Of a stretch of 64,000 bases of DNA, positions 1-64,000 are shown one piece after another; position 1 is the first letter of the stretch, and each line of letters opens with the position of its first letter. Source of the DNA: Candidatus Kapaibacterium sp. GTDB taxonomy: Bacteria > Bacteroidota > Ignavibacteria > Kapaibacteriales > UBA2268. The position numbers and the translations under genes are program-made. Location of the stretch: positions 169,132 through 233,131 of the forward strand of contig JAMLHE010000005.1 of the NCBI GenBank assembly GCA_023957315.1, given 5' to 3'. Under the pieces are notes generated by a model, which was not told the origin of the DNA, ran no database searches, and saw only the letters and a list, made by a program, of their open reading frames with translations.

Positions 1-2370
1 TACTTGACAATAGTCAAGGGTTGTGTTTTGCTGATTCTACCGTCTGAAACTGTAATGTAATAAGCTCCTGATGCCAAATTCTCGATTGGGAGCGACAAAT
101 TAATCATATTATTTGCAGGAATAATATTTTCCGACGAAAATACAAATTGACCGAATTGGTTAAATATATCCACTCTGATATTCGACATATTGTACCTATC
201 ATCTTTTAGAACAATAGCCAGACTACCGTTTGTTGGATTAGGATAAATCAAATCATTATTGTTGCTTCTCGGATTCGTTTCAACAGATGAGGGAGAAACA
301 TTTATAAAAATAACTTCGCTTGAGTATGACCCGTCAGATTCATATGGTGTGACGAAAAGTGCTGATATTGGATCATCAAACCCCATTGCAACTTCGACTT
401 GTTCAATTTTGTGTCTGAGGGGAAGAACTTTATCTAGATAAGCTTGTCCATTAAATTCGTCTATATGGAAAGTCCTGACATCACTATTATAAGTAGGTAC
501 TAAAAGAACATCGAATATAGCGTATGGTTTACCGGGATATCCGGCGCCTTGTGTTCCAAGTCTGGTTGAACTAACAGAATTATCACTAAGTAAAAGTTGA
601 TGCAAAGAATAATCACCTTTTGAAGTGACAAAAAGAGATTGCAATATTGGTGAAAAAGTCAAATGATTTGCATTCAATCCGACATCAACAGTATTATCAA
701 GTGTAAAATATTCCATATGCTTAATTGCTCCAAACATCAATTGAGATTCTGAACCCGATTCATCTTTGTCAGTCAATACAGCCATACTTATGATTGGCTT
801 AGGATTCCCTTCTTCAAAATGAGGATAATACTTGAGGTCGCGAACATTCATACCGGCAAATACTCGTTGCAAAACCATACCCGACTGGGTATTAATCACC
901 AAAATAGAATCTGCACCATCAAATTGGACAGCAGCTAATAAATGACTTCCGGCTAAATCAAGTGCTACTGCATCAATTTGAGCTATTTCGGGGTCATCAA
1001 TTGCGAAATCGTCCAAATTATAAGAAGCGATATAGTTGTTATGAGGAATGTAAATTGTGCGATTTTCGCCATCAATAGCCGGTTTGAATGGCTCTTTCAA
1101 GCTGCCTAAAGGAAAAGTAAATTTATTTGTACTGACGCCTTCCTTATCAATTGTCCACCATGAAGGCGATTGCGAATTGTCACCAAGGCAAAAGACGTGA
1201 TATACTTCCTGCACCTCATCATAATACGAGCCGATTGGTCTAATACCAACTAATGGGAAAGATACACTCTCATCTTCTAAAGGTGAACTGCCTGAATATT
1301 TATTAATAATAATAAACTCTGAGTTTGAATAGAACCAATTATAGGAACTTAACATAAAAAGGAATTCATCATCAAGTAAAACTGTTTCAATTTTGCCTAA
1401 ACCGTTCGATACTACGTCATCTACACAACCTGTTTCGAGATTGATTACACGAGCATCGCCTTGATAAGTGGCTACAAACAATTTACCTTCCGAGACAAAA
1501 ATATCTCTTGGTCCATTGTAAGCTATTGTGCCTGTGTAGAATGTTCTCGTTTCATGAGTTTCAACATCAATCTCGACAACTTTATGCTCTCCATTGACTG
1601 ATACATACAATTTGCCATTATTGAATATCATATGATTCGGATTATTGCCGACAATAACTTCGTTTTCTAATTCAAAATCGGACATATGGCTAATAGGACC
1701 GAATTGGACAACTCCGTTTGCTTCTCCATATGGACCATTGGATAGTATTGCAATTGACAAGCCTGCCGATGATTGGTAGTAAACTGATTGCATTACGTTT
1801 TCTTTAGCAGTAACACTTTGCAAGACTTGGCCTGATGTAGTACTAAATACCTCAAGTTTGCCTACTTGCCCCGCTCCCGGGGTTACGGTCAACAAAAGAT
1901 GTGCACCTGCTATTGAAATAGAAGTAGCATTGATAAAGGCTACTTGGTCATCATGAATATCGAAATCAATCATATCGAAAGCTTTGATGACTCCTTCAAA
2001 CGGTATATAAACTACATCGTTTGCCCAATCGAATCCCGGACGAAAGACTTCGACACCGCTAGGAAATTTGAAAAAAGAGTCAAAGTCAAATTTCTTTTCA
2101 GCTTCGAACGTAGGGTCACCGGCTGATTCAACCTCTTTGATTATCCACCATGAAGGATATTCATCGCCTTCGTCAAGTTGTCCATTGTAATTTTCGTCCT
2201 TGCCTGCGCAAAAGACATGAATCGAACCATCGTTTGGAGATTTAACAATATGAACCGGTGTGAACCCTACTCCAAGCAAACTGTAATAAGAATACCCCTG
2301 TGCTGATAAAGGTGACTCAGATGCAATAAGTATGACCAATATAGCAGCAAAATAATAGAATTTAGCCATA
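1..2370 (-). CDS. Secreted beta-propeller (YVTN-like repeat) protein with T9SS/Por C-terminal sorting domain; 3'-partial (stop lies beyond window start)
   Basis: Manual translation of the minus strand. ATG at 2370-2368 with AGGAG 6 nt upstream, and the frame stays open to the window edge, so it is absent from the ORF track (no in-window stop). Signal peptide MAKFYYFAAILVILIASESPLSAQG. Two homologous halves (PSWWIIKEVE / PSWWTIDKEG; NGKLYV-type propeller repeats). C-terminus ...IYPNPTNGSLAIVL...YYITVSDGRISKTQPLTIVK fits the T9SS CTD pattern. Confidence 0.75.
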
Positions 2371-2499
2371 GTAACTCCTAAAAGTATATATAAAAATTTT
2401 TTCGTAAGAAAAATCGGTAAGTCATTTCGATTTGGCGGTACCAATTTCTCATTACGTTTGTTTACGCAAACGCTGTGTCAAATTACACTCCAATGAGTA

Positions 2500-2645
2500 T
2501 CGTCGAGTCTGTCTTCTGGCTTCGGTATCAACCTTTGCAACTTGCCTTCCCACCTAATCCGGTAGTGGCTGTCTTCCGACATAAGTTGCATCGTACTCCG
2601 TTACAGCGGCGTAACCGCACAGGATTCTCACCTGTTTCCTAAAAC
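2500..2645 (-). promoter_or_regulatory. Cobalamin (AdoCbl) riboswitch, oriented toward the gene starting at 2370 (minus)
   Basis: The minus-strand RNA reads AGGAAAC-AGGUGAGAAUCC-UGU-GCGGUUACGCCGC-UGUAACGG ... GCCACUACC (B12 box) ... GGUGGGAAGGC. Order and spacing match the cobalamin riboswitch consensus (AGGGAA / GGUGnnAAnUCC / GCGGnCCGC-ACUGUaA / GCCACUG / GGGAAGGC). The plus-strand coordinates of these blocks are 2634-2640, 2622-2632, 2598-2610, 2561-2569 and 2544-2551. Confidence 0.7.
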
Positions 2646-2827
2646 ATTTTCATGCTTTTTCACTCAACGACGCATACAAATATAATCAAAATTGTAATTT
2701 TTTCGACTTTAATTTGTTTATTACAATATGAAATGTGCAAATTTTTCTTTTGGTTATGTAAAGAAATGCACTTATTTTGAAATTTGCTAAATTTGAAAAT
2801 GAAGTTTTTAATTTTAATGGTAACAAT

Positions 2828-5608
2828 ATGAAACAATATGTCGTTTATTCTCGAATTATTTCTCTAATACTAACATTTATTTTACTCAGCTTACCCTCTT
2901 ACGCCAAAAAGCCGTTTACATTAGACGATGCGATGAAATTCAAGTCACTCCACAGTCCGGTTATCAGCGAAAACGGTTTTTGGGTGGCATATCACGTCTC
3001 ACCTGACAGAGGCGACCCAATCGGCTACATTCAATCCACAACTGATTCATCAAAATTTGAAATCGAAAGAGCCACTCGACCGGTTTTTTCACGTGACGAT
3101 GTCTATACAGGCTTTACGTGGGTGCCAAAATCACTCGAAGTGGAGAATGCAAAAACACCCAAAGACAAGCCCAAAAATGGCTTTGTATTAGTTAAAAATA
3201 CGACCGGAAGGATTGACAAAATCAAAGATGTCAAAAGTTTCGAGTTTTCCGAAGATTCAAAGTGGTGTGTATATCACAAGTTTGGGGATGAAGATAAAAA
3301 AAGCGAAAAATTGAAAAAGAAGCCAATTGGCTCTGAACTTGTGATTAGGCACTTATTCTCACAAACTGAAATTCGGGTGGATTACGTTACCGAATATGCT
3401 TTGGATAGTGCTGGCACATACATTTTTTATAGTGTTTCATCACCTGATGGCGAACGTGACGGCTTATACTTGCGGAGACTTCTCGAAGTATTTGCACCGG
3501 AATTTGCTGTAAACAAAGCCGAAAACACACTCTATTCGGGATTGGCATGGACTCCCCATACCAAAGCATTGGGATATATTTCCTCAACATTGACGACTGA
3601 AGGTGTTCCCAAAGAAGGCACTTTGATGATTTGGGAAGAAATCAGGGCTCAACAATATCAAATTGCTGTGACCCCTCAAACTGCTCCAAAGGGTTGGTAT
3701 ATACCATACAATAACAAAACCAAATGGAGCGATGATGGTCTGAGTCTTTTCATCGGGCTAAAACCTGATGCCGAGCGTGACACAATCGAAACTAAAGCAA
3801 TCATCTACACTGATGACTCTTTCTACAACATTGATTCGGTATTGACTAAATCTTCGGAGTTCATCTGGCATTGGGATGACCCACTTATCAGCTCCAATCA
3901 AGTTAATTGGTGGAATAAGAGCAAGGATAGAACTTTTACATCAGTGTATAATCTCCGTTCAAAAAGGTTCTTCCAACTGGCAGATTCGTCTTGCAATAAT
4001 GTCGTTGCTGCCGACAATTCAATTTACACAATTGGCTACGACAACACTCCTTACCAAAAGGAAATCACCTACAAGGGCTGGTTTTTCGATTTGTATGTAT
4101 TCAATTTGCAAACAGGAACCAAGAAAAAAATAGCGACAAGACTTGCCGAACAAGCATATTTGTCACCTCAAGGAAAACATGTATTGTTTTTCCAAAATAA
4201 ACATTGGCATATTTATGACACAAATAAAGATTCTTTAGCAAACATAACTATAAATGTCCCTATACCATTTTATGATGTTGACAACGATATTCCTGCCGAA
4301 GCCGGCAGCTACGGTATTGGAGGTTGGTTTCAAGATGACAATTATGTTTTGATCAACGAAAAATATGATTTCTACAAATTTTTCACTACAGATCCGGGTT
4401 CATTCATAAATATGTCTGGAACTTACGGACGCAAAAATCAACTACAATACCGATATACAAATTTAGACCCGAGAAATAAAGCTATATTGAATAAAGATAC
4501 CTTTTACGTGCATGTGTATTCGGAAAAGTCCAAATCTACAAACATGTTCTTTTTCGAGGAGCATATTGCAGGTGGTATCAACGTTACAACAGAAACCGGA
4601 AGGGGATTTTACGAGGAAAAGACATTCAAAATCCTTGGCAGGTCAAAAAATAACAAGTTGATTTTCTCACGAGAAAGTTTTGACGAATTTCCCGATATTT
4701 GGTTTACTGATAATCCAATGCTTGACAATCCAATAAGAATCACTGATATTAATCCTCAGATGAAGGATTTAAAATGGGGTACAACAGAAATTGTGAGATG
4801 GGTCTCACCACTGGGAGATTCATTAGATGGGTATATTATCAAACCCGACAATTTCGACCCCAAAAAGAAATATCCTGTGCTTGTGTATTATTACGAGCGA
4901 TTTTCTTCGAGAACATTTACATTTTACCAACCGCGAGTAAATCATCGCCCGATTTATCAATTATATCTGTCTGACGATTACTTAGTCTTTGTACCGGATG
5001 TTGTTTACAAAACGGGACGCCCGGGATATGATGCAACCGATGCTATTCTTTCGGGACTCAAAGTGCTGATTGACCGTGGAATTGCTGACCCCGATAGACT
5101 TTGTATTCAAGGGCATTCATGGGCAGGATACCAAACAGCATTTGTTATCACCCAAACGGATATGTTCAAAGCTGCGTCAGCAGGAGCTCCTGTAGGCAAT
5201 ATGACGAGTGCTTATAGTCAGATAAGAACCGAAAGCGGGCTTGCCCGACAATTCCAATACGAATCTCAGCAAAGCCGTATCGGTGGGAACTTGTGGGATT
5301 CTTTGGATGCTTATATGAATAATTCACCAGTGTTTCTTGCCCCAAAAATCAACACGCCTCTATTGATTTTACATGGAAACGAAGATGAAGCAGTCCCTTT
5401 TTCGCAAGGGGTAGAAATGTATCTTGCACTCAGAAGATTAGACAAACCTTGTGTGCTCGTAGAATACAACAAAGAGCCTCACCATCCAAGAAAATACGAA
5501 AACAAATTGGATTGGCAAATTAAAATGAAAGAGTGGTTCGACCACTACGTTTTGGGCAAAGAAGCTCCGAAATGGATTAAAGACGGCAAACCGTATTACG
5601 GGAAATAG
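2828..5608 (+). CDS. Prolyl oligopeptidase family (S9) serine peptidase with N-terminal beta-propeller, secreted
   Basis: C-terminal alpha/beta-hydrolase domain with GHSWAGY (GxSxG nucleophile), LHGNEDEAVPF (Asp) and EPHHP (His). Track ORF starts at 2777, but the signal peptide MKQYVVYSRIISLILTFILLSLPSYA begins at the ATG at 2828, which is the more likely start. Confidence 0.85.
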   Translation: MKQYVVYSRIISLILTFILLSLPSYAKKPFTLDDAMKFKSLHSPVISENGFWVAYHVSPDRGDPIGYIQSTTDSSKFEIERATRPVFSRDDVYTGFTWVPKSLEVENAKTPKDKPKNGFVLVKNTTGRIDKIKDVKSFEFSEDSKWCVYHKFGDEDKKSEKLKKKPIGSELVIRHLFSQTEIRVDYVTEYALDSAGTYIFYSVSSPDGERDGLYLRRLLEVFAPEFAVNKAENTLYSGLAWTPHTKALGYISSTLTTEGVPKEGTLMIWEEIRAQQYQIAVTPQTAPKGWYIPYNNKTKWSDDGLSLFIGLKPDAERDTIETKAIIYTDDSFYNIDSVLTKSSEFIWHWDDPLISSNQVNWWNKSKDRTFTSVYNLRSKRFFQLADSSCNNVVAADNSIYTIGYDNTPYQKEITYKGWFFDLYVFNLQTGTKKKIATRLAEQAYLSPQGKHVLFFQNKHWHIYDTNKDSLANITINVPIPFYDVDNDIPAEAGSYGIGGWFQDDNYVLINEKYDFYKFFTTDPGSFINMSGTYGRKNQLQYRYTNLDPRNKAILNKDTFYVHVYSEKSKSTNMFFFEEHIAGGINVTTETGRGFYEEKTFKILGRSKNNKLIFSRESFDEFPDIWFTDNPMLDNPIRITDINPQMKDLKWGTTEIVRWVSPLGDSLDGYIIKPDNFDPKKKYPVLVYYYERFSSRTFTFYQPRVNHRPIYQLYLSDDYLVFVPDVVYKTGRPGYDATDAILSGLKVLIDRGIADPDRLCIQGHSWAGYQTAFVITQTDMFKAASAGAPVGNMTSAYSQIRTESGLARQFQYESQQSRIGGNLWDSLDAYMNNSPVFLAPKINTPLLILHGNEDEAVPFSQGVEMYLALRRLDKPCVLVEYNKEPHHPRKYENKLDWQIKMKEWFDHYVLGKEAPKWIKDGKPYYGK

Positions 5609-5609
5609 T

Positions 5610-6110
5610 GTGAATACAAAAGCAAGCGAATACATCGAAGCTCTCAATATGCAAAAACATATTGAGGGCGGATATTTTGTCGAGACATTTAAGTCGCAAT
5701 ATTCCGTATCATCTGAAGATTTGCCTGATGGCTTTACCGGAAAACGGAGTTTGATGACATCAATTTATTTCCTATTGGAAGGCAATGATATTTCCAAATT
5801 ACACAGAGTGCGTGGAGATGAAATTTGGTTCTTCCATGACGGCTCACCGGCAATTATTGAAATAATCAATCCAAATGGGAAAGTAGATAAAATGATACTT
5901 GGCACTGATGTCAAATCAGGGCAATTGCCACAGATAGTCATTCCGGCAGACACATGGTTTACTGCAAAAATAGCCGATGAAGACAGCTTCGTACTGATTG
6001 CGTGTACAGTAGCTCCCGGGTTTGAATATGTTGATTTTGAACTTGCTGACCCCGAAAAACTCATTCTTGAATTTCCTCATTTGAAAGAAATTATTTTAAA
6101 ATCAACGTAA
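5610..6110 (+). CDS. Cupin-fold protein, DUF985 family
   Basis: HIEGGYFVETFKS motif near the N-terminus is typical of DUF985 cupins; 166 aa; 1-nt spacing from the upstream gene. Confidence 0.6.
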   Translation: MNTKASEYIEALNMQKHIEGGYFVETFKSQYSVSSEDLPDGFTGKRSLMTSIYFLLEGNDISKLHRVRGDEIWFFHDGSPAIIEIINPNGKVDKMILGTDVKSGQLPQIVIPADTWFTAKIADEDSFVLIACTVAPGFEYVDFELADPEKLILEFPHLKEIILKST

Positions 6111-6124
6111 ACGGAGTTTATAAA

Positions 6125-7252
6125 ATGGATTTGGAAGTCAAAATAGTTAAAACAAAATCAGATTTGGTGAAATTCATCAAATCTCAATGGAATTTTTATC
6201 ATAACGACAAATACTTCATACCGCCAATAATTGCCGACAGAATCAAACTGCTCAGTAAGGATAAAAATCCGTTCTTCAAACATGCCGAAATGGAGTTGTT
6301 CATGGTCGAATCCGACGGCAAAGTGCTTGGTAGAATTGGAGCAATCAAAAACGACAATCACAATCTTGTTCACGAAGATAAAATGGGCTTCTTTGGATTC
6401 TTCGAGTGCATTGATAACCAAGAAGTAGCAGATTTGTTATTCGCACAAGCGGCGAATTGGCTCAAATCGAAAGGGTTGACTCATGCGAGAGGACCGCTAA
6501 ATCCATCAATTAATGATGAAATAGGAACATTGATTGAAGGATTTGACGACAGTCCGCAGATACTAATGCCTTATAATCCTCGATATTATCCGAAAATAAT
6601 AGAAAACGCGGGATTCGCCAAAGTGAAGGATTTATTTGCTTACCAGTTGCATTATAGGGATTTCGCAACTGATAAGATGAAGAGATTGCAAGGACTTTTG
6701 CGTGAAAAGTATAAAGTCACAGTAAGAGAAGTGAATTTTAAAAATAAAAAGCAATTTCTTGAAGATATTGAAACACTCAAAGTAATCTATAATCAAGCTT
6801 GGCAACCAAATTGGGGTGCTGTGAAGATGACTGATGATGAATTCGACTTTTTGGCTTCAGATTTGAAACCAATAGCACAACAAAGTTTAGTATTCATTAT
6901 TGATGTCAAGGGCAAACCGGCAGGTTTTCATATTGCGCTGCCCGATTTGAATCAAGTGTTTAAATACAATCGTAGTGGAAGTATGATTGGTGCTATTTGG
7001 CATATGTTGACTAAAAAACGCAGAATCAATAGAGTGCGAATCATGGTGTTGGGCGTTTTACCCGAATTTCAGAAGCTCGGACTTGACGCAATATTATATT
7101 ACGAATCGGGCGAAAGAGCCGACAAATTGAAGTTGAACGACGCAGAAGCATCATGGATTTTGGAAGATAACGAGATGATGAACAAAGGTTTGACTACTTC
7201 AATGAACGGAAAAGTTTACAAAAAATATCGCGTTTACGAGAAAGCACTTTGA
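6125..7252 (+). CDS. GNAT-fold N-acyltransferase-like protein (uncharacterized)
   Basis: 375 aa. Its size and pattern (GFFGFFECID, IMVLGVLPEFQKLGLD acyl-CoA-binding-like segment) resemble large GNAT/FemAB-like acyltransferases. Function not assignable. Confidence 0.4.
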   Translation: MDLEVKIVKTKSDLVKFIKSQWNFYHNDKYFIPPIIADRIKLLSKDKNPFFKHAEMELFMVESDGKVLGRIGAIKNDNHNLVHEDKMGFFGFFECIDNQEVADLLFAQAANWLKSKGLTHARGPLNPSINDEIGTLIEGFDDSPQILMPYNPRYYPKIIENAGFAKVKDLFAYQLHYRDFATDKMKRLQGLLREKYKVTVREVNFKNKKQFLEDIETLKVIYNQAWQPNWGAVKMTDDEFDFLASDLKPIAQQSLVFIIDVKGKPAGFHIALPDLNQVFKYNRSGSMIGAIWHMLTKKRRINRVRIMVLGVLPEFQKLGLDAILYYESGERADKLKLNDAEASWILEDNEMMNKGLTTSMNGKVYKKYRVYEKAL

Positions 7253-7347
7253 TTTTAATTTGCAATACAATCAATGATGATTATAATTTAGAAGGATTGA
7301 TTCGTCTATTAATTTTATTACTAAATGAGAATAAGACAGAAGAATAA

Positions 7348-9444
7348 ATGAATTTTCTGAATCCTTTGATTTTAATAGGCCTTGTAGCAGCAGGTATCCC
7401 ATTACTACTACATCTTTTGAATCTCCGTAAGTTAAAGACGGTGGACTTTTCTACGTTAAAATTTATCAAAGAGCTCCAAAAGACAAAAATTCGCAAACTC
7501 AAACTGAAACAAATTCTGTTGCTGATTCTTCGTACTTTAATTATCATTTTTGCAGTTTTAGCATTTGCCAGACCAACTATCGAAGGTACTCTCCCCTTTT
7601 TTGAATCATATGCCAAATCGAGCGTAGTCATCATCGTTGATAATTCATTTAGTATGGATATATCGGATGAATACGGCAATAGATTGAATCAGGCGAAAAA
7701 TGCAGTTCGAGCACTGATGCAAAACATGAACGAAGGTGATGAAATTGCACTTTTCGAAATGGCAAACAATCAATTCGACGTACTTAACTCCTTTGCGACC
7801 AGCACAGAACTAATCGAATCAAATTTGAATAATATCAAAATCACACCACTTCCGGCAAAGTTGGATAATAGTCTTAAATTTGCCCAAATAATATTGGAAG
7901 ATGCAAAAAATTTGAACAAAGAAATTTTCATAATCTCAGACTTCCAATCAAATGTGTTTGAAACATCAGAGTTTGATTCTATCAAGATGAAAGACCCGTC
8001 AGTGAGCTTCTTTTTAATCCCTGTCGGGGCAAATTCCAAAGCATCGTTGAATAATTTGAGCATAGATTCGCTAAACCTTTTGAGCAGTATATTCGTTCCA
8101 AATCGTCCCGTAGAAGTCGAAGCATACATTCGCAATAGCTCAAATACGGACATAAAGGGCGCTGTAGTCAGCATGATGTACAATGACCAACGTGTGGCTC
8201 AGCGTGCGATTGACGTTCCGGCAGGAAAAAGTATTGCGGTTGCAATTGCAGCTCCACCTCAAAATCGCGGACCAATCAAAGCAACTATAATGACCGAGAA
8301 TGATGTACTGGATTATGATAATACGAATTTCTTCGGTTTTCATATTCCCGAATCACCCCGAATTTTGATTGCAGGTGACCCAACGGATGTGTTCTTTGTC
8401 GAAAATGTATTGAGAGCATCTGACGAAAAAAATGAAACTTCGCTTACAGTAGTGAGTCCACAGTTGTTTGCATCTCAAAACCTCGTCTCTTTTGACTTGG
8501 TGATTTTAGCAGGTGGCGATTATGCAAGAGCCGATTTTGACCGAATTACGCAATATGTCGAAAATGGCGGTGCGGCTATGGTTTTCCCTGTGAATGTTCA
8601 AAATATGGCAGATTTATCTTATTTCACATCAAAGCTCGGATTGGGAAATTCAACTGAAATAGTTTTTGAATCAAGCAAACCGGGACGCTTTACTATAGTC
8701 GAATCATCGCATCCGATTTTTGATAATGTGTTCAAAAAAGATGAATCAGAGGCGAAAAATGTTGAATCTCCAAAAATTTACAGAACAGTGAAAGTTGACG
8801 GTGGCAGAACGATTATCAAATCTACCGATGGCGTATTTTTCGTAGAAAATGAAGTTGGCGATGGCAAAGTTTACTACTTCGGAGTAAAACCCACAACACA
8901 ATGGAGCGATTTCCCATTTGTAGGAATTTTTCCGGCATTGATACACCGCAGTATGATATTACTTACATCATCATCGGACAAAGCGATTGAATCAATTATT
9001 GGCAGTTCGGCGAATATAATTATACCCAAGAGATATGCGGGAACTAATCGCTTCAGAATCGTTGACCCGAATGGGAACGAATTTTTCCGTGATGTAGTCA
9101 ATTTACCATCCGGTGCGGTAGTCTCGCTCGAAAACATGACTGTCAAAGGGCTTTATCAAATTTTTGATGAAAAAGGTAACTTTATAACCCAAATTGCCGT
9201 CAATCATAATAGTACAGAATCCGAAATTATGAAGACTGATATGACAAAAATTTCCGGTCAGGTACGCACAAGATTGCTTGCAAACAATAATTTGAATATT
9301 ATTGAAGATATTGATGAAATAGACCAAGGGCTCAGCCAAGCGAGGGTCGGTACAGAATTATGGCAATTATTTTTGTTACTGACTTTGATTACAGCCGTTA
9401 TAGAGATGTTAGTGGCGAGAGTAACTAAAAATGAACAAGTTTAG
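7348..9444 (+). CDS. BatA-like vWA-domain membrane protein (N-terminal double-TM domain, C-terminal TM)
   Basis: N-terminus MNFLNPLILIGLVAAGIPLLLHLLNLRK matches the BatA/N-terminal double-transmembrane domain. vWA MIDAS-like VVIIVDNSFSMD. C-terminal hydrophobic anchor. Confidence 0.7.
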   Translation: MNFLNPLILIGLVAAGIPLLLHLLNLRKLKTVDFSTLKFIKELQKTKIRKLKLKQILLLILRTLIIIFAVLAFARPTIEGTLPFFESYAKSSVVIIVDNSFSMDISDEYGNRLNQAKNAVRALMQNMNEGDEIALFEMANNQFDVLNSFATSTELIESNLNNIKITPLPAKLDNSLKFAQIILEDAKNLNKEIFIISDFQSNVFETSEFDSIKMKDPSVSFFLIPVGANSKASLNNLSIDSLNLLSSIFVPNRPVEVEAYIRNSSNTDIKGAVVSMMYNDQRVAQRAIDVPAGKSIAVAIAAPPQNRGPIKATIMTENDVLDYDNTNFFGFHIPESPRILIAGDPTDVFFVENVLRASDEKNETSLTVVSPQLFASQNLVSFDLVILAGGDYARADFDRITQYVENGGAAMVFPVNVQNMADLSYFTSKLGLGNSTEIVFESSKPGRFTIVESSHPIFDNVFKKDESEAKNVESPKIYRTVKVDGGRTIIKSTDGVFFVENEVGDGKVYYFGVKPTTQWSDFPFVGIFPALIHRSMILLTSSSDKAIESIIGSSANIIIPKRYAGTNRFRIVDPNGNEFFRDVVNLPSGAVVSLENMTVKGLYQIFDEKGNFITQIAVNHNSTESEIMKTDMTKISGQVRTRLLANNNLNIIEDIDEIDQGLSQARVGTELWQLFLLLTLITAVIEMLVARVTKNEQV

Positions 9445-9467
9445 AAAATAAATTAAATATAAATGGT

Positions 9468-11159
9468 ATGATTATGAAAAAATTATTAATAATAACTTTG
9501 ATGTTGACGGCATTCGGTATGAGCCGTATAAACGCTGAAGAAGCGGTTTTCCGAGCGATGCAGACTGAGATAAAGCGAAGCATAAATGAACTCAAAAAGC
9601 AGGAATTTCCGCCCTATTTCATCTCCTATAACATCACAGATGTCGAAGTAACGGCGATTGTAGCTAGTTTTGGTAAAATTTTGAGTTCCGGCGAAAACAA
9701 ATCTCGAGTTTTGGATATTGATTTGCGGGTTGGAGATTATGATTTCGATAATACTCACATTATTCGCGGTAACCCGTTCAACTTCGGAAGTTCCGGCGGT
9801 GCAATAACTTTGCCCTTAGAAACCGATGAAGAAGCGATAAGAAATATGATTTGGTTTGCTACCGACAGGCGTTTCAAGAATGCAATTGAAAGATATGAAA
9901 AAGCGATAACAAACAAAGCGGTCAAAGTGGCTGAGGAAGATTCATCTGCTGATTTTTCGCGAGAAAAACCCGTTTTATATACGGGTAAAAGGCTCGGATT
10001 TACTGTAGATACAGTAAAATGGAGCAATGCAGCACGTGAATTATCGGGTATGTTCAACGCACACCCGCTAATTTTTGGGGCATCAGTTCGTTTCAATACC
10101 GAAATTAAGCATAAATACTACGTCAACACCGAAGGTAGCAAAATGAATTGGTCTGAAACAAGTGCAAGAATCTTTGTGAATGCATACACCAAAGCCGATG
10201 ACGGGATGACTTTGCCTTTGTATCGGAGCTATTTTGCTTTTACTCCCGATGAATTACCAAGCAAAGAGCAAATCGCAAAAGATATTGATGATATGATTGT
10301 GTTATTGAATGAATTGCGAAATGCACCAATGGCAGAAACTTTCACGGGTCCGGCAATTTTGTCTGGTGAAGCAGCAGGTGTGTTTTTTCACGAGATTTTC
10401 GGTCATAGAGTTGAAGGGCACAGAGAAAAAGACCCGAATTCGAGCCAAACTTTCAAAAAATCAATCGGGCGAAAAATTCTACCCGAATTTATAGATGTTG
10501 TGTTCGACCCAACAAAAAGTGAATTGAATGGCACTCCTCTTTCCGGATATTATAAATATGATGACGAAGGCGTAACTGCAAATAAAGTAGTCACAGTCAA
10601 AGATGGCGTTTTCAGCAACTTCCTAATGTCACGCTCACCTATCGAAGGGTTTTCGTACTCTAACGGACATGGCAGAAGACAACAAGGATTTCAAGTTGTA
10701 TCGCGCCAATCAAATATGATTGTAACTTCAACGCAAACTGTTAGTAATGATGATTTGCGGAAAAATCTTCGCGAAGAAATCAAAAAGCAAAATAAAGATT
10801 ACGGGCTATTATTCGTAGAAGTTTCCGGAGGTTTTACATTCACATCGCGTACAATTCCGAATGCTTTCAATGTTACACCATTGGTTGTATATAAAGTATA
10901 TGCAGACGGCAGACCGGACGAGCTTGTACGTGGAGTTGACTTGATTGGTACTCCGCTTACAACTTTTTCTAATATAATTGCAACCGGTGATGACATGGGC
11001 ATTTTCAATGGTATTTGCGGAGCCGAATCCGGCGGAGTTCCGGTTTCAGCATGCTCGCCAAGTTTGCTCGTAAGCACAATTGAAGTGCAAAAGAAGTCAA
11101 AATCTCAAGCAAAACCGCCAATTCTGGATTCACCAGTTCTGACGAACAAAGCCAATTAA
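9468..11159 (+). CDS. Secreted TldD-like metallopeptidase (peptidase U62)
   Basis: HEIFGHRVEGH matches the TldD HExxxH zinc motif. Signal peptide MIMKKLLIITLMLTAFGMSRINA. Confidence 0.7.
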   Translation: MIMKKLLIITLMLTAFGMSRINAEEAVFRAMQTEIKRSINELKKQEFPPYFISYNITDVEVTAIVASFGKILSSGENKSRVLDIDLRVGDYDFDNTHIIRGNPFNFGSSGGAITLPLETDEEAIRNMIWFATDRRFKNAIERYEKAITNKAVKVAEEDSSADFSREKPVLYTGKRLGFTVDTVKWSNAARELSGMFNAHPLIFGASVRFNTEIKHKYYVNTEGSKMNWSETSARIFVNAYTKADDGMTLPLYRSYFAFTPDELPSKEQIAKDIDDMIVLLNELRNAPMAETFTGPAILSGEAAGVFFHEIFGHRVEGHREKDPNSSQTFKKSIGRKILPEFIDVVFDPTKSELNGTPLSGYYKYDDEGVTANKVVTVKDGVFSNFLMSRSPIEGFSYSNGHGRRQQGFQVVSRQSNMIVTSTQTVSNDDLRKNLREEIKKQNKDYGLLFVEVSGGFTFTSRTIPNAFNVTPLVVYKVYADGRPDELVRGVDLIGTPLTTFSNIIATGDDMGIFNGICGAESGGVPVSACSPSLLVSTIEVQKKSKSQAKPPILDSPVLTNKAN

Positions 11160-11198
11160 TCAGTTTAAATTGTAAACAAATAAAAAATAACGGAAAAT

Positions 11199-12971
11199 TT
11201 GATGAATAAAATATTTTTGATAATTGTTATATTCTTGATTAATACCACATTCAGCCTATCCTTAATCAACGATACCAAAAATGACGATGAAATAATGAAC
11301 GCACTTAGGGACGAAATTTCACGTTCGCTTAAGAAACTGAAATTGGAATCAATCAGAGCGCCCTATTACATAGAATATTCGCTTAGACTTCGCAAAGTTT
11401 ATAATGTAAAATCGGATTATGGTCTGTTGACAGAATCGAACAACATGAGTTACGCTCTACTCAATGTAGGAGTGCGAGTTGGCGATTACAAGTTCGATAA
11501 TACAAACTTTTTCGATGTTGGACTGAGTTTTTTCGGCAGTAGCGATGATGAGGAAAATTTCAGAAATCGTCAAATCCCGATTGAGCTTGATTATTCGACA
11601 TTGAGACGTGAGCTATGGCTTGCTACAGATGCTGCTTACAAACAAGCTGCGGAATTATACTCTAAAAAAGAAGCGATACTCAAGAGCTTGATGAGACGCG
11701 ATACAATTCCCGACTTCTTGGAAACAGCACCCACGAAAAATAAAATCATCAAAAACACTCCGCCATTTGAAACCAAAAAATTTGAAGATTTGGCGAAAAA
11801 ATTATCGCACTCATTCAGAAATTATCCAGATATAATAAATTCAACAGTCGGAATCGAATATTTGCCGGAAAAAGTTTATTACGTAAACAGTGAAGGAACG
11901 GAATATATCACGACTGATTATTACACAGGATTGGAAGTAGTTGCATTCACACAGGCAAATGACGGAATGCCACTTACGAATTTTTATACGGCATTAGGCA
12001 AAACCCCGAACGACTTGCCATCAGCAGATTCGCTCATGAAAGCAGTGAAATCTGTTGCCGATGTTTTGAACAAAATGTCAAAATCTGTACCCTTGGATGA
12101 ACCTTATGCCGGACCCGTCGTTTTCTCGGATGCAGCGGCTGGAGAATTGATTGGGCAAGCTTTCGCACCAAACTTCGTAACTCAACGCGCTCCACTTGCA
12201 GAAGGCGGTACTGCGTTTAATGACCGTTTCGGGGCATTCCAAAATAAAATCGGGGGACGCGTTCTGCCAGAATTCCTGAGTGTAACCGCCGACCCAAACA
12301 GCGAAAGAATGTACGACACAAGATTACTCGGTAGCTTCGAACTTGACGGCGATGGATTGAAACCAAGCAAAGTCAGTTTAGTTGAAAATGGTTATCTAAA
12401 GAATTTGCTATCGGAACGTATCCCCACTCGCCGGGTTAAGCAATCCAATGCACATAAAAGGGGTGGCTCGGCAATGCTATCGAACATTATTTTCACAAGT
12501 GATAAAGAGCATTCCGTTAGCAGTGATTCATTAATCAACCGAATGATGGAACTTTGCAAAGCACGAGAATTGCCTTACGGGATTGTGGTCACAAAGCTTT
12601 TGAATCAAAATATATTATTTACGACATTATTCAGGATTGCATACGGTGCTTACCAACCTGCAACGGGCAACAACGTAATTACAATTGTGGAAGCATATAA
12701 GGTATTTCCCGACGGCAAACGAGAAATAATTCGCGGTGGCGAATTGTCGGGCGTAAATGTGCAATCTTTCAAGGACGTACTTTTGATGGGCAACAGTAAC
12801 TACGTTCATAATTTTCTTTCACCTTCGGTAATATCGCCATTCATAACCGGTGGCGACCAATACTTAGGTGTATCAATAGTTTCGGGCGATTTATTGTTCG
12901 AAGATGTTGAAATCAGAAATAGCGAACGTGATTATAAAAAACCACCAATTTTAGACAGTCCTTTAAAGTAA
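11199..12971 (+). CDS. Secreted TldE/PmbA-like protein (U62 family, non-catalytic partner)
   Basis: Paralogous to the upstream ORF: similar N-terminal region (PYYIEYSLRL vs PYFISYNITDV) and shared C-terminal tail KPPILDSP. Lacks HExxxH, as expected for PmbA/TldE. Signal peptide present. Confidence 0.6.
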   Translation: MMNKIFLIIVIFLINTTFSLSLINDTKNDDEIMNALRDEISRSLKKLKLESIRAPYYIEYSLRLRKVYNVKSDYGLLTESNNMSYALLNVGVRVGDYKFDNTNFFDVGLSFFGSSDDEENFRNRQIPIELDYSTLRRELWLATDAAYKQAAELYSKKEAILKSLMRRDTIPDFLETAPTKNKIIKNTPPFETKKFEDLAKKLSHSFRNYPDIINSTVGIEYLPEKVYYVNSEGTEYITTDYYTGLEVVAFTQANDGMPLTNFYTALGKTPNDLPSADSLMKAVKSVADVLNKMSKSVPLDEPYAGPVVFSDAAAGELIGQAFAPNFVTQRAPLAEGGTAFNDRFGAFQNKIGGRVLPEFLSVTADPNSERMYDTRLLGSFELDGDGLKPSKVSLVENGYLKNLLSERIPTRRVKQSNAHKRGGSAMLSNIIFTSDKEHSVSSDSLINRMMELCKARELPYGIVVTKLLNQNILFTTLFRIAYGAYQPATGNNVITIVEAYKVFPDGKREIIRGGELSGVNVQSFKDVLLMGNSNYVHNFLSPSVISPFITGGDQYLGVSIVSGDLLFEDVEIRNSERDYKKPPILDSPLK

Positions 12972-13024
12972 TCGTTAAAATGACTATTTTTGATGTTATG
13001 AAAAATTAATTTATCTGAGAGGAT

Positions 13025-14182
13025 ATGTCAACTGAATTGAATCAAAAAAATGAGGAGTTCTCTTCGATACTCTTCTTAGCATTTTTATTAAAGCACAAGT
13101 GGTTTATATTAATATTCACCTTGGTAGTAACCGGAATATCAATTTGGGTAGCTCTTTTGATACCAAATCAATACAAGTCAACAGTAAACTTGGTACCTCC
13201 TCAATCGAATGATGGTATGATGGGCGGCTCGATGGGTGCAATTTCTTCGACACTCAAAGATTTCGGGTTGACCAAATTGGGCGGTCAAGCCGGCGAAGGT
13301 TACTCATTCATAGTAATACTTCACAGCCGGACTGTAGTTGATTCCATTATCAAAGAGTTTGATTTGCCAAGAGTGTATGATATTCCTGATACTATGATGT
13401 CAAAAATCCGAATGAAATTCAATGAGAATTTGGACATTACTTACGAAAAGGAAGGGAATTATTACATCAGTATTATTGATGAAAGCCCTCAAAGAGCAGC
13501 CGATATAGCTAACCGATTTGGTGAAGTTGCAAATGATTTGGCTACAAAGCTATTCAACGAAGAAGCCGCTTTCAATTTGCATTTCATGAATAAGCAGATT
13601 CATGCTACCGATTCGGTAATCTCATTTATTGCCGATACATTGGAAAAATTCTCCCGTCGTACTTTGATTTTCTCCCCAACCGACCAAGCGTCAGCCATGA
13701 GCAAGGCTTTATCGGATTTGAAAGCTGAAGAAATAAAGAATGACATCGCATACGAATATTACAAATCATACTTGGGCGAAGATGATTATATGACAAAATC
13801 AATTCTGACGCTCAAGGAGCAAACTCGGAAAAAAATCGCTGAAGTAACAACTAAGCCCGGATTTGCAGGTAATTTTTCACTCGAAGACGCCGCTGAAGAA
13901 GGTATAGAATACTTGAGATTATTCACTGAATTCGAAACATATTCGAAAGTAAAAGCGTTTATCTTGCCAATGGTCGAAAAAACTAAATTAGACGAGATTA
14001 AAAAAGTGAAGAATTTGTTCGTATTAGATGCTGCAGTCCCGGCTGAACGCAAGGAAAAGCCAAAGCGAATGTTTATAGTAGCAGGTGCATTTATTGGAGC
14101 TTTTATATTTTCGATATTCATACTCGTGCTACTTCGTGGTTTCCAAAATGTCAGAACACAATTACGTTCTATCGGCAGCTAA
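13025..14182 (+). CDS. Polysaccharide chain-length determinant (Wzz/PCP family)
   Basis: N-terminal TM followed by the Wzz-type motif (QYKSTVNLVPP). Long coiled-coil periplasmic region. Pro/Gly-flanked C-terminal TM (KPKRMFIVAGAFIGAFIFSIFILVLL). Confidence 0.7.
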   Translation: MSTELNQKNEEFSSILFLAFLLKHKWFILIFTLVVTGISIWVALLIPNQYKSTVNLVPPQSNDGMMGGSMGAISSTLKDFGLTKLGGQAGEGYSFIVILHSRTVVDSIIKEFDLPRVYDIPDTMMSKIRMKFNENLDITYEKEGNYYISIIDESPQRAADIANRFGEVANDLATKLFNEEAAFNLHFMNKQIHATDSVISFIADTLEKFSRRTLIFSPTDQASAMSKALSDLKAEEIKNDIAYEYYKSYLGEDDYMTKSILTLKEQTRKKIAEVTTKPGFAGNFSLEDAAEEGIEYLRLFTEFETYSKVKAFILPMVEKTKLDEIKKVKNLFVLDAAVPAERKEKPKRMFIVAGAFIGAFIFSIFILVLLRGFQNVRTQLRSIGS

Positions 14183-14185
14183 GAA

Positions 14186-15619
14186 ATGCAAATGCTTGAT
14201 GCTCATAAAAAGCAGTTTTTGTTCTCAGATAAATTGCTGATTGTCGGACTTATCCTTTCGAGTATTTTTTTCGCAGCGATAATATTAGCTTCGGTTTATT
14301 TTGATGTCATGCTTTATGTTTTGCCGGTTATTGCAATTGCCCCACTATTCTACTTTGTCACAGTAAAGCCGAAAATTTGGCTTTATACGCTTTTGGCACT
14401 TACGGGTATTTTCTTCCAAACAACCGGTGGCGGAATTTCGGCTATAGATGTTGTGATGGCAATATATTTCTTAGGCAGTATTCTTGCATGGTTCTTTCAT
14501 CGAATGTTTGTTATCAGAAAAAAAGTGGCTGAAAATATTGGTGATTGGTTAGTTCTCGCATTTTTCATCTTAATACCCCTGAATTTGATAATTGTCATAA
14601 TGAATGACGCAGACCCTGAGCTCTGGCTGCGTGAAACACTAATGATGGCAATTGTATTAATGTACTTCCCTATCCGAGATATTGTTCGTACCGAAGCTGA
14701 CATCAAGAAGGTCTTACTCGTTTTTGCGATTGTAATTGCCGGAGTTGGCACATATCAACTTTACGATTACTACATTAGGGTCACCGCCAAGATGGTTTAT
14801 GCTTATGAATTGATTCATTCGATGAGTACCAATCAAACTCTTTACACAGCAGCCTCATTGGTTGGTCTGATATTTTTGATTACAACTGAGAGCGTAAAAG
14901 TCAGGATTTTTTCAATAATTTTTACAGCAATGTCCGTTGCATTTTTATTTAGTACCTTTTCACGGACATTTTGGGTGATACTTGTTTTGTCGGTTTTTCT
15001 GATTTTTTTGATTGTACCATTTCAGAAAAAGATACGCATGGCTTTATCAATCGGATTCTTAGTCATTTTTATTGGCTCTTCGGCATTTTTGTTGATGAGA
15101 GATAATGTTACACTGCTTTATGAGGCATCGAAGAACAGATTACTTTCTTCAACAAAAGTTAGAGATGATATTTCATTAAGGTCAAGATTGATAGAATGGG
15201 AGCAGGTGTTGAATTTGATTTACGAAAACCCTCTCGGTGGAAACGGACTTGGAAAACATTTTCATTATTACGAACCGATTAGAATGCAGACCAAACATAC
15301 TTCTATCATTCATAACGGTTATTTGTTTCTGCCTTTTAGACTTGGTATTCCTTTATCGCTATTTTATTTTTCGTTTTTAACCTTCTATGTGTTCAAAACT
15401 ATTAATTTGTTGCCCAAAGCAAGAAGTGAATTTGAAAAGTCGCTTATTTACTCGATAATCGGGGTTTTCATGTCCTTATTTATATCAAATTACACAAGTT
15501 CGCAATTCTTTTATCGAGATGGAATATTTGTAACTGCAATGATAATTGCATTTATTTGTATTTTGGAAAGAATCATAAATCAAAAGAGTTTATCGGAATC
15601 AACGGCAGATGCAAATTAA
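14186..15619 (+). CDS. O-antigen ligase/polymerase family (Wzy_C) polytopic membrane protein
   Basis: About 10-12 predicted TM helices. Wzy_C-type motif HNGYLFLPFRLGIPL in a large periplasmic loop. Overlaps the mrdA start by 11 nt. Confidence 0.65.
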   Translation: MQMLDAHKKQFLFSDKLLIVGLILSSIFFAAIILASVYFDVMLYVLPVIAIAPLFYFVTVKPKIWLYTLLALTGIFFQTTGGGISAIDVVMAIYFLGSILAWFFHRMFVIRKKVAENIGDWLVLAFFILIPLNLIIVIMNDADPELWLRETLMMAIVLMYFPIRDIVRTEADIKKVLLVFAIVIAGVGTYQLYDYYIRVTAKMVYAYELIHSMSTNQTLYTAASLVGLIFLITTESVKVRIFSIIFTAMSVAFLFSTFSRTFWVILVLSVFLIFLIVPFQKKIRMALSIGFLVIFIGSSAFLLMRDNVTLLYEASKNRLLSSTKVRDDISLRSRLIEWEQVLNLIYENPLGGNGLGKHFHYYEPIRMQTKHTSIIHNGYLFLPFRLGIPLSLFYFSFLTFYVFKTINLLPKARSEFEKSLIYSIIGVFMSLFISNYTSSQFFYRDGIFVTAMIIAFICILERIINQKSLSESTADAN

Positions 15620-17498
15620 TCTCAGATATGCAGACAATACTTTTGAAAATAAGGGCAGAAAGCTGTTTCTAAAGGTTTTCATTATAGCAATTTTCTTGGT
15701 TTTCACCGGAAGATTGGCTCAATTACAGATAATCGAAGGCAAAAAATATCGTTCAGACAGTGAAGCACAAGCCATCAAAACTGTTAGAATAGAGCCATTT
15801 CGGGGTAATGTTTTTGACAGAAATGGCGAAATGTTGGTGCATAACGAGCCTTCATTTTCGGTGACTCTTACTCCAAATGATTTCAAACAGTCCTCTATCC
15901 CACTTTTGTGTTCGATATTGGAAGTTGATTCTGCCGAAATATCAAAATTGTATGAGGCAAACAAAGGTACATCGAAATTCATACCAATAAAAATCCACAG
16001 AGATGCTGATTTCAGGACAGTTTCGCTTATTGAAGAATATAGTGACCATTTGCCCGGAATCGAAATAATGATAGATTCGAAGCGGCTTTATGAATTTGAA
16101 GGTCATATGGCACATTTGCTTGGTTATACACGAGAAATTTCTAAAAGGCAACTTGCAAATAGTCCATTTTTATATCAAGGAGACCAAATTGGTCAATCCG
16201 GAATCGAAAGAACTTTTGACAGTGATTTGCGAGGTAGAGAGGGCATTCAGTTTGTAACAGTAAACAAATTTGGGCAACGAGTTGCAAGTTTTGATAACGG
16301 TAGAAGCGATATCCCTTCTAAAAACGGTTTCGATGTTCATCTTGGCATTGACAAACGATTGCAGGAACATGCCGAATTACTCCTTAAAGACAGGCGCGGC
16401 TCGGTTGTAGCAATCAATCCGCAAGACGGCTCGGTATTGGCATTAGTCAGCAAACCTGATTATGACCCACGTGATTTCAGCGGCAAAATTTCTTCGAGTT
16501 TGTATAATGGACTTATGAATGACCCTGCATCACCAATGTTGAACAGAGCAATTCAATCGCAATATCCGCCGGGTTCGACATGGAAAATGCTTATAGCGAT
16601 TGCTGCACTGCAGGAAGGGATAATTAACGAAAACACCACGATTTATTGCGGTGGTGGTTTGCAATACGGAGGCAGATTCTGGAAATGCCATGGTGCACAC
16701 GGAAATATAAGTGCCAGACGTGCAATTCAGACTTCATGCAACACTTATTTCTATACTTTGGGAATGAGATTAGGTATTGATTTGTTCGAAAAATACACAG
16801 ATATGTTCAGTTTCGGGCATAAAACCGGAATAGATTTGCCTCACGAAAATCCCGGACTTATCCCAACTCGAGAGTGGTTAGAAAAAAGATTAGGGAAGAT
16901 TAATTTCTCAGGTAGAATGGTAAATTATGGTATCGGGCAGGGCGAAATCTCCACAACGCCTTTGCAAATGGCGGCTTACACTGCAGCAATTGCAAATGGT
17001 GGCACTTACTACCGTCCCCGCGTTGTGACCCATATTCGGAATAATTTATCCAACAAAATGGAACCACTCGAACAATACGCAAGAAAACTTGAAATTGACA
17101 GTAAGATAATGGATTTAATCAAAAACGGTATGTCCGATGTGGTCAATCTTTCAGGCGGTACAGCAGCAATCGCTCGTATGCCCGATGTAGAGGTTTGCGG
17201 AAAAACGGGAACTGCACAAAACCCACATGGCAAAGACCATGCTTGGTTTGTTTGTTTCGCACCCAAAGAAAACCCAACAATTGCAATGTGTGTATTTATC
17301 GAAAATGCCGGATTTGGTGGAGCAGTTGCTGCGCCGATTGCAGCACAATTACTGAAGGCATTCTTCAATCCCGAATTATACGAAACTCCCGAACAACATA
17401 AATTGATGGCAATTACTGAAAATCCTGAAATTATTAATGATATGATTGAAGAAGTGATATTGGAAGAAATCTTAGATGTGATTGAAGAATCAGATTAA
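15609..17498 (+). CDS. mrdA: Penicillin-binding protein 2 (peptidoglycan D,D-transpeptidase)
   Basis: N-terminal TM. Dimerization region RGNVFDRNGEMLVHN. Transpeptidase motifs STWK (SxxK), SCN (SxN) and KTGTA. Confidence 0.85.
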   Translation: MQINLRYADNTFENKGRKLFLKVFIIAIFLVFTGRLAQLQIIEGKKYRSDSEAQAIKTVRIEPFRGNVFDRNGEMLVHNEPSFSVTLTPNDFKQSSIPLLCSILEVDSAEISKLYEANKGTSKFIPIKIHRDADFRTVSLIEEYSDHLPGIEIMIDSKRLYEFEGHMAHLLGYTREISKRQLANSPFLYQGDQIGQSGIERTFDSDLRGREGIQFVTVNKFGQRVASFDNGRSDIPSKNGFDVHLGIDKRLQEHAELLLKDRRGSVVAINPQDGSVLALVSKPDYDPRDFSGKISSSLYNGLMNDPASPMLNRAIQSQYPPGSTWKMLIAIAALQEGIINENTTIYCGGGLQYGGRFWKCHGAHGNISARRAIQTSCNTYFYTLGMRLGIDLFEKYTDMFSFGHKTGIDLPHENPGLIPTREWLEKRLGKINFSGRMVNYGIGQGEISTTPLQMAAYTAAIANGGTYYRPRVVTHIRNNLSNKMEPLEQYARKLEIDSKIMDLIKNGMSDVVNLSGGTAAIARMPDVEVCGKTGTAQNPHGKDHAWFVCFAPKENPTIAMCVFIENAGFGGAVAAPIAAQLLKAFFNPELYETPEQHKLMAITENPEIINDMIEEVILEEILDVIEESD

Positions 17499-17575
17499 AA
17501 ATTTATTTTAAATATTTTGTTTCCTTTTTACGTTTCATGTGTATGTAAGATAATTCTAAATTTATATATATATTT

Positions 17576-19840
17576 ATGGAGTTTAATATGCATCATTTCA
17601 AGTACCTTATTTCCGCATTAGCACTTGTTGCTTTTTTGTTCGTTTCATGCAGCGACAATTCGTCAAGCCCGGCTTTGACCGAAGATTTCACAGGTTTTGT
17701 GAAAAATTCCGAAGACCAAGCAATTGAAAATGCAAATATCGAAATATTCGGTTTGGAAGACAAATTGATTGCGAGCGATATCACAGATAAAGATGGCAAA
17801 TTCACTCTGACATCAATCCCAATCAAAAAGGAAGGATTGACTTACAGAGTCAGACATGCCGAATATGCCACAATCTCCGGAGACTTTGAAACATTTTACA
17901 ATGCACATAAATCTGAAGCCGGAAAATCTCCCGTTGTTTTCAAACTCCTTCAAGAAGATTCTTGCTGCGGAGATATGACCGTTCAAGTTTTAGATTATGA
18001 ATCCGGCGACCCGCTCGAAAATGTCGAAGTGAAAATTTCAAGAGGAAACGAATGGAGCGAAAAGAAATATACTGATGGCGAAGGCGTGCAAAACTTTGGT
18101 GCATTATGTGCCGGCAAACATTGGCTCAGATTCGCTCTCGAAGGCTACCAAGTAGTTGAAGATTATTTTGAAATCGTTGAGTGCGACACTTTGAATTTGA
18201 CAATTAAAATGAAAATCAAAGATGCTGATGAATGTTGCAACAACATTCTAAATTTCGTTGTCACAGATAAAGATGGAAATGCAATCAGCAATGCCAAAGT
18301 GAACTTATATCGTGATGGCAAGTTAGTAAAAGACGATAAAACTAATGAAGATGGCAAACTTACTTATAGCGAATTATGCAAAGGTAAATATACATTCGCT
18401 ATTTTAAAAGATAGCTACAAAGGAATTGAAGGATATCAAATCTTTGATTGTGAAGAAAATGTTACCGTTAACAAAACTTTAAGCAAGGAAGAAAACTTAG
18501 AATGTTGCGACAATACTTTAAATTTCATAATCAGTGATGAAAATGGCAATGCAATTAAGGACGCAAAAATCATACTTTACCGCAATGGTAAGGCTGTTCA
18601 TGATGGTAAAACAGATGACAATGGCAAAATCACTTTTGCTGAACTTTGCAAAGGAAAATATACCTATGCCATCCAAAAAGACACTTACAAAGGTGTTGAG
18701 GGATATCAAATTTTTGATTGCAAAGAAAACATTACAGTTGAAAAAACTTTGTATAAAGGCAATAATGAAGCATGTTGCGATAACAAATTGACTATTTTTG
18801 TCGGCGATGACGCCAATAATCCTTTAGCTAATGCAACAGTACTGCTTTACCGTGATGGGAAAGTTGCAAAAGAAGGGAAAACCGGCAATGACGGTTATGT
18901 TTATTTCGCTGAACTTTGCAAAGGAAAATATAGTATATTAATCAAGAGCGAAGGTTTCAAACCGTTTGAATTCCATCATACTTTCGGATGCGAAGAAGAT
19001 ATTAAATACAATAAGACTTTGGTTAAAGACCAAGGCGAAGATTGTTGCGGAGTGTTGAAATTGACTGTAATTGATAAAACTACAAACACTCCAATTGCCA
19101 ACGCAGAAGTCAAAATCACACGCGCTGATAATAAATTCTACGACATTAAGAAAAGCGGCAATGACGGTAGTGTCGAATTCACTAAGCTTTGCATGAGCAA
19201 ATACTGGGTTCGCGTAGCTGCTGAAAATTACAAAGTTGTTGAAGATTATGTTTATATCGAAAATTGCGATAAAGCTGTTGAAAAAACTATCAAATTGGAA
19301 TCAAAAAACAACACTGAATGTTGCGACAACACTATCAATTTTATCGTAAAAGATGCCGATGGCAATCCTTTGAGCGGAGTTAAAATCAAGTTGATTAAAG
19401 ACAATACAGTAAAGAAAACTTTGGAAACGCAAAACGGTACCGCTTCTACAGGCAAAATCATGTGCAAAGGAAGCTATAAAGTTGTGATGATGAAAGAAGG
19501 CTATCAAACAATTGAATTTCAAACAAGCGTAAATTGCAACGAAGACATCACAATTGATAAAAAACTCGAAGGTGGAAAATGTTGCGATGCTCAAATCAAA
19601 ATCGCTGTTAAAGATGCCGATTCTGAAGAATCGTTAAACGGTGCTAAGGTCAGACTTTGGAAAGATGGCAAAGTTGAACGCGAAGGTACAGTCGAAAACG
19701 GCTACGTTTGGTTTAAAGAACTCTGCGAAGGCAAATACGGCGTTGACATTATGTACGAAGGATACAATGGAATGGAATTCCAGTATGAAATCAGTTGCAA
19801 AAATGACAATTATTTAGTAAAGAAATTGAGCAAAAAATAA
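17576..19840 (+). CDS. Lipoprotein made of ~7-8 tandem Cys-containing CarboxypepD_reg-like repeats
   Basis: Lipobox LFVSC. About 90-aa repeats with the pattern CCDN-LNF-V-D-DGN-I-AK--LYRDGK...DGK-TF-ELCKGKY...GYQIFDC-EN-TV-KTL, with four conserved Cys per repeat. Confidence 0.7.
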   Translation: MEFNMHHFKYLISALALVAFLFVSCSDNSSSPALTEDFTGFVKNSEDQAIENANIEIFGLEDKLIASDITDKDGKFTLTSIPIKKEGLTYRVRHAEYATISGDFETFYNAHKSEAGKSPVVFKLLQEDSCCGDMTVQVLDYESGDPLENVEVKISRGNEWSEKKYTDGEGVQNFGALCAGKHWLRFALEGYQVVEDYFEIVECDTLNLTIKMKIKDADECCNNILNFVVTDKDGNAISNAKVNLYRDGKLVKDDKTNEDGKLTYSELCKGKYTFAILKDSYKGIEGYQIFDCEENVTVNKTLSKEENLECCDNTLNFIISDENGNAIKDAKIILYRNGKAVHDGKTDDNGKITFAELCKGKYTYAIQKDTYKGVEGYQIFDCKENITVEKTLYKGNNEACCDNKLTIFVGDDANNPLANATVLLYRDGKVAKEGKTGNDGYVYFAELCKGKYSILIKSEGFKPFEFHHTFGCEEDIKYNKTLVKDQGEDCCGVLKLTVIDKTTNTPIANAEVKITRADNKFYDIKKSGNDGSVEFTKLCMSKYWVRVAAENYKVVEDYVYIENCDKAVEKTIKLESKNNTECCDNTINFIVKDADGNPLSGVKIKLIKDNTVKKTLETQNGTASTGKIMCKGSYKVVMMKEGYQTIEFQTSVNCNEDITIDKKLEGGKCCDAQIKIAVKDADSEESLNGAKVRLWKDGKVEREGTVENGYVWFKELCEGKYGVDIMYEGYNGMEFQYEISCKNDNYLVKKLSKK

Positions 19841-19866
19841 TTTTTTTCATTTTCTATAAAACTTTT

Positions 19867-19904
19867 GAGTGCCATTACGTCTTAAGTGATGGCACTCTTT
19901 TATT
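19867..19904 (+). terminator. Rho-independent terminator after the repeat lipoprotein
   Basis: gagtgccat-(13 nt)-atggcactc hairpin followed by TTTTATT. Confidence 0.6.
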
Positions 19905-19919
19905 ATTTCGCGAGTAAAT

Positions 19920-22900
19920 ATGAGCATGAACATAAGATTTTTAATTGCATTTGCAATTGTGGCATTATCAATTCATTTAAATCCCTCAGTTGAACTTCAA
20001 TCTGCAGAAAGTAACTCCTACATCATCAAATACAATGGCAATCTTAAGCAAAGGTTCGCTACAGTTAATTTCGATTTAGAAGTGAAGAAAGTTTTTCGGA
20101 GCGAAATGATTAATACCGAAAAAATTTCAGACCAATTAATGAGTGCGGAAGCTCAAAACTTGCTTAGATTGCTTGGCAATTATTACGAAGTAAAAGTTAC
20201 AAGAGACGAATTTGAAAAATTGAATGAATTATTCCAAAATGATGGTAGCCTCATTAGCATTACGCCCAATCATATTTATTCCATTAATAAAATCGCCCAA
20301 ACAAATGATTCACTATTTTCTCAACAGTGGAATTTGAAGCAAGTCAATGCTCTAAAAGCATGGGAAAAGGCTGACGGCAAAGGCGTAATTGTCGGCGTAA
20401 TTGATACAGGTATTGACTTTGAACACCCCGATTTGATTGGCGGATTGTGGATAAATTCGAAAGAGGATATAAATGGTAACGGACGATTTGATGCTTGGAG
20501 TGTGAATGAAATCCGAAACGGTGTTTCGGGCGATTTGGACGGGATTGACAATGATGGAAACGGCTTTATTGATGATGTGATAGGCTACGATTTTGTGGAC
20601 CAAGATGTGGTAAATTTCGGTGACTATCGAGACCCCGACCCAATTCCCGAAGATGAAGGCGACCATGGTACAAGTGTATCGGGTATAATTGCAGCATCTA
20701 CTAATAATGAAATTGGCATAGCAAGTGTAGCACCCGGTGCAAGGATTTTGACGTCTAAAGCGTTTGATATATCGGGCAATGCCGAAGCCGATGACATTGC
20801 GAAAGCTATCATTTATGCTGTGCTGAACGGTGCAAAAGTCCTGAATTTCAGCTTTGGTGAGCGCTACGAATCGCCCATAATGTACGATGCAATCAAATTT
20901 GCTTACAATGCCGGATGTGTCATGATAACGTCTGCCGGAAATACAGGCTGGTTTGGTGAGCATTATCCATCAATATATCCTGAGGTTATCAACGTGGGAG
21001 GAACGAATTCCATGGGTGGCAGATATGGCAGAAGCAACTACGGTTCTTTCATAGATTTAGTTGCCCCGGGCGAACAAGTCATGACAACTGTCGCAGGTGG
21101 CGGCTATGCCAATGTTTCGGGTACTTCAATTGCCGCTCCGCACGTCTCGGCTGTTGTGGCGATGCTTTTTGAAATTGACCCGACTTTGAAACCGAGCGAA
21201 ATTCATGGGATTTTAGCGGCAACATCTTACGACATCGGTGATGAAGGTTGGGATGTATTTTTCGGTGCAGGAATTTTAGATGCTTACGAAGCAGTTAATT
21301 TTGTCGGTTCATCGGTATTTATGATTGATTCCCCAACAAATGAAACTGAATTTTACGCAGATAGAACACCAATTATTGATATTTACGGTTCTGTTGCTAC
21401 TCCCCTTTTCGATAGCTATGTAATCAAAATTGGCAGAGGAATTTTGCCGGAAGTTTGGACAGATGTTTATACGGACAATCGTCAAAAAATCAACGACAAA
21501 CTCGGCTCAATTGATATTAGCAATTTAATGACCGGAAAATATAATGTGTCATTATATGTAAATCTCAAAAATAAGAAGACAATCGAACGCAGGATAACTA
21601 TAAATATTACAAATGAAAATGATAGCGCCAAATTTGAGTATCTCAACGTCGTGTCGGCATTTGCAAATGATAAAAGAGTGATATTAATCGGTGCCAAAAC
21701 ATCCAAAAAAGGCACGATGACAGTGAAATTCAGAGCTAATGAAAGTGATGAATATACATATCTGAAGCAATTCAAACATAAGAGCATTTATCATTCCATC
21801 GAAATATTTTCAGGGCTAACTCCCGGGCAAAATTATCAAGCAATAGCTGAAGTGATTACAAATTCCGGAGATACTTTGACTCGAGAATTCGAATTTTCGG
21901 TTGAAAATGATGTTTGGACGACTGAAAATTTCGACCCAAAACCCTATTCGATTCATCGCTCATACATAAATAACAATCATTATGATTTATATGGCGACGG
22001 CAATCCGGTATTTGTTGTAAATGATTTGTCAAGTTTAAATATCGGGACGACTAAAATTTATCAGTACCAATCCGGTCAACTCGTGCTCAGAGATACATCA
22101 GTAGCGGCGTGGATACCTGTCGGTATGGGTGATTCGAACGGCGATGGTATTCCTGAAATTTTTGCAACTGCCCAATTTAATTCCGTTTCGGAGCAAGGAA
22201 ATTTCTTAGGCGATAATCCTTTTGCTAAACAAGTTTTCAAGAATCCGGTCGGAACTTCGTTTTGGGGCGAACAAATGTATGACCTTGACGGCGATGGTAA
22301 AAAAGATTTAATCGGGTATCGTTACGAAGTCGAGAACCGCCACTATCTTGTGTATGAGAATGTAAACGGCGAATACAAAATTAAAACAACTGCAGAATTG
22401 CCGGAAAATCTGAGGAATGTACCAATCACAAGAAATTCTGCAATTGCTGATTTGGACGGTGACGGGAAATTAGAATTATGCTTTGTGAACACAAATAGCA
22501 ATGTGCTTATATATCAATACGAAAACGGAACTTTCAACATTGAATGGGTTGATTCTACAAAAAAATCAAATTCAAATCAGTTCCTGACGACAGCCGATAT
22601 TGACGGCGACGGGATTCCGGAAATCATCCATATGTTTGCCGAATCGGAAATATTGTTCCAAAATAATGAGGCTCCGTCGAATATTTGGACAGCACGAGTT
22701 TTGAAATCAACTGCACATAACAGCTACGAGGAAATTTGGAAGGAACATTTTTATGGCGTGAAACAAGGCTTCGTAAGGACACTTTTCAGCTACAGAAATG
22801 GTATTGCAAGCGGAGATTTGGATGGCGAACCGGGCGATGAGATAATTTTCTCACCTTTCCCGAACCTTTATGTTTACAGGTATAACAAGCAAAGCAAGGA

Positions 22901-24227
22901 ATTTGAAAAATTCTGGTGGTACCCGTCAACGTTGTCCAATTCAGCATTAATCGCAGATATAGATGGAAATGGCATGAATGAAATCGGATTCACGACATTC
23001 AGTTCGATGCGCTTTTTCGAGTACCGCAAGGGATTCGACGGTCCCAAAATGCCAACCAATTTCAAAGGTGTAGCACTTGACGCCGTAAGCGGCAAATTAA
23101 CTTGGGATATGATGGATGATGCCGAAATGTATTTGGTGTATCAGTTAGTTCAAGATGGCAATAATGTGAATGCAATTTTGATAAAAGAAACTACCTTTAA
23201 TGAACTGATAATTCAAGGGCTGACACCAGGCGGTACTTACGAATTTGTCTTGCGAAGCTTCAATTCCACTAAGCCCGACAAATTGAGTGATTACACAGAT
23301 GTTGCAACTATCACTGCTATTGCTCCAGCAAAATTTATAAGTGCGGAAAGCACCGATAAGAATGTCGTAGAGGTAGTATTCAGCGGATTTTTACCTCATA
23401 ATCATATCGAAGCCGGCATCTTTCTCTTATTTGACGATGAAGGTAATTACTTATCAGCAAGCTCGAGCACAATTACAAGCTATGATTCAGTCGCTCTCGT
23501 TACATTTCCTATTAATTTTGAACCGAATAAAAACTATAAACTCGTGATTAATCCTTTTTTGGATAGATTTGATAATTTAGTGACATCAGATTCTACATTT
23601 TTCACTTATAGCACTGAGCCTCTCGAAGACGAAATGTTTTTGGTTAAACTCATCTTTTTATCGCAAACTTTATTGCAATTAGAATTTTCGGAAGCTGTTG
23701 AATTGGAAAGCTCATCAAATAGGGCAAATTATGTGATGAAGCCCTTCGGCGAAGTTCTATTTGCAGAACGCAGCAATACAGATTCCACATTAGTATTGCT
23801 CAATATAAGCCAAAGTCTGAGAGACAGAGGAGCGAGGGGATTTGACTACACAATATCAGCGTATAATATCAACTCCACTGACGGCACTCCAATTACAAAG
23901 GGTCCGGGCAATACACTCGGTTTCGTGATTTCATCGGACGACCTTATAGACCCTTATGTTTTCCCGCACCCGATTGTACTTTCCGAAGAGCCAAAGATAT
24001 TTTTTGCGAATTTGACTCAATTCGCTACCGTCAAAATCATGAGCCTCGACGGAGTAGAAATAATCAGCTTGTTGGAAAACAACGGCAATGGTGGTGTTGA
24101 ATGGGACGGTAGAGACAGACACGGAGCACTTATTCCACCGGGCATTTATACTTATGAAGTCAGCGGCACAAACTCAGAAGGTATCGAAGTTTTTGCGAAC
24201 AAGAACAAATTTGTTGTGTTGCCATAA
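19920..24227 (+). CDS. Subtilisin-like serine protease (S8) fused to FG-GAP/VCBS-type repeats, FN3-like region and C-terminal FlgD-Ig/T9SS-like sorting domain
   Basis: Catalytic triad contexts VIVGVIDTGID (Asp), HGTSVSGIIAA (His) and GTSIAAPHVSAVVAML (Ser). Repeats DLDGDGKKDLIG, DIDGDGIPEII, DLDGEPGDEIIF and DIDGNGMNEIGF. C-terminal ...EWDGRDRHGALIPPGIYTYEV... Ig-like sorting-type domain. Signal peptide present. Confidence 0.85.
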   Translation: MSMNIRFLIAFAIVALSIHLNPSVELQSAESNSYIIKYNGNLKQRFATVNFDLEVKKVFRSEMINTEKISDQLMSAEAQNLLRLLGNYYEVKVTRDEFEKLNELFQNDGSLISITPNHIYSINKIAQTNDSLFSQQWNLKQVNALKAWEKADGKGVIVGVIDTGIDFEHPDLIGGLWINSKEDINGNGRFDAWSVNEIRNGVSGDLDGIDNDGNGFIDDVIGYDFVDQDVVNFGDYRDPDPIPEDEGDHGTSVSGIIAASTNNEIGIASVAPGARILTSKAFDISGNAEADDIAKAIIYAVLNGAKVLNFSFGERYESPIMYDAIKFAYNAGCVMITSAGNTGWFGEHYPSIYPEVINVGGTNSMGGRYGRSNYGSFIDLVAPGEQVMTTVAGGGYANVSGTSIAAPHVSAVVAMLFEIDPTLKPSEIHGILAATSYDIGDEGWDVFFGAGILDAYEAVNFVGSSVFMIDSPTNETEFYADRTPIIDIYGSVATPLFDSYVIKIGRGILPEVWTDVYTDNRQKINDKLGSIDISNLMTGKYNVSLYVNLKNKKTIERRITINITNENDSAKFEYLNVVSAFANDKRVILIGAKTSKKGTMTVKFRANESDEYTYLKQFKHKSIYHSIEIFSGLTPGQNYQAIAEVITNSGDTLTREFEFSVENDVWTTENFDPKPYSIHRSYINNNHYDLYGDGNPVFVVNDLSSLNIGTTKIYQYQSGQLVLRDTSVAAWIPVGMGDSNGDGIPEIFATAQFNSVSEQGNFLGDNPFAKQVFKNPVGTSFWGEQMYDLDGDGKKDLIGYRYEVENRHYLVYENVNGEYKIKTTAELPENLRNVPITRNSAIADLDGDGKLELCFVNTNSNVLIYQYENGTFNIEWVDSTKKSNSNQFLTTADIDGDGIPEIIHMFAESEILFQNNEAPSNIWTARVLKSTAHNSYEEIWKEHFYGVKQGFVRTLFSYRNGIASGDLDGEPGDEIIFSPFPNLYVYRYNKQSKEFEKFWWYPSTLSNSALIADIDGNGMNEIGFTTFSSMRFFEYRKGFDGPKMPTNFKGVALDAVSGKLTWDMMDDAEMYLVYQLVQDGNNVNAILIKETTFNELIIQGLTPGGTYEFVLRSFNSTKPDKLSDYTDVATITAIAPAKFISAESTDKNVVEVVFSGFLPHNHIEAGIFLLFDDEGNYLSASSSTITSYDSVALVTFPINFEPNKNYKLVINPFLDRFDNLVTSDSTFFTYSTEPLEDEMFLVKLIFLSQTLLQLEFSEAVELESSSNRANYVMKPFGEVLFAERSNTDSTLVLLNISQSLRDRGARGFDYTISAYNINSTDGTPITKGPGNTLGFVISSDDLIDPYVFPHPIVLSEEPKIFFANLTQFATVKIMSLDGVEIISLLENNGNGGVEWDGRDRHGALIPPGIYTYEVSGTNSEGIEVFANKNKFVVLP

Positions 24228-24337
24228 GTAAATTCTGCGATTCATGTGTTACGTCTTTGTTACAAACTGACGTGACATTGCATATTCTTTGTGAACTTTG
24301 CGGTTAAATTGAATTTAAGAAAAATGAAATAACACTC

Positions 24338-25354
24338 TTAAACAAGATTTACTTCTCGTTCGAGCTTGATACCAAATTTGGATTTGACTGTATCAATGAT
24401 AAATTCGGATAACTCAAATATTTCTCTACCCTTTCCTCCGCCGTTATTAACAAGCACCAGAGCATGTTTATCCGATACTCCAATATTAGAGTTCGTCATT
24501 CTGTGCCCTTTCAGTCCGGCTAAATCAATTAGCTTTCCTGCATGAACTTTAACTTTATCACCATTTATGAATCCACCAATATCGGGAAAATTAGATTTCA
24601 ATAAATAATAGAATTCAAGATTCAATTCAGGATTCTTAAAGAAGCTGCCCGCATTCGGAATATTTTCGGGATATGGGATTTTTCTGCGGCGGATATCGCA
24701 AATTGCTTCAAATAATTCAATTGGAGTAATTTTATTTAGTGAAACACCATCAAATCTATCGCTCAAATCCTTGTATGAAATATTTGGCTCAAATTCTTTA
24801 GAAAGTTGATACGACACTGATGTTATGATATATTGATTTTTATGTCTTTTAAAAAATGAATCACGATAAGCAAATTTGCAATCATCCTTGTCAAAAGTGA
24901 TGAATTGCCCCGATTTGACATCGAATGCTCTCAGCGAGAGGAAACAATTTTCTTGTTCGACGCCATAAGCACCGATATTTTGGATTGGTGCGGCTCCAAC
25001 AGTTCCGGGAATAAGTGCCAAATTTTCCATCCCGTAAGATTCATTGCGGATACAAAATTCAAGAAATTCGTGCCAATTTTCACCGGCACCTGCCGTAATC
25101 GTTCTCGAATCTGACGAATCTTCAATTTCCAGCCCTTTGATTTCAATTTTCAGAATCGGATTTTGGACAATATCATCAACAAAAACAATATTAGACCCAC
25201 CGCCCAGGACAATGAAGCCGGATGATTCAAAAAATCCACTATCGTATAAGTCAATCAAATCACTTTCCGATTCGATAACGAGCAACGATGAAGCAATTGC
25301 ATCAATAGCAAATGTATTTAAATTTTCTAAGGAAATATTTTTGTATTCAATCAT
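24338..25354 (-). CDS. murB: UDP-N-acetylenolpyruvoylglucosamine reductase
   Basis: FAD-binding VLGGGSNIVF motif and MurB C-terminal domain; 338 aa. Confidence 0.85.
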   Translation of the reverse strand: MIEYKNISLENLNTFAIDAIASSLLVIESESDLIDLYDSGFFESSGFIVLGGGSNIVFVDDIVQNPILKIEIKGLEIEDSSDSRTITAGAGENWHEFLEFCIRNESYGMENLALIPGTVGAAPIQNIGAYGVEQENCFLSLRAFDVKSGQFITFDKDDCKFAYRDSFFKRHKNQYIITSVSYQLSKEFEPNISYKDLSDRFDGVSLNKITPIELFEAICDIRRRKIPYPENIPNAGSFFKNPELNLEFYYLLKSNFPDIGGFINGDKVKVHAGKLIDLAGLKGHRMTNSNIGVSDKHALVLVNNGGGKGREIFELSEFIIDTVKSKFGIKLEREVNLV

Positions 25355-25412
25355 AAAATATGCGGAACAGTTGAACTATTCCGCAAATATATCAAAAAAA
25401 ACGTGATAATCA

Positions 25413-26807
25413 TTATTTAATATTCGGACCGAGCATATCAGCCGGATTCACAAGTCTGTCAAAATCTTCCTCACTCAAGATTGCAAGCTCAATCGCAGCT
25501 TCTTTCAGAGTTTTTCCGTGATGATGAGCATGTTTTGCGATTTTTGCGGCATTGTCATATCCAATATGAGGATTGAGTGCAGTAACGAGCATCAAGGTGT
25601 TATTCACAAAATGACTAATTTGAGCCCTATTCGCTTCGATACCGACAGCACAATGCTCGTTGAACATAACGCAAGTATCAGCAAGCAAGCGGGCACTTTG
25701 CAAGAAATTGAAAATCATAACGGGTTTGAAAACGTTCAACTCGAAATTGCCTTGAGTTCCGGCGAAATTGATTGTGGCATCATTTCCCATAACTTGAGCG
25801 ACGACCATTGTCATAGCTTCGGATTGAGTAGGATTGACCTTTCCTGGCATAATTGACGAACCGGGTTCGTTCTCGGGAATAGTTAGCTCGCCGATGCCAC
25901 ATCGTGGACCCGAAGCCAACCAACGAATGTCATTAGCAATTTTCATGAGCGATGCAGCCAATGTTTTCAGCGCTCCATGTGCGAACACAAGAGCATCATG
26001 AGCAGCAAGTGATTCGAATTTATTTGGCGCTGTGACGAATGGCAGTCCTGTAAGCGATGCAATAGCTTCGGCTGATTTGACGGCGAACTGCGGATGTGCA
26101 TTTAGACCCGTGCCAACGGCAGTTCCGCCGAGTGCTAATTCTAACAAGCCCGGCATTACTAAACGGATTCTCTCGATGCCGTTTTCCAATTGCTTGACGT
26201 AGCCCGAAAATTCCTGACCTAAAGTAAGCGGTACGGCATCCATCAAATGAGTTCGCCCTACTTTGATAACATCATCAAATTCGATAGCTTTTTTATTCAA
26301 TGTATCCATCAATACTTGCACCGACGGAATTAATTTATTATTCAAAATTTCAGCAGCGGCTATGTGCATTGCAGTTGGAAAAGTATCGTTTGAACTTTGC
26401 GACTTATTAACGTCATCATTGGGATGAATGGGGCTTTTGCTGCCCATTACGCCACCTGCAATTTCGATAGCACGGTTTGAAATCACCTCATTTGCGTTCA
26501 TATTCGTTTGGGTGCCGGAACCGGTCTGCCAGATTGATAGCGGGAAATGAGCATCTAAAGTGCCGGCAATTACTTCATCGGCAGCTTGTGTGATTAAATC
26601 TAACTTTTCAGAGCTCAAAGTTCCAAGCTGATTATTAGTCATAGCAGCAGCTTTTTTCAAAATGCCGATAGCGCGAATAATTTCGCGTGGCATTTTTTCC
26701 GTTCCAATATCAAAATGTATCAAAGACCTTGCCGATTGTGCTCCCCAATATACGTTAAAAGGGACTTCAATCTCACCCATTGAATCTTTTTCGATTCGTG
26801 AATTCAT
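25413..26807 (-). CDS. fumC: Fumarate hydratase class II
   Basis: Signature [17 protein letters not shown]-terminus [20 protein letters not shown] is of the FumC type rather than AspA. Confidence 0.85.
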
Positions 26808-26857
26808 AATTTTCTCTCCATTTTTTTCTATAAAATGTTTGTAAAATTTCTAAACTT

Positions 26858-29800
26858 TTAAAGTAATAAAATTTCATCAAAATCTGTTTCAATTCTTTCA
26901 TTTAATTGGGCAAATTCTGAAGAATCAATTTTGTATGTAAAGCACCAATCACTATTATCATCGCTTGCAATATTTGTAAAAATTAAGCGGCAAGTTATGC
27001 TTTTGACATTCTTGAAGCGTCGCCAAAGGAGATATGAGTAAAATTCTAACTGTGGAACATAACTCGCAGCGACTTCGCCAATTTGTTCATTTGTTATTGC
27101 ATTAGATTTCCAGTCCCAGACTTCGATATGGTCATCATCGCGCTCAAAAAGCAAATCTATAATTCCGACTAAAAATGAGTTCCTAAATGGCATATTCAAG
27201 ACAATTTCTTGTTCGGAATTGAGCAAATTGGCTAAATGAGCTCGGAAGAAGTTCGTGGATGCAGTTTTTGAGACAGTTTCAAAGACTCTATTAATAATCT
27301 CGCTTTTCGTGATTCCAAAATTTTCGGATGATGAAATACATTGTTTTCGCAAATTTTCAACATTTACGTCACCATCTTTTGCTAACCACAAATTTAGATT
27401 TTCAAAGACGTGATGAATAATCAAACCAAACTGTGTGCCGGGTGTATCATCTCTTGTGTCGCTCAGTTCAATATCATTATCACCACTATGATAGGAATCT
27501 GACAAACCGAGTATGTACCTATCCGAAAAGGCTTTTTTGTCGTTACGGAATAAGGCATATTTCGATGCCGAAATGTAATTTACTTGCTCCAAACTATCCG
27601 GAATGAATTGCCCTGTGAGCAATTTGACATCATCTTTATTTAGAGTGCTTGAAAATTTATATTTTCGCGATTCGGGTGCATCGCTATGAAAATGGAAATT
27701 GATGTTAAATTTGAATGGAACTGCCTCATCCTGAACGCGATTATCCGAATAAATACTCTGCCGAGCATAGAAAGTTCTTACTTCGACAGGTGTATTCAGC
27801 TTTTCCATAGCTATAAGTGACGCGGGGCTGAATATTGGGTCAGCGTTACGAAGCAATTCTGCAAATTCTCTCAGAGATGCCACGCCGTCTTTATTGATTT
27901 TCATTTCGGTGGAAAGTATTAGATGGTCTTTAGCTCTTGTGCAAGCCACATATAGCAGTCTTTTTAGTTCAGCAGTTTCTGCTTGTTTGTTCTTTTGCTT
28001 AACATATAACTGTGCCGGAATATCCAATTTGAGTGGTATGCTTGATTCGGCATTCCCATGTTTGAAGCTCATCTTTACGCCGCAATCCTTGTTTGTATCT
28101 AAGACTGAATTTTTGCCTGCTCGCACATTCATATTGTACAAAATAACAATTGGGAATTCTAAACCTTTCGATGCGTGGCATGTCATTAATTTTACGGCAT
28201 TCGCGGATGTATTGAATGACGCCTCTTTTTCGCCGGATATTTCGGACAAAATTTCAAATTGCTTGATGAAATCGTGCAACATCGAAAATCCGCGACGTTC
28301 AAATGCAATCGAAAATTTGATTAATTGTTGCAAATTTGCCTTGATTTGCTGAATAGCAGGTTGCCCCGACCAAGAGCCAATGTATGCAGTTTCAGCAATA
28401 ATTTTATTTATCAATCTGGGAAGTGGCAATTCTACCGAAATTTCGAGAAAACTATTGATGATTTCAAATGCTCGAGAGGTTTTTGCGTTTGCGTTAAATT
28501 CAGGATTTGATATAAAATGTTCTAATTTTTCAAATAAAGTATCGAAATTATTTAGGCGTGAGATTCGCAAAATTGTTGAATCGGCAAGCCCAAACATAGG
28601 CGACCTCAGAATTGATGCCAAAGCCAAATCATCAGCAGGGCTATTGATAAAAGTCAGAAAAGACATCACGTCAATAACTTCTTGAGCATCGTAAAAGCCG
28701 CGTCCGGAGCTTATGACATATGGCAAATTATGATGCATCAAAGCGTTTGCAATAGTCTGAATGCTCTTCTTCTTTCGGCACAAAATAGCAATATCGCCAA
28801 GGCAGGGCAGCCTCTCGCCTACTTGCTCATCTTTGACGGTTAAATCAGTTTCGCCATTTACAATTTTAAGAATAAAATTAACAACCAAATCCTCTTCTTT
28901 CTTGTGGGAATCTGGCTGTGCGTCCACATTAGTTAGCAAATCGTCCAAGATTTGTTTCGTATCCACATACTCATTTACTGCCACCAAACAATGGACACTA
29001 CCGAAATGATTGCTCAAAGTGCCACTTTCAGCCACACTTTGCTCAAGTTCCTCTACCATTCTACCGGCTACAAATGGCGAATATGGCACTTCGTATTCGG
29101 AAGATTTCGTTTGTCCTTCGGCTCCCATCAGACTATTGAAAATCAAATTGTTGAATGCTGTCAGAACCGGACGAAGACGAAAAGTAACTGTCAGATTTTG
29201 TTTACCGATATTTGAAATAGGCTCTAAAGCCTTCTCAGAATTTAGCTTGACAATGTCCTCAGTCGCTGTACCGAAAACTTTGACATCCGCTGAACGAAAT
29301 CCGTAAATACTTTGCTTGGGGTCGCCGACTATGAACAGCCTGTTTTGGGGCGGAACTGAATCGATAATTTCAATAATATGCTTGATGATTTCGTATTGTA
29401 GTGCATTCGTATCTTGGAACTCGTCCACCATGAGATATTTGATTCGGCTTGCGATTTTTTTCCGAGCATCGAAAGCATTTCGCTCCAACAAATCAAGCGT
29501 AAATAGCATCGAATCGTCAAAATCATATTTCGCTTCATCGTGCTGCTTGTTCATTAAAGTTTCAAGAGCTATATCGGAAATTCTAATCAAAGTACGGACA
29601 TCATCGAAATATTTACCGCACAAATCCCAATTCGCATAATAATCTTTATAAAAATCACCTATCAAATTTAATTCAATCTCAGGATGATTATCACGCAGGA
29701 AAGTGTTGTATTTTGTGAAAAAGTTACTCCGGCTTAATTTTAATGATGCCAATTTATCGTAAATATCCAGCAAATCATTCATGGTTAATGATTCTGTGGC

Positions 29801-30562
29801 AATTCTCAACACTGCAACATTTACGATGTCTTCAGCTTCCGGCTTAATTTTATTATAATCATATCCAACGCTTTGGGTAAAATCTCTAAGTTTGCTGAAA
29901 AATTTTGCGAAAGCAGACCGGAAGAAATCTTGCAAATCATCAATAAGTTGTGAATTATCCCGAGTGTAAATTTGTTTGATTTCTCGAAATTTTTCTTTAG
30001 AATTGAGCATCAGCGTTACATTTGTATTGATTTGATTCATGCCGTAGCGTACGAGAAGTTCAAATTCTGAGGGAAAAATATCAGGCTCGGCATAAATATT
30101 TTCAATCATTTCGTCAATTGCTGCTTTTTTGTACAGAAAGGCTTCGTATTCATCGAGTTCTGTGTAGTTGGGCGAAATATCAGCTTCGATAGGAAATTCC
30201 CGTAGCAACGAATAACAAAAGCTGTGAATGGTCATTACAGGAGCAACACTCATTTTTTCGCGAATGATTTTCAAATCTTTCAAATTTGTGTTGTATTCCC
30301 TTTTGATATCGTCGTCAAATTCATCAATCAATTTTTCGATTTTGATGATGATTCGTGAACGCATTTCCTGAGCGGCTAATTTAGTAAATGTTATGGCGAC
30401 AACCGAGTTGATATTTCTATTGCCGTGAGCAAACTCGTTCAACACCAAACGCAAGTATCGTTCTATAAGAACGGATGTTTTACCAGAGCCGGCATTTGCA
30501 TTAACAGAAATATGAATATTCGAATCAAAAGCTTTTAATTGTTCATCTGTGAAACGATTCAT
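26858..30562 (-). CDS. UvrD-family ATP-dependent helicase with C-terminal RecB-like PD-(D/E)xK nuclease (AddA-like)
   Basis: Walker A AGSGKTSVLIERY. UvrD motifs throughout. C-terminal nuclease motif GIIDLLFERDDDHIEVWDWKSN. 1234 aa. No AddB-like partner adjacent. Confidence 0.8.
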   Translation of the reverse strand: MNRFTDEQLKAFDSNIHISVNANAGSGKTSVLIERYLRLVLNEFAHGNRNINSVVAITFTKLAAQEMRSRIIIKIEKLIDEFDDDIKREYNTNLKDLKIIREKMSVAPVMTIHSFCYSLLREFPIEADISPNYTELDEYEAFLYKKAAIDEMIENIYAEPDIFPSEFELLVRYGMNQINTNVTLMLNSKEKFREIKQIYTRDNSQLIDDLQDFFRSAFAKFFSKLRDFTQSVGYDYNKIKPEAEDIVNVAVLRIATESLTMNDLLDIYDKLASLKLSRSNFFTKYNTFLRDNHPEIELNLIGDFYKDYYANWDLCGKYFDDVRTLIRISDIALETLMNKQHDEAKYDFDDSMLFTLDLLERNAFDARKKIASRIKYLMVDEFQDTNALQYEIIKHIIEIIDSVPPQNRLFIVGDPKQSIYGFRSADVKVFGTATEDIVKLNSEKALEPISNIGKQNLTVTFRLRPVLTAFNNLIFNSLMGAEGQTKSSEYEVPYSPFVAGRMVEELEQSVAESGTLSNHFGSVHCLVAVNEYVDTKQILDDLLTNVDAQPDSHKKEEDLVVNFILKIVNGETDLTVKDEQVGERLPCLGDIAILCRKKKSIQTIANALMHHNLPYVISSGRGFYDAQEVIDVMSFLTFINSPADDLALASILRSPMFGLADSTILRISRLNNFDTLFEKLEHFISNPEFNANAKTSRAFEIINSFLEISVELPLPRLINKIIAETAYIGSWSGQPAIQQIKANLQQLIKFSIAFERRGFSMLHDFIKQFEILSEISGEKEASFNTSANAVKLMTCHASKGLEFPIVILYNMNVRAGKNSVLDTNKDCGVKMSFKHGNAESSIPLKLDIPAQLYVKQKNKQAETAELKRLLYVACTRAKDHLILSTEMKINKDGVASLREFAELLRNADPIFSPASLIAMEKLNTPVEVRTFYARQSIYSDNRVQDEAVPFKFNINFHFHSDAPESRKYKFSSTLNKDDVKLLTGQFIPDSLEQVNYISASKYALFRNDKKAFSDRYILGLSDSYHSGDNDIELSDTRDDTPGTQFGLIIHHVFENLNLWLAKDGDVNVENLRKQCISSSENFGITKSEIINRVFETVSKTASTNFFRAHLANLLNSEQEIVLNMPFRNSFLVGIIDLLFERDDDHIEVWDWKSNAITNEQIGEVAASYVPQLEFYSYLLWRRFKNVKSITCRLIFTNIASDDNSDWCFTYKIDSSEFAQLNERIETDFDEILLL

Positions 30563-30646
30563 GTGTTATTTTATAAATATATGATAAAAAACTAAGTAAA
30601 GTTTGGTTAAGTCAATAAAAATGCGTATTTTTGAAGTCTAAATGAT

Positions 30647-30719
<73 letters not shown>

Positions 30720-30731
30720 CAATCGAAAACA

Positions 30732-30756
30732 AGGGGCACTAAAGCCCCTTTTTTCA
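30732..30756. terminator. Bidirectional Rho-independent terminator between tRNA-fMet and ppk2
   Basis: aggggc-actaaa-gcccct hairpin followed by TTTTTT; sits between convergent genes. Confidence 0.65.
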
Positions 30757-30770
30757 TTTTATAGCCCGGC

Positions 30771-31586
30771 TTAATAAATTTCATGCACATACCTAATTTC
30801 ATTTTTCGGAGGTCGCACATAGGTACTGTCAATATTGCGTTCGGGCAGTTCCATCGGTGGCGGTATGACATCTTTGTAAGGAATTTGACCTAACAAATGA
30901 GCGATACAATTCAATCTGCCCTTCTTTTTGTCGTTGCAATCTACGTTATACCATGGAGATTCGGGAATATCAGTCAACCGAATCATAATATCTTTAGCTC
31001 TGGAATATTCTTCCCATTTATCCCATGATGCAATATCAATATCGGATAATTTCCATCTGCGGCTCGGGTCTCTTGCTCTGTCTCTGAAACGTTTTTCTTG
31101 TTCATCTTCATCAACGGTAATCCAATATTTGATTAGAATGATGCCTGAACGCACGAGCATTTTCTCGAATTCCGGGCATGACCTCATGAATTCATCGTAT
31201 TCGTGTTTTGTGCAGAATCCCATGACATGCTCTACACCTGCACGATTATACCAACTACGGTCGAAAATCACGATTTCACCGGCAGCGGGAAGATGAGTAA
31301 TATAGCGTTGGAAATACCATTGAGTACGCTCTCGTTCAGTTGGCTTAGTCAGGGCTACCACAGTTGCTCCACGTGGATTCAGAGGCTCTTGAATCCTTTT
31401 GATAATGCCGCCTTTACCAGCTGCGTCGCGCCCTTCGAACAGCACACAGACCTTAAGCCCCTCCTTTTTAATCCAATATTGCAACTTCACAAGTTCCAAC
31501 TGAAGCCGCTCTAACTCGCTCTCATAAACTTTTTTGTCTATGCCGTCGTTCTTAGAATTTTTTTTGTCCTTAGCCATACCAAACAC
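30771..31586 (-). CDS. ppk2: Polyphosphate kinase 2 family (polyphosphate:nucleotide phosphotransferase)
   Basis: Walker A EGRDAAGKGG and the PPK2 lid region; 271 aa. Confidence 0.8.
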   Translation of the reverse strand: MFGMAKDKKNSKNDGIDKKVYESELERLQLELVKLQYWIKKEGLKVCVLFEGRDAAGKGGIIKRIQEPLNPRGATVVALTKPTERERTQWYFQRYITHLPAAGEIVIFDRSWYNRAGVEHVMGFCTKHEYDEFMRSCPEFEKMLVRSGIILIKYWITVDEDEQEKRFRDRARDPSRRWKLSDIDIASWDKWEEYSRAKDIMIRLTDIPESPWYNVDCNDKKKGRLNCIAHLLGQIPYKDVIPPPMELPERNIDSTYVRPPKNEIRYVHEIY

Positions 31587-31761
31587 TCCAAATTAATTAT
31601 TCAAAGCAGATGAAGAAAAAATACTTTACAAACATAACAAAATTCAAATCTAATCACAAAAACGACTTATTGAGTCGTAAGAATAATTTATTATATTTGA
31701 ATACTTTTTTTGTGAATTTTTTTACAAATTTATTAAGTTTTAGTAAAATTAAGGTTACAGA

Positions 31762-33096
31762 GTGAAAAATCGTCGTTTCAAATTAAAATGGATTATCATC
31801 TTAGTGCTATTGCTTATAATAGTTATTGGTGGTTCCTTGCTTCTGATGCTGTATCTAACATTTGGCAGTCAGTTTACAAGACCCGAGAATATTGCATCAC
31901 TATATTCCACGTTAAAGTTAGATTCATCGGATGATGATGATAATGCTGTAAAAACATTTGATTCAACATTTTTAAAATCAATAATGCCTGAATCAGATAC
32001 TGCGATTAAAATCATCAAATTAAGTGCTGACCCGGGTTATAACCCCGAAGTTGAATTCGATGATAAAGCAGGGAGGTATGTACGAAGAGTCTATAACGGC
32101 AGACGAATCAACATTGCAGTCACAGGAGTGGATTCAAGACTCGGACAACGTTTCAAACATGCTGATGCAAATCATGTTATTTCAATTTTAGCGGATAGTG
32201 GCAAAATTGAAATCATTTCTCTTCCAAGAGATACATATGCTGACGCAGGATTTGAAGATACAACCGGATTCAACAAACTCGCTACCGTTCGTGCCAAAGG
32301 CAGGAATGCTTATCTGAAAGAAGTTGCTTCAATTGCAGAGTTAGACAAGATTCACTATTGGGGCGAATTTGGTTTTTCGCAAGCAATTGGCATAATTGAG
32401 TGGTTAGGACACGAGAAACCACAATCTACTTTGAAAATTTTACGCTCCAGACAAGCTCTTGGCGGTGATGATTACCAAAGAGTTTATAATCAAGCTCAAT
32501 TTATGAGACAAATGATATCGAATAATTTTTCAAATTTAGATGGTATCAAGGGTGAAGTTATCATACGAGGTGTTTTATCATTGATTGAATCAAATTTGAA
32601 GACCTCTAAATTTAAAGAACTACTGAAGATACTAAAAGATAGCGGTTTTAGTGGAAATGTAGAAGATATTACTATCAAAATTAGACCTTCTTTCCCAATT
32701 GAATACAAGGTTTATGATTTTTCAAACCCATTGACTCTATTGCATCTGACATCTAAAATTGATGCTGCTCATTCAAAATCAAGGAAAGACACGAGTAAAG
32801 ACCAATCCTACGACGATTTGGAGTATATTTACAAAGTTCTGAGACAGCGTATTGATAAGATTATAGGCGATACTATCAAAAATCCATCTCAAGTTATAAA
32901 TAATTTGAAAATTTATTTTGAGCAAAAGGCATGGTTTCAGATAGAAGATTCGACTCACAGATATGAGATACGAAGCGCAATAAGCGAAAACTTACAAACT
33001 GCTTATATTATGATGAAAGATACTCTGAGTGCTACGGAAGTTGAAAACAAGGTTAAAAATGAAGACGATTTATTCAAATTAAAGAATAGTCAATGA
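31762..33096 (+). CDS. LytR-CpsA-Psr (LCP) family cell-envelope polymer phosphotransferase
   Basis: N-terminal TM. LCP core NIAVTGVDSR...ANHVISILADSGKIEIISLPRDTYAD. Confidence 0.75.
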   Translation: MKNRRFKLKWIIILVLLLIIVIGGSLLLMLYLTFGSQFTRPENIASLYSTLKLDSSDDDDNAVKTFDSTFLKSIMPESDTAIKIIKLSADPGYNPEVEFDDKAGRYVRRVYNGRRINIAVTGVDSRLGQRFKHADANHVISILADSGKIEIISLPRDTYADAGFEDTTGFNKLATVRAKGRNAYLKEVASIAELDKIHYWGEFGFSQAIGIIEWLGHEKPQSTLKILRSRQALGGDDYQRVYNQAQFMRQMISNNFSNLDGIKGEVIIRGVLSLIESNLKTSKFKELLKILKDSGFSGNVEDITIKIRPSFPIEYKVYDFSNPLTLLHLTSKIDAAHSKSRKDTSKDQSYDDLEYIYKVLRQRIDKIIGDTIKNPSQVINNLKIYFEQKAWFQIEDSTHRYEIRSAISENLQTAYIMMKDTLSATEVENKVKNEDDLFKLKNSQ

Positions 33097-33608
33097 AAAC
33101 TATTGTATTAGTCAGACATGCAAAATCGAGTTGGGATAATCCTGAATGGAGTGATTTTGAACGCCCTTTAAACAAACGCGGCTTACGTGATGCTCCATTT
33201 TTGGCAGATGTGTTGAAAACAAAAGATTTAAATCCGGATTTGATGATTTCCTCACCTGCAATTCGTGCCAAAATTACAGCTACTATTTTTGCTAATACAT
33301 TAGAATACGGTGAGAAAAATCTAAAATTTGATATTGGGATTTATGAAAAAGGTCAAAAGTATGTTTCCAAGCTTATTTCACAATTAGACAATAATCATAG
33401 TACGGTTTTCATTTTTGGACACAACCCCGATATCAGCTCCTTAGCCGGTTTTCTGACAGGCGATTATTTCGAAAATGTACCTACTTGCGGTATCGTCTGC
33501 ATTGATTTCAAAGTTCAGAATTGGGAAAAAGTTCTGAACGAAAATGGGATTCTCAGGTTCTTTATATTCCCGAAATTGTATTTCCAAAAAGAAAACTTGT
33601 CCGATTGA
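33093..33608 (+). CDS. Histidine phosphatase superfamily protein (SixA-like phosphohistidine phosphatase)
   Basis: RHA(K) catalytic motif at the N-terminus (IVLVRHAKSSW). 171 aa. 4-nt overlap with the upstream LCP gene. Confidence 0.7.
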   Translation: MKTIVLVRHAKSSWDNPEWSDFERPLNKRGLRDAPFLADVLKTKDLNPDLMISSPAIRAKITATIFANTLEYGEKNLKFDIGIYEKGQKYVSKLISQLDNNHSTVFIFGHNPDISSLAGFLTGDYFENVPTCGIVCIDFKVQNWEKVLNENGILRFFIFPKLYFQKENLSD

Positions 33609-33616
33609 TTCGGTAA

Positions 33617-36235
33617 TTATCTTACAACGCTCAATTTGAAATACTCAGTTGAGTTCCCTGAAGTAGCAACTACCAAATAGTTGCCCACATTGACTTTGGT
33701 ACCGTTTAGATTTTGCAAATTTATATCTAAGCTTAGTTTTTCGCTACCTGAAATTCCATCGTGCAAAATAGCAATGACATTGCCTGCAATGTCGTACAAT
33801 TTTATTATAGTGCGCTTGCCAAGTGTAGTTCCGAATTCGATATTGACCGCATCTGACGCAGGATTTGGGAATGCTTTCAAACGGTTAGAGCTTAATGTTT
33901 GATTTTCTTCAACCGAAGTTGTTATCAAATGTGATATTTCAAAATCCCAAATACCTCTGCCATAAGTAGCAAATCGTGCGATTTTTTTGTCGTCCAAATA
34001 GTTTACCGACCAATAATTTTGGTCAGGGCTTTCCAATCCGCCGATATGATACCATTTATTGTGATTTTTTATGTAGATATACGGTCCTGACGAAGTAGCA
34101 GCAAAGAGCACCTCTTCGTCTGCAGAAGCAGCCAAATCATATGCCATAGTCGGTGGCATCCCGTTATTCATAGGCTCGAATGAAAGTCCATTATTACGAG
34201 ATACGTAAATCGGTGCGGATGAATAGCCACTACCGGCAATATAAATTGTGCCGAGATGTACTCTTGATGGTAGAATTTTTGTTCCGTGAAGATAATTAAT
34301 CCCGGGACCTGTAAATCCTATAGTCTCGGTCCAAGTATCACCTCTGTTCGTAGAATAATAAAATTTTCCCAATCTTGTCAGTACATACATGTAGTTTATA
34401 TCCAACTCGGAAATACCAAGAGCAGTAACATCATTTACACTATTGTCTTGGTCAAATTTATAAGGTAGTTCACCGGCAGAAATTCCTCCGCCCGGGAGAT
34501 ATTCAAGTCTCCAAAGAGTCGAGAAATTCCCCGAACCGCCCGGAGCAATGTAAGCAAGACGCGGGTACCCGGGTACTGCAACTATTGGTGGCATCCAAAC
34601 TCTGTTGTTGGAAGATTGTGGGAAATTCCAAGTGTAGCGTTGATTAGACTTAGCAGCGTCAGGGTAAATCATTGCAAAGCCGGGATATACCGTCCATAGA
34701 CTTTTGCCATAATCTCCTGAGGTAATGCTGCCGTAATCACCGCTTATAGTTTGCTCGAAATCAAGTACATCATCTCGAAAGGGTTCGCTGCGTTGGAAGC
34801 CTTGGTCTTGGCTGCCGGCATATATAATATGATTTGGCGTGTTATATGTATAAATTGAATAATATTGAGAGACGTTGAGTTTGCTTAGCGAAATATTTAC
34901 GATATTTTCAGAATCCCCATAAGTACGATAAATGCCACCATCAGTAGATATCAAGATGATTTCTTCACCTTCGGGAGAAATGAAGGATTTGATTTCCGGA
35001 ATATCTGCATGAAGTTTATTAAGCGGGTCGTTGTAATAATCATACCATTCGTTGATTAACGACCAGGAAAGCCCACTGTTTGTGCTTTTGAAACAATTTA
35101 CGCCACCAATGAACAACATATTAGGGTTTGATTTCGAGACGCCAAAGCTGTTGCACATGAACATATCGGTGGGCGATTCACCGCCATCATCCCATGATTT
35201 GCCGCCATCCGTGGATTTTTGTATATACCGTTTGGATTCATTACCGAGCCTGATAGCTAAATAAACCACAGTTTTACCGTTGCTTACTGCACCTTTAGCA
35301 TAAAATCGAGGGTTATCAAGAATTCCGAAATTCGGGAAAAGCGATTGGAATTTGATTTTCTCATCATTTGCAACAGCATTTATAACAAATGTCGAATCGC
35401 GATGAAACAAATACAAGTTTGGGTCGCCGGAATCACTGCCCCAAATTTCAATTGCTTCTTTACGATTATGAATTCTGAATGCATTAAAAGATTCGCCATT
35501 ATCAGTAGAATAATATACACTCGTCTTTTGCCCATTGACAGTTTCATTTGCAAGAAGGTACAAAATGTCCGAATTGTCTTTTTCAACTGCACCCTGATTT
35601 GAGTTTACTTTTACGGCAATCCCACGAATAATATTGCCGGTGGATTCTACATTTTGTAGTCCATTTGATTTAAGCCAAGTTAAGCCCTCGTCATCGGAAT
35701 AATAGACATTACGTCGGTCGAACACTGTGATTCGGTTTTTATCACCGACTTTGAGTATTCTAATATCTCGGATGTTGAATTGAAATGAATTATTCAGGCA
35801 AGTCCAATCTTCGCCATCGAGTGTGCCGCGCCAAACGTTTCCACCCGCTGAAGCAGCATAAATCAATCCACGACTAAAATCAATATCGCAACCGTGAATT
35901 CTACCGGATTGGTTATTACTTCCTCTCTCCTTCCACTTGCCAACAACATTGCCATTAGCAGCGACAGTATTCAAGAACAAGTTCGGGTCTTTAAAGCCGA
36001 GCTCTTGTCGAATCTGATTAATTTCATTGCGACGATATTCGCGTACTTCGCGCTCGATGATTTTCCAATCAACTCCGGGCTCGGCACGGTGCATGTTTTC
36101 TAACCATTCACGTCTTTGTTTGTGAAAATCGGGATTTGACTCGCTTCGTTTGACTCTGTCAGGAGTGACTGCTTGAGCAAATAATTCGATGCTAATAAAT
36201 GAAAATAAGAGAATTATGAGAGTTAACTTTTTCAT
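33617..36235 (-). CDS. Secreted BNR/Asp-box repeat protein with T9SS C-terminal sorting domain
   Basis: Multiple SxDxGxTW repeats (YSDDEGLTW, STDGGKSW, STNSGLSW, STNRGDTW). Signal peptide. C-terminus ...KAFPNPASDAVNIEF...YFKLSVVR is CTD-like. Confidence 0.75.
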   Translation of the reverse strand: MKKLTLIILLFSFISIELFAQAVTPDRVKRSESNPDFHKQRREWLENMHRAEPGVDWKIIEREVREYRRNEINQIRQELGFKDPNLFLNTVAANGNVVGKWKERGSNNQSGRIHGCDIDFSRGLIYAASAGGNVWRGTLDGEDWTCLNNSFQFNIRDIRILKVGDKNRITVFDRRNVYYSDDEGLTWLKSNGLQNVESTGNIIRGIAVKVNSNQGAVEKDNSDILYLLANETVNGQKTSVYYSTDNGESFNAFRIHNRKEAIEIWGSDSGDPNLYLFHRDSTFVINAVANDEKIKFQSLFPNFGILDNPRFYAKGAVSNGKTVVYLAIRLGNESKRYIQKSTDGGKSWDDGGESPTDMFMCNSFGVSKSNPNMLFIGGVNCFKSTNSGLSWSLINEWYDYYNDPLNKLHADIPEIKSFISPEGEEIILISTDGGIYRTYGDSENIVNISLSKLNVSQYYSIYTYNTPNHIIYAGSQDQGFQRSEPFRDDVLDFEQTISGDYGSITSGDYGKSLWTVYPGFAMIYPDAAKSNQRYTWNFPQSSNNRVWMPPIVAVPGYPRLAYIAPGGSGNFSTLWRLEYLPGGGISAGELPYKFDQDNSVNDVTALGISELDINYMYVLTRLGKFYYSTNRGDTWTETIGFTGPGINYLHGTKILPSRVHLGTIYIAGSGYSSAPIYVSRNNGLSFEPMNNGMPPTMAYDLAASADEEVLFAATSSGPYIYIKNHNKWYHIGGLESPDQNYWSVNYLDDKKIARFATYGRGIWDFEISHLITTSVEENQTLSSNRLKAFPNPASDAVNIEFGTTLGKRTIIKLYDIAGNVIAILHDGISGSEKLSLDINLQNLNGTKVNVGNYLVVATSGNSTEYFKLSVVR

Positions 36236-36322
36236 AATAAAATTCCAAATTTATTGAATCCAATATTGTTATAAACACATTAAAGAAGCAAAAAATTACA
36301 AATAAAGTAAAAATATTTCTTA

Positions 36323-37117
36323 TTATACTAAAAAATTTTCATCACCTACGAGTTTGACAGCCGGTATATCCTTAAAGTATGTCCTCAGATAGAGCATTTG
36401 GAGAGTTTGGTCTAAAGCCGAGCGTACTTCATCGTTCCATTTAGTAATCACAGAGCCACTCCGCACGTATTGGTCAGTATTCTCGTCAATCTTTTCATGC
36501 ACGGGATATTCGAGCGGCAAATCGTCAGTTGCTGCCAATTTGATAAAATCATAATATTCGGGGATAATTTCCTCATTCCGCCCAACCCAAAAGGCAATCG
36601 GCAAAGGAATTTCGAATGAATCAAACCAATCTTCGCTCAAATCGAGTGAACTAATGTCGGGGAAATCTCCTATGCGTAAGACGGCGGACAGCTCTTTTGG
36701 GATTTCATTCGCACTGCCTGAATACTCTACGAAATCAGGTTCGATGTCGTATCGCTCAGAAAATAAGATTTTGGCAATTACAGTCAAATAGTCATCAACA
36801 TTAGATGCTCCAACTTTTGATAAGTTACTTTCGCCCTGCCGGAAAAGTATGCTCGAATTCCCATTAAAGCCCACAAACGAGAGGCACTGTTCAGGAATAA
36901 TCCTAAGGTCAGCCTTATTCATGCACATTCCGTAAACCAAGGGGCTAACAAGCGCCAAATCAGCATGATTATTAGTTACCGCTTTGAGTATAGCCTTTTC
37001 GTCAACAGTTTTCAGTTCGAAGCCAAAGTGCTCTGCTGCAGATTTTGCATTTGCTGTAATGATGTCACAAATGCCGTTATTCGATATATATATATTTTTT
37101 TTCATTTTTTTTGTCAC
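36323..37117 (-). CDS. MqnA/MqnD-like periplasmic-binding-fold protein (possible futalosine-pathway chorismate dehydratase)
   Basis: 264 aa; overall similarity pattern to MqnA-type proteins; assignment is tentative. Confidence 0.35.
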   Translation of the reverse strand: MTKKMKKNIYISNNGICDIITANAKSAAEHFGFELKTVDEKAILKAVTNNHADLALVSPLVYGMCMNKADLRIIPEQCLSFVGFNGNSSILFRQGESNLSKVGASNVDDYLTVIAKILFSERYDIEPDFVEYSGSANEIPKELSAVLRIGDFPDISSLDLSEDWFDSFEIPLPIAFWVGRNEEIIPEYYDFIKLAATDDLPLEYPVHEKIDENTDQYVRSGSVITKWNDEVRSALDQTLQMLYLRTYFKDIPAVKLVGDENFLV

Positions 37118-37128
37118 AAAATTGCTTT

Positions 37129-37674
37129 TTATGTGTTAGTATAGTTATGCCATTGACGAATTGAAGAATATATTGCAATTCCTGTAGCTATAGAGACGTT
37201 GAGTGAGTGTTTAACGCCATACATTGGTATTTCGATGGAAAAATCGCAAAGCTCAAGCACAGCATTGTCAATACCTGTCAATTCGTTACCGGCAATGATA
37301 CATAGTGGGAAATTGTCTCGCTCGATTTCATCATAACTCACGGAATTATTTGTGATTTCGAGTGCGGCTATATGAAAGCCCTTGTTTCGTTGATATTTGA
37401 TTGCATCTTGTATGTCGGGGAAATATTTCCAAGGCACGGTATCTACTGCACCGAGAGCAGTTTTTTCGATTTCCTTTCTTGGCGGATATGGCGTAAATCC
37501 GGTAAGAATGAGTTCTGATACAAGTGCTGAATCGCAAGTCCTGAACATTGAGCCGACATTGTAGAGGCTACGGACATTAGAGAGTATGATTGAGACAGGA
37601 TGGCGTTCGAATTCATTGATATCTGATTCTTTTTTTCGGATTTTTAGCAATTCGCTATGAGAAAGTTTTCGCAT
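37129..37674 (-). CDS. SpoU/TrmH-family RNA 2'-O-methyltransferase
   Basis: SPOUT motifs IIAGNELTGI and IEIPMYGVKHSLNVSIATGIAIY; 181 aa. Confidence 0.75.
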   Translation of the reverse strand: MRKLSHSELLKIRKKESDINEFERHPVSIILSNVRSLYNVGSMFRTCDSALVSELILTGFTPYPPRKEIEKTALGAVDTVPWKYFPDIQDAIKYQRNKGFHIAALEITNNSVSYDEIERDNFPLCIIAGNELTGIDNAVLELCDFSIEIPMYGVKHSLNVSIATGIAIYSSIRQWHNYTNT

Positions 37675-37801
37675 CTTTGTAAGTTTTGCTTATATTACAA
37701 TAAGTACTTGTGTAATAAAAAGAAATTGAATCGTGGTTAAATATTAAGTACAAATTTAATAATTTAGAATTTAAGTCAGTTCAAATAAATGGGGTCAGCA
37801 T

Positions 37802-40800
37802 ATGAATTGTCGTAAACATTTTTTCGTAGGATTGAACATTGTCGTCGTGATGCTGTTATCAGGGCTGAATATTTCATTCGGTGATGAAAGCGAAAACGGA
37901 CGAAAATTTTATATGACTTTTTTACCCAACTTCCACAACAACAAGTGGTCACAAGAACAGCAATTGAAGTATGGTGACTCGCTTTATATAATAATCTATG
38001 CGGATACAGAACCCACAAACGGTACGATTACATATTCAGATAATAACAGTATAAAGAACGTTCATTCTTTTACGATTCCAAATCCCGACATACCCCATAT
38101 ATTTTCAATTGCATATAATAAGTTTGAATTGATAGGCTATAATGACGCCGGAAGAGTAAATAATAATTCCGATAATGAAAAAATCAGTAAAAAATCATTT
38201 TACATAGAAACTGACAAAAATGTAATTGTATTAGGACATAATCAGGCATATCTAACGAGCGAATCGTTTAATGTATTGCCGGAAGAATTATTAGCAGAAG
38301 ACTATATTGTAATGGCATATAACTCGAACGGCATATCAGGCCCTCCTCCGGGAGTTTCGAATAGCTTAACTGTAACCCCATCTCAGTTTGCAATTATTGC
38401 AACAGAAGATAATACTGTTGTAGATATTTTTCCGAGTGCACCTACATATGCCAATCGCTTGAACCCACAAAGGATAACATTGGACAGATCTGATGTTTAC
38501 TTAGTCCAAGCATATGGATTTCAACAAGATCGTCATAGTGATTTGACAGGTACCGAAGTTCGTTCCGATAAACCTATTGCTATCGTTGCCGGTCAACAAA
38601 GAGCAAGAGTAGCATTTGATTTGCCTCAGCAGGATGTTTCACGCGATATGCTGATGGAGCAAATGCCACCTATAAAATACTGGAATATGTCATTTCCGGT
38701 AATACCTTTGCCCGATCCTGTGTCGCAATTTGATTCACGTCATTTGAAAGATAAATTACGAGTTCTCGCTGCTTTTGATGGCACAGAACTACTTGTTGGC
38801 GATGTTTTGATAGCTCAATTGGACAAAGGGGAATACTATGAAACTGATATAATTGAGCCATTCATGTTGAATTCAACAGCACCTGTTTTACCTATGATTT
38901 ACCGCAGGTCAGCTCAACTATCAAATATGGGCAACTCAGTAGGAGACCCGCTGATGCAGATTGTACCATCAATTGACCAATTTAGCAATCGTCAGAAATT
39001 TTATTCACTTGAAGTTAAAGAACCCAAATTTTCTATGGGTGGTCCGGTTCAACATCAGAGAGTTTATACAGAGCATTTTGCTGTTATCATAAGTCCTAAT
39101 AATAACTTCGGTAACATTACCTTAAATGGAACAAATGTTAACACGAATTTATTCAAACCTATAATAGAAAGTGATTTTTCATATTCGATACTTTCAGTCA
39201 ATCCCGGAACTAATCTGCTAAATTCAATTGAAAATGTGGGGCTCTTCGTATGCGGTTATGGCTATGCTAATTCGTACGGGTATTTTACAGGAACTTTGCG
39301 TGCTCGAGATGATTGGGAACCACCATTGCTCAAATCATCGTCGGATTGTTTCGAGATTGAAGGAATCGTAACGGACAACGGAGTAAAAGAAATTAGAGTC
39401 CAAGATGGTACGGCATTCAACATATATGTTGAAATTGCTCCTTTTACCGAAGGAGATACTACAGTTTCGTTCAAAGCAAAGATTATTAATCCCTTTTTGG
39501 ATGGACATTTCAAATTGATTGCTTCGGATATGATACTTCAGCAAATCAGAAAAGAAATGAGCATTCCCGGATTCACGATTGCTGTAAATGGAACTCAATA
39601 TACCGGGGAAACTATTGAAGTACAAAAGAGAATTCGCTCAGACATCAAATATTGTATGGATTATACTTTGTATAATTACGGTCAATTCCCCCAAGAAGTT
39701 TATATGAAAGCTTTTGAAAGTGAAAACTTTGTCAGCGATTTCCCGAATTCCGTGAATTTAGAACCCGGCGAAAGTTTTACATTCGAAGTATGCTTCAATA
39801 GCGAAGTTGACGTTATCGAAGTGGAAGATTTAATTTTATATAATGATTGCGTAGAACGAAATTTTGCTACTATGGAATTCGAATCCAAAGAAGACCAATA
39901 CGAACCAATCATACTTGCAACACCCGACCCGTGTAATCAATACGTCTCGCTTAAAATAACTGACGAAGATGATTGGGAATGGGGATTGGAGGAAGTCATC
40001 TTTGAAAATGTTGAGAATGTTGAGATTGAAGTTACCAATCCCGGAGTGTATTCTCGAGAAATTATGGCACGAGTAATTGACCCGTACCAAGATGCTTATT
40101 TTATGCTTTCAGTTAAAGATTCCTCCGGCAAAGTTGCAAGTTACGAAGCAATATTGCCAGGTTTTACTCTCGAATTTGAAGATTTAACACTTTCCGGCTC
40201 ATCAGACCAATATGAAGACTATGAATTCTCCAACACTATGATTGGTGGTTTAAATTGTTCACAATTCAGAATCAAAAACTATGGAGGATTTGACTTAGAT
40301 TTGGACGATGTATTTATGATGAAAAATAGCTTGTTTACAGTGCCCCAAGCTCAAATGCCATTGATAATTAAGCCCGGCACAAGTATGGATTTGACCCTTT
40401 GTTACCGCCCCGGCATATTTGTTGACGAAATTGATTATGACACACTGAAATTGACACATAATTGCATTGACCGTTTTGTGCCCGTTTCGGGATTGGCGTT
40501 AAGTATCGAATTTAATGAAGATTCAAGATGCAACGTTCCATTGTCGATTAGCTCGTCGAGTGTCCCGAATACAACATATTTATCAAGCAGTACACCGAAT
40601 CCTACCCAAGGAATCGCAAAAATCGAGTTTGGACTTCCGCAAGATTCATATGTCGAAATCACAGTTTATTCAATCTTAGGGCAAGAAATTTTGAACCTTG
40701 TAAATAGCGAGCTAAAAGCAGGACATTTTGAAATGGATTTAGATTTGAATAATCAACCATCCGGAATATATATTTATACTTTGCAAACGGATTCTACAAT

Positions 40801-40831
40801 AATCACAAAAACATTGCTAATCAATCGCTAA
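37802..40831 (+). CDS. Large secreted protein of unknown function with T9SS C-terminal sorting domain
   Basis: Signal peptide MNCRKHFFVGLNIVVVMLLSGLNISFG. 1009 aa. C-terminus NPTQGIAKIEFGLPQDSYVEITVYSILGQEI...GIYIYTLQTDSTIITKTLLINR fits the CTD pattern. Confidence 0.7.
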   Translation: MNCRKHFFVGLNIVVVMLLSGLNISFGDESENGRKFYMTFLPNFHNNKWSQEQQLKYGDSLYIIIYADTEPTNGTITYSDNNSIKNVHSFTIPNPDIPHIFSIAYNKFELIGYNDAGRVNNNSDNEKISKKSFYIETDKNVIVLGHNQAYLTSESFNVLPEELLAEDYIVMAYNSNGISGPPPGVSNSLTVTPSQFAIIATEDNTVVDIFPSAPTYANRLNPQRITLDRSDVYLVQAYGFQQDRHSDLTGTEVRSDKPIAIVAGQQRARVAFDLPQQDVSRDMLMEQMPPIKYWNMSFPVIPLPDPVSQFDSRHLKDKLRVLAAFDGTELLVGDVLIAQLDKGEYYETDIIEPFMLNSTAPVLPMIYRRSAQLSNMGNSVGDPLMQIVPSIDQFSNRQKFYSLEVKEPKFSMGGPVQHQRVYTEHFAVIISPNNNFGNITLNGTNVNTNLFKPIIESDFSYSILSVNPGTNLLNSIENVGLFVCGYGYANSYGYFTGTLRARDDWEPPLLKSSSDCFEIEGIVTDNGVKEIRVQDGTAFNIYVEIAPFTEGDTTVSFKAKIINPFLDGHFKLIASDMILQQIRKEMSIPGFTIAVNGTQYTGETIEVQKRIRSDIKYCMDYTLYNYGQFPQEVYMKAFESENFVSDFPNSVNLEPGESFTFEVCFNSEVDVIEVEDLILYNDCVERNFATMEFESKEDQYEPIILATPDPCNQYVSLKITDEDDWEWGLEEVIFENVENVEIEVTNPGVYSREIMARVIDPYQDAYFMLSVKDSSGKVASYEAILPGFTLEFEDLTLSGSSDQYEDYEFSNTMIGGLNCSQFRIKNYGGFDLDLDDVFMMKNSLFTVPQAQMPLIIKPGTSMDLTLCYRPGIFVDEIDYDTLKLTHNCIDRFVPVSGLALSIEFNEDSRCNVPLSISSSSVPNTTYLSSSTPNPTQGIAKIEFGLPQDSYVEITVYSILGQEILNLVNSELKAGHFEMDLDLNNQPSGIYIYTLQTDSTIITKTLLINR

Positions 40832-40910
40832 TTTCACTTTAAGTGAAACTTATTTGCACTTTAAGACGTTATAGTAAGTATATAAGAATGTATAATTACG
40901 GAGTTTTCAG

Positions 40911-42569
40911 ATGAAACAAAAAATCTTGGGGTGGTTGTTAGCAATCATACTTGGCGTAACTATCGGCGTCATCGTGACACCAATGGTATCAAACGACAAT
41001 GTTTACAGTCAATTAGAAAAATACAAAAAAGTATTTGGGCTCACAGTTAAGAATTACGTTGACGATGTAGATACGCAAAAGCTCACCGAAGCAGCAATCA
41101 AGGGTATGTTAAACGACCTTGACCCGCATTCGGTTTATATAAATGCTGAAGATATGAGAGCTGTCCAAGAAGATTTCCAAGGCAGTTTCGAAGGTATTGG
41201 TGTCCAATTTGATATGATTAATGATACTATTACAATCATTACTCCCATTTCCGGCGGACCCAGCGAATTATTGGGTATTTTAGCCGGAGACAAAATCGTC
41301 GCAATTGATGGCGAAAATGCCGTGGCTATGAATAGAGACGAAGTTCCCAAGAAATTGAAAGGTCCAAAAGGAAGCAAAGTTTCTGTAGATATAATCAGAG
41401 GCTCGCAAACCAAACCACTCAACTTTGTGATTGTTCGTGATAAAATTCCGCTTTATACAGTTGACGCTTCATTCTTATTTGATAATTCAGACATCGGGTT
41501 TATTCGTGTGAATAGATTCGCTGCTACAACTCACAAGGAATTGAAAGAAGCATTGATAAGCCTGAAAGAAGAAGGTATGAAGAAACTCATCCTTGATTTG
41601 CGCGGCAATCCCGGTGGATTCTTGCAACAAGCATATTACATGGCAGGTGAATTCCTGAAAGCAGGCGATACAATTGTTTATACAGAAGGCAGACGCCCTG
41701 AGTTTGACGAAATGATGCGTGCAGAACGCACAGGACAATTCAGCAATTTGCCAATTATCGTATTGATTAATCATGGTTCTGCTTCTGCAAGCGAAATCGT
41801 TTCCGGTGCAATCCAGGACTTAGACAGAGGCTTGGTTGTCGGGACAACATCATTCGGCAAAGGGCTTGTCCAACGTCAATATGACATTGGCGATGGTTCA
41901 GCGTTCAGATTAACAGTTTCAAAATATTTTACTCCATCGGGCAGAAGTATTCAACGCCCTTATGATGACAAACTAAACTATCGCAGACTTTTCGGTAGAT
42001 TGGAACTCGAAGAAGGCTCAAATATCGAACACGCTTTGGAAACAGTGCGTAAAGAATTCAAAGACGAAAAAATAACAGGTAAAGATAGCAGTAACTATGT
42101 TAATATGGATGAACTTCCAATTCATTACACCAAAAGCGGCAGAACTGTTTTGGGTGGCGGTGGAATCACCCCTGATTACATTATCAAATCCGATACATTG
42201 ACTGATTTATCAGTTCAGCTAAGAATCAAGCGTATATTTTACGAATTTGTGAACAACAATTTACGCAATGGCGAAGATGTGAAAAAGACTTATGGCAGAG
42301 ATTTCAAGGCATTCGCAAATGATTTCAAAATGTCGGCAAAAATGCACGAAGACTTCAGAAAACTTGCTGAAAGTAAGGAAATCGAATGGAATGAAGAACA
42401 ATTCAAGATTGATGTGGACTTCATCAATGCCGAAATAAAGGGTACCCTTGCGAGTATCGTTTGGGGCTCAAAGGAACGTTCGCAATTGTTCTATTCATCA
42501 ATTGACCGCCAAGTCAAAAAAGCTTTGACACTATTCCCTGAAGCGGAAAAAATCGCAAAATTGAAATAA
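40911..42569 (+). CDS. ctp: Carboxyl-terminal processing protease (S41)
   Basis: PDZ region GILAGDKIVAIDG. S41 motifs LDLRGNPGG and FGKGLVQ. N-terminal TM. Confidence 0.85.
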   Translation: MKQKILGWLLAIILGVTIGVIVTPMVSNDNVYSQLEKYKKVFGLTVKNYVDDVDTQKLTEAAIKGMLNDLDPHSVYINAEDMRAVQEDFQGSFEGIGVQFDMINDTITIITPISGGPSELLGILAGDKIVAIDGENAVAMNRDEVPKKLKGPKGSKVSVDIIRGSQTKPLNFVIVRDKIPLYTVDASFLFDNSDIGFIRVNRFAATTHKELKEALISLKEEGMKKLILDLRGNPGGFLQQAYYMAGEFLKAGDTIVYTEGRRPEFDEMMRAERTGQFSNLPIIVLINHGSASASEIVSGAIQDLDRGLVVGTTSFGKGLVQRQYDIGDGSAFRLTVSKYFTPSGRSIQRPYDDKLNYRRLFGRLELEEGSNIEHALETVRKEFKDEKITGKDSSNYVNMDELPIHYTKSGRTVLGGGGITPDYIIKSDTLTDLSVQLRIKRIFYEFVNNNLRNGEDVKKTYGRDFKAFANDFKMSAKMHEDFRKLAESKEIEWNEEQFKIDVDFINAEIKGTLASIVWGSKERSQLFYSSIDRQVKKALTLFPEAEKIAKLK

Positions 42570-42593
42570 GGCATACAGCATAAATACGAAAAG

Positions 42594-42621
42594 GCAAGCG
42601 ACAGCTTGCTTTTTTTTTTTT
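42594..42621 (+). terminator. Rho-independent terminator after ctp
   Basis: gcaagcgacagcttgc hairpin followed by a 12-T run. Confidence 0.7.
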
Positions 42622-42644
42622 GAATTAATCAATATAATAATTTT

Positions 42645-42677
42645 GCCCCGTCCCGTCAGGTGTTACACCTGACGGGA
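42645..42677. repeat. GC-rich hairpin related to hairpin-1 module of the 156-bp repeat
   Basis: cccgtcaggtg-ttaca-cacctgacggg followed by gtctgaactatg (compare the repeat's atctgaactatc). Confidence 0.5.
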
Positions 42678-42849
42678 TGGTTAGTCTGAACTATGATTTA
42701 CATGATTTTGGTGATTAAGACGATGAATATAAATACAAACACCACATTATAAAACTTTGGAGTTAGACTTCGGAAGTCTTTATAATTAACTTCAAGATGC
42801 TTATTAAATTCATCTATTTTGAAAATTAGACTTCCGAAGTCTTCATCTG

Positions 42850-44481
42850 TCACATCTTCACAAACATCTGCGTCCGGCTGCTGATACGTATGTAATACAC
42901 ACCACGAGAGAGATGCGAAATATCAATTCTTAAATTCCCGCTCCCTGAGCCTGTCGAAGGGAGACGGGTGAGGTTCACACATTCACCAAGAGTGTTGTAG
43001 ATTTTAATTTCAGCAGTTTCATCAACCCCACGGTTAACCGTAGGGTTGATAGCAGCATTAATTTCAATATATTCGCTTGCCGGATTGGGGTGGATAAAGG
43101 ATACAGAGTTTGACTCGCTTACGCTTACATTGTTCAAGGTCGTGAAATTCCATGTTGGTGACCAAATCATTTTTTTGTTATGGCGGAGACCGACGCGCCA
43201 AAAATAACTCGTAAGATATTTAAAATCATTTAAAGTCAATTGATTTGATTTAAGATTCCCTTGATAAAAGATATTTTGGAAATTATTATCCTCAGCAATT
43301 TGGAAGTGATATGAATCTAATTGTGACGAAGGTTCCCACTCAAAATTTATTTCATCGCTTTTTTGTTGACTTCCATGGACGGGAGTTGTTAGCCGGATTG
43401 ATGCGGGTATAGGCTGAAATTTAAAAAACATCCCTTCATATTTATATATATTGCCGTACCACGTACCCACTACCGGCTTCTTGCCTGCCCAATCAATGCG
43501 CATGGTTAATGGTGCTTCGTCTATCATCTGCTGTGGTAATGGATGATAGTTCCAAGTATTACCCCCATCATTAGTCATAACAATTTTACCATACTGACCA
43601 ACTGCGACACCATTCAATTCATCATAAAATTTAATTGATTGAAGACCAAATTTTGGCTCAACAATTGTGTCAAGCACAGCGACCCAATTTTTACCTCTGT
43701 CTCGAGTTCGGTAAATTACATCTGACCGATAATGTGCTATACCAAGCAGTTCACTACCAACCAAAAAAGCTATACTGTCATTAACAATATCTAATTCTCT
43801 AAAACCTAAATATGTAGAATCAACTTTAAAATCACATAATCTCACCCAATTTTGAGTTTTAATATTAAAATTTACATACTGTTTAGAAAAATTATCGCCC
43901 GTTTTAGCTAAAACATAAAACCCTAAAGTTTCCTCATTAACTTTATCAATGCAATATATTTCGCTTCGTATAAGCATGGTATCGGCTATTGTATAAGTTT
44001 CCCACCCGTCTTCTGTTATATAAATATAGTGATGAAATGTATCATCAGACCATTGTGTATCTGTAATAATTCCACGCAAAGAATCAAACATAAAAATATT
44101 AATTGGGTTAGAATCTTCTGCAATTAAGATTTTACTAAATGATTTACCACGGTCTGTACTCTTTGTTACATATTTCCCTTCCGAGAAAATTGCGAAATAA
44201 TTGTCTTTATCGGGTGCGGAAAAATCACGTATATTCAGTAAATATTTAGGTTCTTCATTCATTGGGTCCGCTTTATAGGTCAAAGACCAAGTATCACCAG
44301 CATCATAGCTATGATAAAGCTCTATTAGTCCGGTTTGCTGAACCACAGATACGCACATCCCATCAAAGCATACCAAAGGATTAATTTGTCCCGTATCTAA
44401 ATTCTTTGTATATTTCCATTCAGAAGCATATGTAGCTATTCTTGCAATGAATAGTAAGAATATTATAATTAGTAGTTTCAT
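42850..44481 (-). CDS. Secreted BNR-repeat/FN3 protein with T9SS C-terminal sorting domain
   Basis: Signal peptide. Asp-box repeats (STDRGKSF, TRDRGKNW, TNDGGNTW). C-terminus ...FIHPNPASEYIEINA...GVYYIRISSRTQMFVKM. Confidence 0.7.
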   Translation of the reverse strand: MKLLIIIFLLFIARIATYASEWKYTKNLDTGQINPLVCFDGMCVSVVQQTGLIELYHSYDAGDTWSLTYKADPMNEEPKYLLNIRDFSAPDKDNYFAIFSEGKYVTKSTDRGKSFSKILIAEDSNPINIFMFDSLRGIITDTQWSDDTFHHYIYITEDGWETYTIADTMLIRSEIYCIDKVNEETLGFYVLAKTGDNFSKQYVNFNIKTQNWVRLCDFKVDSTYLGFRELDIVNDSIAFLVGSELLGIAHYRSDVIYRTRDRGKNWVAVLDTIVEPKFGLQSIKFYDELNGVAVGQYGKIVMTNDGGNTWNYHPLPQQMIDEAPLTMRIDWAGKKPVVGTWYGNIYKYEGMFFKFQPIPASIRLTTPVHGSQQKSDEINFEWEPSSQLDSYHFQIAEDNNFQNIFYQGNLKSNQLTLNDFKYLTSYFWRVGLRHNKKMIWSPTWNFTTLNNVSVSESNSVSFIHPNPASEYIEINAAINPTVNRGVDETAEIKIYNTLGECVNLTRLPSTGSGSGNLRIDISHLSRGVYYIRISSRTQMFVKM

Positions 44482-44580
44482 TTTTACTCCAATCTCAAAA
44501 AGTTTTCAAACAAACACCCTAGTATGTATAAACAAGTGAAAATCATTTTTGTCACAAAAATATGCAAAATATTTTAAATA

Positions 44581-44718
44581 TCAGATGTGCCACACCTGTG
44601 CCGAGGTTATCTGAACTATCTCTTTCGTCATTCTGAGCGAAGCGAAGAATCCATGCCTTTATGAAATCTTGATTCTTCGCCTGCGGCTTCAGAATGACCA
44701 ACGGTTCGGACAAAACAG
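44581..44718. repeat. Copy A of ~156-bp structured intergenic repeat (MITE/REP-like)
   Basis: tcagatgtgccacacctg...atctgaactatctctttcgtcattctgagcgaagcgaagaatccatgcctttatgaaatcttgattcttcgcctgcggcttcagaatgacc... is near-identical to the copies at 45250 and 45406. Confidence 0.8.
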
Positions 44719-44979
44719 TTACAAATCTTTATAGACTTCATCGCGCTTGGAAATCTTTATAATTTCAATCGTTAGAATTTTATCTTGTATTGTATAAACA
44801 ATGCGGTATGAAGAAACGCGAATCCGATACAGATTTTCTTTGAGAATTAATTTTTTACAACCACGTGGTCTTGGATTTTTGGCTAAAGAAAAGATTTTCT
44901 CGTTAATAGATTCGAGAATATCAAGAGGCAATTTGTCGAGACTTTTGAGGGCTGTTTTCTTAATTAGAATCCGATACAT
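44719..44979 (-). CDS. RelE/ParE-family type II toxin
   Basis: 86 aa with the RelE/ParE pattern ...NPRPRGCKKLILKENLYRIRVSSYRIVYTIQDKILTIEIIKISKRDEVY. Overlaps the upstream antitoxin ORF by 20 nt. Confidence 0.8.
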   Translation of the reverse strand: MYRILIKKTALKSLDKLPLDILESINEKIFSLAKNPRPRGCKKLILKENLYRIRVSSYRIVYTIQDKILTIEIIKISKRDEVYKDL

Positions 44980-45193
44980 CCAATTTCTTCTTTTTCTTTA
45001 TGATGGATTCAATGCTCGATTTATAGTCAACAGATTCCTCATTTTTTAGAAGTTCGTAGGCAATGATATCCTGAATATCCTCGATGTATTCCAAAGTAAT
45101 TTTCTTTGGCGATTTCAGAGGAAGCAACAAATGGGTTTTTGCACCATTCTGGTCGGTTATAAAACTAATATCAGGCATAAGACTCCTTTTCAT
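44960..45193 (-). CDS. Antitoxin of the RelE/ParE module (small acidic protein)
   Basis: 77 aa, immediately upstream of and overlapping the toxin. Ile/Leu-rich N-terminal half and acidic C-terminus are typical of cognate antitoxins. Confidence 0.6.
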   Translation of the reverse strand: MKRSLMPDISFITDQNGAKTHLLLPLKSPKKITLEYIEDIQDIIAYELLKNEESVDYKSSIESIIKKKKKLDVSDSN

Positions 45194-45249
45194 TTTAAGA
45201 ATACTAAATCATCAAACGATATATCATATAAGATATTTCACATTAAATT

Positions 45250-45405
45250 TCAGATGTGACACACCTGCCAAGGTGATCTGAACAATCTCTTTCGTCATTC
45301 TGAGCGAAGCGAAGAATCCATGCCTTTATGAAATCTTGATTCTTCGCCTGCGGCTCAGAATGACCGGATGTTCGGACAGAACGCTGTTGCTGTCCTTACA
45401 AAGTA
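45250..45405. repeat. Copy B of ~156-bp structured repeat
   Basis: Three modules: hairpin tcagatgtgacacacctgccaaggtgatctga; long imperfect hairpin gtcattctgagcgaagcgaagaatc/gattcttcgcctgcggctcagaatgac; hairpin ggacagaacgctgttgctgtcc. Confidence 0.8.
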
Positions 45406-45562
45406 TCAGATGTGACACACCTGCCAAGGTGATCTGAACTATCTCTTTCGTCATTCTGAGCGAAGCGAAGAATCCATGCCTTTATGAAATCTTGATTCTT
45501 CGCCTGCGGCTTCAGAATGACCAACGGTTCGGACAGAACGCTGTTGCTATCCCTACAAAATT
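45406..45562. repeat. Copy C of ~156-bp structured repeat (tandem to copy B)
   Basis: Same three-hairpin architecture; period 156 bp relative to copy B. Confidence 0.8.
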
Positions 45563-45599
45563 TCAGATGGACTCCACCTCGCAGGTGGAGTCCATCTAA
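45563..45599. repeat. Truncated repeat unit: perfect 16-bp hairpin, likely also the leuD terminator
   Basis: tcagatggactccacctg-cg-caggtggagtccatct starts with the repeat's tcagatg. Lies 4 nt downstream of the leuD stop. Confidence 0.6.
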
Positions 45600-45603
45600 G
45601 CCA

Positions 45604-46104
45604 CTAACTTATTCCCAACTTTTGCTTCAGTTTTAAGCGGCTGTAGGGTATTAAGCCACCCGCTTCGACGATTGCACGGCGAGCTTCGGGTAATGGAATT
45701 ATCGGATGTGTTGTTCCGCGTGTTTGGTTCACGACTTTGTCGTCATGAATTTCCAAATTGTCTCCGGCGTATGCTTCAATATCAGGGCAAATGATGGTTC
45801 GCAAACCAAGATTGATAGCATTTTGCAAAAAGATACGTGCAAAATCTTTGGCGATTATAATCACATTGTGCCCGACTAAGGTAGAAGCGGCTTGTTCGCG
45901 CGATGAACCGCACCCGAAATTATTTCCGGCAACAAGGATAGATTGCTCGTCGGCAGATTTGCCATTGAGCAACTGATTGAGGTCTTTCATATCATCGAAG
46001 GCATATTGCGGCGTTTCAGTTGGCAATACAGTCGCCATGTATCTTCCCGGATAAATTATATCGGTAGAAATATCATCTTCCAATTTATAAATCACTTTGA
46101 GCAT
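45604..46104 (-). CDS. leuD: 3-isopropylmalate dehydratase small subunit (short, type-2 LeuD/aconitase swivel domain)
   Basis: 166 aa; pattern DDISTDIIYPGRY...GCGSSREQA is typical of LeuD-type subunits; adjacent to leuC. Confidence 0.75.
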   Translation of the reverse strand: MLKVIYKLEDDISTDIIYPGRYMATVLPTETPQYAFDDMKDLNQLLNGKSADEQSILVAGNNFGCGSSREQAASTLVGHNVIIIAKDFARIFLQNAINLGLRTIICPDIEAYAGDNLEIHDDKVVNQTRGTTHPIIPLPEARRAIVEAGGLIPYSRLKLKQKLGIS

Positions 46105-46105
46105 T

Positions 46106-47398
46106 TTAATATCCTCCTTTGATTGGATTTGTGATTACACCCGTAATTGCAGATACTGCCGCTACAGCAGGTGATGCGAGGTAAACTTCGGCAACGGGAT
46201 TGCCCATTCTGCCCTTGAAATTGCGATTTGTAGTAGCCAGAGCTACTTCGCCGTCACCCAAGGCACCTTGGTGAACACCCAAACATGGTCCGCAACCGGA
46301 ATTCATGACGACGGCTCCTGCGCTCATCAAATCGGAAACATAGCCTAATTCCAAAGCTTCGCGATAAATCCGCGATGATGCAGGAAATACCAACATACGC
46401 ACGTTTTTTGATACTTTTTGTCCGCGAAGTAAATCGGCAGCGATTTTTATATCGTCCAATCTTCCGTTTGTGCATGACCCGATTACAACTTGGTGAATCC
46501 TTGTCCCTTCTACTTCGCTGACAGATTTGACGTTGTCAACTGTGTGGGGACAAGCGATTTGAGGTTCAAGTTTGGACACATCAATATGCACTGTTTGGCA
46601 GTATTCGGCATCATCGTCCGGCAAAACGGGCTCAAATGCTCCCTTAAATCCGGCAACTTCTCTCAAGTATCGCAAAGTTTCATTATCGGCGGGGATGATG
46701 CCAGACGTGGCACCTGCTTCGACGCTCATATTGCTGATTGTCAGTCGTCCTGATGTATCCATTGCCGAAATTGTCGAGCCATGAAATTCCAGAACTTTGA
46801 AATTTGCTCCTTGGGCGGATATTTTGCCAATTAAATGCAAAATGATGTCTTTTGCAGAAACGAATTTTTGCATTTCGCCATCAATGACAACTTTGATTGT
46901 ATCGGGAACTTCTACATTGAGAACGTGTCCCAAAGCCCATACTGAAGCCATTTCGGTGGCTCCGATACCAAATGAAAAAGCACCCAGAGCGCCATGAGTT
47001 GTAGTGTGGCTGTCTGTCCCGACTACGACATATCCGGGCAAAACATAGCCCATCTCGGGTAGAATTTGGTGACAAATTCCACCTTCATCACCGCGAATGT
47101 CATGAAATTTGGCAATGCCTTGTTCGGCAACAAATTCACGGATTTTTTTTTGATTTGTGGCTGTTTTCTTGCTTTCGGCAGGTACTCTGTGGTCTAAGAT
47201 TATAGAGATTCTATTCGGGTCCCAAACCTTTGGTTCGGCATTGAGTCCCGAGTAAATTTCGAAGAATTGATTCATTACCAAAGCGGCATTCTCGTGCGAC
47301 ATCGCCAAATCAACGCGTGGTTCGATAACATCGCCGACATTGACTCGAGGTTGACCAACAGCTTCGGCAAGTATTTTCCTCACAACTGTTTGTTTCAT
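46106..47398 (-). CDS. leuC: 3-isopropylmalate dehydratase large subunit (type-2 LeuC, aconitase family)
   Basis: 430 aa. Aconitase-family Fe-S ligand context (GSCTNGR, ...MNSGCGPCLG). 1-nt spacing to leuD. Confidence 0.8.
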   Translation of the reverse strand: MKQTVVRKILAEAVGQPRVNVGDVIEPRVDLAMSHENAALVMNQFFEIYSGLNAEPKVWDPNRISIILDHRVPAESKKTATNQKKIREFVAEQGIAKFHDIRGDEGGICHQILPEMGYVLPGYVVVGTDSHTTTHGALGAFSFGIGATEMASVWALGHVLNVEVPDTIKVVIDGEMQKFVSAKDIILHLIGKISAQGANFKVLEFHGSTISAMDTSGRLTISNMSVEAGATSGIIPADNETLRYLREVAGFKGAFEPVLPDDDAEYCQTVHIDVSKLEPQIACPHTVDNVKSVSEVEGTRIHQVVIGSCTNGRLDDIKIAADLLRGQKVSKNVRMLVFPASSRIYREALELGYVSDLMSAGAVVMNSGCGPCLGVHQGALGDGEVALATTNRNFKGRMGNPVAEVYLASPAVAAVSAITGVITNPIKGGY

Positions 47399-47505
47399 AA
47401 TAACTCCAATTTTTTACAAATCCGTACAATACGGACATTAAATATAATACTTCGGATTTGCACCAAAGCACTATACAAAATTATGAAATTAAAGCATATG
47501 ACCTA

Positions 47506-47922
47506 TCAAACAGCAGTGTTTTCAAGTACAGGTTTTTCAAGTACAAAATGAACTTTTTCTTGGATAACTTCTTCAGTGAAAGGCTTGGAAATAAATGCCA
47601 CGGCACCGTTTGCGATAGCAAAGCGAAGGAGGTCTTTGTCAATATTTGCAGAAATAATTATCACAGGAATTGCTTCTGTGATTTCGATTTTCTTGAGTAA
47701 TTTCAACATAGTATCTCCCCTAATTTCAGGAAGAATAAAGTCCAATATGATAACATCAGGCTTATGATTTATCGCCATGACTATTCCGTCATAAGGATTT
47801 AGTGCCGAAAAAACAGTAAAATCCTTTTTTTCCAGAGAATGGGTTATTGATTTATGAACCCAGCTATCATCGTCAATCAGTAAAACCGATTTCGAGCTGT
47901 TTCCTGAAAAATTCTCAAACAT
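47506..47922 (-). CDS. Single-domain response regulator (CheY-like receiver)
   Basis: LLIDDD acidic pocket, phospho-acceptor Asp in IILDFILP, S in IIISAN, K in SKPF; 138 aa. Confidence 0.8.
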   Translation of the reverse strand: MFENFSGNSSKSVLLIDDDSWVHKSITHSLEKKDFTVFSALNPYDGIVMAINHKPDVIILDFILPEIRGDTMLKLLKKIEITEAIPVIIISANIDKDLLRFAIANGAVAFISKPFTEEVIQEKVHFVLEKPVLENTAV

Positions 47923-47931
47923 AACATAATC

Positions 47932-50157
47932 CTACGCCTTATTGAATGGAATTCTAAAAGTAATCAAATTGCCATCTTCAACGCCGAAAGTGTCAACAGT
48001 CAGCTTTGCACCCATTATATTAAAATAAGCATTAATCTTAGATATTTTGAGCAAAATATCTGATTTATCATCTTTGAGTGCTTCAATAGTATTATCCGAA
48101 TTCAATTTGTACATGCCTATCATTTCTGAGACTAATTTGTTCGCACCACCGAGAATTTGGACTTCGACAATTCTCTCATAAGCATTTTCTTGTGCTTGAA
48201 TTATTATTTCGGTTTTATCAATACCTGTAGAAAGTATGTCGAATGCATTATAGGTAGCGATTGTAATTGTTTCGATGTTACCGTAAACTTTGACTTTTTT
48301 GGTATCGTCATCAACAATGAATTTGACATTATGATTGACATCTTTATCCATAGTATAATGACTTTGGGCAGCATTATATATATCAACTAACTTAGCAGTT
48401 TCAAACGCAACTGCAGTTTTATCTTGGACAATTGTTGCGTCAATCATATCCGAAACGAAAGTGAAAATTTCTTCGCTGGATTCTTCCGCCAATTTAACAT
48501 ACGAATCACGTTCATCATCAGTTTCGTATAATTTACCCGTTACCATTTGCAAAAATCCCAAGATACCGGTAAGAGAATTTCGCAATTGGAAACTCATTTT
48601 TCTCATGAAATAGTTCTTCGATTCAATCGCTTCTCGCGCAAAAAGTTCAGCAAGTTTCAATTGCTTTTGTTGGAGCAATGTTTGTTCTTCTGCGAGTTTT
48701 TCGATTGTGACATCACGCCCGATGCAATAAATTAATTTGTCTTTGGGAGAAATAGTGAACGACCAATTGACCCATCTGAATTTTTCAGTCTGTGATTTCA
48801 TTTTCAAATAGGTTCTTTCGGTTATTTCATGGTCAGCTTTTATATTCAATATTTTGTTGAATTCGCGGAGATTTTCATCATCAAAAACATAATCATCGAA
48901 CGATGTTCCGATCACTTCGATTTCATCAACCCCGAAAATATCTTTAGCTGCGGGGTTCATGCTAATCCAATTTCGGTCAAATTTCATGACAGCGATAATA
49001 TCTTTAGAAGTTTCGACAATTCTGCGTTGCGACCTTGTCATACGGTCAGCCAATTCAAGTGCTCGAGAACGCGATGTGACTACAGCATAAACAAATCCAA
49101 AAAAGGCAAAGCTGATAAGTATAGAAATTATCAATGATGCTAAAGGCATATTGGCAGTTAATTGACCGCCAAAAGTAGGTGTTGTGTAGAATCTAATTGT
49201 GATTTCTCTATCGCCAATCATTATTGTTTCATCTTTCTGAAGCATAGGTTTATAATCAGAATCAATCAATGCAGAATTCGTAGATGAATAAATCGTAAAC
49301 AATTCACCGTTTTCGTCTTTATCATAAATTTTGTAAGCAATAGTAGTGTCAATCGGAGTATATGTGGTACCTACTAAAAATTCGTTCAAAAGAGCTGTTT
49401 CAAAAAACTTTTTAGCATTGAGTTCTACTGCAACCACACCGGCAAAATTATTTCTCCTATCGTTCAAATCTTCTCTTTCCGTGCCATATTTATAAATTGG
49501 AGTAATAAGATAAATTCCCAAAGTATCAGGTCGAGTATTGTAAAATCCTGTCGAGGTAGCTTTGTTATTATCACGAGCATATTCAATTGCATTGAACATT
49601 TGCTTTTCAGGAGCTAAATCGAAACCAATTCTGTGGATATTTCGGCTATATGGAATAGAATGATTGATAAGGTAATACAAATCACTTTCGTTATTACTTT
49701 GAATTTCGAAGTCGTAATAGCCTTGCGAGCGGACATAGAAAACGAACTCACTCAAAGAACTTTTCGGGACTTGAGCAATGTATGAAATCCCGGATATTGA
49801 AGTATAAGTTCTTGTGGGTATTGTGGCGTAAAGCTCGAAATAATCGCGAACAACGTCAATAATCAAATCATACAATCCGCTCATTGAAAAGAGCACTTCC
49901 AGATTTCTCAGATTAACGGTTTCAATACGAGATATTACATTAGTAGTCGATTTATTAAACTCACTTTGCAACTCACTTTCAATTTGATTGCTAACAATAT
50001 CCCGAACAAAAAAACTCAGTACCAATAAAATAATTAGTATTAGATAGGCAGGATAAGTTTTCTTTATGGAATGTATTCCGGCTCCCTTATGGGCAACATC
50101 CCTTAAAATCTTATCATATGATACCGTTTGTTTTACATCACTCATTCTATTTTCCAA
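47932..50157 (-). CDS. Membrane sensor with periplasmic domain, PAS domain and degenerate histidine-kinase core (phospho-acceptor His apparently absent)
   Basis: N-terminal TM, ~300-aa extracytoplasmic region, second TM, PAS-like segment, then a HisKA-like helix where the expected SHELRTPL is SFQLRNSL. The C-terminal ATPase-like domain lacks clear N/G1/G2 boxes but ends in a G-x-G...TFRIPF-like pattern. Confidence 0.55.
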   Translation of the reverse strand: MENRMSDVKQTVSYDKILRDVAHKGAGIHSIKKTYPAYLILIILLVLSFFVRDIVSNQIESELQSEFNKSTTNVISRIETVNLRNLEVLFSMSGLYDLIIDVVRDYFELYATIPTRTYTSISGISYIAQVPKSSLSEFVFYVRSQGYYDFEIQSNNESDLYYLINHSIPYSRNIHRIGFDLAPEKQMFNAIEYARDNNKATSTGFYNTRPDTLGIYLITPIYKYGTEREDLNDRRNNFAGVVAVELNAKKFFETALLNEFLVGTTYTPIDTTIAYKIYDKDENGELFTIYSSTNSALIDSDYKPMLQKDETIMIGDREITIRFYTTPTFGGQLTANMPLASLIISILISFAFFGFVYAVVTSRSRALELADRMTRSQRRIVETSKDIIAVMKFDRNWISMNPAAKDIFGVDEIEVIGTSFDDYVFDDENLREFNKILNIKADHEITERTYLKMKSQTEKFRWVNWSFTISPKDKLIYCIGRDVTIEKLAEEQTLLQQKQLKLAELFAREAIESKNYFMRKMSFQLRNSLTGILGFLQMVTGKLYETDDERDSYVKLAEESSEEIFTFVSDMIDATIVQDKTAVAFETAKLVDIYNAAQSHYTMDKDVNHNVKFIVDDDTKKVKVYGNIETITIATYNAFDILSTGIDKTEIIIQAQENAYERIVEVQILGGANKLVSEMIGMYKLNSDNTIEALKDDKSDILLKISKINAYFNIMGAKLTVDTFGVEDGNLITFRIPFNKA

Positions 50158-50163
50158 TTTAAA

Positions 50164-50535
50164 TTACGAATTAAAAACTCTTCTGATTTCAGCTACAAAA
50201 GTATTAACATCTACCGGTTTAGTCATATAATGTTTAAAACCATAATTAAGAAATTTTTCCTTGTCATCATAATCAGAATACCCTGTAACTGCAATCGCAG
50301 GTACATCCTTATTAAGAGCCGATTGTCTCACAATATTTAAAACTTCATTACCCGAAATATCAGGTAAAAGTATATCAGTTATTATGCCAAAACATTCGTT
50401 AGCCTTTAACCATTCAACTGCAGTTTGCCCATTTGGAAAATCAACAACTTCGTACCCTGCTTTTCTTAATAATGTAGAGAACAACATTCGGATTGGGTTG
50501 TTATCTTCAATAACACATATTTTTGATTTCGACAT
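50164..50535 (-). CDS. Single-domain response regulator (CheY-like receiver)
   Basis: VIEDN, phospho-acceptor Asp in IITDILLPD, T in AVTGY, K in TKPVD; 123 aa. Confidence 0.8.
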   Translation of the reverse strand: MSKSKICVIEDNNPIRMLFSTLLRKAGYEVVDFPNGQTAVEWLKANECFGIITDILLPDISGNEVLNIVRQSALNKDVPAIAVTGYSDYDDKEKFLNYGFKHYMTKPVDVNTFVAEIRRVFNS

Positions 50536-50571
50536 ATCTGCCTCTTTTATTATTCTATGTTTTAAATTAAA

Positions 50572-51942
50572 CTATTTTGAACTAATCACAATTTCTATTC
50601 TTCTGTTTTGTCGTCTTCCTGCTTCAGTGTTGTTCGGAGCAACCGGACTAAGCGAACCACTGAAAGTGGAAAGTACTTTACCCCCGGGCACTCCTCTTGC
50701 TATCAAATACTGTCGGGCATTGTTGGCTCTTGCCCGTGAACGTTCCGTATTTTCAGATAATGTACCTTGGTTGTCCGAATGCCCTACAATTCTAACTTCT
50801 GCATTTGGATTTGCTAACAAATAATTAGCGACGGCATCTAAATATTCTTTAACATCTTTTGACAATCCGGTTGAAGCTGATGTAGGGAATCTGAATTGGT
50901 TAGCCTGTCCCACAGCCACATTTATCATTGGTGTTTCAGGTACGGTTACTTTGGGTCGCTCAGTTTCTTTTAACTCGGAAGGTCGTAACTCGCCTAACAA
51001 CACCGGATTTTGGACTAAATCAATCGTCGCTGATGGCAAAGCTTCTGCGGGAATATATCTGGCAAATTCAATACCCCGCGAATCTTGAACAGATGCGAAA
51101 TAAACAGGTGGTGGCTCAAAAAGTGGGTCATATTTCAAAGTATCATAAAGGATTTTGTCTTTGCCAAGTTTAATTGCAAGTCCTGCTTTGGCGTAAAACA
51201 CATTCCATTTGCTTTCATTATCGCCTATAGATGAACTTGCAAGATGTAATGTAACAAATGGAGTCATCATCATGCGTCCCCAATTGATTATATCGGCTGA
51301 AAAAATATCATACCCGATTCCGATGTGGAGACCGAGTCCGGCTTTAAAATTGTTAATTGCAACGGTTTGGTCTTGGGAAATATCGCCCGTGTTTATGAAT
51401 TTTTTCCTTTGTTTGAAATCATCACCAATCATCAAATCAATATCAAGTCCGATTAAGCCATGCAATCCCGGAAGCGGAAAATTATAACGACCGTAAAGAT
51501 TGAAATTTACGAACGAATTTGCACCTACGACTTCATATTTTGTATCTAAAGAATCTTCCAATGGTCTGGTTTCGGATGTAAATGTTCGTTTGTCTATAAA
51601 GTTGATGCCGGCGCCGGCGCCCCATGTTTCATTTACGGGAATCCATTCGGCAGTTAGCCCAATAAAATAGCCCAATCCGGAGCCTGATGAGTAATTCAAA
51701 ATTGAGTTGAATGGGTTTTCTATTTCACCCGGGAATTGAAACAGATTCAGTTCGCCAAAATACAATAAAGCACTTGGTCCGCCACGAGCACCGAACCACC
51801 AATCACCATAGCTTCTGTTTAAGGCAATTGTATCTCGGTTTTTGTCTATATGCATGGTCTTGAATTCACCCTTCGGTGCTTGACCCGAGGCATCAGTATT
51901 TAATAAAACTATGAGTATAAGTATAATTAAAGTGCTTTTCAT
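50572..51942 (-). CDS. Outer-membrane protein with N-terminal beta-barrel-like region and C-terminal OmpA/MotB peptidoglycan-binding domain
   Basis: Signal peptide. C-terminal OmpA-like region RIVGHSDNQGTLSENTERSRARANNARQYLIARGV...NRRIEIVI. Confidence 0.75.
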   Translation of the reverse strand: MKSTLIILILIVLLNTDASGQAPKGEFKTMHIDKNRDTIALNRSYGDWWFGARGGPSALLYFGELNLFQFPGEIENPFNSILNYSSGSGLGYFIGLTAEWIPVNETWGAGAGINFIDKRTFTSETRPLEDSLDTKYEVVGANSFVNFNLYGRYNFPLPGLHGLIGLDIDLMIGDDFKQRKKFINTGDISQDQTVAINNFKAGLGLHIGIGYDIFSADIINWGRMMMTPFVTLHLASSSIGDNESKWNVFYAKAGLAIKLGKDKILYDTLKYDPLFEPPPVYFASVQDSRGIEFARYIPAEALPSATIDLVQNPVLLGELRPSELKETERPKVTVPETPMINVAVGQANQFRFPTSASTGLSKDVKEYLDAVANYLLANPNAEVRIVGHSDNQGTLSENTERSRARANNARQYLIARGVPGGKVLSTFSGSLSPVAPNNTEAGRRQNRRIEIVISSK

Positions 51943-51948
51943 ATTTTA

Positions 51949-53856
51949 TTATTTGCTCACCTGAAACTTGTAATTCATTTCTTTTTGATTCCATTTGACA
52001 ATTACAAAATAAGTCCCATTTTCAATATTGGTCAAATCAATATCATATTCATAAGAACCGTAATTCAAATCGCCATTATAAATCATTTGCCTCTTGACAC
52101 CGTTCAAATCAGCTAAAATTATTTCATACTTTGCTGTTTCCAACAAATCGAGAGCTAATTTTGCAAATTCCTTTGTAGGGTTGGGATAAAGTAAAATTCC
52201 GTTTCTTTCGTTGCCCACATAAACTCGTCTTACGTATTCTCCTTCGCAATCATAGACAATTACAATCAATCCGTTGATATAACGAATTGAAGGAATTTCT
52301 AATCCAATAATCTCAAAATCTAAAATCCTGACCGAGTCTCGGTCTATATACGAATATATCGCAAGGGAATTAAAATCAAAAATTTGTTCATCGCCGAGAG
52401 CAAAATTGCCTTGGAAAGTGATTGTATCGTAAATTTGCCCGGGTAATGAAGTGATGCCTATTTCGGGTTCCATTATCAAAATCGGGATTTCCAAAGTTAA
52501 GTTGAAATCGAAATCAGACTTTCCTGATTGTTCGAGAGCTTTAGAAATATTGCTGAATATAGGCAATTCAAAATTCGAACCTGCTGAGACAATTTTGTCA
52601 GGTACTTGAATGTATAAATCATTTTCCAATTCGTAATTTTCCGATGTCTCGAGTATAAATACTTCGTCATTGCTCCATACTTTGAACGAATTATCGCGTC
52701 CTGCAGAAGCAATTGTATCTAAGTTAGGCGTGATATCAAGGCTCAAAACGCCGCCACCGTGATTTAGTGCGATTTGGGTCAGTTCAGACATATTCCGAAC
52801 ATCATATTGCCTGATATAGCTATCTAATGAACCTGAAATCGCTCTGCTACCGTCAACTGACATTCTAACTGCTCGGATGTGTTGAGCGTGGGAATTAAAC
52901 GAAGCCAAATGATTGCCTTGTTCATAATCCCAAAGCCGAACAGTTCGGTCAACCCCACAAGTAACTATACTCGAATAGCTACTGTCGGTGTCTGCAGACC
53001 ATACGACCGTATTAGCAGTAACATTACCATGAGCACCTTTCTTTTCGATTGTGCTCGACTCAATATCAACTATATGCGTATAGCCTTCGTAATCGGTAAA
53101 TAATAATTTTGAGCCATCGAAGCCGAATTTGACCGAATAAATTATAGACGAAGTGCCGGTTTCATAAGTTTCGACTAATTCACCATTCGGGTAAAAAGTA
53201 TAAACTTTGCCATTTTCTGTGCCAACAGCTATTAAAGCATTGAAATCCGAATAGCTGACATTTCTAAAAGTAGTGCCATAATCTCGAGCATAGACCTCCT
53301 CACGAATGTCATTCAGCAAATCATAAAGTATCAACACACTATCTGTGACTGCTACGAAACCATCCGATAGGAAGAAAACTGCTTGTTTCAATACACCGGG
53401 CTCAATTAAAAATTCATCAATCATCGCGCGGCTCGGAATGTCCCAAATTTTTACTTTGTTGTCTTTTCCGGTGGTAATCAATCTATTACCATCGTCGGAA
53501 AAGGCGATTGAGCCTACTTCGGTCACATGTGCATCAGGCTGATGCCATATAAGGAAAGGCATTTCGAGCTCGTAACTTTTGACAATCAGCTCCAATTCAT
53601 CGGTATTTAAATATGGTACTAACCATTGGTAAGGCGGAGCAACAATATTTGAAGCTATTAGGTATTGATTCCCTGCGTATGAATAAAAAATATCCACAGG
53701 GTTAGGCTGGTCCATATTCCAAACGATATTTACAGTTTCACCGGAAAGGAGTTTTGTGCCGGCAATTGGCTCAACGATTGTAATTTCATTCTGAGCTTGG
53801 ACTGTCAAAATGAAAAGAAAAAACAAACTACAACATATCGTTGATTTAATTAGCAT
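51949..53856 (-). CDS. Secreted WD40-repeat beta-propeller protein with T9SS C-terminal sorting domain
   Basis: WD40 blades (...VKIWD, ...VRLWD, ...FKVWS). Signal peptide. C-terminus YPNPTKEFAKLALDL...YFVIVKWNQKEMNYKFQVSK is CTD-like. Confidence 0.7.
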   Translation of the reverse strand: MLIKSTICCSLFFLFILTVQAQNEITIVEPIAGTKLLSGETVNIVWNMDQPNPVDIFYSYAGNQYLIASNIVAPPYQWLVPYLNTDELELIVKSYELEMPFLIWHQPDAHVTEVGSIAFSDDGNRLITTGKDNKVKIWDIPSRAMIDEFLIEPGVLKQAVFFLSDGFVAVTDSVLILYDLLNDIREEVYARDYGTTFRNVSYSDFNALIAVGTENGKVYTFYPNGELVETYETGTSSIIYSVKFGFDGSKLLFTDYEGYTHIVDIESSTIEKKGAHGNVTANTVVWSADTDSSYSSIVTCGVDRTVRLWDYEQGNHLASFNSHAQHIRAVRMSVDGSRAISGSLDSYIRQYDVRNMSELTQIALNHGGGVLSLDITPNLDTIASAGRDNSFKVWSNDEVFILETSENYELENDLYIQVPDKIVSAGSNFELPIFSNISKALEQSGKSDFDFNLTLEIPILIMEPEIGITSLPGQIYDTITFQGNFALGDEQIFDFNSLAIYSYIDRDSVRILDFEIIGLEIPSIRYINGLIVIVYDCEGEYVRRVYVGNERNGILLYPNPTKEFAKLALDLLETAKYEIILADLNGVKRQMIYNGDLNYGSYEYDIDLTNIENGTYFVIVKWNQKEMNYKFQVSK

Positions 53857-53871
53857 ATATTTAGGTACAAA

Positions 53872-55185
53872 TTATCTTACGCCATCTTTGACGAGTTGGA
53901 CTTTGACTACCGCTCGGGATATTTCAATAGTAGGGTCATTGATGGGGTAAGCAAGCAAAACTATATTGTAAAGCCCTTGTGAAGCGAGTTCAGGGGCTGA
54001 AAAAATTGTATAATGTTCGCCCATTGGCATCAGTAATTTATCAAATTTCTCGCCTGTTTCAGGATGAGTTAGAAATTTGACTTGTTTACCCAACAAATCG
54101 CTTACAAAAGCTGTCAGATAAACGTCATCGTCAAGTTTGTAATTAATCTTGGTCGTAATATTGAATGGGTTTGGTGTTGCATTTGCCTGCACAATCACAG
54201 CATGAGGAACAGGCACATCACGAATAGCAAGCAATGAGTCGAATTCGTAGCCGTCGTCGTCAATCAAGCGCCCCCACAAAGCATAAGAATAATCGCCACC
54301 TCGGTATTGGACCTGGTCGTCGAATTCGCCATAAATGAAGCCCGATGGTGAAATACCTTGGCTCAGAAAGTCAGCAATGTAATGGTCGTAATCTACAAAG
54401 GTGCCGATAGTGTCTGTATATGCGACTTGTTCATCTGTAAATTTGTAACCTCTCAGTACTGTATAACCAACTGCGTTAATTTCCCGCCTTGTTGACCACC
54501 CATACTGCAAATTTGTTTGTCCGACGTAGCGTACCCAGAAATCTTCGAATTCAAATCCCCAGGGTCGCCTGTCATCATAACCAATAGTAAAAGTGTTGTT
54601 TCTGCCATCGTGAATTTCGACATTATCGTCAGCATAATACCAAGTGACATTCCTTTCAATCGAATCCGTCTCGATTTTATATGCTACTGCTTGGTAATAA
54701 TATTGGGGCTGCAGCCAATCAATACGATTCGGAATAGGGTCTCCCCCATTTTTGATAAGTCTGAACTGACCTAAGAGTAGCGATGTATCAAGAGGTACTT
54801 CCATGCAATCAATATAATTTTCGGGTCCCAGAATTGTAATACTAAACCGTTCGTCATATTTTTGATACTCGATTAAATACTCTTTTTTGGGCAATCCGGC
54901 ACCCGAAATTACAGTTTCCGGCAGGTCGGTCTCATAAAGCTGAATTTCAAAATCATTCGAATCAATTGTTATTCCTTGCGGAAAAGTAAATTGAAATGTT
55001 CCGTTTACAAATTTCAGCCATTTGTCCGAATTTCTCTGAATCCGAAGTTGGAACTCAAGTGTATGAGAATTAACTAAATAGGTATTATTCACATTAACAA
55101 AAGCAAGCGTATCCAAAGCATAAATATTAGTTACGCAACTGATAAAGACAAACAAAGCAATTATGAATATTTTTGCAATTTTCAT
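53872..55185 (-). CDS. Secreted protein of unknown function with T9SS-like C-terminal domain
   Basis: Signal peptide MKIAKIFIIALFVFISCVTNIYA. C-terminus TPNPFNITTKINYKL...LYNIVLLAY...KVQLVK. Confidence 0.6.
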   Translation of the reverse strand: MKIAKIFIIALFVFISCVTNIYALDTLAFVNVNNTYLVNSHTLEFQLRIQRNSDKWLKFVNGTFQFTFPQGITIDSNDFEIQLYETDLPETVISGAGLPKKEYLIEYQKYDERFSITILGPENYIDCMEVPLDTSLLLGQFRLIKNGGDPIPNRIDWLQPQYYYQAVAYKIETDSIERNVTWYYADDNVEIHDGRNNTFTIGYDDRRPWGFEFEDFWVRYVGQTNLQYGWSTRREINAVGYTVLRGYKFTDEQVAYTDTIGTFVDYDHYIADFLSQGISPSGFIYGEFDDQVQYRGGDYSYALWGRLIDDDGYEFDSLLAIRDVPVPHAVIVQANATPNPFNITTKINYKLDDDVYLTAFVSDLLGKQVKFLTHPETGEKFDKLLMPMGEHYTIFSAPELASQGLYNIVLLAYPINDPTIEISRAVVKVQLVKDGVR

Positions 55186-55216
55186 ACAAGACTTTTTCCC
55201 GTTAGCTTGGATTTCA

Positions 55217-57322
55217 TCATTGTCTTCTATTATTCCAGCTTATATTAAAGTCACGTGTATTGATTAGACCGTCCATGTTGTAGTCTGCGTTGAAAAAGCC
55301 GTATTTTGTAAAACCAATCCACGAACCTTCGTGGTCGTAGTTCATCGTATAATTTTGAGTAACATTGAAAATGCCACCCATTACAGCAACATCTTCGTTC
55401 AAGAAGCCGCCTTTGAGCGCAAAAATCCTTTGCCCTAAGTCGTTGATTTCGACAATTTTCATAGATGCTTCCGAGCCTTCAATCAAACCGGGTTGACTAA
55501 AATCGTACAAAAAGCTGTTATTTTGCGGAAATATAGCTAATGGTTCGGCAGTGATTATCGGAGAGTGATTTCTGTGACGAATTACAAGGTGGTAATTTCC
55601 GCCACCGGAATCAATTCCATCTTGACGAGTAATTCTTATGTTCGAATCTCCATGAATGTCAAACAATCTGCCATCCGGATGCAAATATACAGTCTTATAG
55701 AAGCTTGCTTGTTCATTCCTTTTTTTCCTAAATTCAAGCACAACAAAATCAACTGCCGAATCAGGGATTTGAGTTATCAAAGTTGGGTCGAATTTTGTAT
55801 CGAGATTAATCGGATAAGCATCATAATTTGTCTGTGCGAGCAATCCCCTATTATTCAGTTCAGTATGCATTCTGCCCTGATTTCCTTTCAGATAAGGACC
55901 TTCGAGGTACATTCGAGCATTAAGAATAATTGAAATCATACCGGGCAAACCAATTGCAAATTCGCCAAATTGCGATATTGATTGGACATCGCTAAATGCC
56001 CAATTTGTAGCAAAATCAATCGTAGGTTCATTCGAATCGAAGTCAAACCAATTATTACCAATCCAAAGTTGCAACAGCAATTCCGGTACAGGCAAATTAC
56101 CCGTTTCGTGGAATTGTGCATTCTGCAAATGTCTCCAGCCGAACCCAAAACTGGCTGCCATTCCTTGGTCAATCGGATTGTTTGATTCGTCGAATCCTTG
56201 CAAATTGATTATTCTCTGTACTTTTTCATCGCCACCGGGATAAGGTTGATAAGTCAAGGGTCTGACTGTACTTACTATACGCGTAATTGCTGCCATATCA
56301 GCTTGATTAGCAAATAGCAACCAAGTATGGGGATTGTTGAGCAAGATTGTGTCACCAAACACTAAGTTAGTTCGTTCAAAATTGCCTGCAATTTCAGCAG
56401 CATCATTATACCCTGCGTAAACAGGATTTATATCCGCTGTAAAAGTAAGAGTATCTTCAAGCGTATTGACAGTGGCTCCGACAAATAGTGAATCGTTCAC
56501 GGTCACATTTCTGGAAAGTTCAGTATTGCCTGTATTTTGGACGTACAAATCTTTTAGAACCGACTTATCAGACGGCGTTTCAGGACCGGTGACCAAATCA
56601 CCTGTGCCGATATAGCGAATGTTGACTGATGCTTCGAATTGAGGCTCTACGGCGAGTGATGCTCCGACATTTCGGACAATCAGCGTAGTATCCTGCATAG
56701 TGAAGTTGTTTTCCTGTGAATTCCGAAGCTCTCCTCTGTTTAGTTTGAGTTCTTCATCAATCAGAAAACCACCGCTTACAACGTTGACACCATGGGGATT
56801 ATCTATCATTAATTTCGAAAATGAACCAACACCCATCAAATCTTGGGATTCATTTTCGGCATTAAGGACGATATATCGTGGACCTGAATATTTAGCATTA
56901 TTCTTAACAGTAGATTTCGCGTGAACGTCTTCGGGCTCATAACCTATCCAACGAGTAGTGAAATGTGCACTATCAACAACAATCAACGAATCAAGAACTA
57001 CCAATGGCTTGATAACATTATTGGCATCTCTCAAATCATGAACGATTTTTTTTGCTTGGTTTGCGATTACTAATTGGAAGTAAACAATATTCGGGATAAC
57101 TTGCTGCGAAGATTCTACCTTTTGCAAAAATTCTACTCTACCACCAAGCGTATCAGGCAAACTCTTCACCTGACCATTTTTAACTCTAATGGTACCTGAG
57201 TTTTTGATAGCACCTCCTGTATTATCAATTGCGTTTTGGGCGTTAGCTCCCAAGCCTGCAATTAATAGTAAGATGATGGTGATGGTGATATTTATTATAT
57301 TTTTTTTCATTCTTTCTTTCAT
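55217..57322 (-). CDS. Large secreted protein of unknown function
   Basis: Signal peptide. 701 aa. N-terminus carries an NTGGAIKNSGTIRVKNG motif related to the C-termini of the two upstream giant ORFs. Confidence 0.6.
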   Translation of the reverse strand: MKERMKKNIINITITIILLLIAGLGANAQNAIDNTGGAIKNSGTIRVKNGQVKSLPDTLGGRVEFLQKVESSQQVIPNIVYFQLVIANQAKKIVHDLRDANNVIKPLVVLDSLIVVDSAHFTTRWIGYEPEDVHAKSTVKNNAKYSGPRYIVLNAENESQDLMGVGSFSKLMIDNPHGVNVVSGGFLIDEELKLNRGELRNSQENNFTMQDTTLIVRNVGASLAVEPQFEASVNIRYIGTGDLVTGPETPSDKSVLKDLYVQNTGNTELSRNVTVNDSLFVGATVNTLEDTLTFTADINPVYAGYNDAAEIAGNFERTNLVFGDTILLNNPHTWLLFANQADMAAITRIVSTVRPLTYQPYPGGDEKVQRIINLQGFDESNNPIDQGMAASFGFGWRHLQNAQFHETGNLPVPELLLQLWIGNNWFDFDSNEPTIDFATNWAFSDVQSISQFGEFAIGLPGMISIILNARMYLEGPYLKGNQGRMHTELNNRGLLAQTNYDAYPINLDTKFDPTLITQIPDSAVDFVVLEFRKKRNEQASFYKTVYLHPDGRLFDIHGDSNIRITRQDGIDSGGGNYHLVIRHRNHSPIITAEPLAIFPQNNSFLYDFSQPGLIEGSEASMKIVEINDLGQRIFALKGGFLNEDVAVMGGIFNVTQNYTMNYDHEGSWIGFTKYGFFNADYNMDGLINTRDFNISWNNRRQ

Positions 57323-57372
57323 AACACCCCCTAACCCCCTCTTAAAAGAGGGGGAAATGGGAGTAATTAAAA

Positions 57373-59544
57373 TTATTCGCCGACTTCGATTACGCCTTCG
57401 TTGTTGATTGTACCTTGGTTAGCAATTTGGAATGTACCAAATCCGGGAGTACCGGCACCAAGTGAGTTAATCAACCAAAGACCGTTGAAATCAGTTTTGT
57501 TTGCTGAACCTTTAGCAATTGCATAAGGGAACGCTGCAGTAGGAGCATTTGTATTGTTGTTCAAGAATGATGAACCACCGTCAAATGAAGTATGGAAAAT
57601 GTAGGAAGCAGTGTTATCTTCGTTACCAATAATAATCGAAGCATTTGCATAAGCGTCAGCAATAGTAATCGTTCTTGCTGCTGCATTTGTACCATAATGG
57701 TCAGATTCTGCTAATGTGTTGTTAGCTGCTACACCATCAGTACCGCCCGGAGTTCCAATAAATGGACCATCTATACCAACATAAACTGCGTGTCTGATTT
57801 CAGTATCGTCAAGTGATGAAGGTTGCGTACCTTCGTCCCAAGTGTTCGGGTTTGTCCAACGACCATCGTCAACAGTGTAGAAAGTTGTAGGTCCGGCGCG
57901 AAGAATCACGTCGTTGCCACTTGCAAATCTGTCAAGGTCGTTAGGTAATGCCGTATTAGCTGCTCTTGCGATACCTGCTAACGAAATTTGACCTAAGTCA
58001 GCACCGGCAGCAGCAGTTCTGTTATAAACTTGACCTGTACCGATTTTTTCATCGTCGCCTCCTGCATTACCTTCATGGAATCTGATTGATGCTTGTGTAT
58101 TTGGTGCATCCCATAATGGGGCTCCGGGACCTTCACTAAACAAATAACCAACAGCTAACTCCATGTCGAAATCAGCGGCAGCATTATGAGTAAGATTGAC
58201 ACTTCTGTTCACGTCAGTAGCAACAACCCATGCAGGCATTGTAGTACCTTGTCCGGGACGCATTTCGATTGTTGCTAAAGTTGGGTTATTAGCATCTGCA
58301 TCTAAATCAATTGTAGTATTTCTGTTGTTGAATACATATGAAGCTGCTGTTGCATCCATTGTACGAGCCATAGAACCTACAACTTCTTCATTTCCTGTTC
58401 CACCGCCGTAAGTAGCAGTACCGGCAACGGCTAACATAGTAAGAGTACCAGTGTTAGTGAACATATCGAAATTGCCGCCTGTAAGAGCAAAGTTATTACA
58501 TAGGAATATGTCATTTGCATAATTTGCAGCAATATCACCGCGTTTCGCACCATTGGTCAAAACCAAGTTACCATAAGAGTTGGTAGTCAATGTCGGCATT
58601 ACTAATTGTGGGTTTTGTGTACCATCATAAGTAACTGTTGACAAACAAGCAAATAACAAGTTAAGACCATTACCGCTATTGATGATATCACCAGTGATAG
58701 TTAAGTTCGTGCTGGCAGCAAAATCTAAGAATGAATCGTCGCCACCAAGAGTCAAAGTAGAAGCGCTACCTACAGTAACTTCGCCTGCGCCTGTAGCTGC
58801 AGAAATCGTACCTGAATTTACATCAACATCAGCATTGAAATCAACTGCACCTGTACCAACAATCAATTCAGCGGCTACGTCGTTGAATTCAACTTCGCCA
58901 TCTAAAGTAGAAGTACCTGTACCTGTATATAATTGACCAACTATTGCTAATGTTGTACCGGCATCAGAATCAACATTTAAAGCAGTACCAACGTCATCAG
59001 TACCAAGTATAGTCTTAGTTCCGCCACCGGAAAGAGCTAAGATATTGTAGTCAGTACCACTTGCACCGGTTGTTTCGGGAAAGAGATTTTGTGGGTCTGA
59101 ACCGCCGTAAGTGAATGTACCGGCATATGTTCTGTCACCACCTGTTGCATAGTAAGGGTAGATGGCTAAATTATCATAACCCGGTAAAAATGTAGCACAA
59201 GCTCCACCCATTACGAATACTCCATCTTCTACGTTTTTAGTAGAAGTGCCGGAAGTATAAAGTAAAGAATAGTACAAACCTTGAACAGTTTGGTTAGAAC
59301 CGTTTCCTGCCCAATCAACAACACCGGGAATAACGCTTCCGGCAGTTTCACCAAGGTTAGCACCACCAGTATTTTCAAATTTGCTCCCATTTCCTTTCAT
59401 GCGGACTACTGCACCGCAAGTAGCATTGTAATCAGCAGAAGCTCCGTCACTGACGAAGTCCTGGGCTGTAGCATCGCTGATAGCGAAGAAACATATAAAA
59501 CATACAGCAATGGCTGATGTTTTGAGTAAAAGTTTAAAATTCAT
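57373..59544 (-). CDS. Large secreted Gly/Thr/Asn/Ala-rich (beta-helix/adhesin-like) protein
   Basis: Probable start at the ATG at 59544 (MNFKLLLKTSAIAVCFICFFAISDATAQ signal peptide); the track start at 59637 adds 31 unlikely residues. Low-complexity GT(G/A)TS and NxGxI repeats. Ends ...GTINNEGVIEVGE. Confidence 0.65.
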   Translation of the reverse strand: MNFKLLLKTSAIAVCFICFFAISDATAQDFVSDGASADYNATCGAVVRMKGNGSKFENTGGANLGETAGSVIPGVVDWAGNGSNQTVQGLYYSLLYTSGTSTKNVEDGVFVMGGACATFLPGYDNLAIYPYYATGGDRTYAGTFTYGGSDPQNLFPETTGASGTDYNILALSGGGTKTILGTDDVGTALNVDSDAGTTLAIVGQLYTGTGTSTLDGEVEFNDVAAELIVGTGAVDFNADVDVNSGTISAATGAGEVTVGSASTLTLGGDDSFLDFAASTNLTITGDIINSGNGLNLLFACLSTVTYDGTQNPQLVMPTLTTNSYGNLVLTNGAKRGDIAANYANDIFLCNNFALTGGNFDMFTNTGTLTMLAVAGTATYGGGTGNEEVVGSMARTMDATAASYVFNNRNTTIDLDADANNPTLATIEMRPGQGTTMPAWVVATDVNRSVNLTHNAAADFDMELAVGYLFSEGPGAPLWDAPNTQASIRFHEGNAGGDDEKIGTGQVYNRTAAAGADLGQISLAGIARAANTALPNDLDRFASGNDVILRAGPTTFYTVDDGRWTNPNTWDEGTQPSSLDDTEIRHAVYVGIDGPFIGTPGGTDGVAANNTLAESDHYGTNAAARTITIADAYANASIIIGNEDNTASYIFHTSFDGGSSFLNNNTNAPTAAFPYAIAKGSANKTDFNGLWLINSLGAGTPGFGTFQIANQGTINNEGVIEVGE

Positions 59545-59732
59545 ATAAACTCCAATAAAAATAAGAAAAAAAGTAGATTTCAATATAAAAAATAATTCTC
59601 GTAGTAATTCAAATTTAACTATTTCAACAAATACCAAATTAAGTACAATTACTTAATTAACATATAATATACATTATAATTTACAATTATAACTATAAAA
59701 CACAATATATTTCTAATAAATCTTATGCCAAA

Positions 59733-62700
59733 TTATTGCCCTAAGTGAATAATACCTTGATTTACGATAGTTGCACTATTAATTACGTTACCCAATATAT
59801 ACAAACCATCGGCTTGTAAGTTATTCAGAGTTGATGAATTACGAACACTGATGTTCCCTCTGACCAATAATTGACCATTAACTGTCTTATCTCCCGGGTT
59901 GCTCACAAAAACGCCACCCAGCCCACCAGTGTATAACACTACATCTTGAATCAAATTTAATGGCAAATCACTAATGGTTTGAGCAGTTCCGTTGAAATCA
60001 ATCCAACTGTCAACCGGCAAATTGTACGACAAATAGTTGTTCAAAGCCGTTTCGAGAGAATTTGTCCCACCAACGCGCAAAATTGTATTGCTTTCCTGCC
60101 AATAGCGAGAATTTCCTGCCGAATTAGCGATATTTGCCTGTAAATCCAAAATTCCCAAAATAATTGAAAGTGAATCACGGGTAATCACATCATCAGTTAA
60201 AGTTACGACATTAAGTCCCGCTGCCCCGGAATTAATCACAGTCAAACTTCGGACGCTATCAGGTAAACCATTCCCTGTAACTTGATTAATTGCAGCTTGG
60301 TAGTAGAATTTTCCATTTTTGCTAAACGAGCGAGCAATAACGGATTGGACACTTCCTAGTGGATTGCCGAGACTTGTAATGCCATCAGGAGAACCGATAT
60401 ATAATGAAGAGAAATTCTCCATAGTGAAATGGTCTGCAGAAATGATATTATTTCCGGTAACCAAAGTTCCAGTATTTGAAATACTTGTGCCGAGAGCTAT
60501 GCCGCTTTCAAATCCGGGCAATATCGGGTCGTTGATGTCAAGATTGACCACATGATTTCCAACCCCTGCATTTCCACCACCGATGATTGCCGAATCTTGG
60601 AGCATATTTGGGAAAATTCCTGCTCCTGATATTGGTCCGGCATGTGCGGGATTATATGTCCAAGTGTTTTCGTCGGTCCAATTGCCTGTTTGGCGGCTAT
60701 AGAATATGCGACGGAAATAATCTACACTGCCTGTAGTCCAATCGCCTGTGAATTCGTTATAATCATAACCCGCATCAGTTTGGAAGAAGTTACCGGCAAT
60801 ATTAATTGTCGGCGGATTGAACGGGAATGCCCAAACCCCCGGAATGCGTTCACGAGTGGGGCGCCATCTGCCAATACGGACGAAATCAGATTCATTATTA
60901 TAAACATCGTCGTCAACATAGTTGAAAGTCCATTGACCATTGATTTGAGCACTAACGCTATCAATTGTCCAATATCGTTCGATGAAAGATGAATATGGGC
61001 TGCCTGACGAGCCACGATGTGCCTCTAATGGCAATACTCCGGGTGATGTTCTGACACCGATTCTTCCGGCAGTACCTATACCACCGACAAAAACTGCCGG
61101 AGCATAGTAGGTATCCGAACCAACGGGGTAAGTATATGTCAACGATGGATTAATAGCTCTTATCAAAAAGCCACTTTCGATACTTGTTCGGACAAATCTA
61201 TTAGCTCCAAAATTCAGAATTGATGTCAAAGCCGGATTCTGTATCGTTAGGTGGACACTATCATTCAAGGAGAAAAATGTATTAGGATTTGCAAAATTCA
61301 ATTGATTGGCAATATAAACATGAGTCCGAGTAGGATTGTTCAGAACAGGACGATGCACAATTACATCACCACCAAGAATATTGACGTTGTTGAAATTGAT
61401 ACCCGAATTATTCCGAATTACTATATACTTATCATTTAATCCGCCAAAATTGACCGATGAACTTGTAGGTGTTAATTTTCCATCATTGACAACAGAGTCA
61501 ACTGCAGCTACACCATACAAAGTTAAATTTCTATTACCGGCATTGAATGTACCTTGCCTAATCAAAAGCGTATCTTGTACTCTGACAACTGGTCCACCGG
61601 GGACAGACATAAACACAGTTTTGTTTACGGCGCCCGGATTGTCAATAATTATTGATTTGACCGAATCAGGAATGCCTGTTCCGGTATTTTGCGAACCAAA
61701 AGAGCTGTTGTAATGATAACGACTAACACCGAAATTACGAATATTAGTTTGCACAGCCCCCGAGAAACCGTTTACAGAAGGCGTAATGCCATTCAAGTGC
61801 ATCAAGCCAATCGTACAACTATCTTCGAGTATAAAGCTTGTTCCTCGAATGTAATTAAAGGAGCCGACTATATAAAGCGAACCCGGAAGTCCGTCATAAC
61901 GTTCAACAATGACAGAGCGGACGGTATCTTGGTATCCATCGGGCAGAGTAACAGTTTTGCCATATCCGATTCGTACAATATCCGTTGCTTCATTTGGAGT
62001 ACGAGTTGCAGGTGTCAAAGTAGTGTATCCGCTCATAGACCAAGTATTAATATCATTCCAACTGCCATCGTTATAGCTCCAGAAAGTAATACCGGAAGGC
62101 TCGCCGAGGGCAAAATCACCAAACGTTGTATTATTAATTGATTTAGAACTCGTATCTGTTTTAGCTGATGTAAACAAATCAGACCATACACCTGCTGAAG
62201 GAGGATACGGCGGATTGTATAGATATTGCTCGTAGAATAGTGGGTCGCCACCGTTTATATCCTGTGGATTCAAGAAGAACAAAGTAGCATTGAAAGTTCT
62301 GGCGCCTAAATCAAAAGCACCACTGGTATTAATATTCCAATATTTCTGAACATTGGTAGAAGTATTGAATGCTGAACTTGCCGTATCGGGATGAGCGTAT
62401 TCGTAAGCTCTGACGCCTACAAGCCCGACAGTCCCACCTGCACCGACAGTTTCAAAAATTACCGGACGATAACTATCTAAAGTATCAGCCCCGACGGGGA
62501 ACAATACTTCGGCATTTCCGGTGGCAAGCTCACGATACAGCCTGCCAAAGACGTGACCCTTGCCAACTCTGAAAACTTGCGGATTACTTCCAACCATAGG
62601 GCTTAGCTCGACAAATCTGTTTGTAGCCGAAGCATCTATAAATGATTGGTTGGTGGTTGAAAATTCGAGCGAGTTCCGAACCACTAAATCTGAATTTCCA

Positions 62701-64000
62701 ACTGCAGATAATAACACATTACCTGAAGCTTTTATTAATCTAATGTTATAAATTTCAAGTGGCGACGATTGCGATAGCAAAGTTTGGTCAGCCGTTCCGT
62801 TTAACGAAATCAACCAAGCGTCCGAAGTTGGTCCCGGAGGAACTCCAACGAAATTACCATAGTTACTTAAATTACCCGCAAGATTTACCGTGCTGCCATT
62901 GAGATTGAATGAATGATTATCGTCAATAGTCCAATCATTTTTAATCGTAAAGTTTACTTCGTTAATTTGTGTAGATACAGCATTTAGCGGATTATTGGCA
63001 AATAATAGATTATAAACAGGCATAGTACCGGACAATTTCACGATTGTATTATTCGGAGTTAGAGCGGTATCACCCGACTGAATCATACCACCTATCATAC
63101 CTGTACCGTTTTGAGCACTGACCCTGTAATCTGCTACAGAAGTCGTTGTGCCTCCGGCGTTGGCAATTACAATTCTGCCATCAGACATGGAGAAAGATGA
63201 ATTGGAATTGCTTATATCAAAACCGATATTTGTAGATGTATTGCCGACAGTATTGACAAAAAATTCATTGCTTCCTGCAAGATTGAAATCAATTTCGGAT
63301 GTAGTCAAATCTCTCGCAAAAGCTCCGGCAACTCTGACAGTGCCAAAGTTTTGGTCGAAAATAGTACCTGTCCTATAAAGGAAATGTTCGTTCGGACTAT
63401 CACCGACCCACAAATCGCCATTGTCAAGTACAATTGTTGTTGACGAGTTTGAAGTCACAGTTGAACGAGTGCGGATTGAGCCGTTAGAAATGTGAATCCC
63501 CGTGTTGTTACCCATATTGATGGGGTTTCCATCGGTAGAAATATACAAATCAGTTGGGAAATTGTGCGATAGAACTCCGGAATTTAAACCAATACTATAA
63601 TTTGCAGTTGTATCACTTGCAATGGCAAAATTTGGAGAAGAAATAAATAAGGAATCAAGCAATCCCCCATCCTTTTCAAGGATAATATCGCCGAGTCTGC
63701 CCCAATTTCCTGTACCTGAAATCAATGAATTCTCATCGCCAACAAATTTAATTGTTGTAGAATTATCATTGTCGTTCCGCAGAGAAACGCTTGCAGTCGA
63801 ATTGTTTTTGATGCTGCCGGTGATTTGGATAGTATCTCTTCTGCCGCCGACAGGTGTAGTTCCCGTAATCATACCATCTTCGTCAAGGAACATCTCCCTC
63901 ATTTCCAAAATTTTCTCGGCAGGCGAATCGCTAAATTGCAATATACCTTGACCCGGATTGGGGTTTGAGCCTCCAACCCTCAATGAATCAATTGAAATAT
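59733..64000 (-). CDS. Giant Gly/Asn/Thr/Ser-rich surface (beta-helix/adhesin-like) protein; 5'-partial (start beyond window end)
   Basis: Frame open for >1416 codons to the window edge (the track 'M' at 63983 is a TTG codon). Ends ...VNQGIIHLGQ. Confidence 0.65.
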   Translation of the reverse strand, partial: ISIDSLRVGGSNPNPGQGILQFSDSPAEKILEMREMFLDEDGMITGTTPVGGRRDTIQITGSIKNNSTASVSLRNDNDNSTTIKFVGDENSLISGTGNWGRLGDIILEKDGGLLDSLFISSPNFAIASDTTANYSIGLNSGVLSHNFPTDLYISTDGNPINMGNNTGIHISNGSIRTRSTVTSNSSTTIVLDNGDLWVGDSPNEHFLYRTGTIFDQNFGTVRVAGAFARDLTTSEIDFNLAGSNEFFVNTVGNTSTNIGFDISNSNSSFSMSDGRIVIANAGGTTTSVADYRVSAQNGTGMIGGMIQSGDTALTPNNTIVKLSGTMPVYNLLFANNPLNAVSTQINEVNFTIKNDWTIDDNHSFNLNGSTVNLAGNLSNYGNFVGVPPGPTSDAWLISLNGTADQTLLSQSSPLEIYNIRLIKASGNVLLSAVGNSDLVVRNSLEFSTTNQSFIDASATNRFVELSPMVGSNPQVFRVGKGHVFGRLYRELATGNAEVLFPVGADTLDSYRPVIFETVGAGGTVGLVGVRAYEYAHPDTASSAFNTSTNVQKYWNINTSGAFDLGARTFNATLFFLNPQDINGGDPLFYEQYLYNPPYPPSAGVWSDLFTSAKTDTSSKSINNTTFGDFALGEPSGITFWSYNDGSWNDINTWSMSGYTTLTPATRTPNEATDIVRIGYGKTVTLPDGYQDTVRSVIVERYDGLPGSLYIVGSFNYIRGTSFILEDSCTIGLMHLNGITPSVNGFSGAVQTNIRNFGVSRYHYNSSFGSQNTGTGIPDSVKSIIIDNPGAVNKTVFMSVPGGPVVRVQDTLLIRQGTFNAGNRNLTLYGVAAVDSVVNDGKLTPTSSSVNFGGLNDKYIVIRNNSGINFNNVNILGGDVIVHRPVLNNPTRTHVYIANQLNFANPNTFFSLNDSVHLTIQNPALTSILNFGANRFVRTSIESGFLIRAINPSLTYTYPVGSDTYYAPAVFVGGIGTAGRIGVRTSPGVLPLEAHRGSSGSPYSSFIERYWTIDSVSAQINGQWTFNYVDDDVYNNESDFVRIGRWRPTRERIPGVWAFPFNPPTINIAGNFFQTDAGYDYNEFTGDWTTGSVDYFRRIFYSRQTGNWTDENTWTYNPAHAGPISGAGIFPNMLQDSAIIGGGNAGVGNHVVNLDINDPILPGFESGIALGTSISNTGTLVTGNNIISADHFTMENFSSLYIGSPDGITSLGNPLGSVQSVIARSFSKNGKFYYQAAINQVTGNGLPDSVRSLTVINSGAAGLNVVTLTDDVITRDSLSIILGILDLQANIANSAGNSRYWQESNTILRVGGTNSLETALNNYLSYNLPVDSWIDFNGTAQTISDLPLNLIQDVVLYTGGLGGVFVSNPGDKTVNGQLLVRGNISVRNSSTLNNLQADGLYILGNVINSATIVNQGIIHLGQ

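Follow-up and report, generated by a model that had tools for sequence, protein, structure and literature searches.

One membrane sensor encoded in the stretch of DNA analyzed here (64 kb; hereafter the window) appears, from its sequence, to be a double-dead pseudokinase: alignments support the loss of both the phospho-acceptor histidine and the ATP-binding boxes from its histidine kinase-like transmitter. There is strong evidence that the gene has been under purifying selection after the loss of the histidine (ω 0.04–0.09). The protein is probably a functional pseudo-histidine-kinase that docks the single-domain receiver encoded upstream of it (RRu), having been converted from an ATP-independent phosphotransferase or phosphatase to a docking or phosphatase-only sensor.

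The original prediction placed a sensor and two flanking receivers at 47506–50535; the three open reading frames (ORFs) are present at these coordinates, on the minus strand (Table 1). It also gave spacers of 9 and 6 nt. The 9-nt spacer stands, whereas the 6-nt spacer is found only with the TTG start; orthologues start four codons further on, at an ATG (50145), and from there the protein has 737 aa and the RRu–sensor spacer 18 nt. Both receivers have a receiver fold, with PF00072 matching over nearly their full length and no output domain. They are intact, as had been predicted, with the acidic pair, Asp, Thr/Ser, and Lys all present (E10, D11, D54, T84, and K106 in RRu; D17-D19, D61, S89, and K111 in the translation of the second receiver, RRd). 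In the sensor, the CHASE domain lies between the two hydrophobic segments of the Kyte-Doolittle profile, as expected of a CHASE transmembrane receptor, and the HisKA match covers aa 514–573, scoring 28.4 bits against a Pfam cutoff of 26.9.

Table 1. Coordinates in the window of the receiver and sensor genes, the sensor domains, and the co-directional genes upstream.
Feature	Position	Strand	Details
Receiver RRu, single-domain CheY-like	50164..50535	-	123 aa; PF00072 1.2e-21
Sensor, putative CHASE-TM-PAS-DHp-CA-like pseudokinase	47932..50157	-	741 aa from TTG start
Sensor transmembrane segment 1, about aa 35-52	50002..50055	-	Kyte-Doolittle segment 31-59
Sensor CHASE domain, periplasmic, aa 104-284	49306..49848	-	PF03924 1.5e-24
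Sensor transmembrane segment 2, about aa 338-360	49078..49146	-	Kyte-Doolittle segment 333-364
Sensor PAS, cytoplasmic, aa 378-486	48700..49026	-	PF00989 3.6e-06, TIGR00229 1.9e-10
Sensor DHp (HisKA-type) helical hairpin, aa 491-585	48403..48687	-	PF00512 28.4 bits
Codon TTC = Phe523, phospho-acceptor His position	48589..48591	-	HMMER alignments
Sensor CA-like domain, aa 586-741	47935..48402	-	Bergerat fold; N, G1, G2 boxes absent
Receiver RRd, single-domain	47506..47922	-	138 aa; PF00072 2.8e-21
OmpA-like gene, upstream, co-directional	50572-51942	-	
WD40 gene with T9SS tail, upstream, co-directional	51949-53856	-	
p437, upstream, co-directional	53872-55185	-	
p701, upstream, co-directional	55217-57322	-	

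In HMMER alignments against solved kinases, the sensor segment MSFQLRNSL is aligned over MSHEIRTPL, which places F523 at the phospho-His position, where it pairs with the histidines of 7z8n, KinB, and HK853. No histidine occurs in the DHp domain (aa 491–585); those of the whole protein are at positions 23, 29, 166, 175, 443, 600, and 609. The DHp keeps R526, N527, S528, L529, and T530, and is modeled by AF2 as two long helices. The residue at H+1 is the non-acidic Gln524, and an acidic residue at this position is needed for autokinase activity (PMC3510030).

The Pfam scan returned no match to HATPase_c (PF02518) in the sensor. HHalign against a bona fide kinase aligned 221 columns end to end, and the overall transmitter fold, a DHp hairpin with a Bergerat-fold CA domain, is retained. 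In this alignment the N-box NLIGNAIKF is replaced by YNAFD-ILS, with a gap at the Mg-binding Asn, while G1 changes from DTGIG to LGG-- and G2 from GTGLGL to DKSDILL; the ATP-lid region holds two conserved helices instead. From the alignment and the model, the CA-like domain would be unable to bind ATP. The H-box His, the N, G1, and G2 boxes, and the acidic H+1 residue of a competent HisKA-family kinase are all missing. Both defects had been claimed originally, as an H-box reading SFQLRNSL and an ATP domain devoid of N, G1, and G2 boxes. The first is borne out by the position of F523 in the HMMER alignments and the second by HHalign, on a CA fold that is retained; the HisKA profile matches without the His, the HATPase_c profile does not match at all, and neither an alternative DHp histidine nor, by profile alignment, any ATP motif was recovered that could contradict the claim.

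Related loci were gathered with a 9-sequence full-length alignment, and at least 120 full-length orthologues of the sensor are available at 35–95% identity. This compact Kapabacteria/Ignavibacteria family is represented by 61 sequences of a single architecture. Its two defects appear to differ in age: the ATP domain degenerated ancestrally, throughout the family, whereas the histidine has been lost recently and repeatedly. All family members have a degenerate ATP site, with sub-threshold HATPase_c matches in 2 of 38, and at H+1 Gln is found in 99 of 121 sequences, no acidic residue being among the six commonest. The phospho-His column of the family alignment contains His in 117/121. Conservation of the His-less state among orthologues, considered in the original prediction, holds within the window's clade, but not in the family at large, where 146 of 165 clusters (about 88%) keep the His and 19/165 lack it. 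The tree has at least six separate positions at which the His is absent, each beside His-bearing sisters, and the window's clade is one of these losses. The replacement is mostly Phe, and one clade shows the codon series CAT/TAT/TTT. Of the 13 clusters that have Phe, Met, Gln, or Leu for His, 12 retain Asn or Thr at H+4. The window protein shares the codon TTC at position 523 with L005–L008 (four other assemblies, from different samples). Its closest His-bearing orthologues are 63–66% identical; the nearest, L003 (codon CAT), occupies the same syntenic slot and is sister to the window's clade. As the His is kept in about 88% of the family, a His-dependent function seems to matter in most lineages, and its loss may be a real change of function. 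A Tyr535→Phe change was found in the window's clade, the L001 paralogue, and L081; it is absent from L056, L061, L060, L069, and L072, which rules it out as a general companion of His loss.

Against a 95%-identical relative (dS 0.66), ω was 0.04 for the sensor overall, 0.09 for the DHp, and 0.04 for the CA-like domain, arguing that this is not a decaying gene. Sensor values in the window's clade were 0.04–0.06 at dS 0.5–0.66 (all domains, including the DHp), and the DHp of other His-less pairs gave 0.06–0.14, which over few comparisons is slightly higher than in one His-bearing pair (0.03). Recent inactivation of the gene, or a sequencing error, with a Phe devoid of functional meaning, is hardly credible. 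Orthologues at 63–66% identity do still carry the His, and the HisKA score is just above the Pfam cutoff. However, the same TTC codon is present in four independent assemblies, a change from His to Phe requires two nucleotide changes and has been repeated in other lineages, and the low ω at this dS comes without frameshifts or stops; in our view, dN/dS and the agreement among assemblies effectively refute the pseudogene or artefact reading. Phosphotransfer through a noncanonical acceptor, such as H600 or H609 of the CA-like domain or an acidic residue, is very improbable as well. E172, E176, D208, and D211 (numbering of A1, a 38-sequence alignment of the sensor family) are family-invariant at the ATP lid and G2 sites and could provide such an acceptor. 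H600 and H609, however, lie where the family alignment is least conserved, and we know of no precedent for such a site in HisKA transmitters.

RRu is encoded upstream of the sensor in 58 of the 64 species loci with enough upstream sequence, and its pocket residues show no variation across 76/76 orthologues, among them those of all His-less lineages in which RRu is kept. In a covariation analysis, 17 of the top 100 pairs joined the DHp to α1 of RRu (residues 12–25), against 1.3 expected, with other domains at expectation and shuffled pairing giving 0–3, although the p-values overstate significance, since pairs share columns and sequences are related by descent. The covarying DHp columns are H+5, +8, +9, +15, and α2, which are the known specificity positions. 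Because RRu α1 covaries with the DHp in this way, canonical docking of RRu probably persists. In one clade, a fully decayed H-box and α2 coincide with the lack of RRu, a joint decay of docking site and receiver that resembles the co-loss of DivL and DivK (PMC4211667).

The original prediction treated receiver, sensor, and receiver as one module, but only RRu proved to be conserved. RRd is a clade-specific, dispensable accessory (ω 0.12), limited to the window's small clade (L003/L009, same contig, and L005–L007) and deleted down to a 22-aa relic in the 93%-identical, Phe-bearing L008. RRd is nearer to the REC domains of REC-HK hybrids than to RRu, but an identity of 25–29% is insufficient to claim orthology with the receiver of such a hybrid, from which it might descend by truncation.

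The sensor is most likely a regulated phosphatase or docking protein directed toward RRu, with RRd as a candidate second client that can be dispensed with. The original suggestion of a pseudo-kinase that scaffolds or sequesters the receivers, or signals noncanonically, is thereby retained for a double-dead, conserved protein whose covariation points to receiver docking, and abandoned for the receiver–sensor–receiver unit; conservation of the gene and persistence of the docking covariation make binding, sequestration, or other noncanonical signaling reasonable. In the proposed mechanism, the periplasmic CHASE and cytoplasmic PAS domains would drive a transmitter predicted to be unable to bind ATP or be phosphorylated, whose DHp would still offer a canonical docking surface to RRu. 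Ancestrally, the family may have acted on RRu~P as a signal-gated phosphotransferase and/or phosphatase that did not depend on ATP; as the H+1 residue is Gln, which is not acidic, and the ATP site is missing, the family's His could have been loaded only in trans or by a receiver. In the window's clade, the change from His to Phe would have removed phosphotransfer and left docking in place. No kinase was detected among the window's genes, and the phosphoryl group on RRu would therefore be supplied by acetyl phosphate or by a kinase that is not linked to the module.

The sensor could then act in either of two ways. It might dephosphorylate RRu (here also RRd) independently of a His, aided by Asn527 at H+4: the residue at this position (N/T) is required for HisKA phosphatase activity (PMC3510030), and the catalytic His merely enhances the reaction (PMC7005713). 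Retention of N527 is no proof of catalysis, however, as DivL keeps Thr at H+4 without having phosphatase activity (PMC4211667). The sensor might otherwise bind or sequester the phosphorylated receiver, RRu and here also RRd, in the manner of DivL, which with its Tyr, or as Y550F, still binds DivK~P (PMC4211667). In HK853 and EnvZ, phosphatase activity is stimulated by nucleotide (PMC7005713), which the sensor is predicted to be unable to bind; this counts against the phosphatase option.

A cognate bona fide kinase, for which the original prediction advised a search elsewhere, was found neither in the 64-kb window nor within 6 kb of the sensor in the window's clade. The Pfam scan of the window detected no kinase or further receiver in 32 of the 35 ORFs of at least 150 aa, the other three overlapping longer opposite-strand genes. 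A phmmer search with one bona fide kinase against all window ORFs matched nothing, the sensor included, and was judged too insensitive. These results bear on the reading of the sensor as a RetS/ChrS-like modulator of a kinase encoded elsewhere, with RRu as that kinase's substrate rather than the sensor's client, which we consider unlikely. Other lineages do have kinases beside the sensor: one clade encodes, 46–106 nt downstream, a REC-HisKA-HATPase_c hybrid whose H, G1, and G2 boxes are intact, next to Phe (L056) and Tyr (L061) variants as well, and in L004 a TPR-HisKA-HATPase kinase follows after about 340 nt (296 nt with a longer ORF). Moreover, GacS is the best PDB sequence match, RetS was also recovered, and heterodimers of the ChrS pseudokinase with HrrS are documented (PMC9491836). 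However, no such kinase accompanies the sensor within 6 kb in the window's clade, and the DHp–RRu α1 covariation makes receiver docking the dominant constraint on the DHp. Such modulation is compatible with the docking of RRu and could act alongside it. It is less probable still that the Phe sensor functions only within a heterodimer, as regulatory subunit to a His-bearing paralogue from another part of the genome, and that phosphotransfer still takes place. L001 has an arrangement of this kind: the Phe copy (P0105, the second Phe lineage) is a tandem duplicate directly after a His-bearing copy (FSHQLRNSLT), both behind a single RRu. In the window and L005–L008, however, a single copy occupies the ancestral syntenic slot, as does the His-bearing copy of the sister L003, which argues that an orthologue was replaced rather than a paralogue added. 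No second copy was found in the window, nor for the L007 and L008 genomes among 80 loci (35 others were left out).

To our knowledge, a handful of bacterial histidine pseudokinases are known (DivL, PsmA, and RetS-like proteins). The conversion of a transmitter into a pseudokinase, and its later role, are mostly inferred from single examples. A literature search on a CHASE pseudokinase family in Ignavibacteria returned only plant cytokinin papers; the sensor family is undescribed, while the pseudokinase type itself is already known in principle. The putative docking of RRu recalls DivL of Caulobacter crescentus (PMC4211667; PDB 4q20), a pseudokinase with the single-domain receiver DivK. The sensor would share with it a non-phosphorylatable residue (F523) and a docking surface that seems to be kept (R526, N527, and T530; covariation). 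In contrast, DivL keeps its N, G1, F, and G2 boxes and weak nucleotide binding, whereas the sensor has lost all of these boxes. DivL is cytoplasmic, alphaproteobacterial, and has multiple PAS domains, whereas the sensor is a CHASE membrane receptor of Kapabacteria/Ignavibacteria, and Tyr is fixed in DivL orthologues, whereas the sensor family mostly has His, with recurrent loss. The two are not orthologous, their similarity being of a generic HK level (7.8e-9, profile).

A DHp combined with a CA-like domain without ATP binding also appears to be common to the sensor and the HK-like, ATP-independent phosphotransferases PhyT (PMC5898713), ChpT (PMC3433190; PDB 4fpp), Spo0B, and RedE (Myxococcus RedCDEF; PMC2755868), but their phospho-shuttling His, present in most of the sensor family, is missing from the window protein. 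Streptomyces PsmA (PMC12963549), an evolved CA-frameshift variant of ChrS (PMC9491836), and RetS (PDB 6dk8) likewise miss a catalytic element and act through protein contacts without autophosphorylation. Their partners are different (the DivIVA polarisome for PsmA, HrrS for the ChrS heterodimer, and GacS for the RetS heterodimer), as are their architectures, and none of them is documented to combine the two defects with an extracytoplasmic CHASE domain and a co-evolving cognate receiver.

The family offers a paired natural comparison of His-bearing and His-less orthologues in one syntenic slot with one cognate receiver, together with several losses that arose independently, a Tyr state that looks intermediate, and one clade with joint decay of docking site and receiver. 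This makes it testable whether HisKA-type phosphatase activity or docking needs a phospho-His, and what is selected after its loss. We suggest only tentatively, and with more doubt than confidence, that the family is a natural series in which a CHASE-gated ATP-independent phosphotransferase turned repeatedly (at least six times, along a His-Tyr-Phe codon path) into a DivL-like reader or eraser of receiver phosphorylation. If so, the “reversed” signaling of the DivL type would be a recurrent and easily reached outcome rather than a one-off, the preference for Phe would reflect selection for docking of the phosphorylated receiver without back-transfer, and DivL-like reading would here be coupled both to a ligand-binding domain in the periplasm and to a conserved, uncharacterized envelope gene cluster. 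Even without the phosphatase or docking model, the sensor is a well-supported case of a conserved double-dead transmitter.

A scan for sigma-70 promoters and intrinsic terminators gave site numbers no higher than those of shuffled sequence, and within the receiver–sensor–receiver module it placed no terminator on the minus strand; the organism probably uses Bacteroidota-type promoters. The four large proteins encoded upstream had no match in Pfam and NCBIfam, even at permissive thresholds. Among loci with enough upstream sequence, the OmpA gene was present in 57/64, p437 in 46/52, and p701 in 45/52, the order of the envelope gene cluster being p1416-p754-p701-p437-WD40/T9SS-OmpA. The signaling module is thereby tied to conserved large envelope-associated proteins in Kapabacteria/Ignavibacteria.

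The region 47506-50535 comprised three ORFs, all in the same direction on the minus strand, encoding the histidine-kinase-like sensor and the receivers RRu (upstream) and RRd (downstream). RRu and RRd consisted of a receiver domain only, with the PF00072 match spanning nearly the entire protein, and their phospho-acceptor pockets were complete, in agreement with the original prediction. Its 9-nt spacer between sensor and RRd stood, but the 6-nt spacer between RRu and sensor is probably 18 nt, because sensor orthologs begin at an ATG four codons downstream of the TTG in the window. Compared with L005, the locus of a 95%-identical relative, dS was 0.16 for RRu, 0.66 for the sensor, and 0.89 for RRd, an unevenness for which recombination or gene conversion affecting RRu is one possible cause.

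Features in the window and domains of the sensor
Feature	Position	Strand	Details
RRd	47506-47922	minus	138 aa; PF00072 ~1e-21
Sensor	47932-50157	minus	741 aa, counted from TTG start
RRu	50164-50535	minus	123 aa; PF00072 ~1e-21
Phe523 codon (TTC)	48589-48591		phospho-His position
Sensor hydrophobic segment	residues 31-59
Sensor CHASE domain	residues 104-284		1.5e-24
Sensor hydrophobic segment	residues 333-364
Sensor PAS domain	residues 378-486
Sensor HisKA	residues 514-573		28.4 bits
Upstream gene run	50572-63983	minus	1416, 754, 701, and 437 aa, WD40 with T9SS sorting tail, OmpA-like; then RRu-sensor
ParE toxin gene	44719-44979		PF05016 5.7e-11
Candidate antitoxin gene	44960-45193		77 aa; overlaps ParE gene
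Direct repeat, three copies	44592-44716, 45259-45383, 45415-45539		~125 nt; 79-95% identical
Por_Secre_tail proteins	33617-36235, 37802-40831, 42850-44481, 51949-53856		T9SS C-terminal sorting domain

The HisKA score of the sensor only slightly exceeded the cutoff of 26.9 bits, and its C-terminal ~155 residues were without any Pfam match. In HMMER alignments, MSFQLRNSL of the sensor fell on MSHEIRTPL of solved kinases, so that Phe523 occupies the phospho-His position. The predicted lack of His in the H-box was thereby borne out, and no further His was found along the DHp. When a profile of 38 family members was aligned with real kinases, the match continued beyond the DHp and into their CA domain, and HHalign against a bona fide kinase covered 221 columns, end to end. 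In this alignment, the N-box NLIGNAIKF faced YNAFD-ILS in the sensor, with a gap at the Mg-binding Asn, the G1 box DTGIG faced LGG--, and the G2 box GTGLGL faced DKSDILL; these boxes were thus absent, as predicted, and profile alignment recovered no ATP-binding motifs. At the place of the ATP lid, which is flexible in kinases, the model contained two confident, family-conserved helices (model residues 185-207), and HATPase_c gave a sub-threshold match in just 2 of the 38 members. Judged by alignment and model, the sensor ends in a CA domain that lacks an ATP site.

The window sensor had at least 120 full-length relatives, at 35-95% identity; those with named sources were from Kapabacteria or Ignavibacteria, and none carried a precomputed HATPase_c match. 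An exhaustive profile search yielded 61 representatives at E <= 1e-30, with scores falling sharply past the family, to generic kinases, and the full-length representatives shared a single architecture of about 720-760 aa. Pfam and NCBIfam offered only generic domain labels for this family, and a literature search found no paper on it. The H-box column was His in 117/121 and 146/165 sequences of two family sets, while the degenerate CA was universal, from which we infer that absence of the ATP site is ancestral and absence of His derived. Conservation of the His-less state in orthologs held for four loci (L005-L008), but not for the family at large. H+1 in the family is Gln and not acidic; an acidic residue there is needed for autokinase activity (PMC3510030).

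The TTC codon at position 523 recurred in all four of these assemblies. In L003, the closest His-bearing ortholog (64% identity), the gene occupies the same syntenic slot and the codon is CAT. The sensors of the window and L005 gave an omega of 0.04 (DHp 0.09, CA-like 0.04), and those of the window and L008 gave 0.06. Among 80 species-representative loci surveyed, His was also replaced by Phe in L072, in L056 (Tyr in its sister L061), and in a tandem paralog in L001 adjoining a His copy, by Leu in L060 and L069, and by Glu in L081, and the H-box was fully decayed in a basal clade of six species. Phe accounted for 10 of 19 His-less clusters. In an NJ tree, His-less states occupied at least six separate positions, every one with His-bearing sisters, and DHp omega in all His-less pairs was 0.06-0.14, indicating purifying selection. 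One-step codon changes connect CAT (His, L041), TAT (Tyr, L061), and TTT (Phe, L056). By these comparisons, the loss of His is genuine, under selection, and recurrent. At L001:2796-7199, a single RRu is followed by two consecutive family sensors, the first with His (FSHQLRNSLT) and the second with Phe (MSFRLRNSLT): one copy lost His after the gene was duplicated. In the family member P0136, KLSQHLRNSL replaces KLSHQLRNSL (HQ to QH), shifting His by one position.

The order p701-p437-(WD40/T9SS)-OmpA-RRu-sensor was kept in most of the 80 loci, with RRu in 58 and OmpA in 57 of 64 loci with enough upstream sequence. The four large upstream proteins matched nothing in Pfam or NCBIfam, and the run may represent an uncharacterized envelope system served by the signaling module. 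A receiver-sensor-receiver sandwich did not hold as a conserved module: only RRu was widely kept, and RRd was confined to the window's clade, in which the His-bearing sister also carries it. Even there, the 93%-identical, Phe-bearing L008 retained only a 22-aa C-terminal relic (L008:8246-8311, between sensor and aconitase gene), a recent deletion of RRd. In another clade (L034, L041, L043, L049, L052, L056, L061, L064, and L068), the RRd position directly after the sensor is taken by a REC-HisKA-HATPase_c hybrid of 369 aa (e.g., L056:8176-9282) whose boxes are intact (canonical PHEFRT in the H-box; G1/G2 present). It adjoins both Phe (L056) and Tyr (L061) variants. RRd was 25-29% identical to the hybrid's receiver and 21% to RRu. 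The hybrid may serve the ATP-less sensor as a source of phosphate or as a partner.

The RRu residues E/D-D, D54, T84, and K106 were kept in 76/76 orthologs, including all His-less lineages that retain RRu. In the clade with decayed H-box and alpha2, PAS and CA-like motifs persisted and no receiver was found within 6 kb. In a mutual-information analysis of sensor against RRu columns (68 species pairs), 17 of the top 100 pairs joined the DHp to RRu-alpha1 (expected 1.3; 0-3 with shuffled species pairing), while CHASE, PAS, and CA-like columns were at expectation. The covarying DHp columns were H+5, +8, +9, +15, and alpha2, the classical specificity positions. This covariation shows a putative docking signal. 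At the level of sequence, the sensor is shown to be a double-dead transmitter under selection that would still dock a phosphorylatable receiver. Of more interest than the single gene is the pattern across the family, in which His was lost repeatedly with the receiver kept and co-evolving.

The family would act on RRu~P as an ATP-independent phosphotransferase and/or phosphatase, comparable to PhyT, ChpT (PMC3433190), and RedE (PMC2755868); PhyT relays phosphate from SdrG~P via its His to PhyR, and also sequesters (PMC5898713). The family resembles HK-like phosphotransferases in architecture, but the window sensor, lacking His, is not a member; Phe523 would make phosphotransfer impossible and leave signal-gated docking. 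No kinase gene was found within the 64-kb window, and RRu would therefore be phosphorylated from elsewhere. One predicted option is Asn527-assisted dephosphorylation of RRu~P: Thr/Asn at H+4 is required for HisKA phosphatase activity (PMC3510030), which the catalytic His merely enhances (PMC7005713). The other is DivL-like binding of receiver~P. DivL has Tyr, its Y550F form still binds DivK~P, and it has Thr at H+4 yet no phosphatase activity (PMC4211667). DivL/DivK would be the closest functional precedent, although the window sensor is neither orthologous to DivL nor shares its intact boxes.

Modulation of an unlinked kinase through RetS/ChrS-like heterodimers is plausible and compatible with docking to RRu; the hybrid kinases adjoining the sensor in one clade support it. 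That the sensor works only as a heterodimer with a His-bearing paralog is unlikely, because the Phe copy sits in the ortholog's own slot. A non-canonical phospho-acceptor residue in the sensor found no support. A relic or artifact was rejected, given TTC in four other assemblies and omega of 0.04-0.06.

Elsewhere in the window, the pair of ParE and candidate antitoxin genes with its surrounding repeats (44592-45539) may be a small insertion, since gene calling in neither L003 nor L005 showed such a pair after the aconitase genes. The four Por_Secre_tail proteins are consistent with an FCB-group organism making heavy use of type IX secretion. In public records, Kapabacteria/Ignavibacteria-type clusters (L007, L024, and many "uncultured Hyphomicrobiales" loci) lay on contigs titled Desulfobulbaceae, Chloroflexota, Hyphomicrobiales, or Chloroherpeton, probably reflecting binning or labeling errors in public MAGs.

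Follow-up and report, generated by a model that had tools for sequence, protein, structure and literature searches.

The SprB/SprF-type gliding loci of Flavobacterium, a T9SS lineage, encode very large repetitive surface proteins with outer-membrane partners. In characterised systems, proteins that carry T9SS type-A tails are exported and become linked covalently to the surface of the cell. DivL, of the Caulobacter DivL-DivK pair, is a pseudo-histidine kinase in which the phospho-acceptor histidine is replaced and which works with single-domain receivers. In Cloacimonadota, a cohesin scaffold anchored by a T9SS tail has been inferred, and we count it as a precedent for part of the reading given below (PMC8542988).

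The locus compared here with these systems lies in the window, the 64,000-nt stretch of DNA that was analysed. As the gene order of relatives shows, its nine genes are the downstream half, 16.5 kb at the 3' end, of a ~30-kb cluster specific to this lineage. In the most likely reading of the sequence comparisons, to which we assign a probability of about 0.5, the cluster specifies a fibre or adhesin complex on the cell surface together with its regulation. Our literature search found no description of the cluster.

Extent and conservation of the cluster

The genes and the module discussed below are as follows.

g1, 59733..>64000, minus strand: runs off the window edge; 1,421 aa visible, the C-terminal part of a giant secreted beta-helix-type protein
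g2, 57373..59544 (ATG start), minus strand: 723-aa secreted beta-helix-type protein with signal peptide
g3, 55217..57322, minus strand: 701-aa secreted protein
g3 C-terminal module, 55220..55957, minus strand: residues ~456-701
g4, 53872..55185, minus strand: 437-aa secreted protein with three beta-sandwich domains
g5, 51949..53856, minus strand: 635-aa secreted WD40 beta-propeller protein with T9SS type-A C-terminal domain
g6, 50572..51942, minus strand: 456-aa outer-membrane protein with OmpA domain
g7, 50164..50535, minus strand: 123-aa single-domain response-regulator receiver
g8, 47932..50157, minus strand: 741-aa membrane sensor, TM-CHASE-TM-PAS-HisKA-degenerate catalytic domain
g9, 47506..47922, minus strand: 138-aa second single-domain receiver, accessory

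An ORF check recovered all nine co-directional ORFs at these coordinates, in agreement with the initial annotation, which had described nine packed genes on the minus strand. It had also given gaps of 6-95 nt. The gap between g1 and g2 is instead 188 nt when g2 starts at its ATG, and the remaining gaps are 6-50 nt. An alternative TTG start would make g2 754 aa long (57373..59637); the ATG at 59544 is the start that gives the signal peptide. Each of g2-g6 has a visible signal peptide, as does g1 in its full-length form.

The array had been read as a self-contained unit ending at 47506, and neither boundary held. Judged from the loci of relatives, the 5' start of the unit lies ~13 kb outside the window edge. 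In a relative that is ~94% identical (L041), the giant is 3,678 aa long, and upstream of it lie the genes for g0, a fibre protein of 1,132 aa built of tandem repeats, and for a LuxR-type response regulator. The complete cluster runs LuxR-type response regulator, g0, g1, g2, g3, g4, g5, g6, g7, g8, with g9 in some genomes only. At the other end, the co-directional run continues past 47506 through leuC/leuD-like genes (gaps of 107 and 1 nt) and reaches a hairpin with a 17-bp stem at 45599..45563; the leuCD-like genes and g9 adjoin the cluster in close relatives only. In consensus scans, both promoter-like sites (69 vs 62.6 +/- 7.4) and terminator-like sites (14 vs 13.8 +/- 3.2) were at background.

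Dozens of uncultured Kapaibacteria/Ignavibacteria-like genomes have the cluster in this gene order. The order comparison covered 25 genome loci and ~20 metagenome loci, and all compared genomes are uncultured MAGs. Scattered orthologues had been named as the observation that would speak against a unit. Instead, 18 of the 20 genome loci that are long enough have g2-g3-g4-g5-g6-g7-g8 in this order, down to 33-48% identity; the genes g2-g8 there show 22-50% identity, and g3 and g4 are neighbours in every locus long enough to tell. The upstream part was seen in metagenome loci, with all five parts of regulator-g0-g1-g2-g3 in ~7 and g0-g1-g2 in 14. Because gene order is kept across the genome and metagenome loci, we conclude that the arrangement is not due to chance. 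Some members vary: g1/g0 and g5 are missing from some genomes and so are not essential, and the absence of g5 from L011 and L013 indicates that it is dispensable.

Paralogous beta-helix proteins

Full-length g1 reaches 4,128-4,138 aa in two further relatives (L026 and L028). It consists of about six modules, each marked by a FYSxxxGxWxDxxTW motif, and its C-terminus carries the conserved motif NxGxIxNxG(V/I)I(E/H)(I/L)G(E/Q/N), which also stands at the extreme C-terminus of g2 (...NQGTINNEGVIEVGE). The signal peptide of g2 ends ...DATAQ|DF. The N-terminal ~400 aa of g2 are paralogous to g3 (hhalign of g2 vs g3, 97.8%, E 8.6e-13), and g2 is also paralogous to the g1 modules (hhalign, 88.9%, E 2.4e-6). 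g3 comprises a right-handed parallel beta-helix (residues ~40-340), a pair of beta-sandwiches and a C-terminal tail of low confidence. The fold was identified as the pectin-lyase-like right-handed beta-helix, a three-sheet parallel beta-helix. From these results we conclude that g1, g2 and g3 are paralogues of the beta-helix type and are exported by Sec; paralogy and fold matches both bear out the earlier description of the two large proteins as beta-helix-like.

The beta-helical adhesins of autotransporter and two-partner secretion systems (pertactin, Ag43, Hap, Fap2) differ from this cluster, which has no translocator beta-barrel domain or TpsB/POTRA partner; here three paralogues stand in series, with additional beta-sandwich domains and with terminal motifs that are conserved. 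The four largest proteins, g1-g4, matched no Pfam or NCBIfam model and have no sequence relative in the PDB. By this measure the main proteins of the cluster belong to no described family, and the initial view that no described system is matched stands, there being no account in the literature searched.

We considered whether the cluster could encode a cellulosome-like, surface-displayed glycan-processing complex, with g1-g3 as lyases, hydrolases or binders docked on T9SS-anchored g4 and the CHASE domain sensing substrate. The beta-helix fold is just as typical of polysaccharide lyases and hydrolases, but the list of fold matches also has non-enzymatic adhesins, and sequence identity to any enzyme among the matches is 4-13%. 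No CAZyme or lyase sequence model matched g1-g3 or their homologues, and both the 3,700-4,100-aa repetitive protein and tandem-repeat g0 look structural rather than catalytic. We regard a glycan-processing role as credible yet unlikely.

The g3 tail module and g4

The last ~240 aa of g3 recur as the C-terminus of many unrelated secreted proteins. This module comprises an LEGPY linker, a beta-sandwich that carries an RHRNH motif and, last, a dockerin-like tail (residues ~641-701, 55220-55402, minus strand; loop DYNMDGLINTRD), for which AF2 pLDDT is below 50. The window copy has a degenerate first loop; in distant g3 orthologues, where the two-loop pattern is clear, this loop is intact (GDVNxDGxIDxxD). 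We defined a dockerin as a pair of segments of ~22 aa, both made of a Ca-binding loop and a helix, that pass Pfam Dockerin_1 (PF00404). That model matched 2 of 21 members below threshold (E 0.26), and matches to four PDB dockerins were likewise sub-threshold (E 0.16-3.5), with a full two-loop alignment to 5lxv_B.

We took a cohesin to be a nine-stranded jelly-roll beta-sandwich that also matches the cohesin sequence model. In g4, domain D1 (residues ~25-205, 54571-55113) is cohesin-like, with no sequence-model threshold passed, D2 is FN3-like and D3 (residues ~331-437, 53875-54195) is a putative divergent T9SS type-A C-terminal domain. The initial annotation had called g4 a T9SS-CTD protein; profile searches did not detect the tail in the window copy but did so in 18 of 33 homologues, one of which NCBI names 'T9SS type A sorting domain-containing protein'.

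The pair resembles the Cloacimonadota cellulosome-like system (PMC8542988) and clostridial cohesin-dockerin pairs in that a protein with a cohesin-like beta-sandwich and a putative T9SS domain adjoins a protein with a dockerin-like tail of the two-loop, Ca-binding type, and in that the tail module is common to many otherwise unrelated secreted proteins. It differs in several respects: g4 has one cohesin-like domain where the others have a tandem array, both modules stay below the sequence-model thresholds, and the proposed docked partner, g3, has a beta-helix and no enzyme domain that could be recognised. Unlike classical dockerins, the g3 tail is joined to a conserved stretch of ~180 aa that holds the linker and the beta-sandwich.

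Surface attachment and the outer membrane

The initial annotation had described g5 as a WD40 propeller with a T9SS tail, and the profiles agree: g5 passes PF18962 (Por_Secre_tail; 33.4 bits, cut-off 27) and, as a C-terminal fragment, TIGR04183 (27.8 bits, cut-off 23), placing a type-A sorting domain, a kind of tail defined by its ~70-80 C-terminal aa, at residues 556-631, and it also matches WD40. The T9SS tails of the cluster appear to be confined to g4 and g5, both type A. As annotated, g6 is an OmpA-domain outer-membrane protein (PF00691, peptidoglycan-binding, residues 356-447; 55.1 bits, cut-off 27.2), and OmpA was matched in 14/14 g6 orthologues. Its N-terminal region is beta-barrel-like, with a sub-threshold OMP_b-brl_2 match (23.7 vs 27) and matches in 5/14 orthologues.

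The initial annotation had likened the locus to SprB cargo with a PorP/SprF partner, which would make it a gliding-motility adhesin locus with giant T9SS type-B cargo. The cluster does encode very large repetitive surface-type proteins beside an outer-membrane protein, in a T9SS-rich genome with several further T9SS cargo genes within the window. No TIGR04131 (type B) or PorP/SprF (TIGR03519 / PF11751) match was found in any protein at E<=10, C-terminal fragments included, and neither model matched the nine proteins of the array or the 14 g6 orthologues. The sole T9SS tails, the one on g4 putative, sit on small g4 and g5 and the large proteins g1-g3 carry none, g6 is of the OmpA type, and the cluster has a WD40 protein, its own signalling genes and no sequence relation to SprB/SprF loci. 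The negative type-B and PorP/SprF tests largely refute a SprB-type locus, which we consider highly improbable.

No T9SS type A, B or C tail (NCBIfam) was found on g0-g3, either in the last 150-250 aa at E<=10 or in whole proteins. These proteins have no recognisable outer-membrane export signal, and their location at the cell surface is therefore an assumption. Their Sec signal peptides would also fit an envelope-internal structure, in which g0-g3 stay periplasmic or outer-membrane-associated and are tied to peptidoglycan by g6, a predicted peptidoglycan binder. Against this, the partners g4 and g5 should finish outside by virtue of the T9SS tail of g5 and the putative one of g4 and, to our knowledge, giant beta-helix and tandem-repeat fibre proteins are almost always extracellular. 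We therefore judge an internal structure quite unlikely.

A signalling module with a degenerate kinase

The initial annotation had proposed a dedicated signalling module of receiver, pseudo-kinase and receiver. Profiles confirm all three genes at this locus, with g9 limited to close relatives (L002, L003 and, as a receiver-kinase fusion, L010). Response_reg (PF00072) matches g7 (77.4 bits) and g9 (76.2 bits) above the gathering score, and the acidic pocket, phospho-Asp, Thr/Ser and Lys are visible in both. In g7, which is conserved in the cluster, the phospho-acceptor context IITDILLPD is intact.

The profile matches of g8 are CHASE (residues 104-284), PAS and HisKA (28.4 bits, cut-off 26.9). 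As the term pseudo-kinase implied, g8 is no normal kinase: a profile search gave no HATPase_c match, and N, G1 and G2 boxes are absent from the family (0/17 aligned sequences). Residue 523 is Phe (codon TTC, 48589-48591; SFQLRN in the window) at the position of the orthologues' phospho-acceptor His; the Phe is shared by the window, L001 and L002, and His is kept in 14/17 (HQxRN or HTLRN). The alignment thus indicates an ATP-binding domain that is degenerate family-wide and a His loss confined to the window lineage. A true kinase adjoins g8 in L004 and L010. Window g8 resembles DivL in its replaced His and in lying beside single-domain receivers, but it is a membrane CHASE/PAS sensor whose catalytic domain is degenerate family-wide and whose orthologues mostly keep His; the likeness implies no relation to cell-cycle control.

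The structural genes could also merely lie beside an unrelated two-component module, with no single system encoded. Consistent with this, g9 and the downstream kinase genes differ between genomes, and L015 and L024 lack g6-g8. In the 18 of 20 long loci, however, g6-g7-g8 follow g3-g4(-g5) with short gaps and down to ~35% identity, and a second regulator, of the LuxR type, is conserved at the 5' end. Separate modules are, in our estimate, very unlikely.

A candidate surface fibre and its implications

Taken together, these features are best explained by a regulated fibre or adhesin complex. In such a complex, g4 would be a surface-anchored scaffold whose cohesin-like D1 binds the Ca-loop dockerin-like tail of g3. 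Lacking an anchoring tail and carrying the conserved terminal motif, g2 and g1 (with g0) may join as further fibre subunits. A scaffold role is also probable for g5, and g6 would tie the assembly to the wall. Since g8 has a DHp but no functional ATP-binding domain, it would act otherwise than as an autokinase, possibly as a phosphatase of the receivers g7 and g9, a partner in phosphotransfer with them or a scaffold on which they bind. In the window lineage, where the DHp His is Phe, signalling would run by binding and not by phosphotransfer through g8. Output may pass through the LuxR-type regulator that heads the cluster.

A broader and doubtful reading joins fibre assembly to a second role, in which the last ~240 aa of g3 are an undescribed, widely used C-terminal display/sorting module of Kapaibacteria/Ignavibacteria-type bacteria. 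If so, the module would tag thousands of different secreted proteins to dock on cohesin-like receptors anchored by T9SS, g4 among them, as a second tier of surface display layered over T9SS. The fibre itself would then run head to tail from the g4 anchor through g3 and g2 to a g1 tip, joined via the terminal motifs conserved in the beta-helix paralogues.

Gene order is conserved within the nine-gene array

The array comprises nine co-directional minus-strand genes, g1 to g9, running from the window end down to position 47506. Our ORF listing agrees with the initial annotation on this point, and profile searches recovered the domains it had proposed, namely WD40 and a T9SS tail (g5), OmpA (g6), receivers (g7 and g9) and a kinase-like protein without an ATPase domain (g8).

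Genes of the array (limits from the ORF listing, domains from profile searches)
59733..>64000, minus: g1, the giant, open at the window edge
57373..59637, minus: g2, start codon TTG
55217..57322, minus: g3
53872..55185, minus: g4
51949..53856, minus: g5, WD40 and T9SS type-A tail
50572..51942, minus: g6, OmpA and a sub-threshold barrel match
50164..50535, minus: g7, receiver domain
47932..50157, minus: g8, CHASE-PAS-HisKA
47506..47922, minus: g9, receiver domain

An alternative ATG start for g2 at 59544 is followed by a typical signal peptide and gives 723 aa. The intergenic gaps from g1 through g9 are, in order, 188, 50, 31, 15, 6, 36, 6 and 9 nt. g1, g2, g3 and g4 had no Pfam or NCBIfam match at E≤0.01. 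The array had also been called an operon; promoter and terminator consensus counts were at background level, so that sequence alone neither splits the operon nor proves it. Rfam and tRNA scans of 44000-64000 gave no matches.

We found 41 homologues of g3, all of ~690 aa and none with a Pfam domain; those with a source name are labelled Kapabacteria, with one exception labelled Chloroflexota. An exact-sequence look-up of g3 in a contig index gave no match. Scanning the g3 alignment against one genome per species yielded 25 loci, whose gene content was read by tblastn with all window proteins. The order g2-g3-g4-g5-g6-g7-g8 was kept in 18 of the 20 sufficiently long loci, at 22-50% identity, the exceptions being L015 and L024. 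Because this order recurs across loci, the orthologues are not scattered, and these comparisons support the gene cluster well as a conserved unit. The conserved core is g2-g8, which g1 joins in most genomes. The WD40 gene g5 is absent from L011 and L013, and g1 is lacking in front of g2 in L004, L005 and L025. Of these three, only L004 was inspected further; there the region upstream of g2 holds PD40, an ECF sigma factor, an unknown 446-aa protein and a DUF4397 gene, with no g0 (the tandem-repeat protein described below). g9 is restricted to L002, L003 and, as a receiver-kinase fusion, L010. A Schlafen AlbA_2/HATPase_c_4 gene is inserted between g2 and g3 in L011 (8830-9993).

The record titles of the loci are chiefly Kapaibacterium/Kapabacteria, Ignavibacteria and Bacteroidota, with a few Hyphomicrobiales, Desulfobulbaceae or Chloroflexota; NCBI taxonomy places Kapaibacterium in Bacteroidota. 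The last three titles occur among L002, L003, L009, L012, L013, L017 and L019. The cluster proteins of the oddly titled loci nevertheless group with Kapaibacteria/Ignavibacteria, and the labels probably reflect mislabelled or mis-binned MAGs.

The cluster extends upstream through a giant and a repeat protein

In almost every locus the ORF of the giant remains open as far as 10 kb upstream of g3. Scanning metagenomes with the N-terminal part of the giant gave L041, a locus that matches L002 exactly over the query segment and includes a further 10 kb; the g1 proteins of L002 and the window are 94% identical. The gene order in L041 is NAD synthase, a regulator (217 aa, receiver plus GerE, LuxR/NarL-type), g0, the giant and g2. 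The full giant has 3,678 aa and its own signal peptide in L041, and reaches 4,128 aa in L026 and 4,138 aa in L028.

L041 3132-6530, outside the window and upstream of the giant: g0, 1,132 aa, signal peptide

g0 contains seven near-identical ~92-aa tandem repeats between tail-fibre-like end segments. Pfam gave no credible match for it: its three hits are at chance level, and no stretch qualifies in any of them. By its sequence, g0 reads like a fibre protein. The regulator, g0, g1, g2 and g3 occur together in ~7 metagenome loci, and g0-g1-g2 in 14. The nine genes stand as first annotated, but not as a self-contained array: because the order regulator-g0-g1-g2-g3 recurs in metagenome loci, the window holds the 3' half of a cluster of ~30 kb.

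g1, g2 and g3 are related, and g3 carries a widespread C-terminal module

In profile-profile comparison, the N-terminal ~400 aa of g2 and g3 proved homologous (97.8%, E 8.6e-13), and g2 proved related to the modules of g1 (88.9%, E 2.4e-6). The giant has about six such modules, each marked by FYSxxxGxWxDxxTW. A strictly C-terminal motif, ...NxGxIxNxG(V/I)IE(I/V)G(E/Q/N)-COOH, is common to g1 and g2 in all orthologues, and conservation is also seen at the N-termini of mature g2 and g3. In a word-indexed search, low-complexity words of the giant saturated the candidate list, leaving two proteins only, and searches of PDB sequences with the g2, g3 and g4 profiles found nothing meaningful.

In the AF2 model of g3 (pLDDT 83), a right-handed beta-helix and two beta-sandwiches are followed by a tail modelled at low confidence. 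This tailspike-like fold, together with a weak 'phage tail collar' match in g0 homologues, hinted at a prophage or tailocin. We rejected that reading, since there are no further phage genes and the chromosomal position alongside envelope and regulatory genes is conserved.

55220-55957 (g3 residues ~456-701): g3 C-module, ~240 aa, with an LEGPY linker, an RHRNH beta-sandwich and a dockerin-like tail

Searched exhaustively as a profile, the g3 alignment matched 10,982 cluster representatives at E≤1e-3, 8,442 at E≤1e-10 and 240 at E≤1e-30, counts in which C-module and beta-helix matches are not separated. Full-length g3-type proteins make up only about 80-100 of them. Many of the remaining proteins, among the matches listed, matched only profile positions ~455-693, mostly at their own extreme C-terminus. 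The carriers that we scanned differ in their N-terminal domains, which are unrelated (GDSL lipase plus LamG, sortilin/BNR, polysaccharide deacetylase, beta-helix and, more weakly, pectinesterase-like and subtilase-like), and the few with an organism name belong to Kapabacteria or Ignavibacteria. The module has no counterpart among Pfam or NCBIfam models. A sorting or anchoring domain would be expected to occur in this way, at the C-terminus of diverse secreted proteins. g3 is the sole carrier within the window, and we consider a reading of the cluster built on this module less likely than a surface adhesin or fibre locus.

Export, anchoring and possible docking of g3 on g4

Sec signal peptides are present on g2-g6 and on the full-length giant, and T9SS tails on g5 and, judging by its homologues, probably on g4, but on no other protein of the array. 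The C-termini of g0-g3 gave no type A, B or C T9SS match, even at E≤10. The outer-membrane protein g6 has OmpA in 14/14 orthologues and OMP_b-brl_2 in 5/14, and PorP/SprF in 0/14. The proposed analogy with SprB and PorP/SprF therefore fails in its defining features, a type-B tail on g0-g3 and PorP/SprF in g6 orthologues. Any surface-fibre model is weakest at this point, since g0-g3 have no recognised route across the outer membrane.

In g3 orthologues, the C-terminal ~60 residues contain two Ca-loop-like segments, GDVNxDGxIDxxD...W and then DxNxxGIVNTxDxNxSWNN; in the window g3 the first loop is degenerate and the second is intact (DYNMDGLINTRD). A g3-tail profile gave eleven PDB matches, all sub-threshold, of which four are dockerins; one dockerin, 5lxv_B, aligned across both loops (E 0.16, sub-threshold). 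Pfam Dockerin_1 matched weakly in 2 of 21 tail members (E 0.26). For g4, the AF2 model (pLDDT 86) has three beta-sandwich domains. Its structural matches include the T9SS tail-bearing PorU, the mirolase CTD and PorZ, Foldseek ranked multi-FN3 chains first, cohesin sequence models did not match, and 18/33 g4 homologues matched Por_Secre_tail. g3 and g4 are invariably adjacent. The two-loop tail, the sub-threshold dockerin matches and this adjacency led us to hypothesize cohesin-dockerin-like docking, and we infer that the g3 tail may dock on g4. The nearest concept is the T9SS-anchored cohesin scaffold with dockerin-tagged partners inferred in Cloacimonadota (PMC8542988); in contrast to that scaffold, the g3/g4 modules fall below sequence thresholds and the g3 partner is a beta-helix protein.

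A kinase-like protein without an ATP-binding domain

In g8, two transmembrane segments flank a CHASE domain, followed by PAS and a HisKA/DHp domain; profile searches did not match a HATPase domain. The N, G1 and G2 boxes are absent from the C-terminal domain in all 17 aligned sequences, which makes the usual ATP binding impossible for this family. Of the 17 sequences, 14 keep the H-box His; the window, L001 and L002 have Phe instead.

48589-48591: g8 codon 523, TTC (Phe), at the position of the HisKA phospho-acceptor His

L001 and L002 are the window's two closest relatives, the 14 His-keeping orthologues being more distant. The change from His to Phe is real, because it requires two nucleotide substitutions and appears in three independent assemblies. 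True kinases are encoded beside g8 in some genomes (L004, L010). g8 could act as a phosphatase, a phosphotransfer partner or a scaffold for the single-domain receivers, with output likely through the LuxR-type regulator at the cluster head.

Surroundings of the array

The same-strand run continues past 47506, through leuC/leuD-like genes that begin 107 nt after g9, to a hairpin 3' of the leuD-like gene. Other features lie further along the window.

45604-47398, minus: aconitase-family large (430 aa) and small (166 aa) subunits, leuC/leuD- or homoaconitase-like
45599..45563: hairpin, stem 17 bp
44592-44716, 45259-45383 and 45415-45539: three direct copies of a 125-nt repeat, 79-95% identity (region 44400-45650)
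44960..45193: 77-aa ORF, upstream of and overlapping the ParE-type gene
44719..44979, minus: ParE-type toxin gene (PF05016, E 5.7e-11)
33617..36235 and 42850..44481, minus: BNR/sortilin proteins, T9SS type-A cargo
37802..40831, plus: IgGFc-binding-domain protein, T9SS type-A cargo
19920..24227, plus: 1,435-aa S8 peptidase with FG-GAP repeats and a weak FlgD_ig-like C-terminus

We excluded the leuCD-like genes from the system because they adjoin it only in the window's nearest relatives, L001-L003. The hairpin overlaps a further partial copy of the 125-nt repeat, and so may belong to the repeat element rather than be a dedicated terminator. Repeat copies flank the ParE-type gene and the 77-aa ORF, which is probably its antitoxin. 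Region 33617-44481 is rich in further T9SS type-A cargo. The plus-strand 754-aa and 1,435-aa genes (17576..24227) were considered as a second g2/g1 copy and rejected on domain content, CarboxypepD_reg/SpaA repeats in one and an S8 peptidase with FG-GAP repeats in the other.

Discussion

Taken together, we consider it plausible that the cluster is a T9SS-linked surface adhesin or fibre locus with its own two-component control; its cell-surface role is plausible but unproven. Five or more of its proteins, including g0-g4, have no assigned family, and our literature searches found no paper describing the gene cluster. For a branch of the Bacteroidota/Chlorobiota group that is uncultured and little known, it offers a delimited and conserved set of genes for a putative cell-surface structure. 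If g3-g4 docking holds, non-covalent display of the cohesin-dockerin type would be joined to T9SS anchoring outside the cellulosome context, and a C-terminal module found in very many unannotated secreted proteins would gain a function. Members of the g8 family range, in a natural series, from a sensor that keeps the His but has no ATP domain to a wholly inactive pseudo-kinase, and the series lends itself to the question of how proteins of this kind signal.
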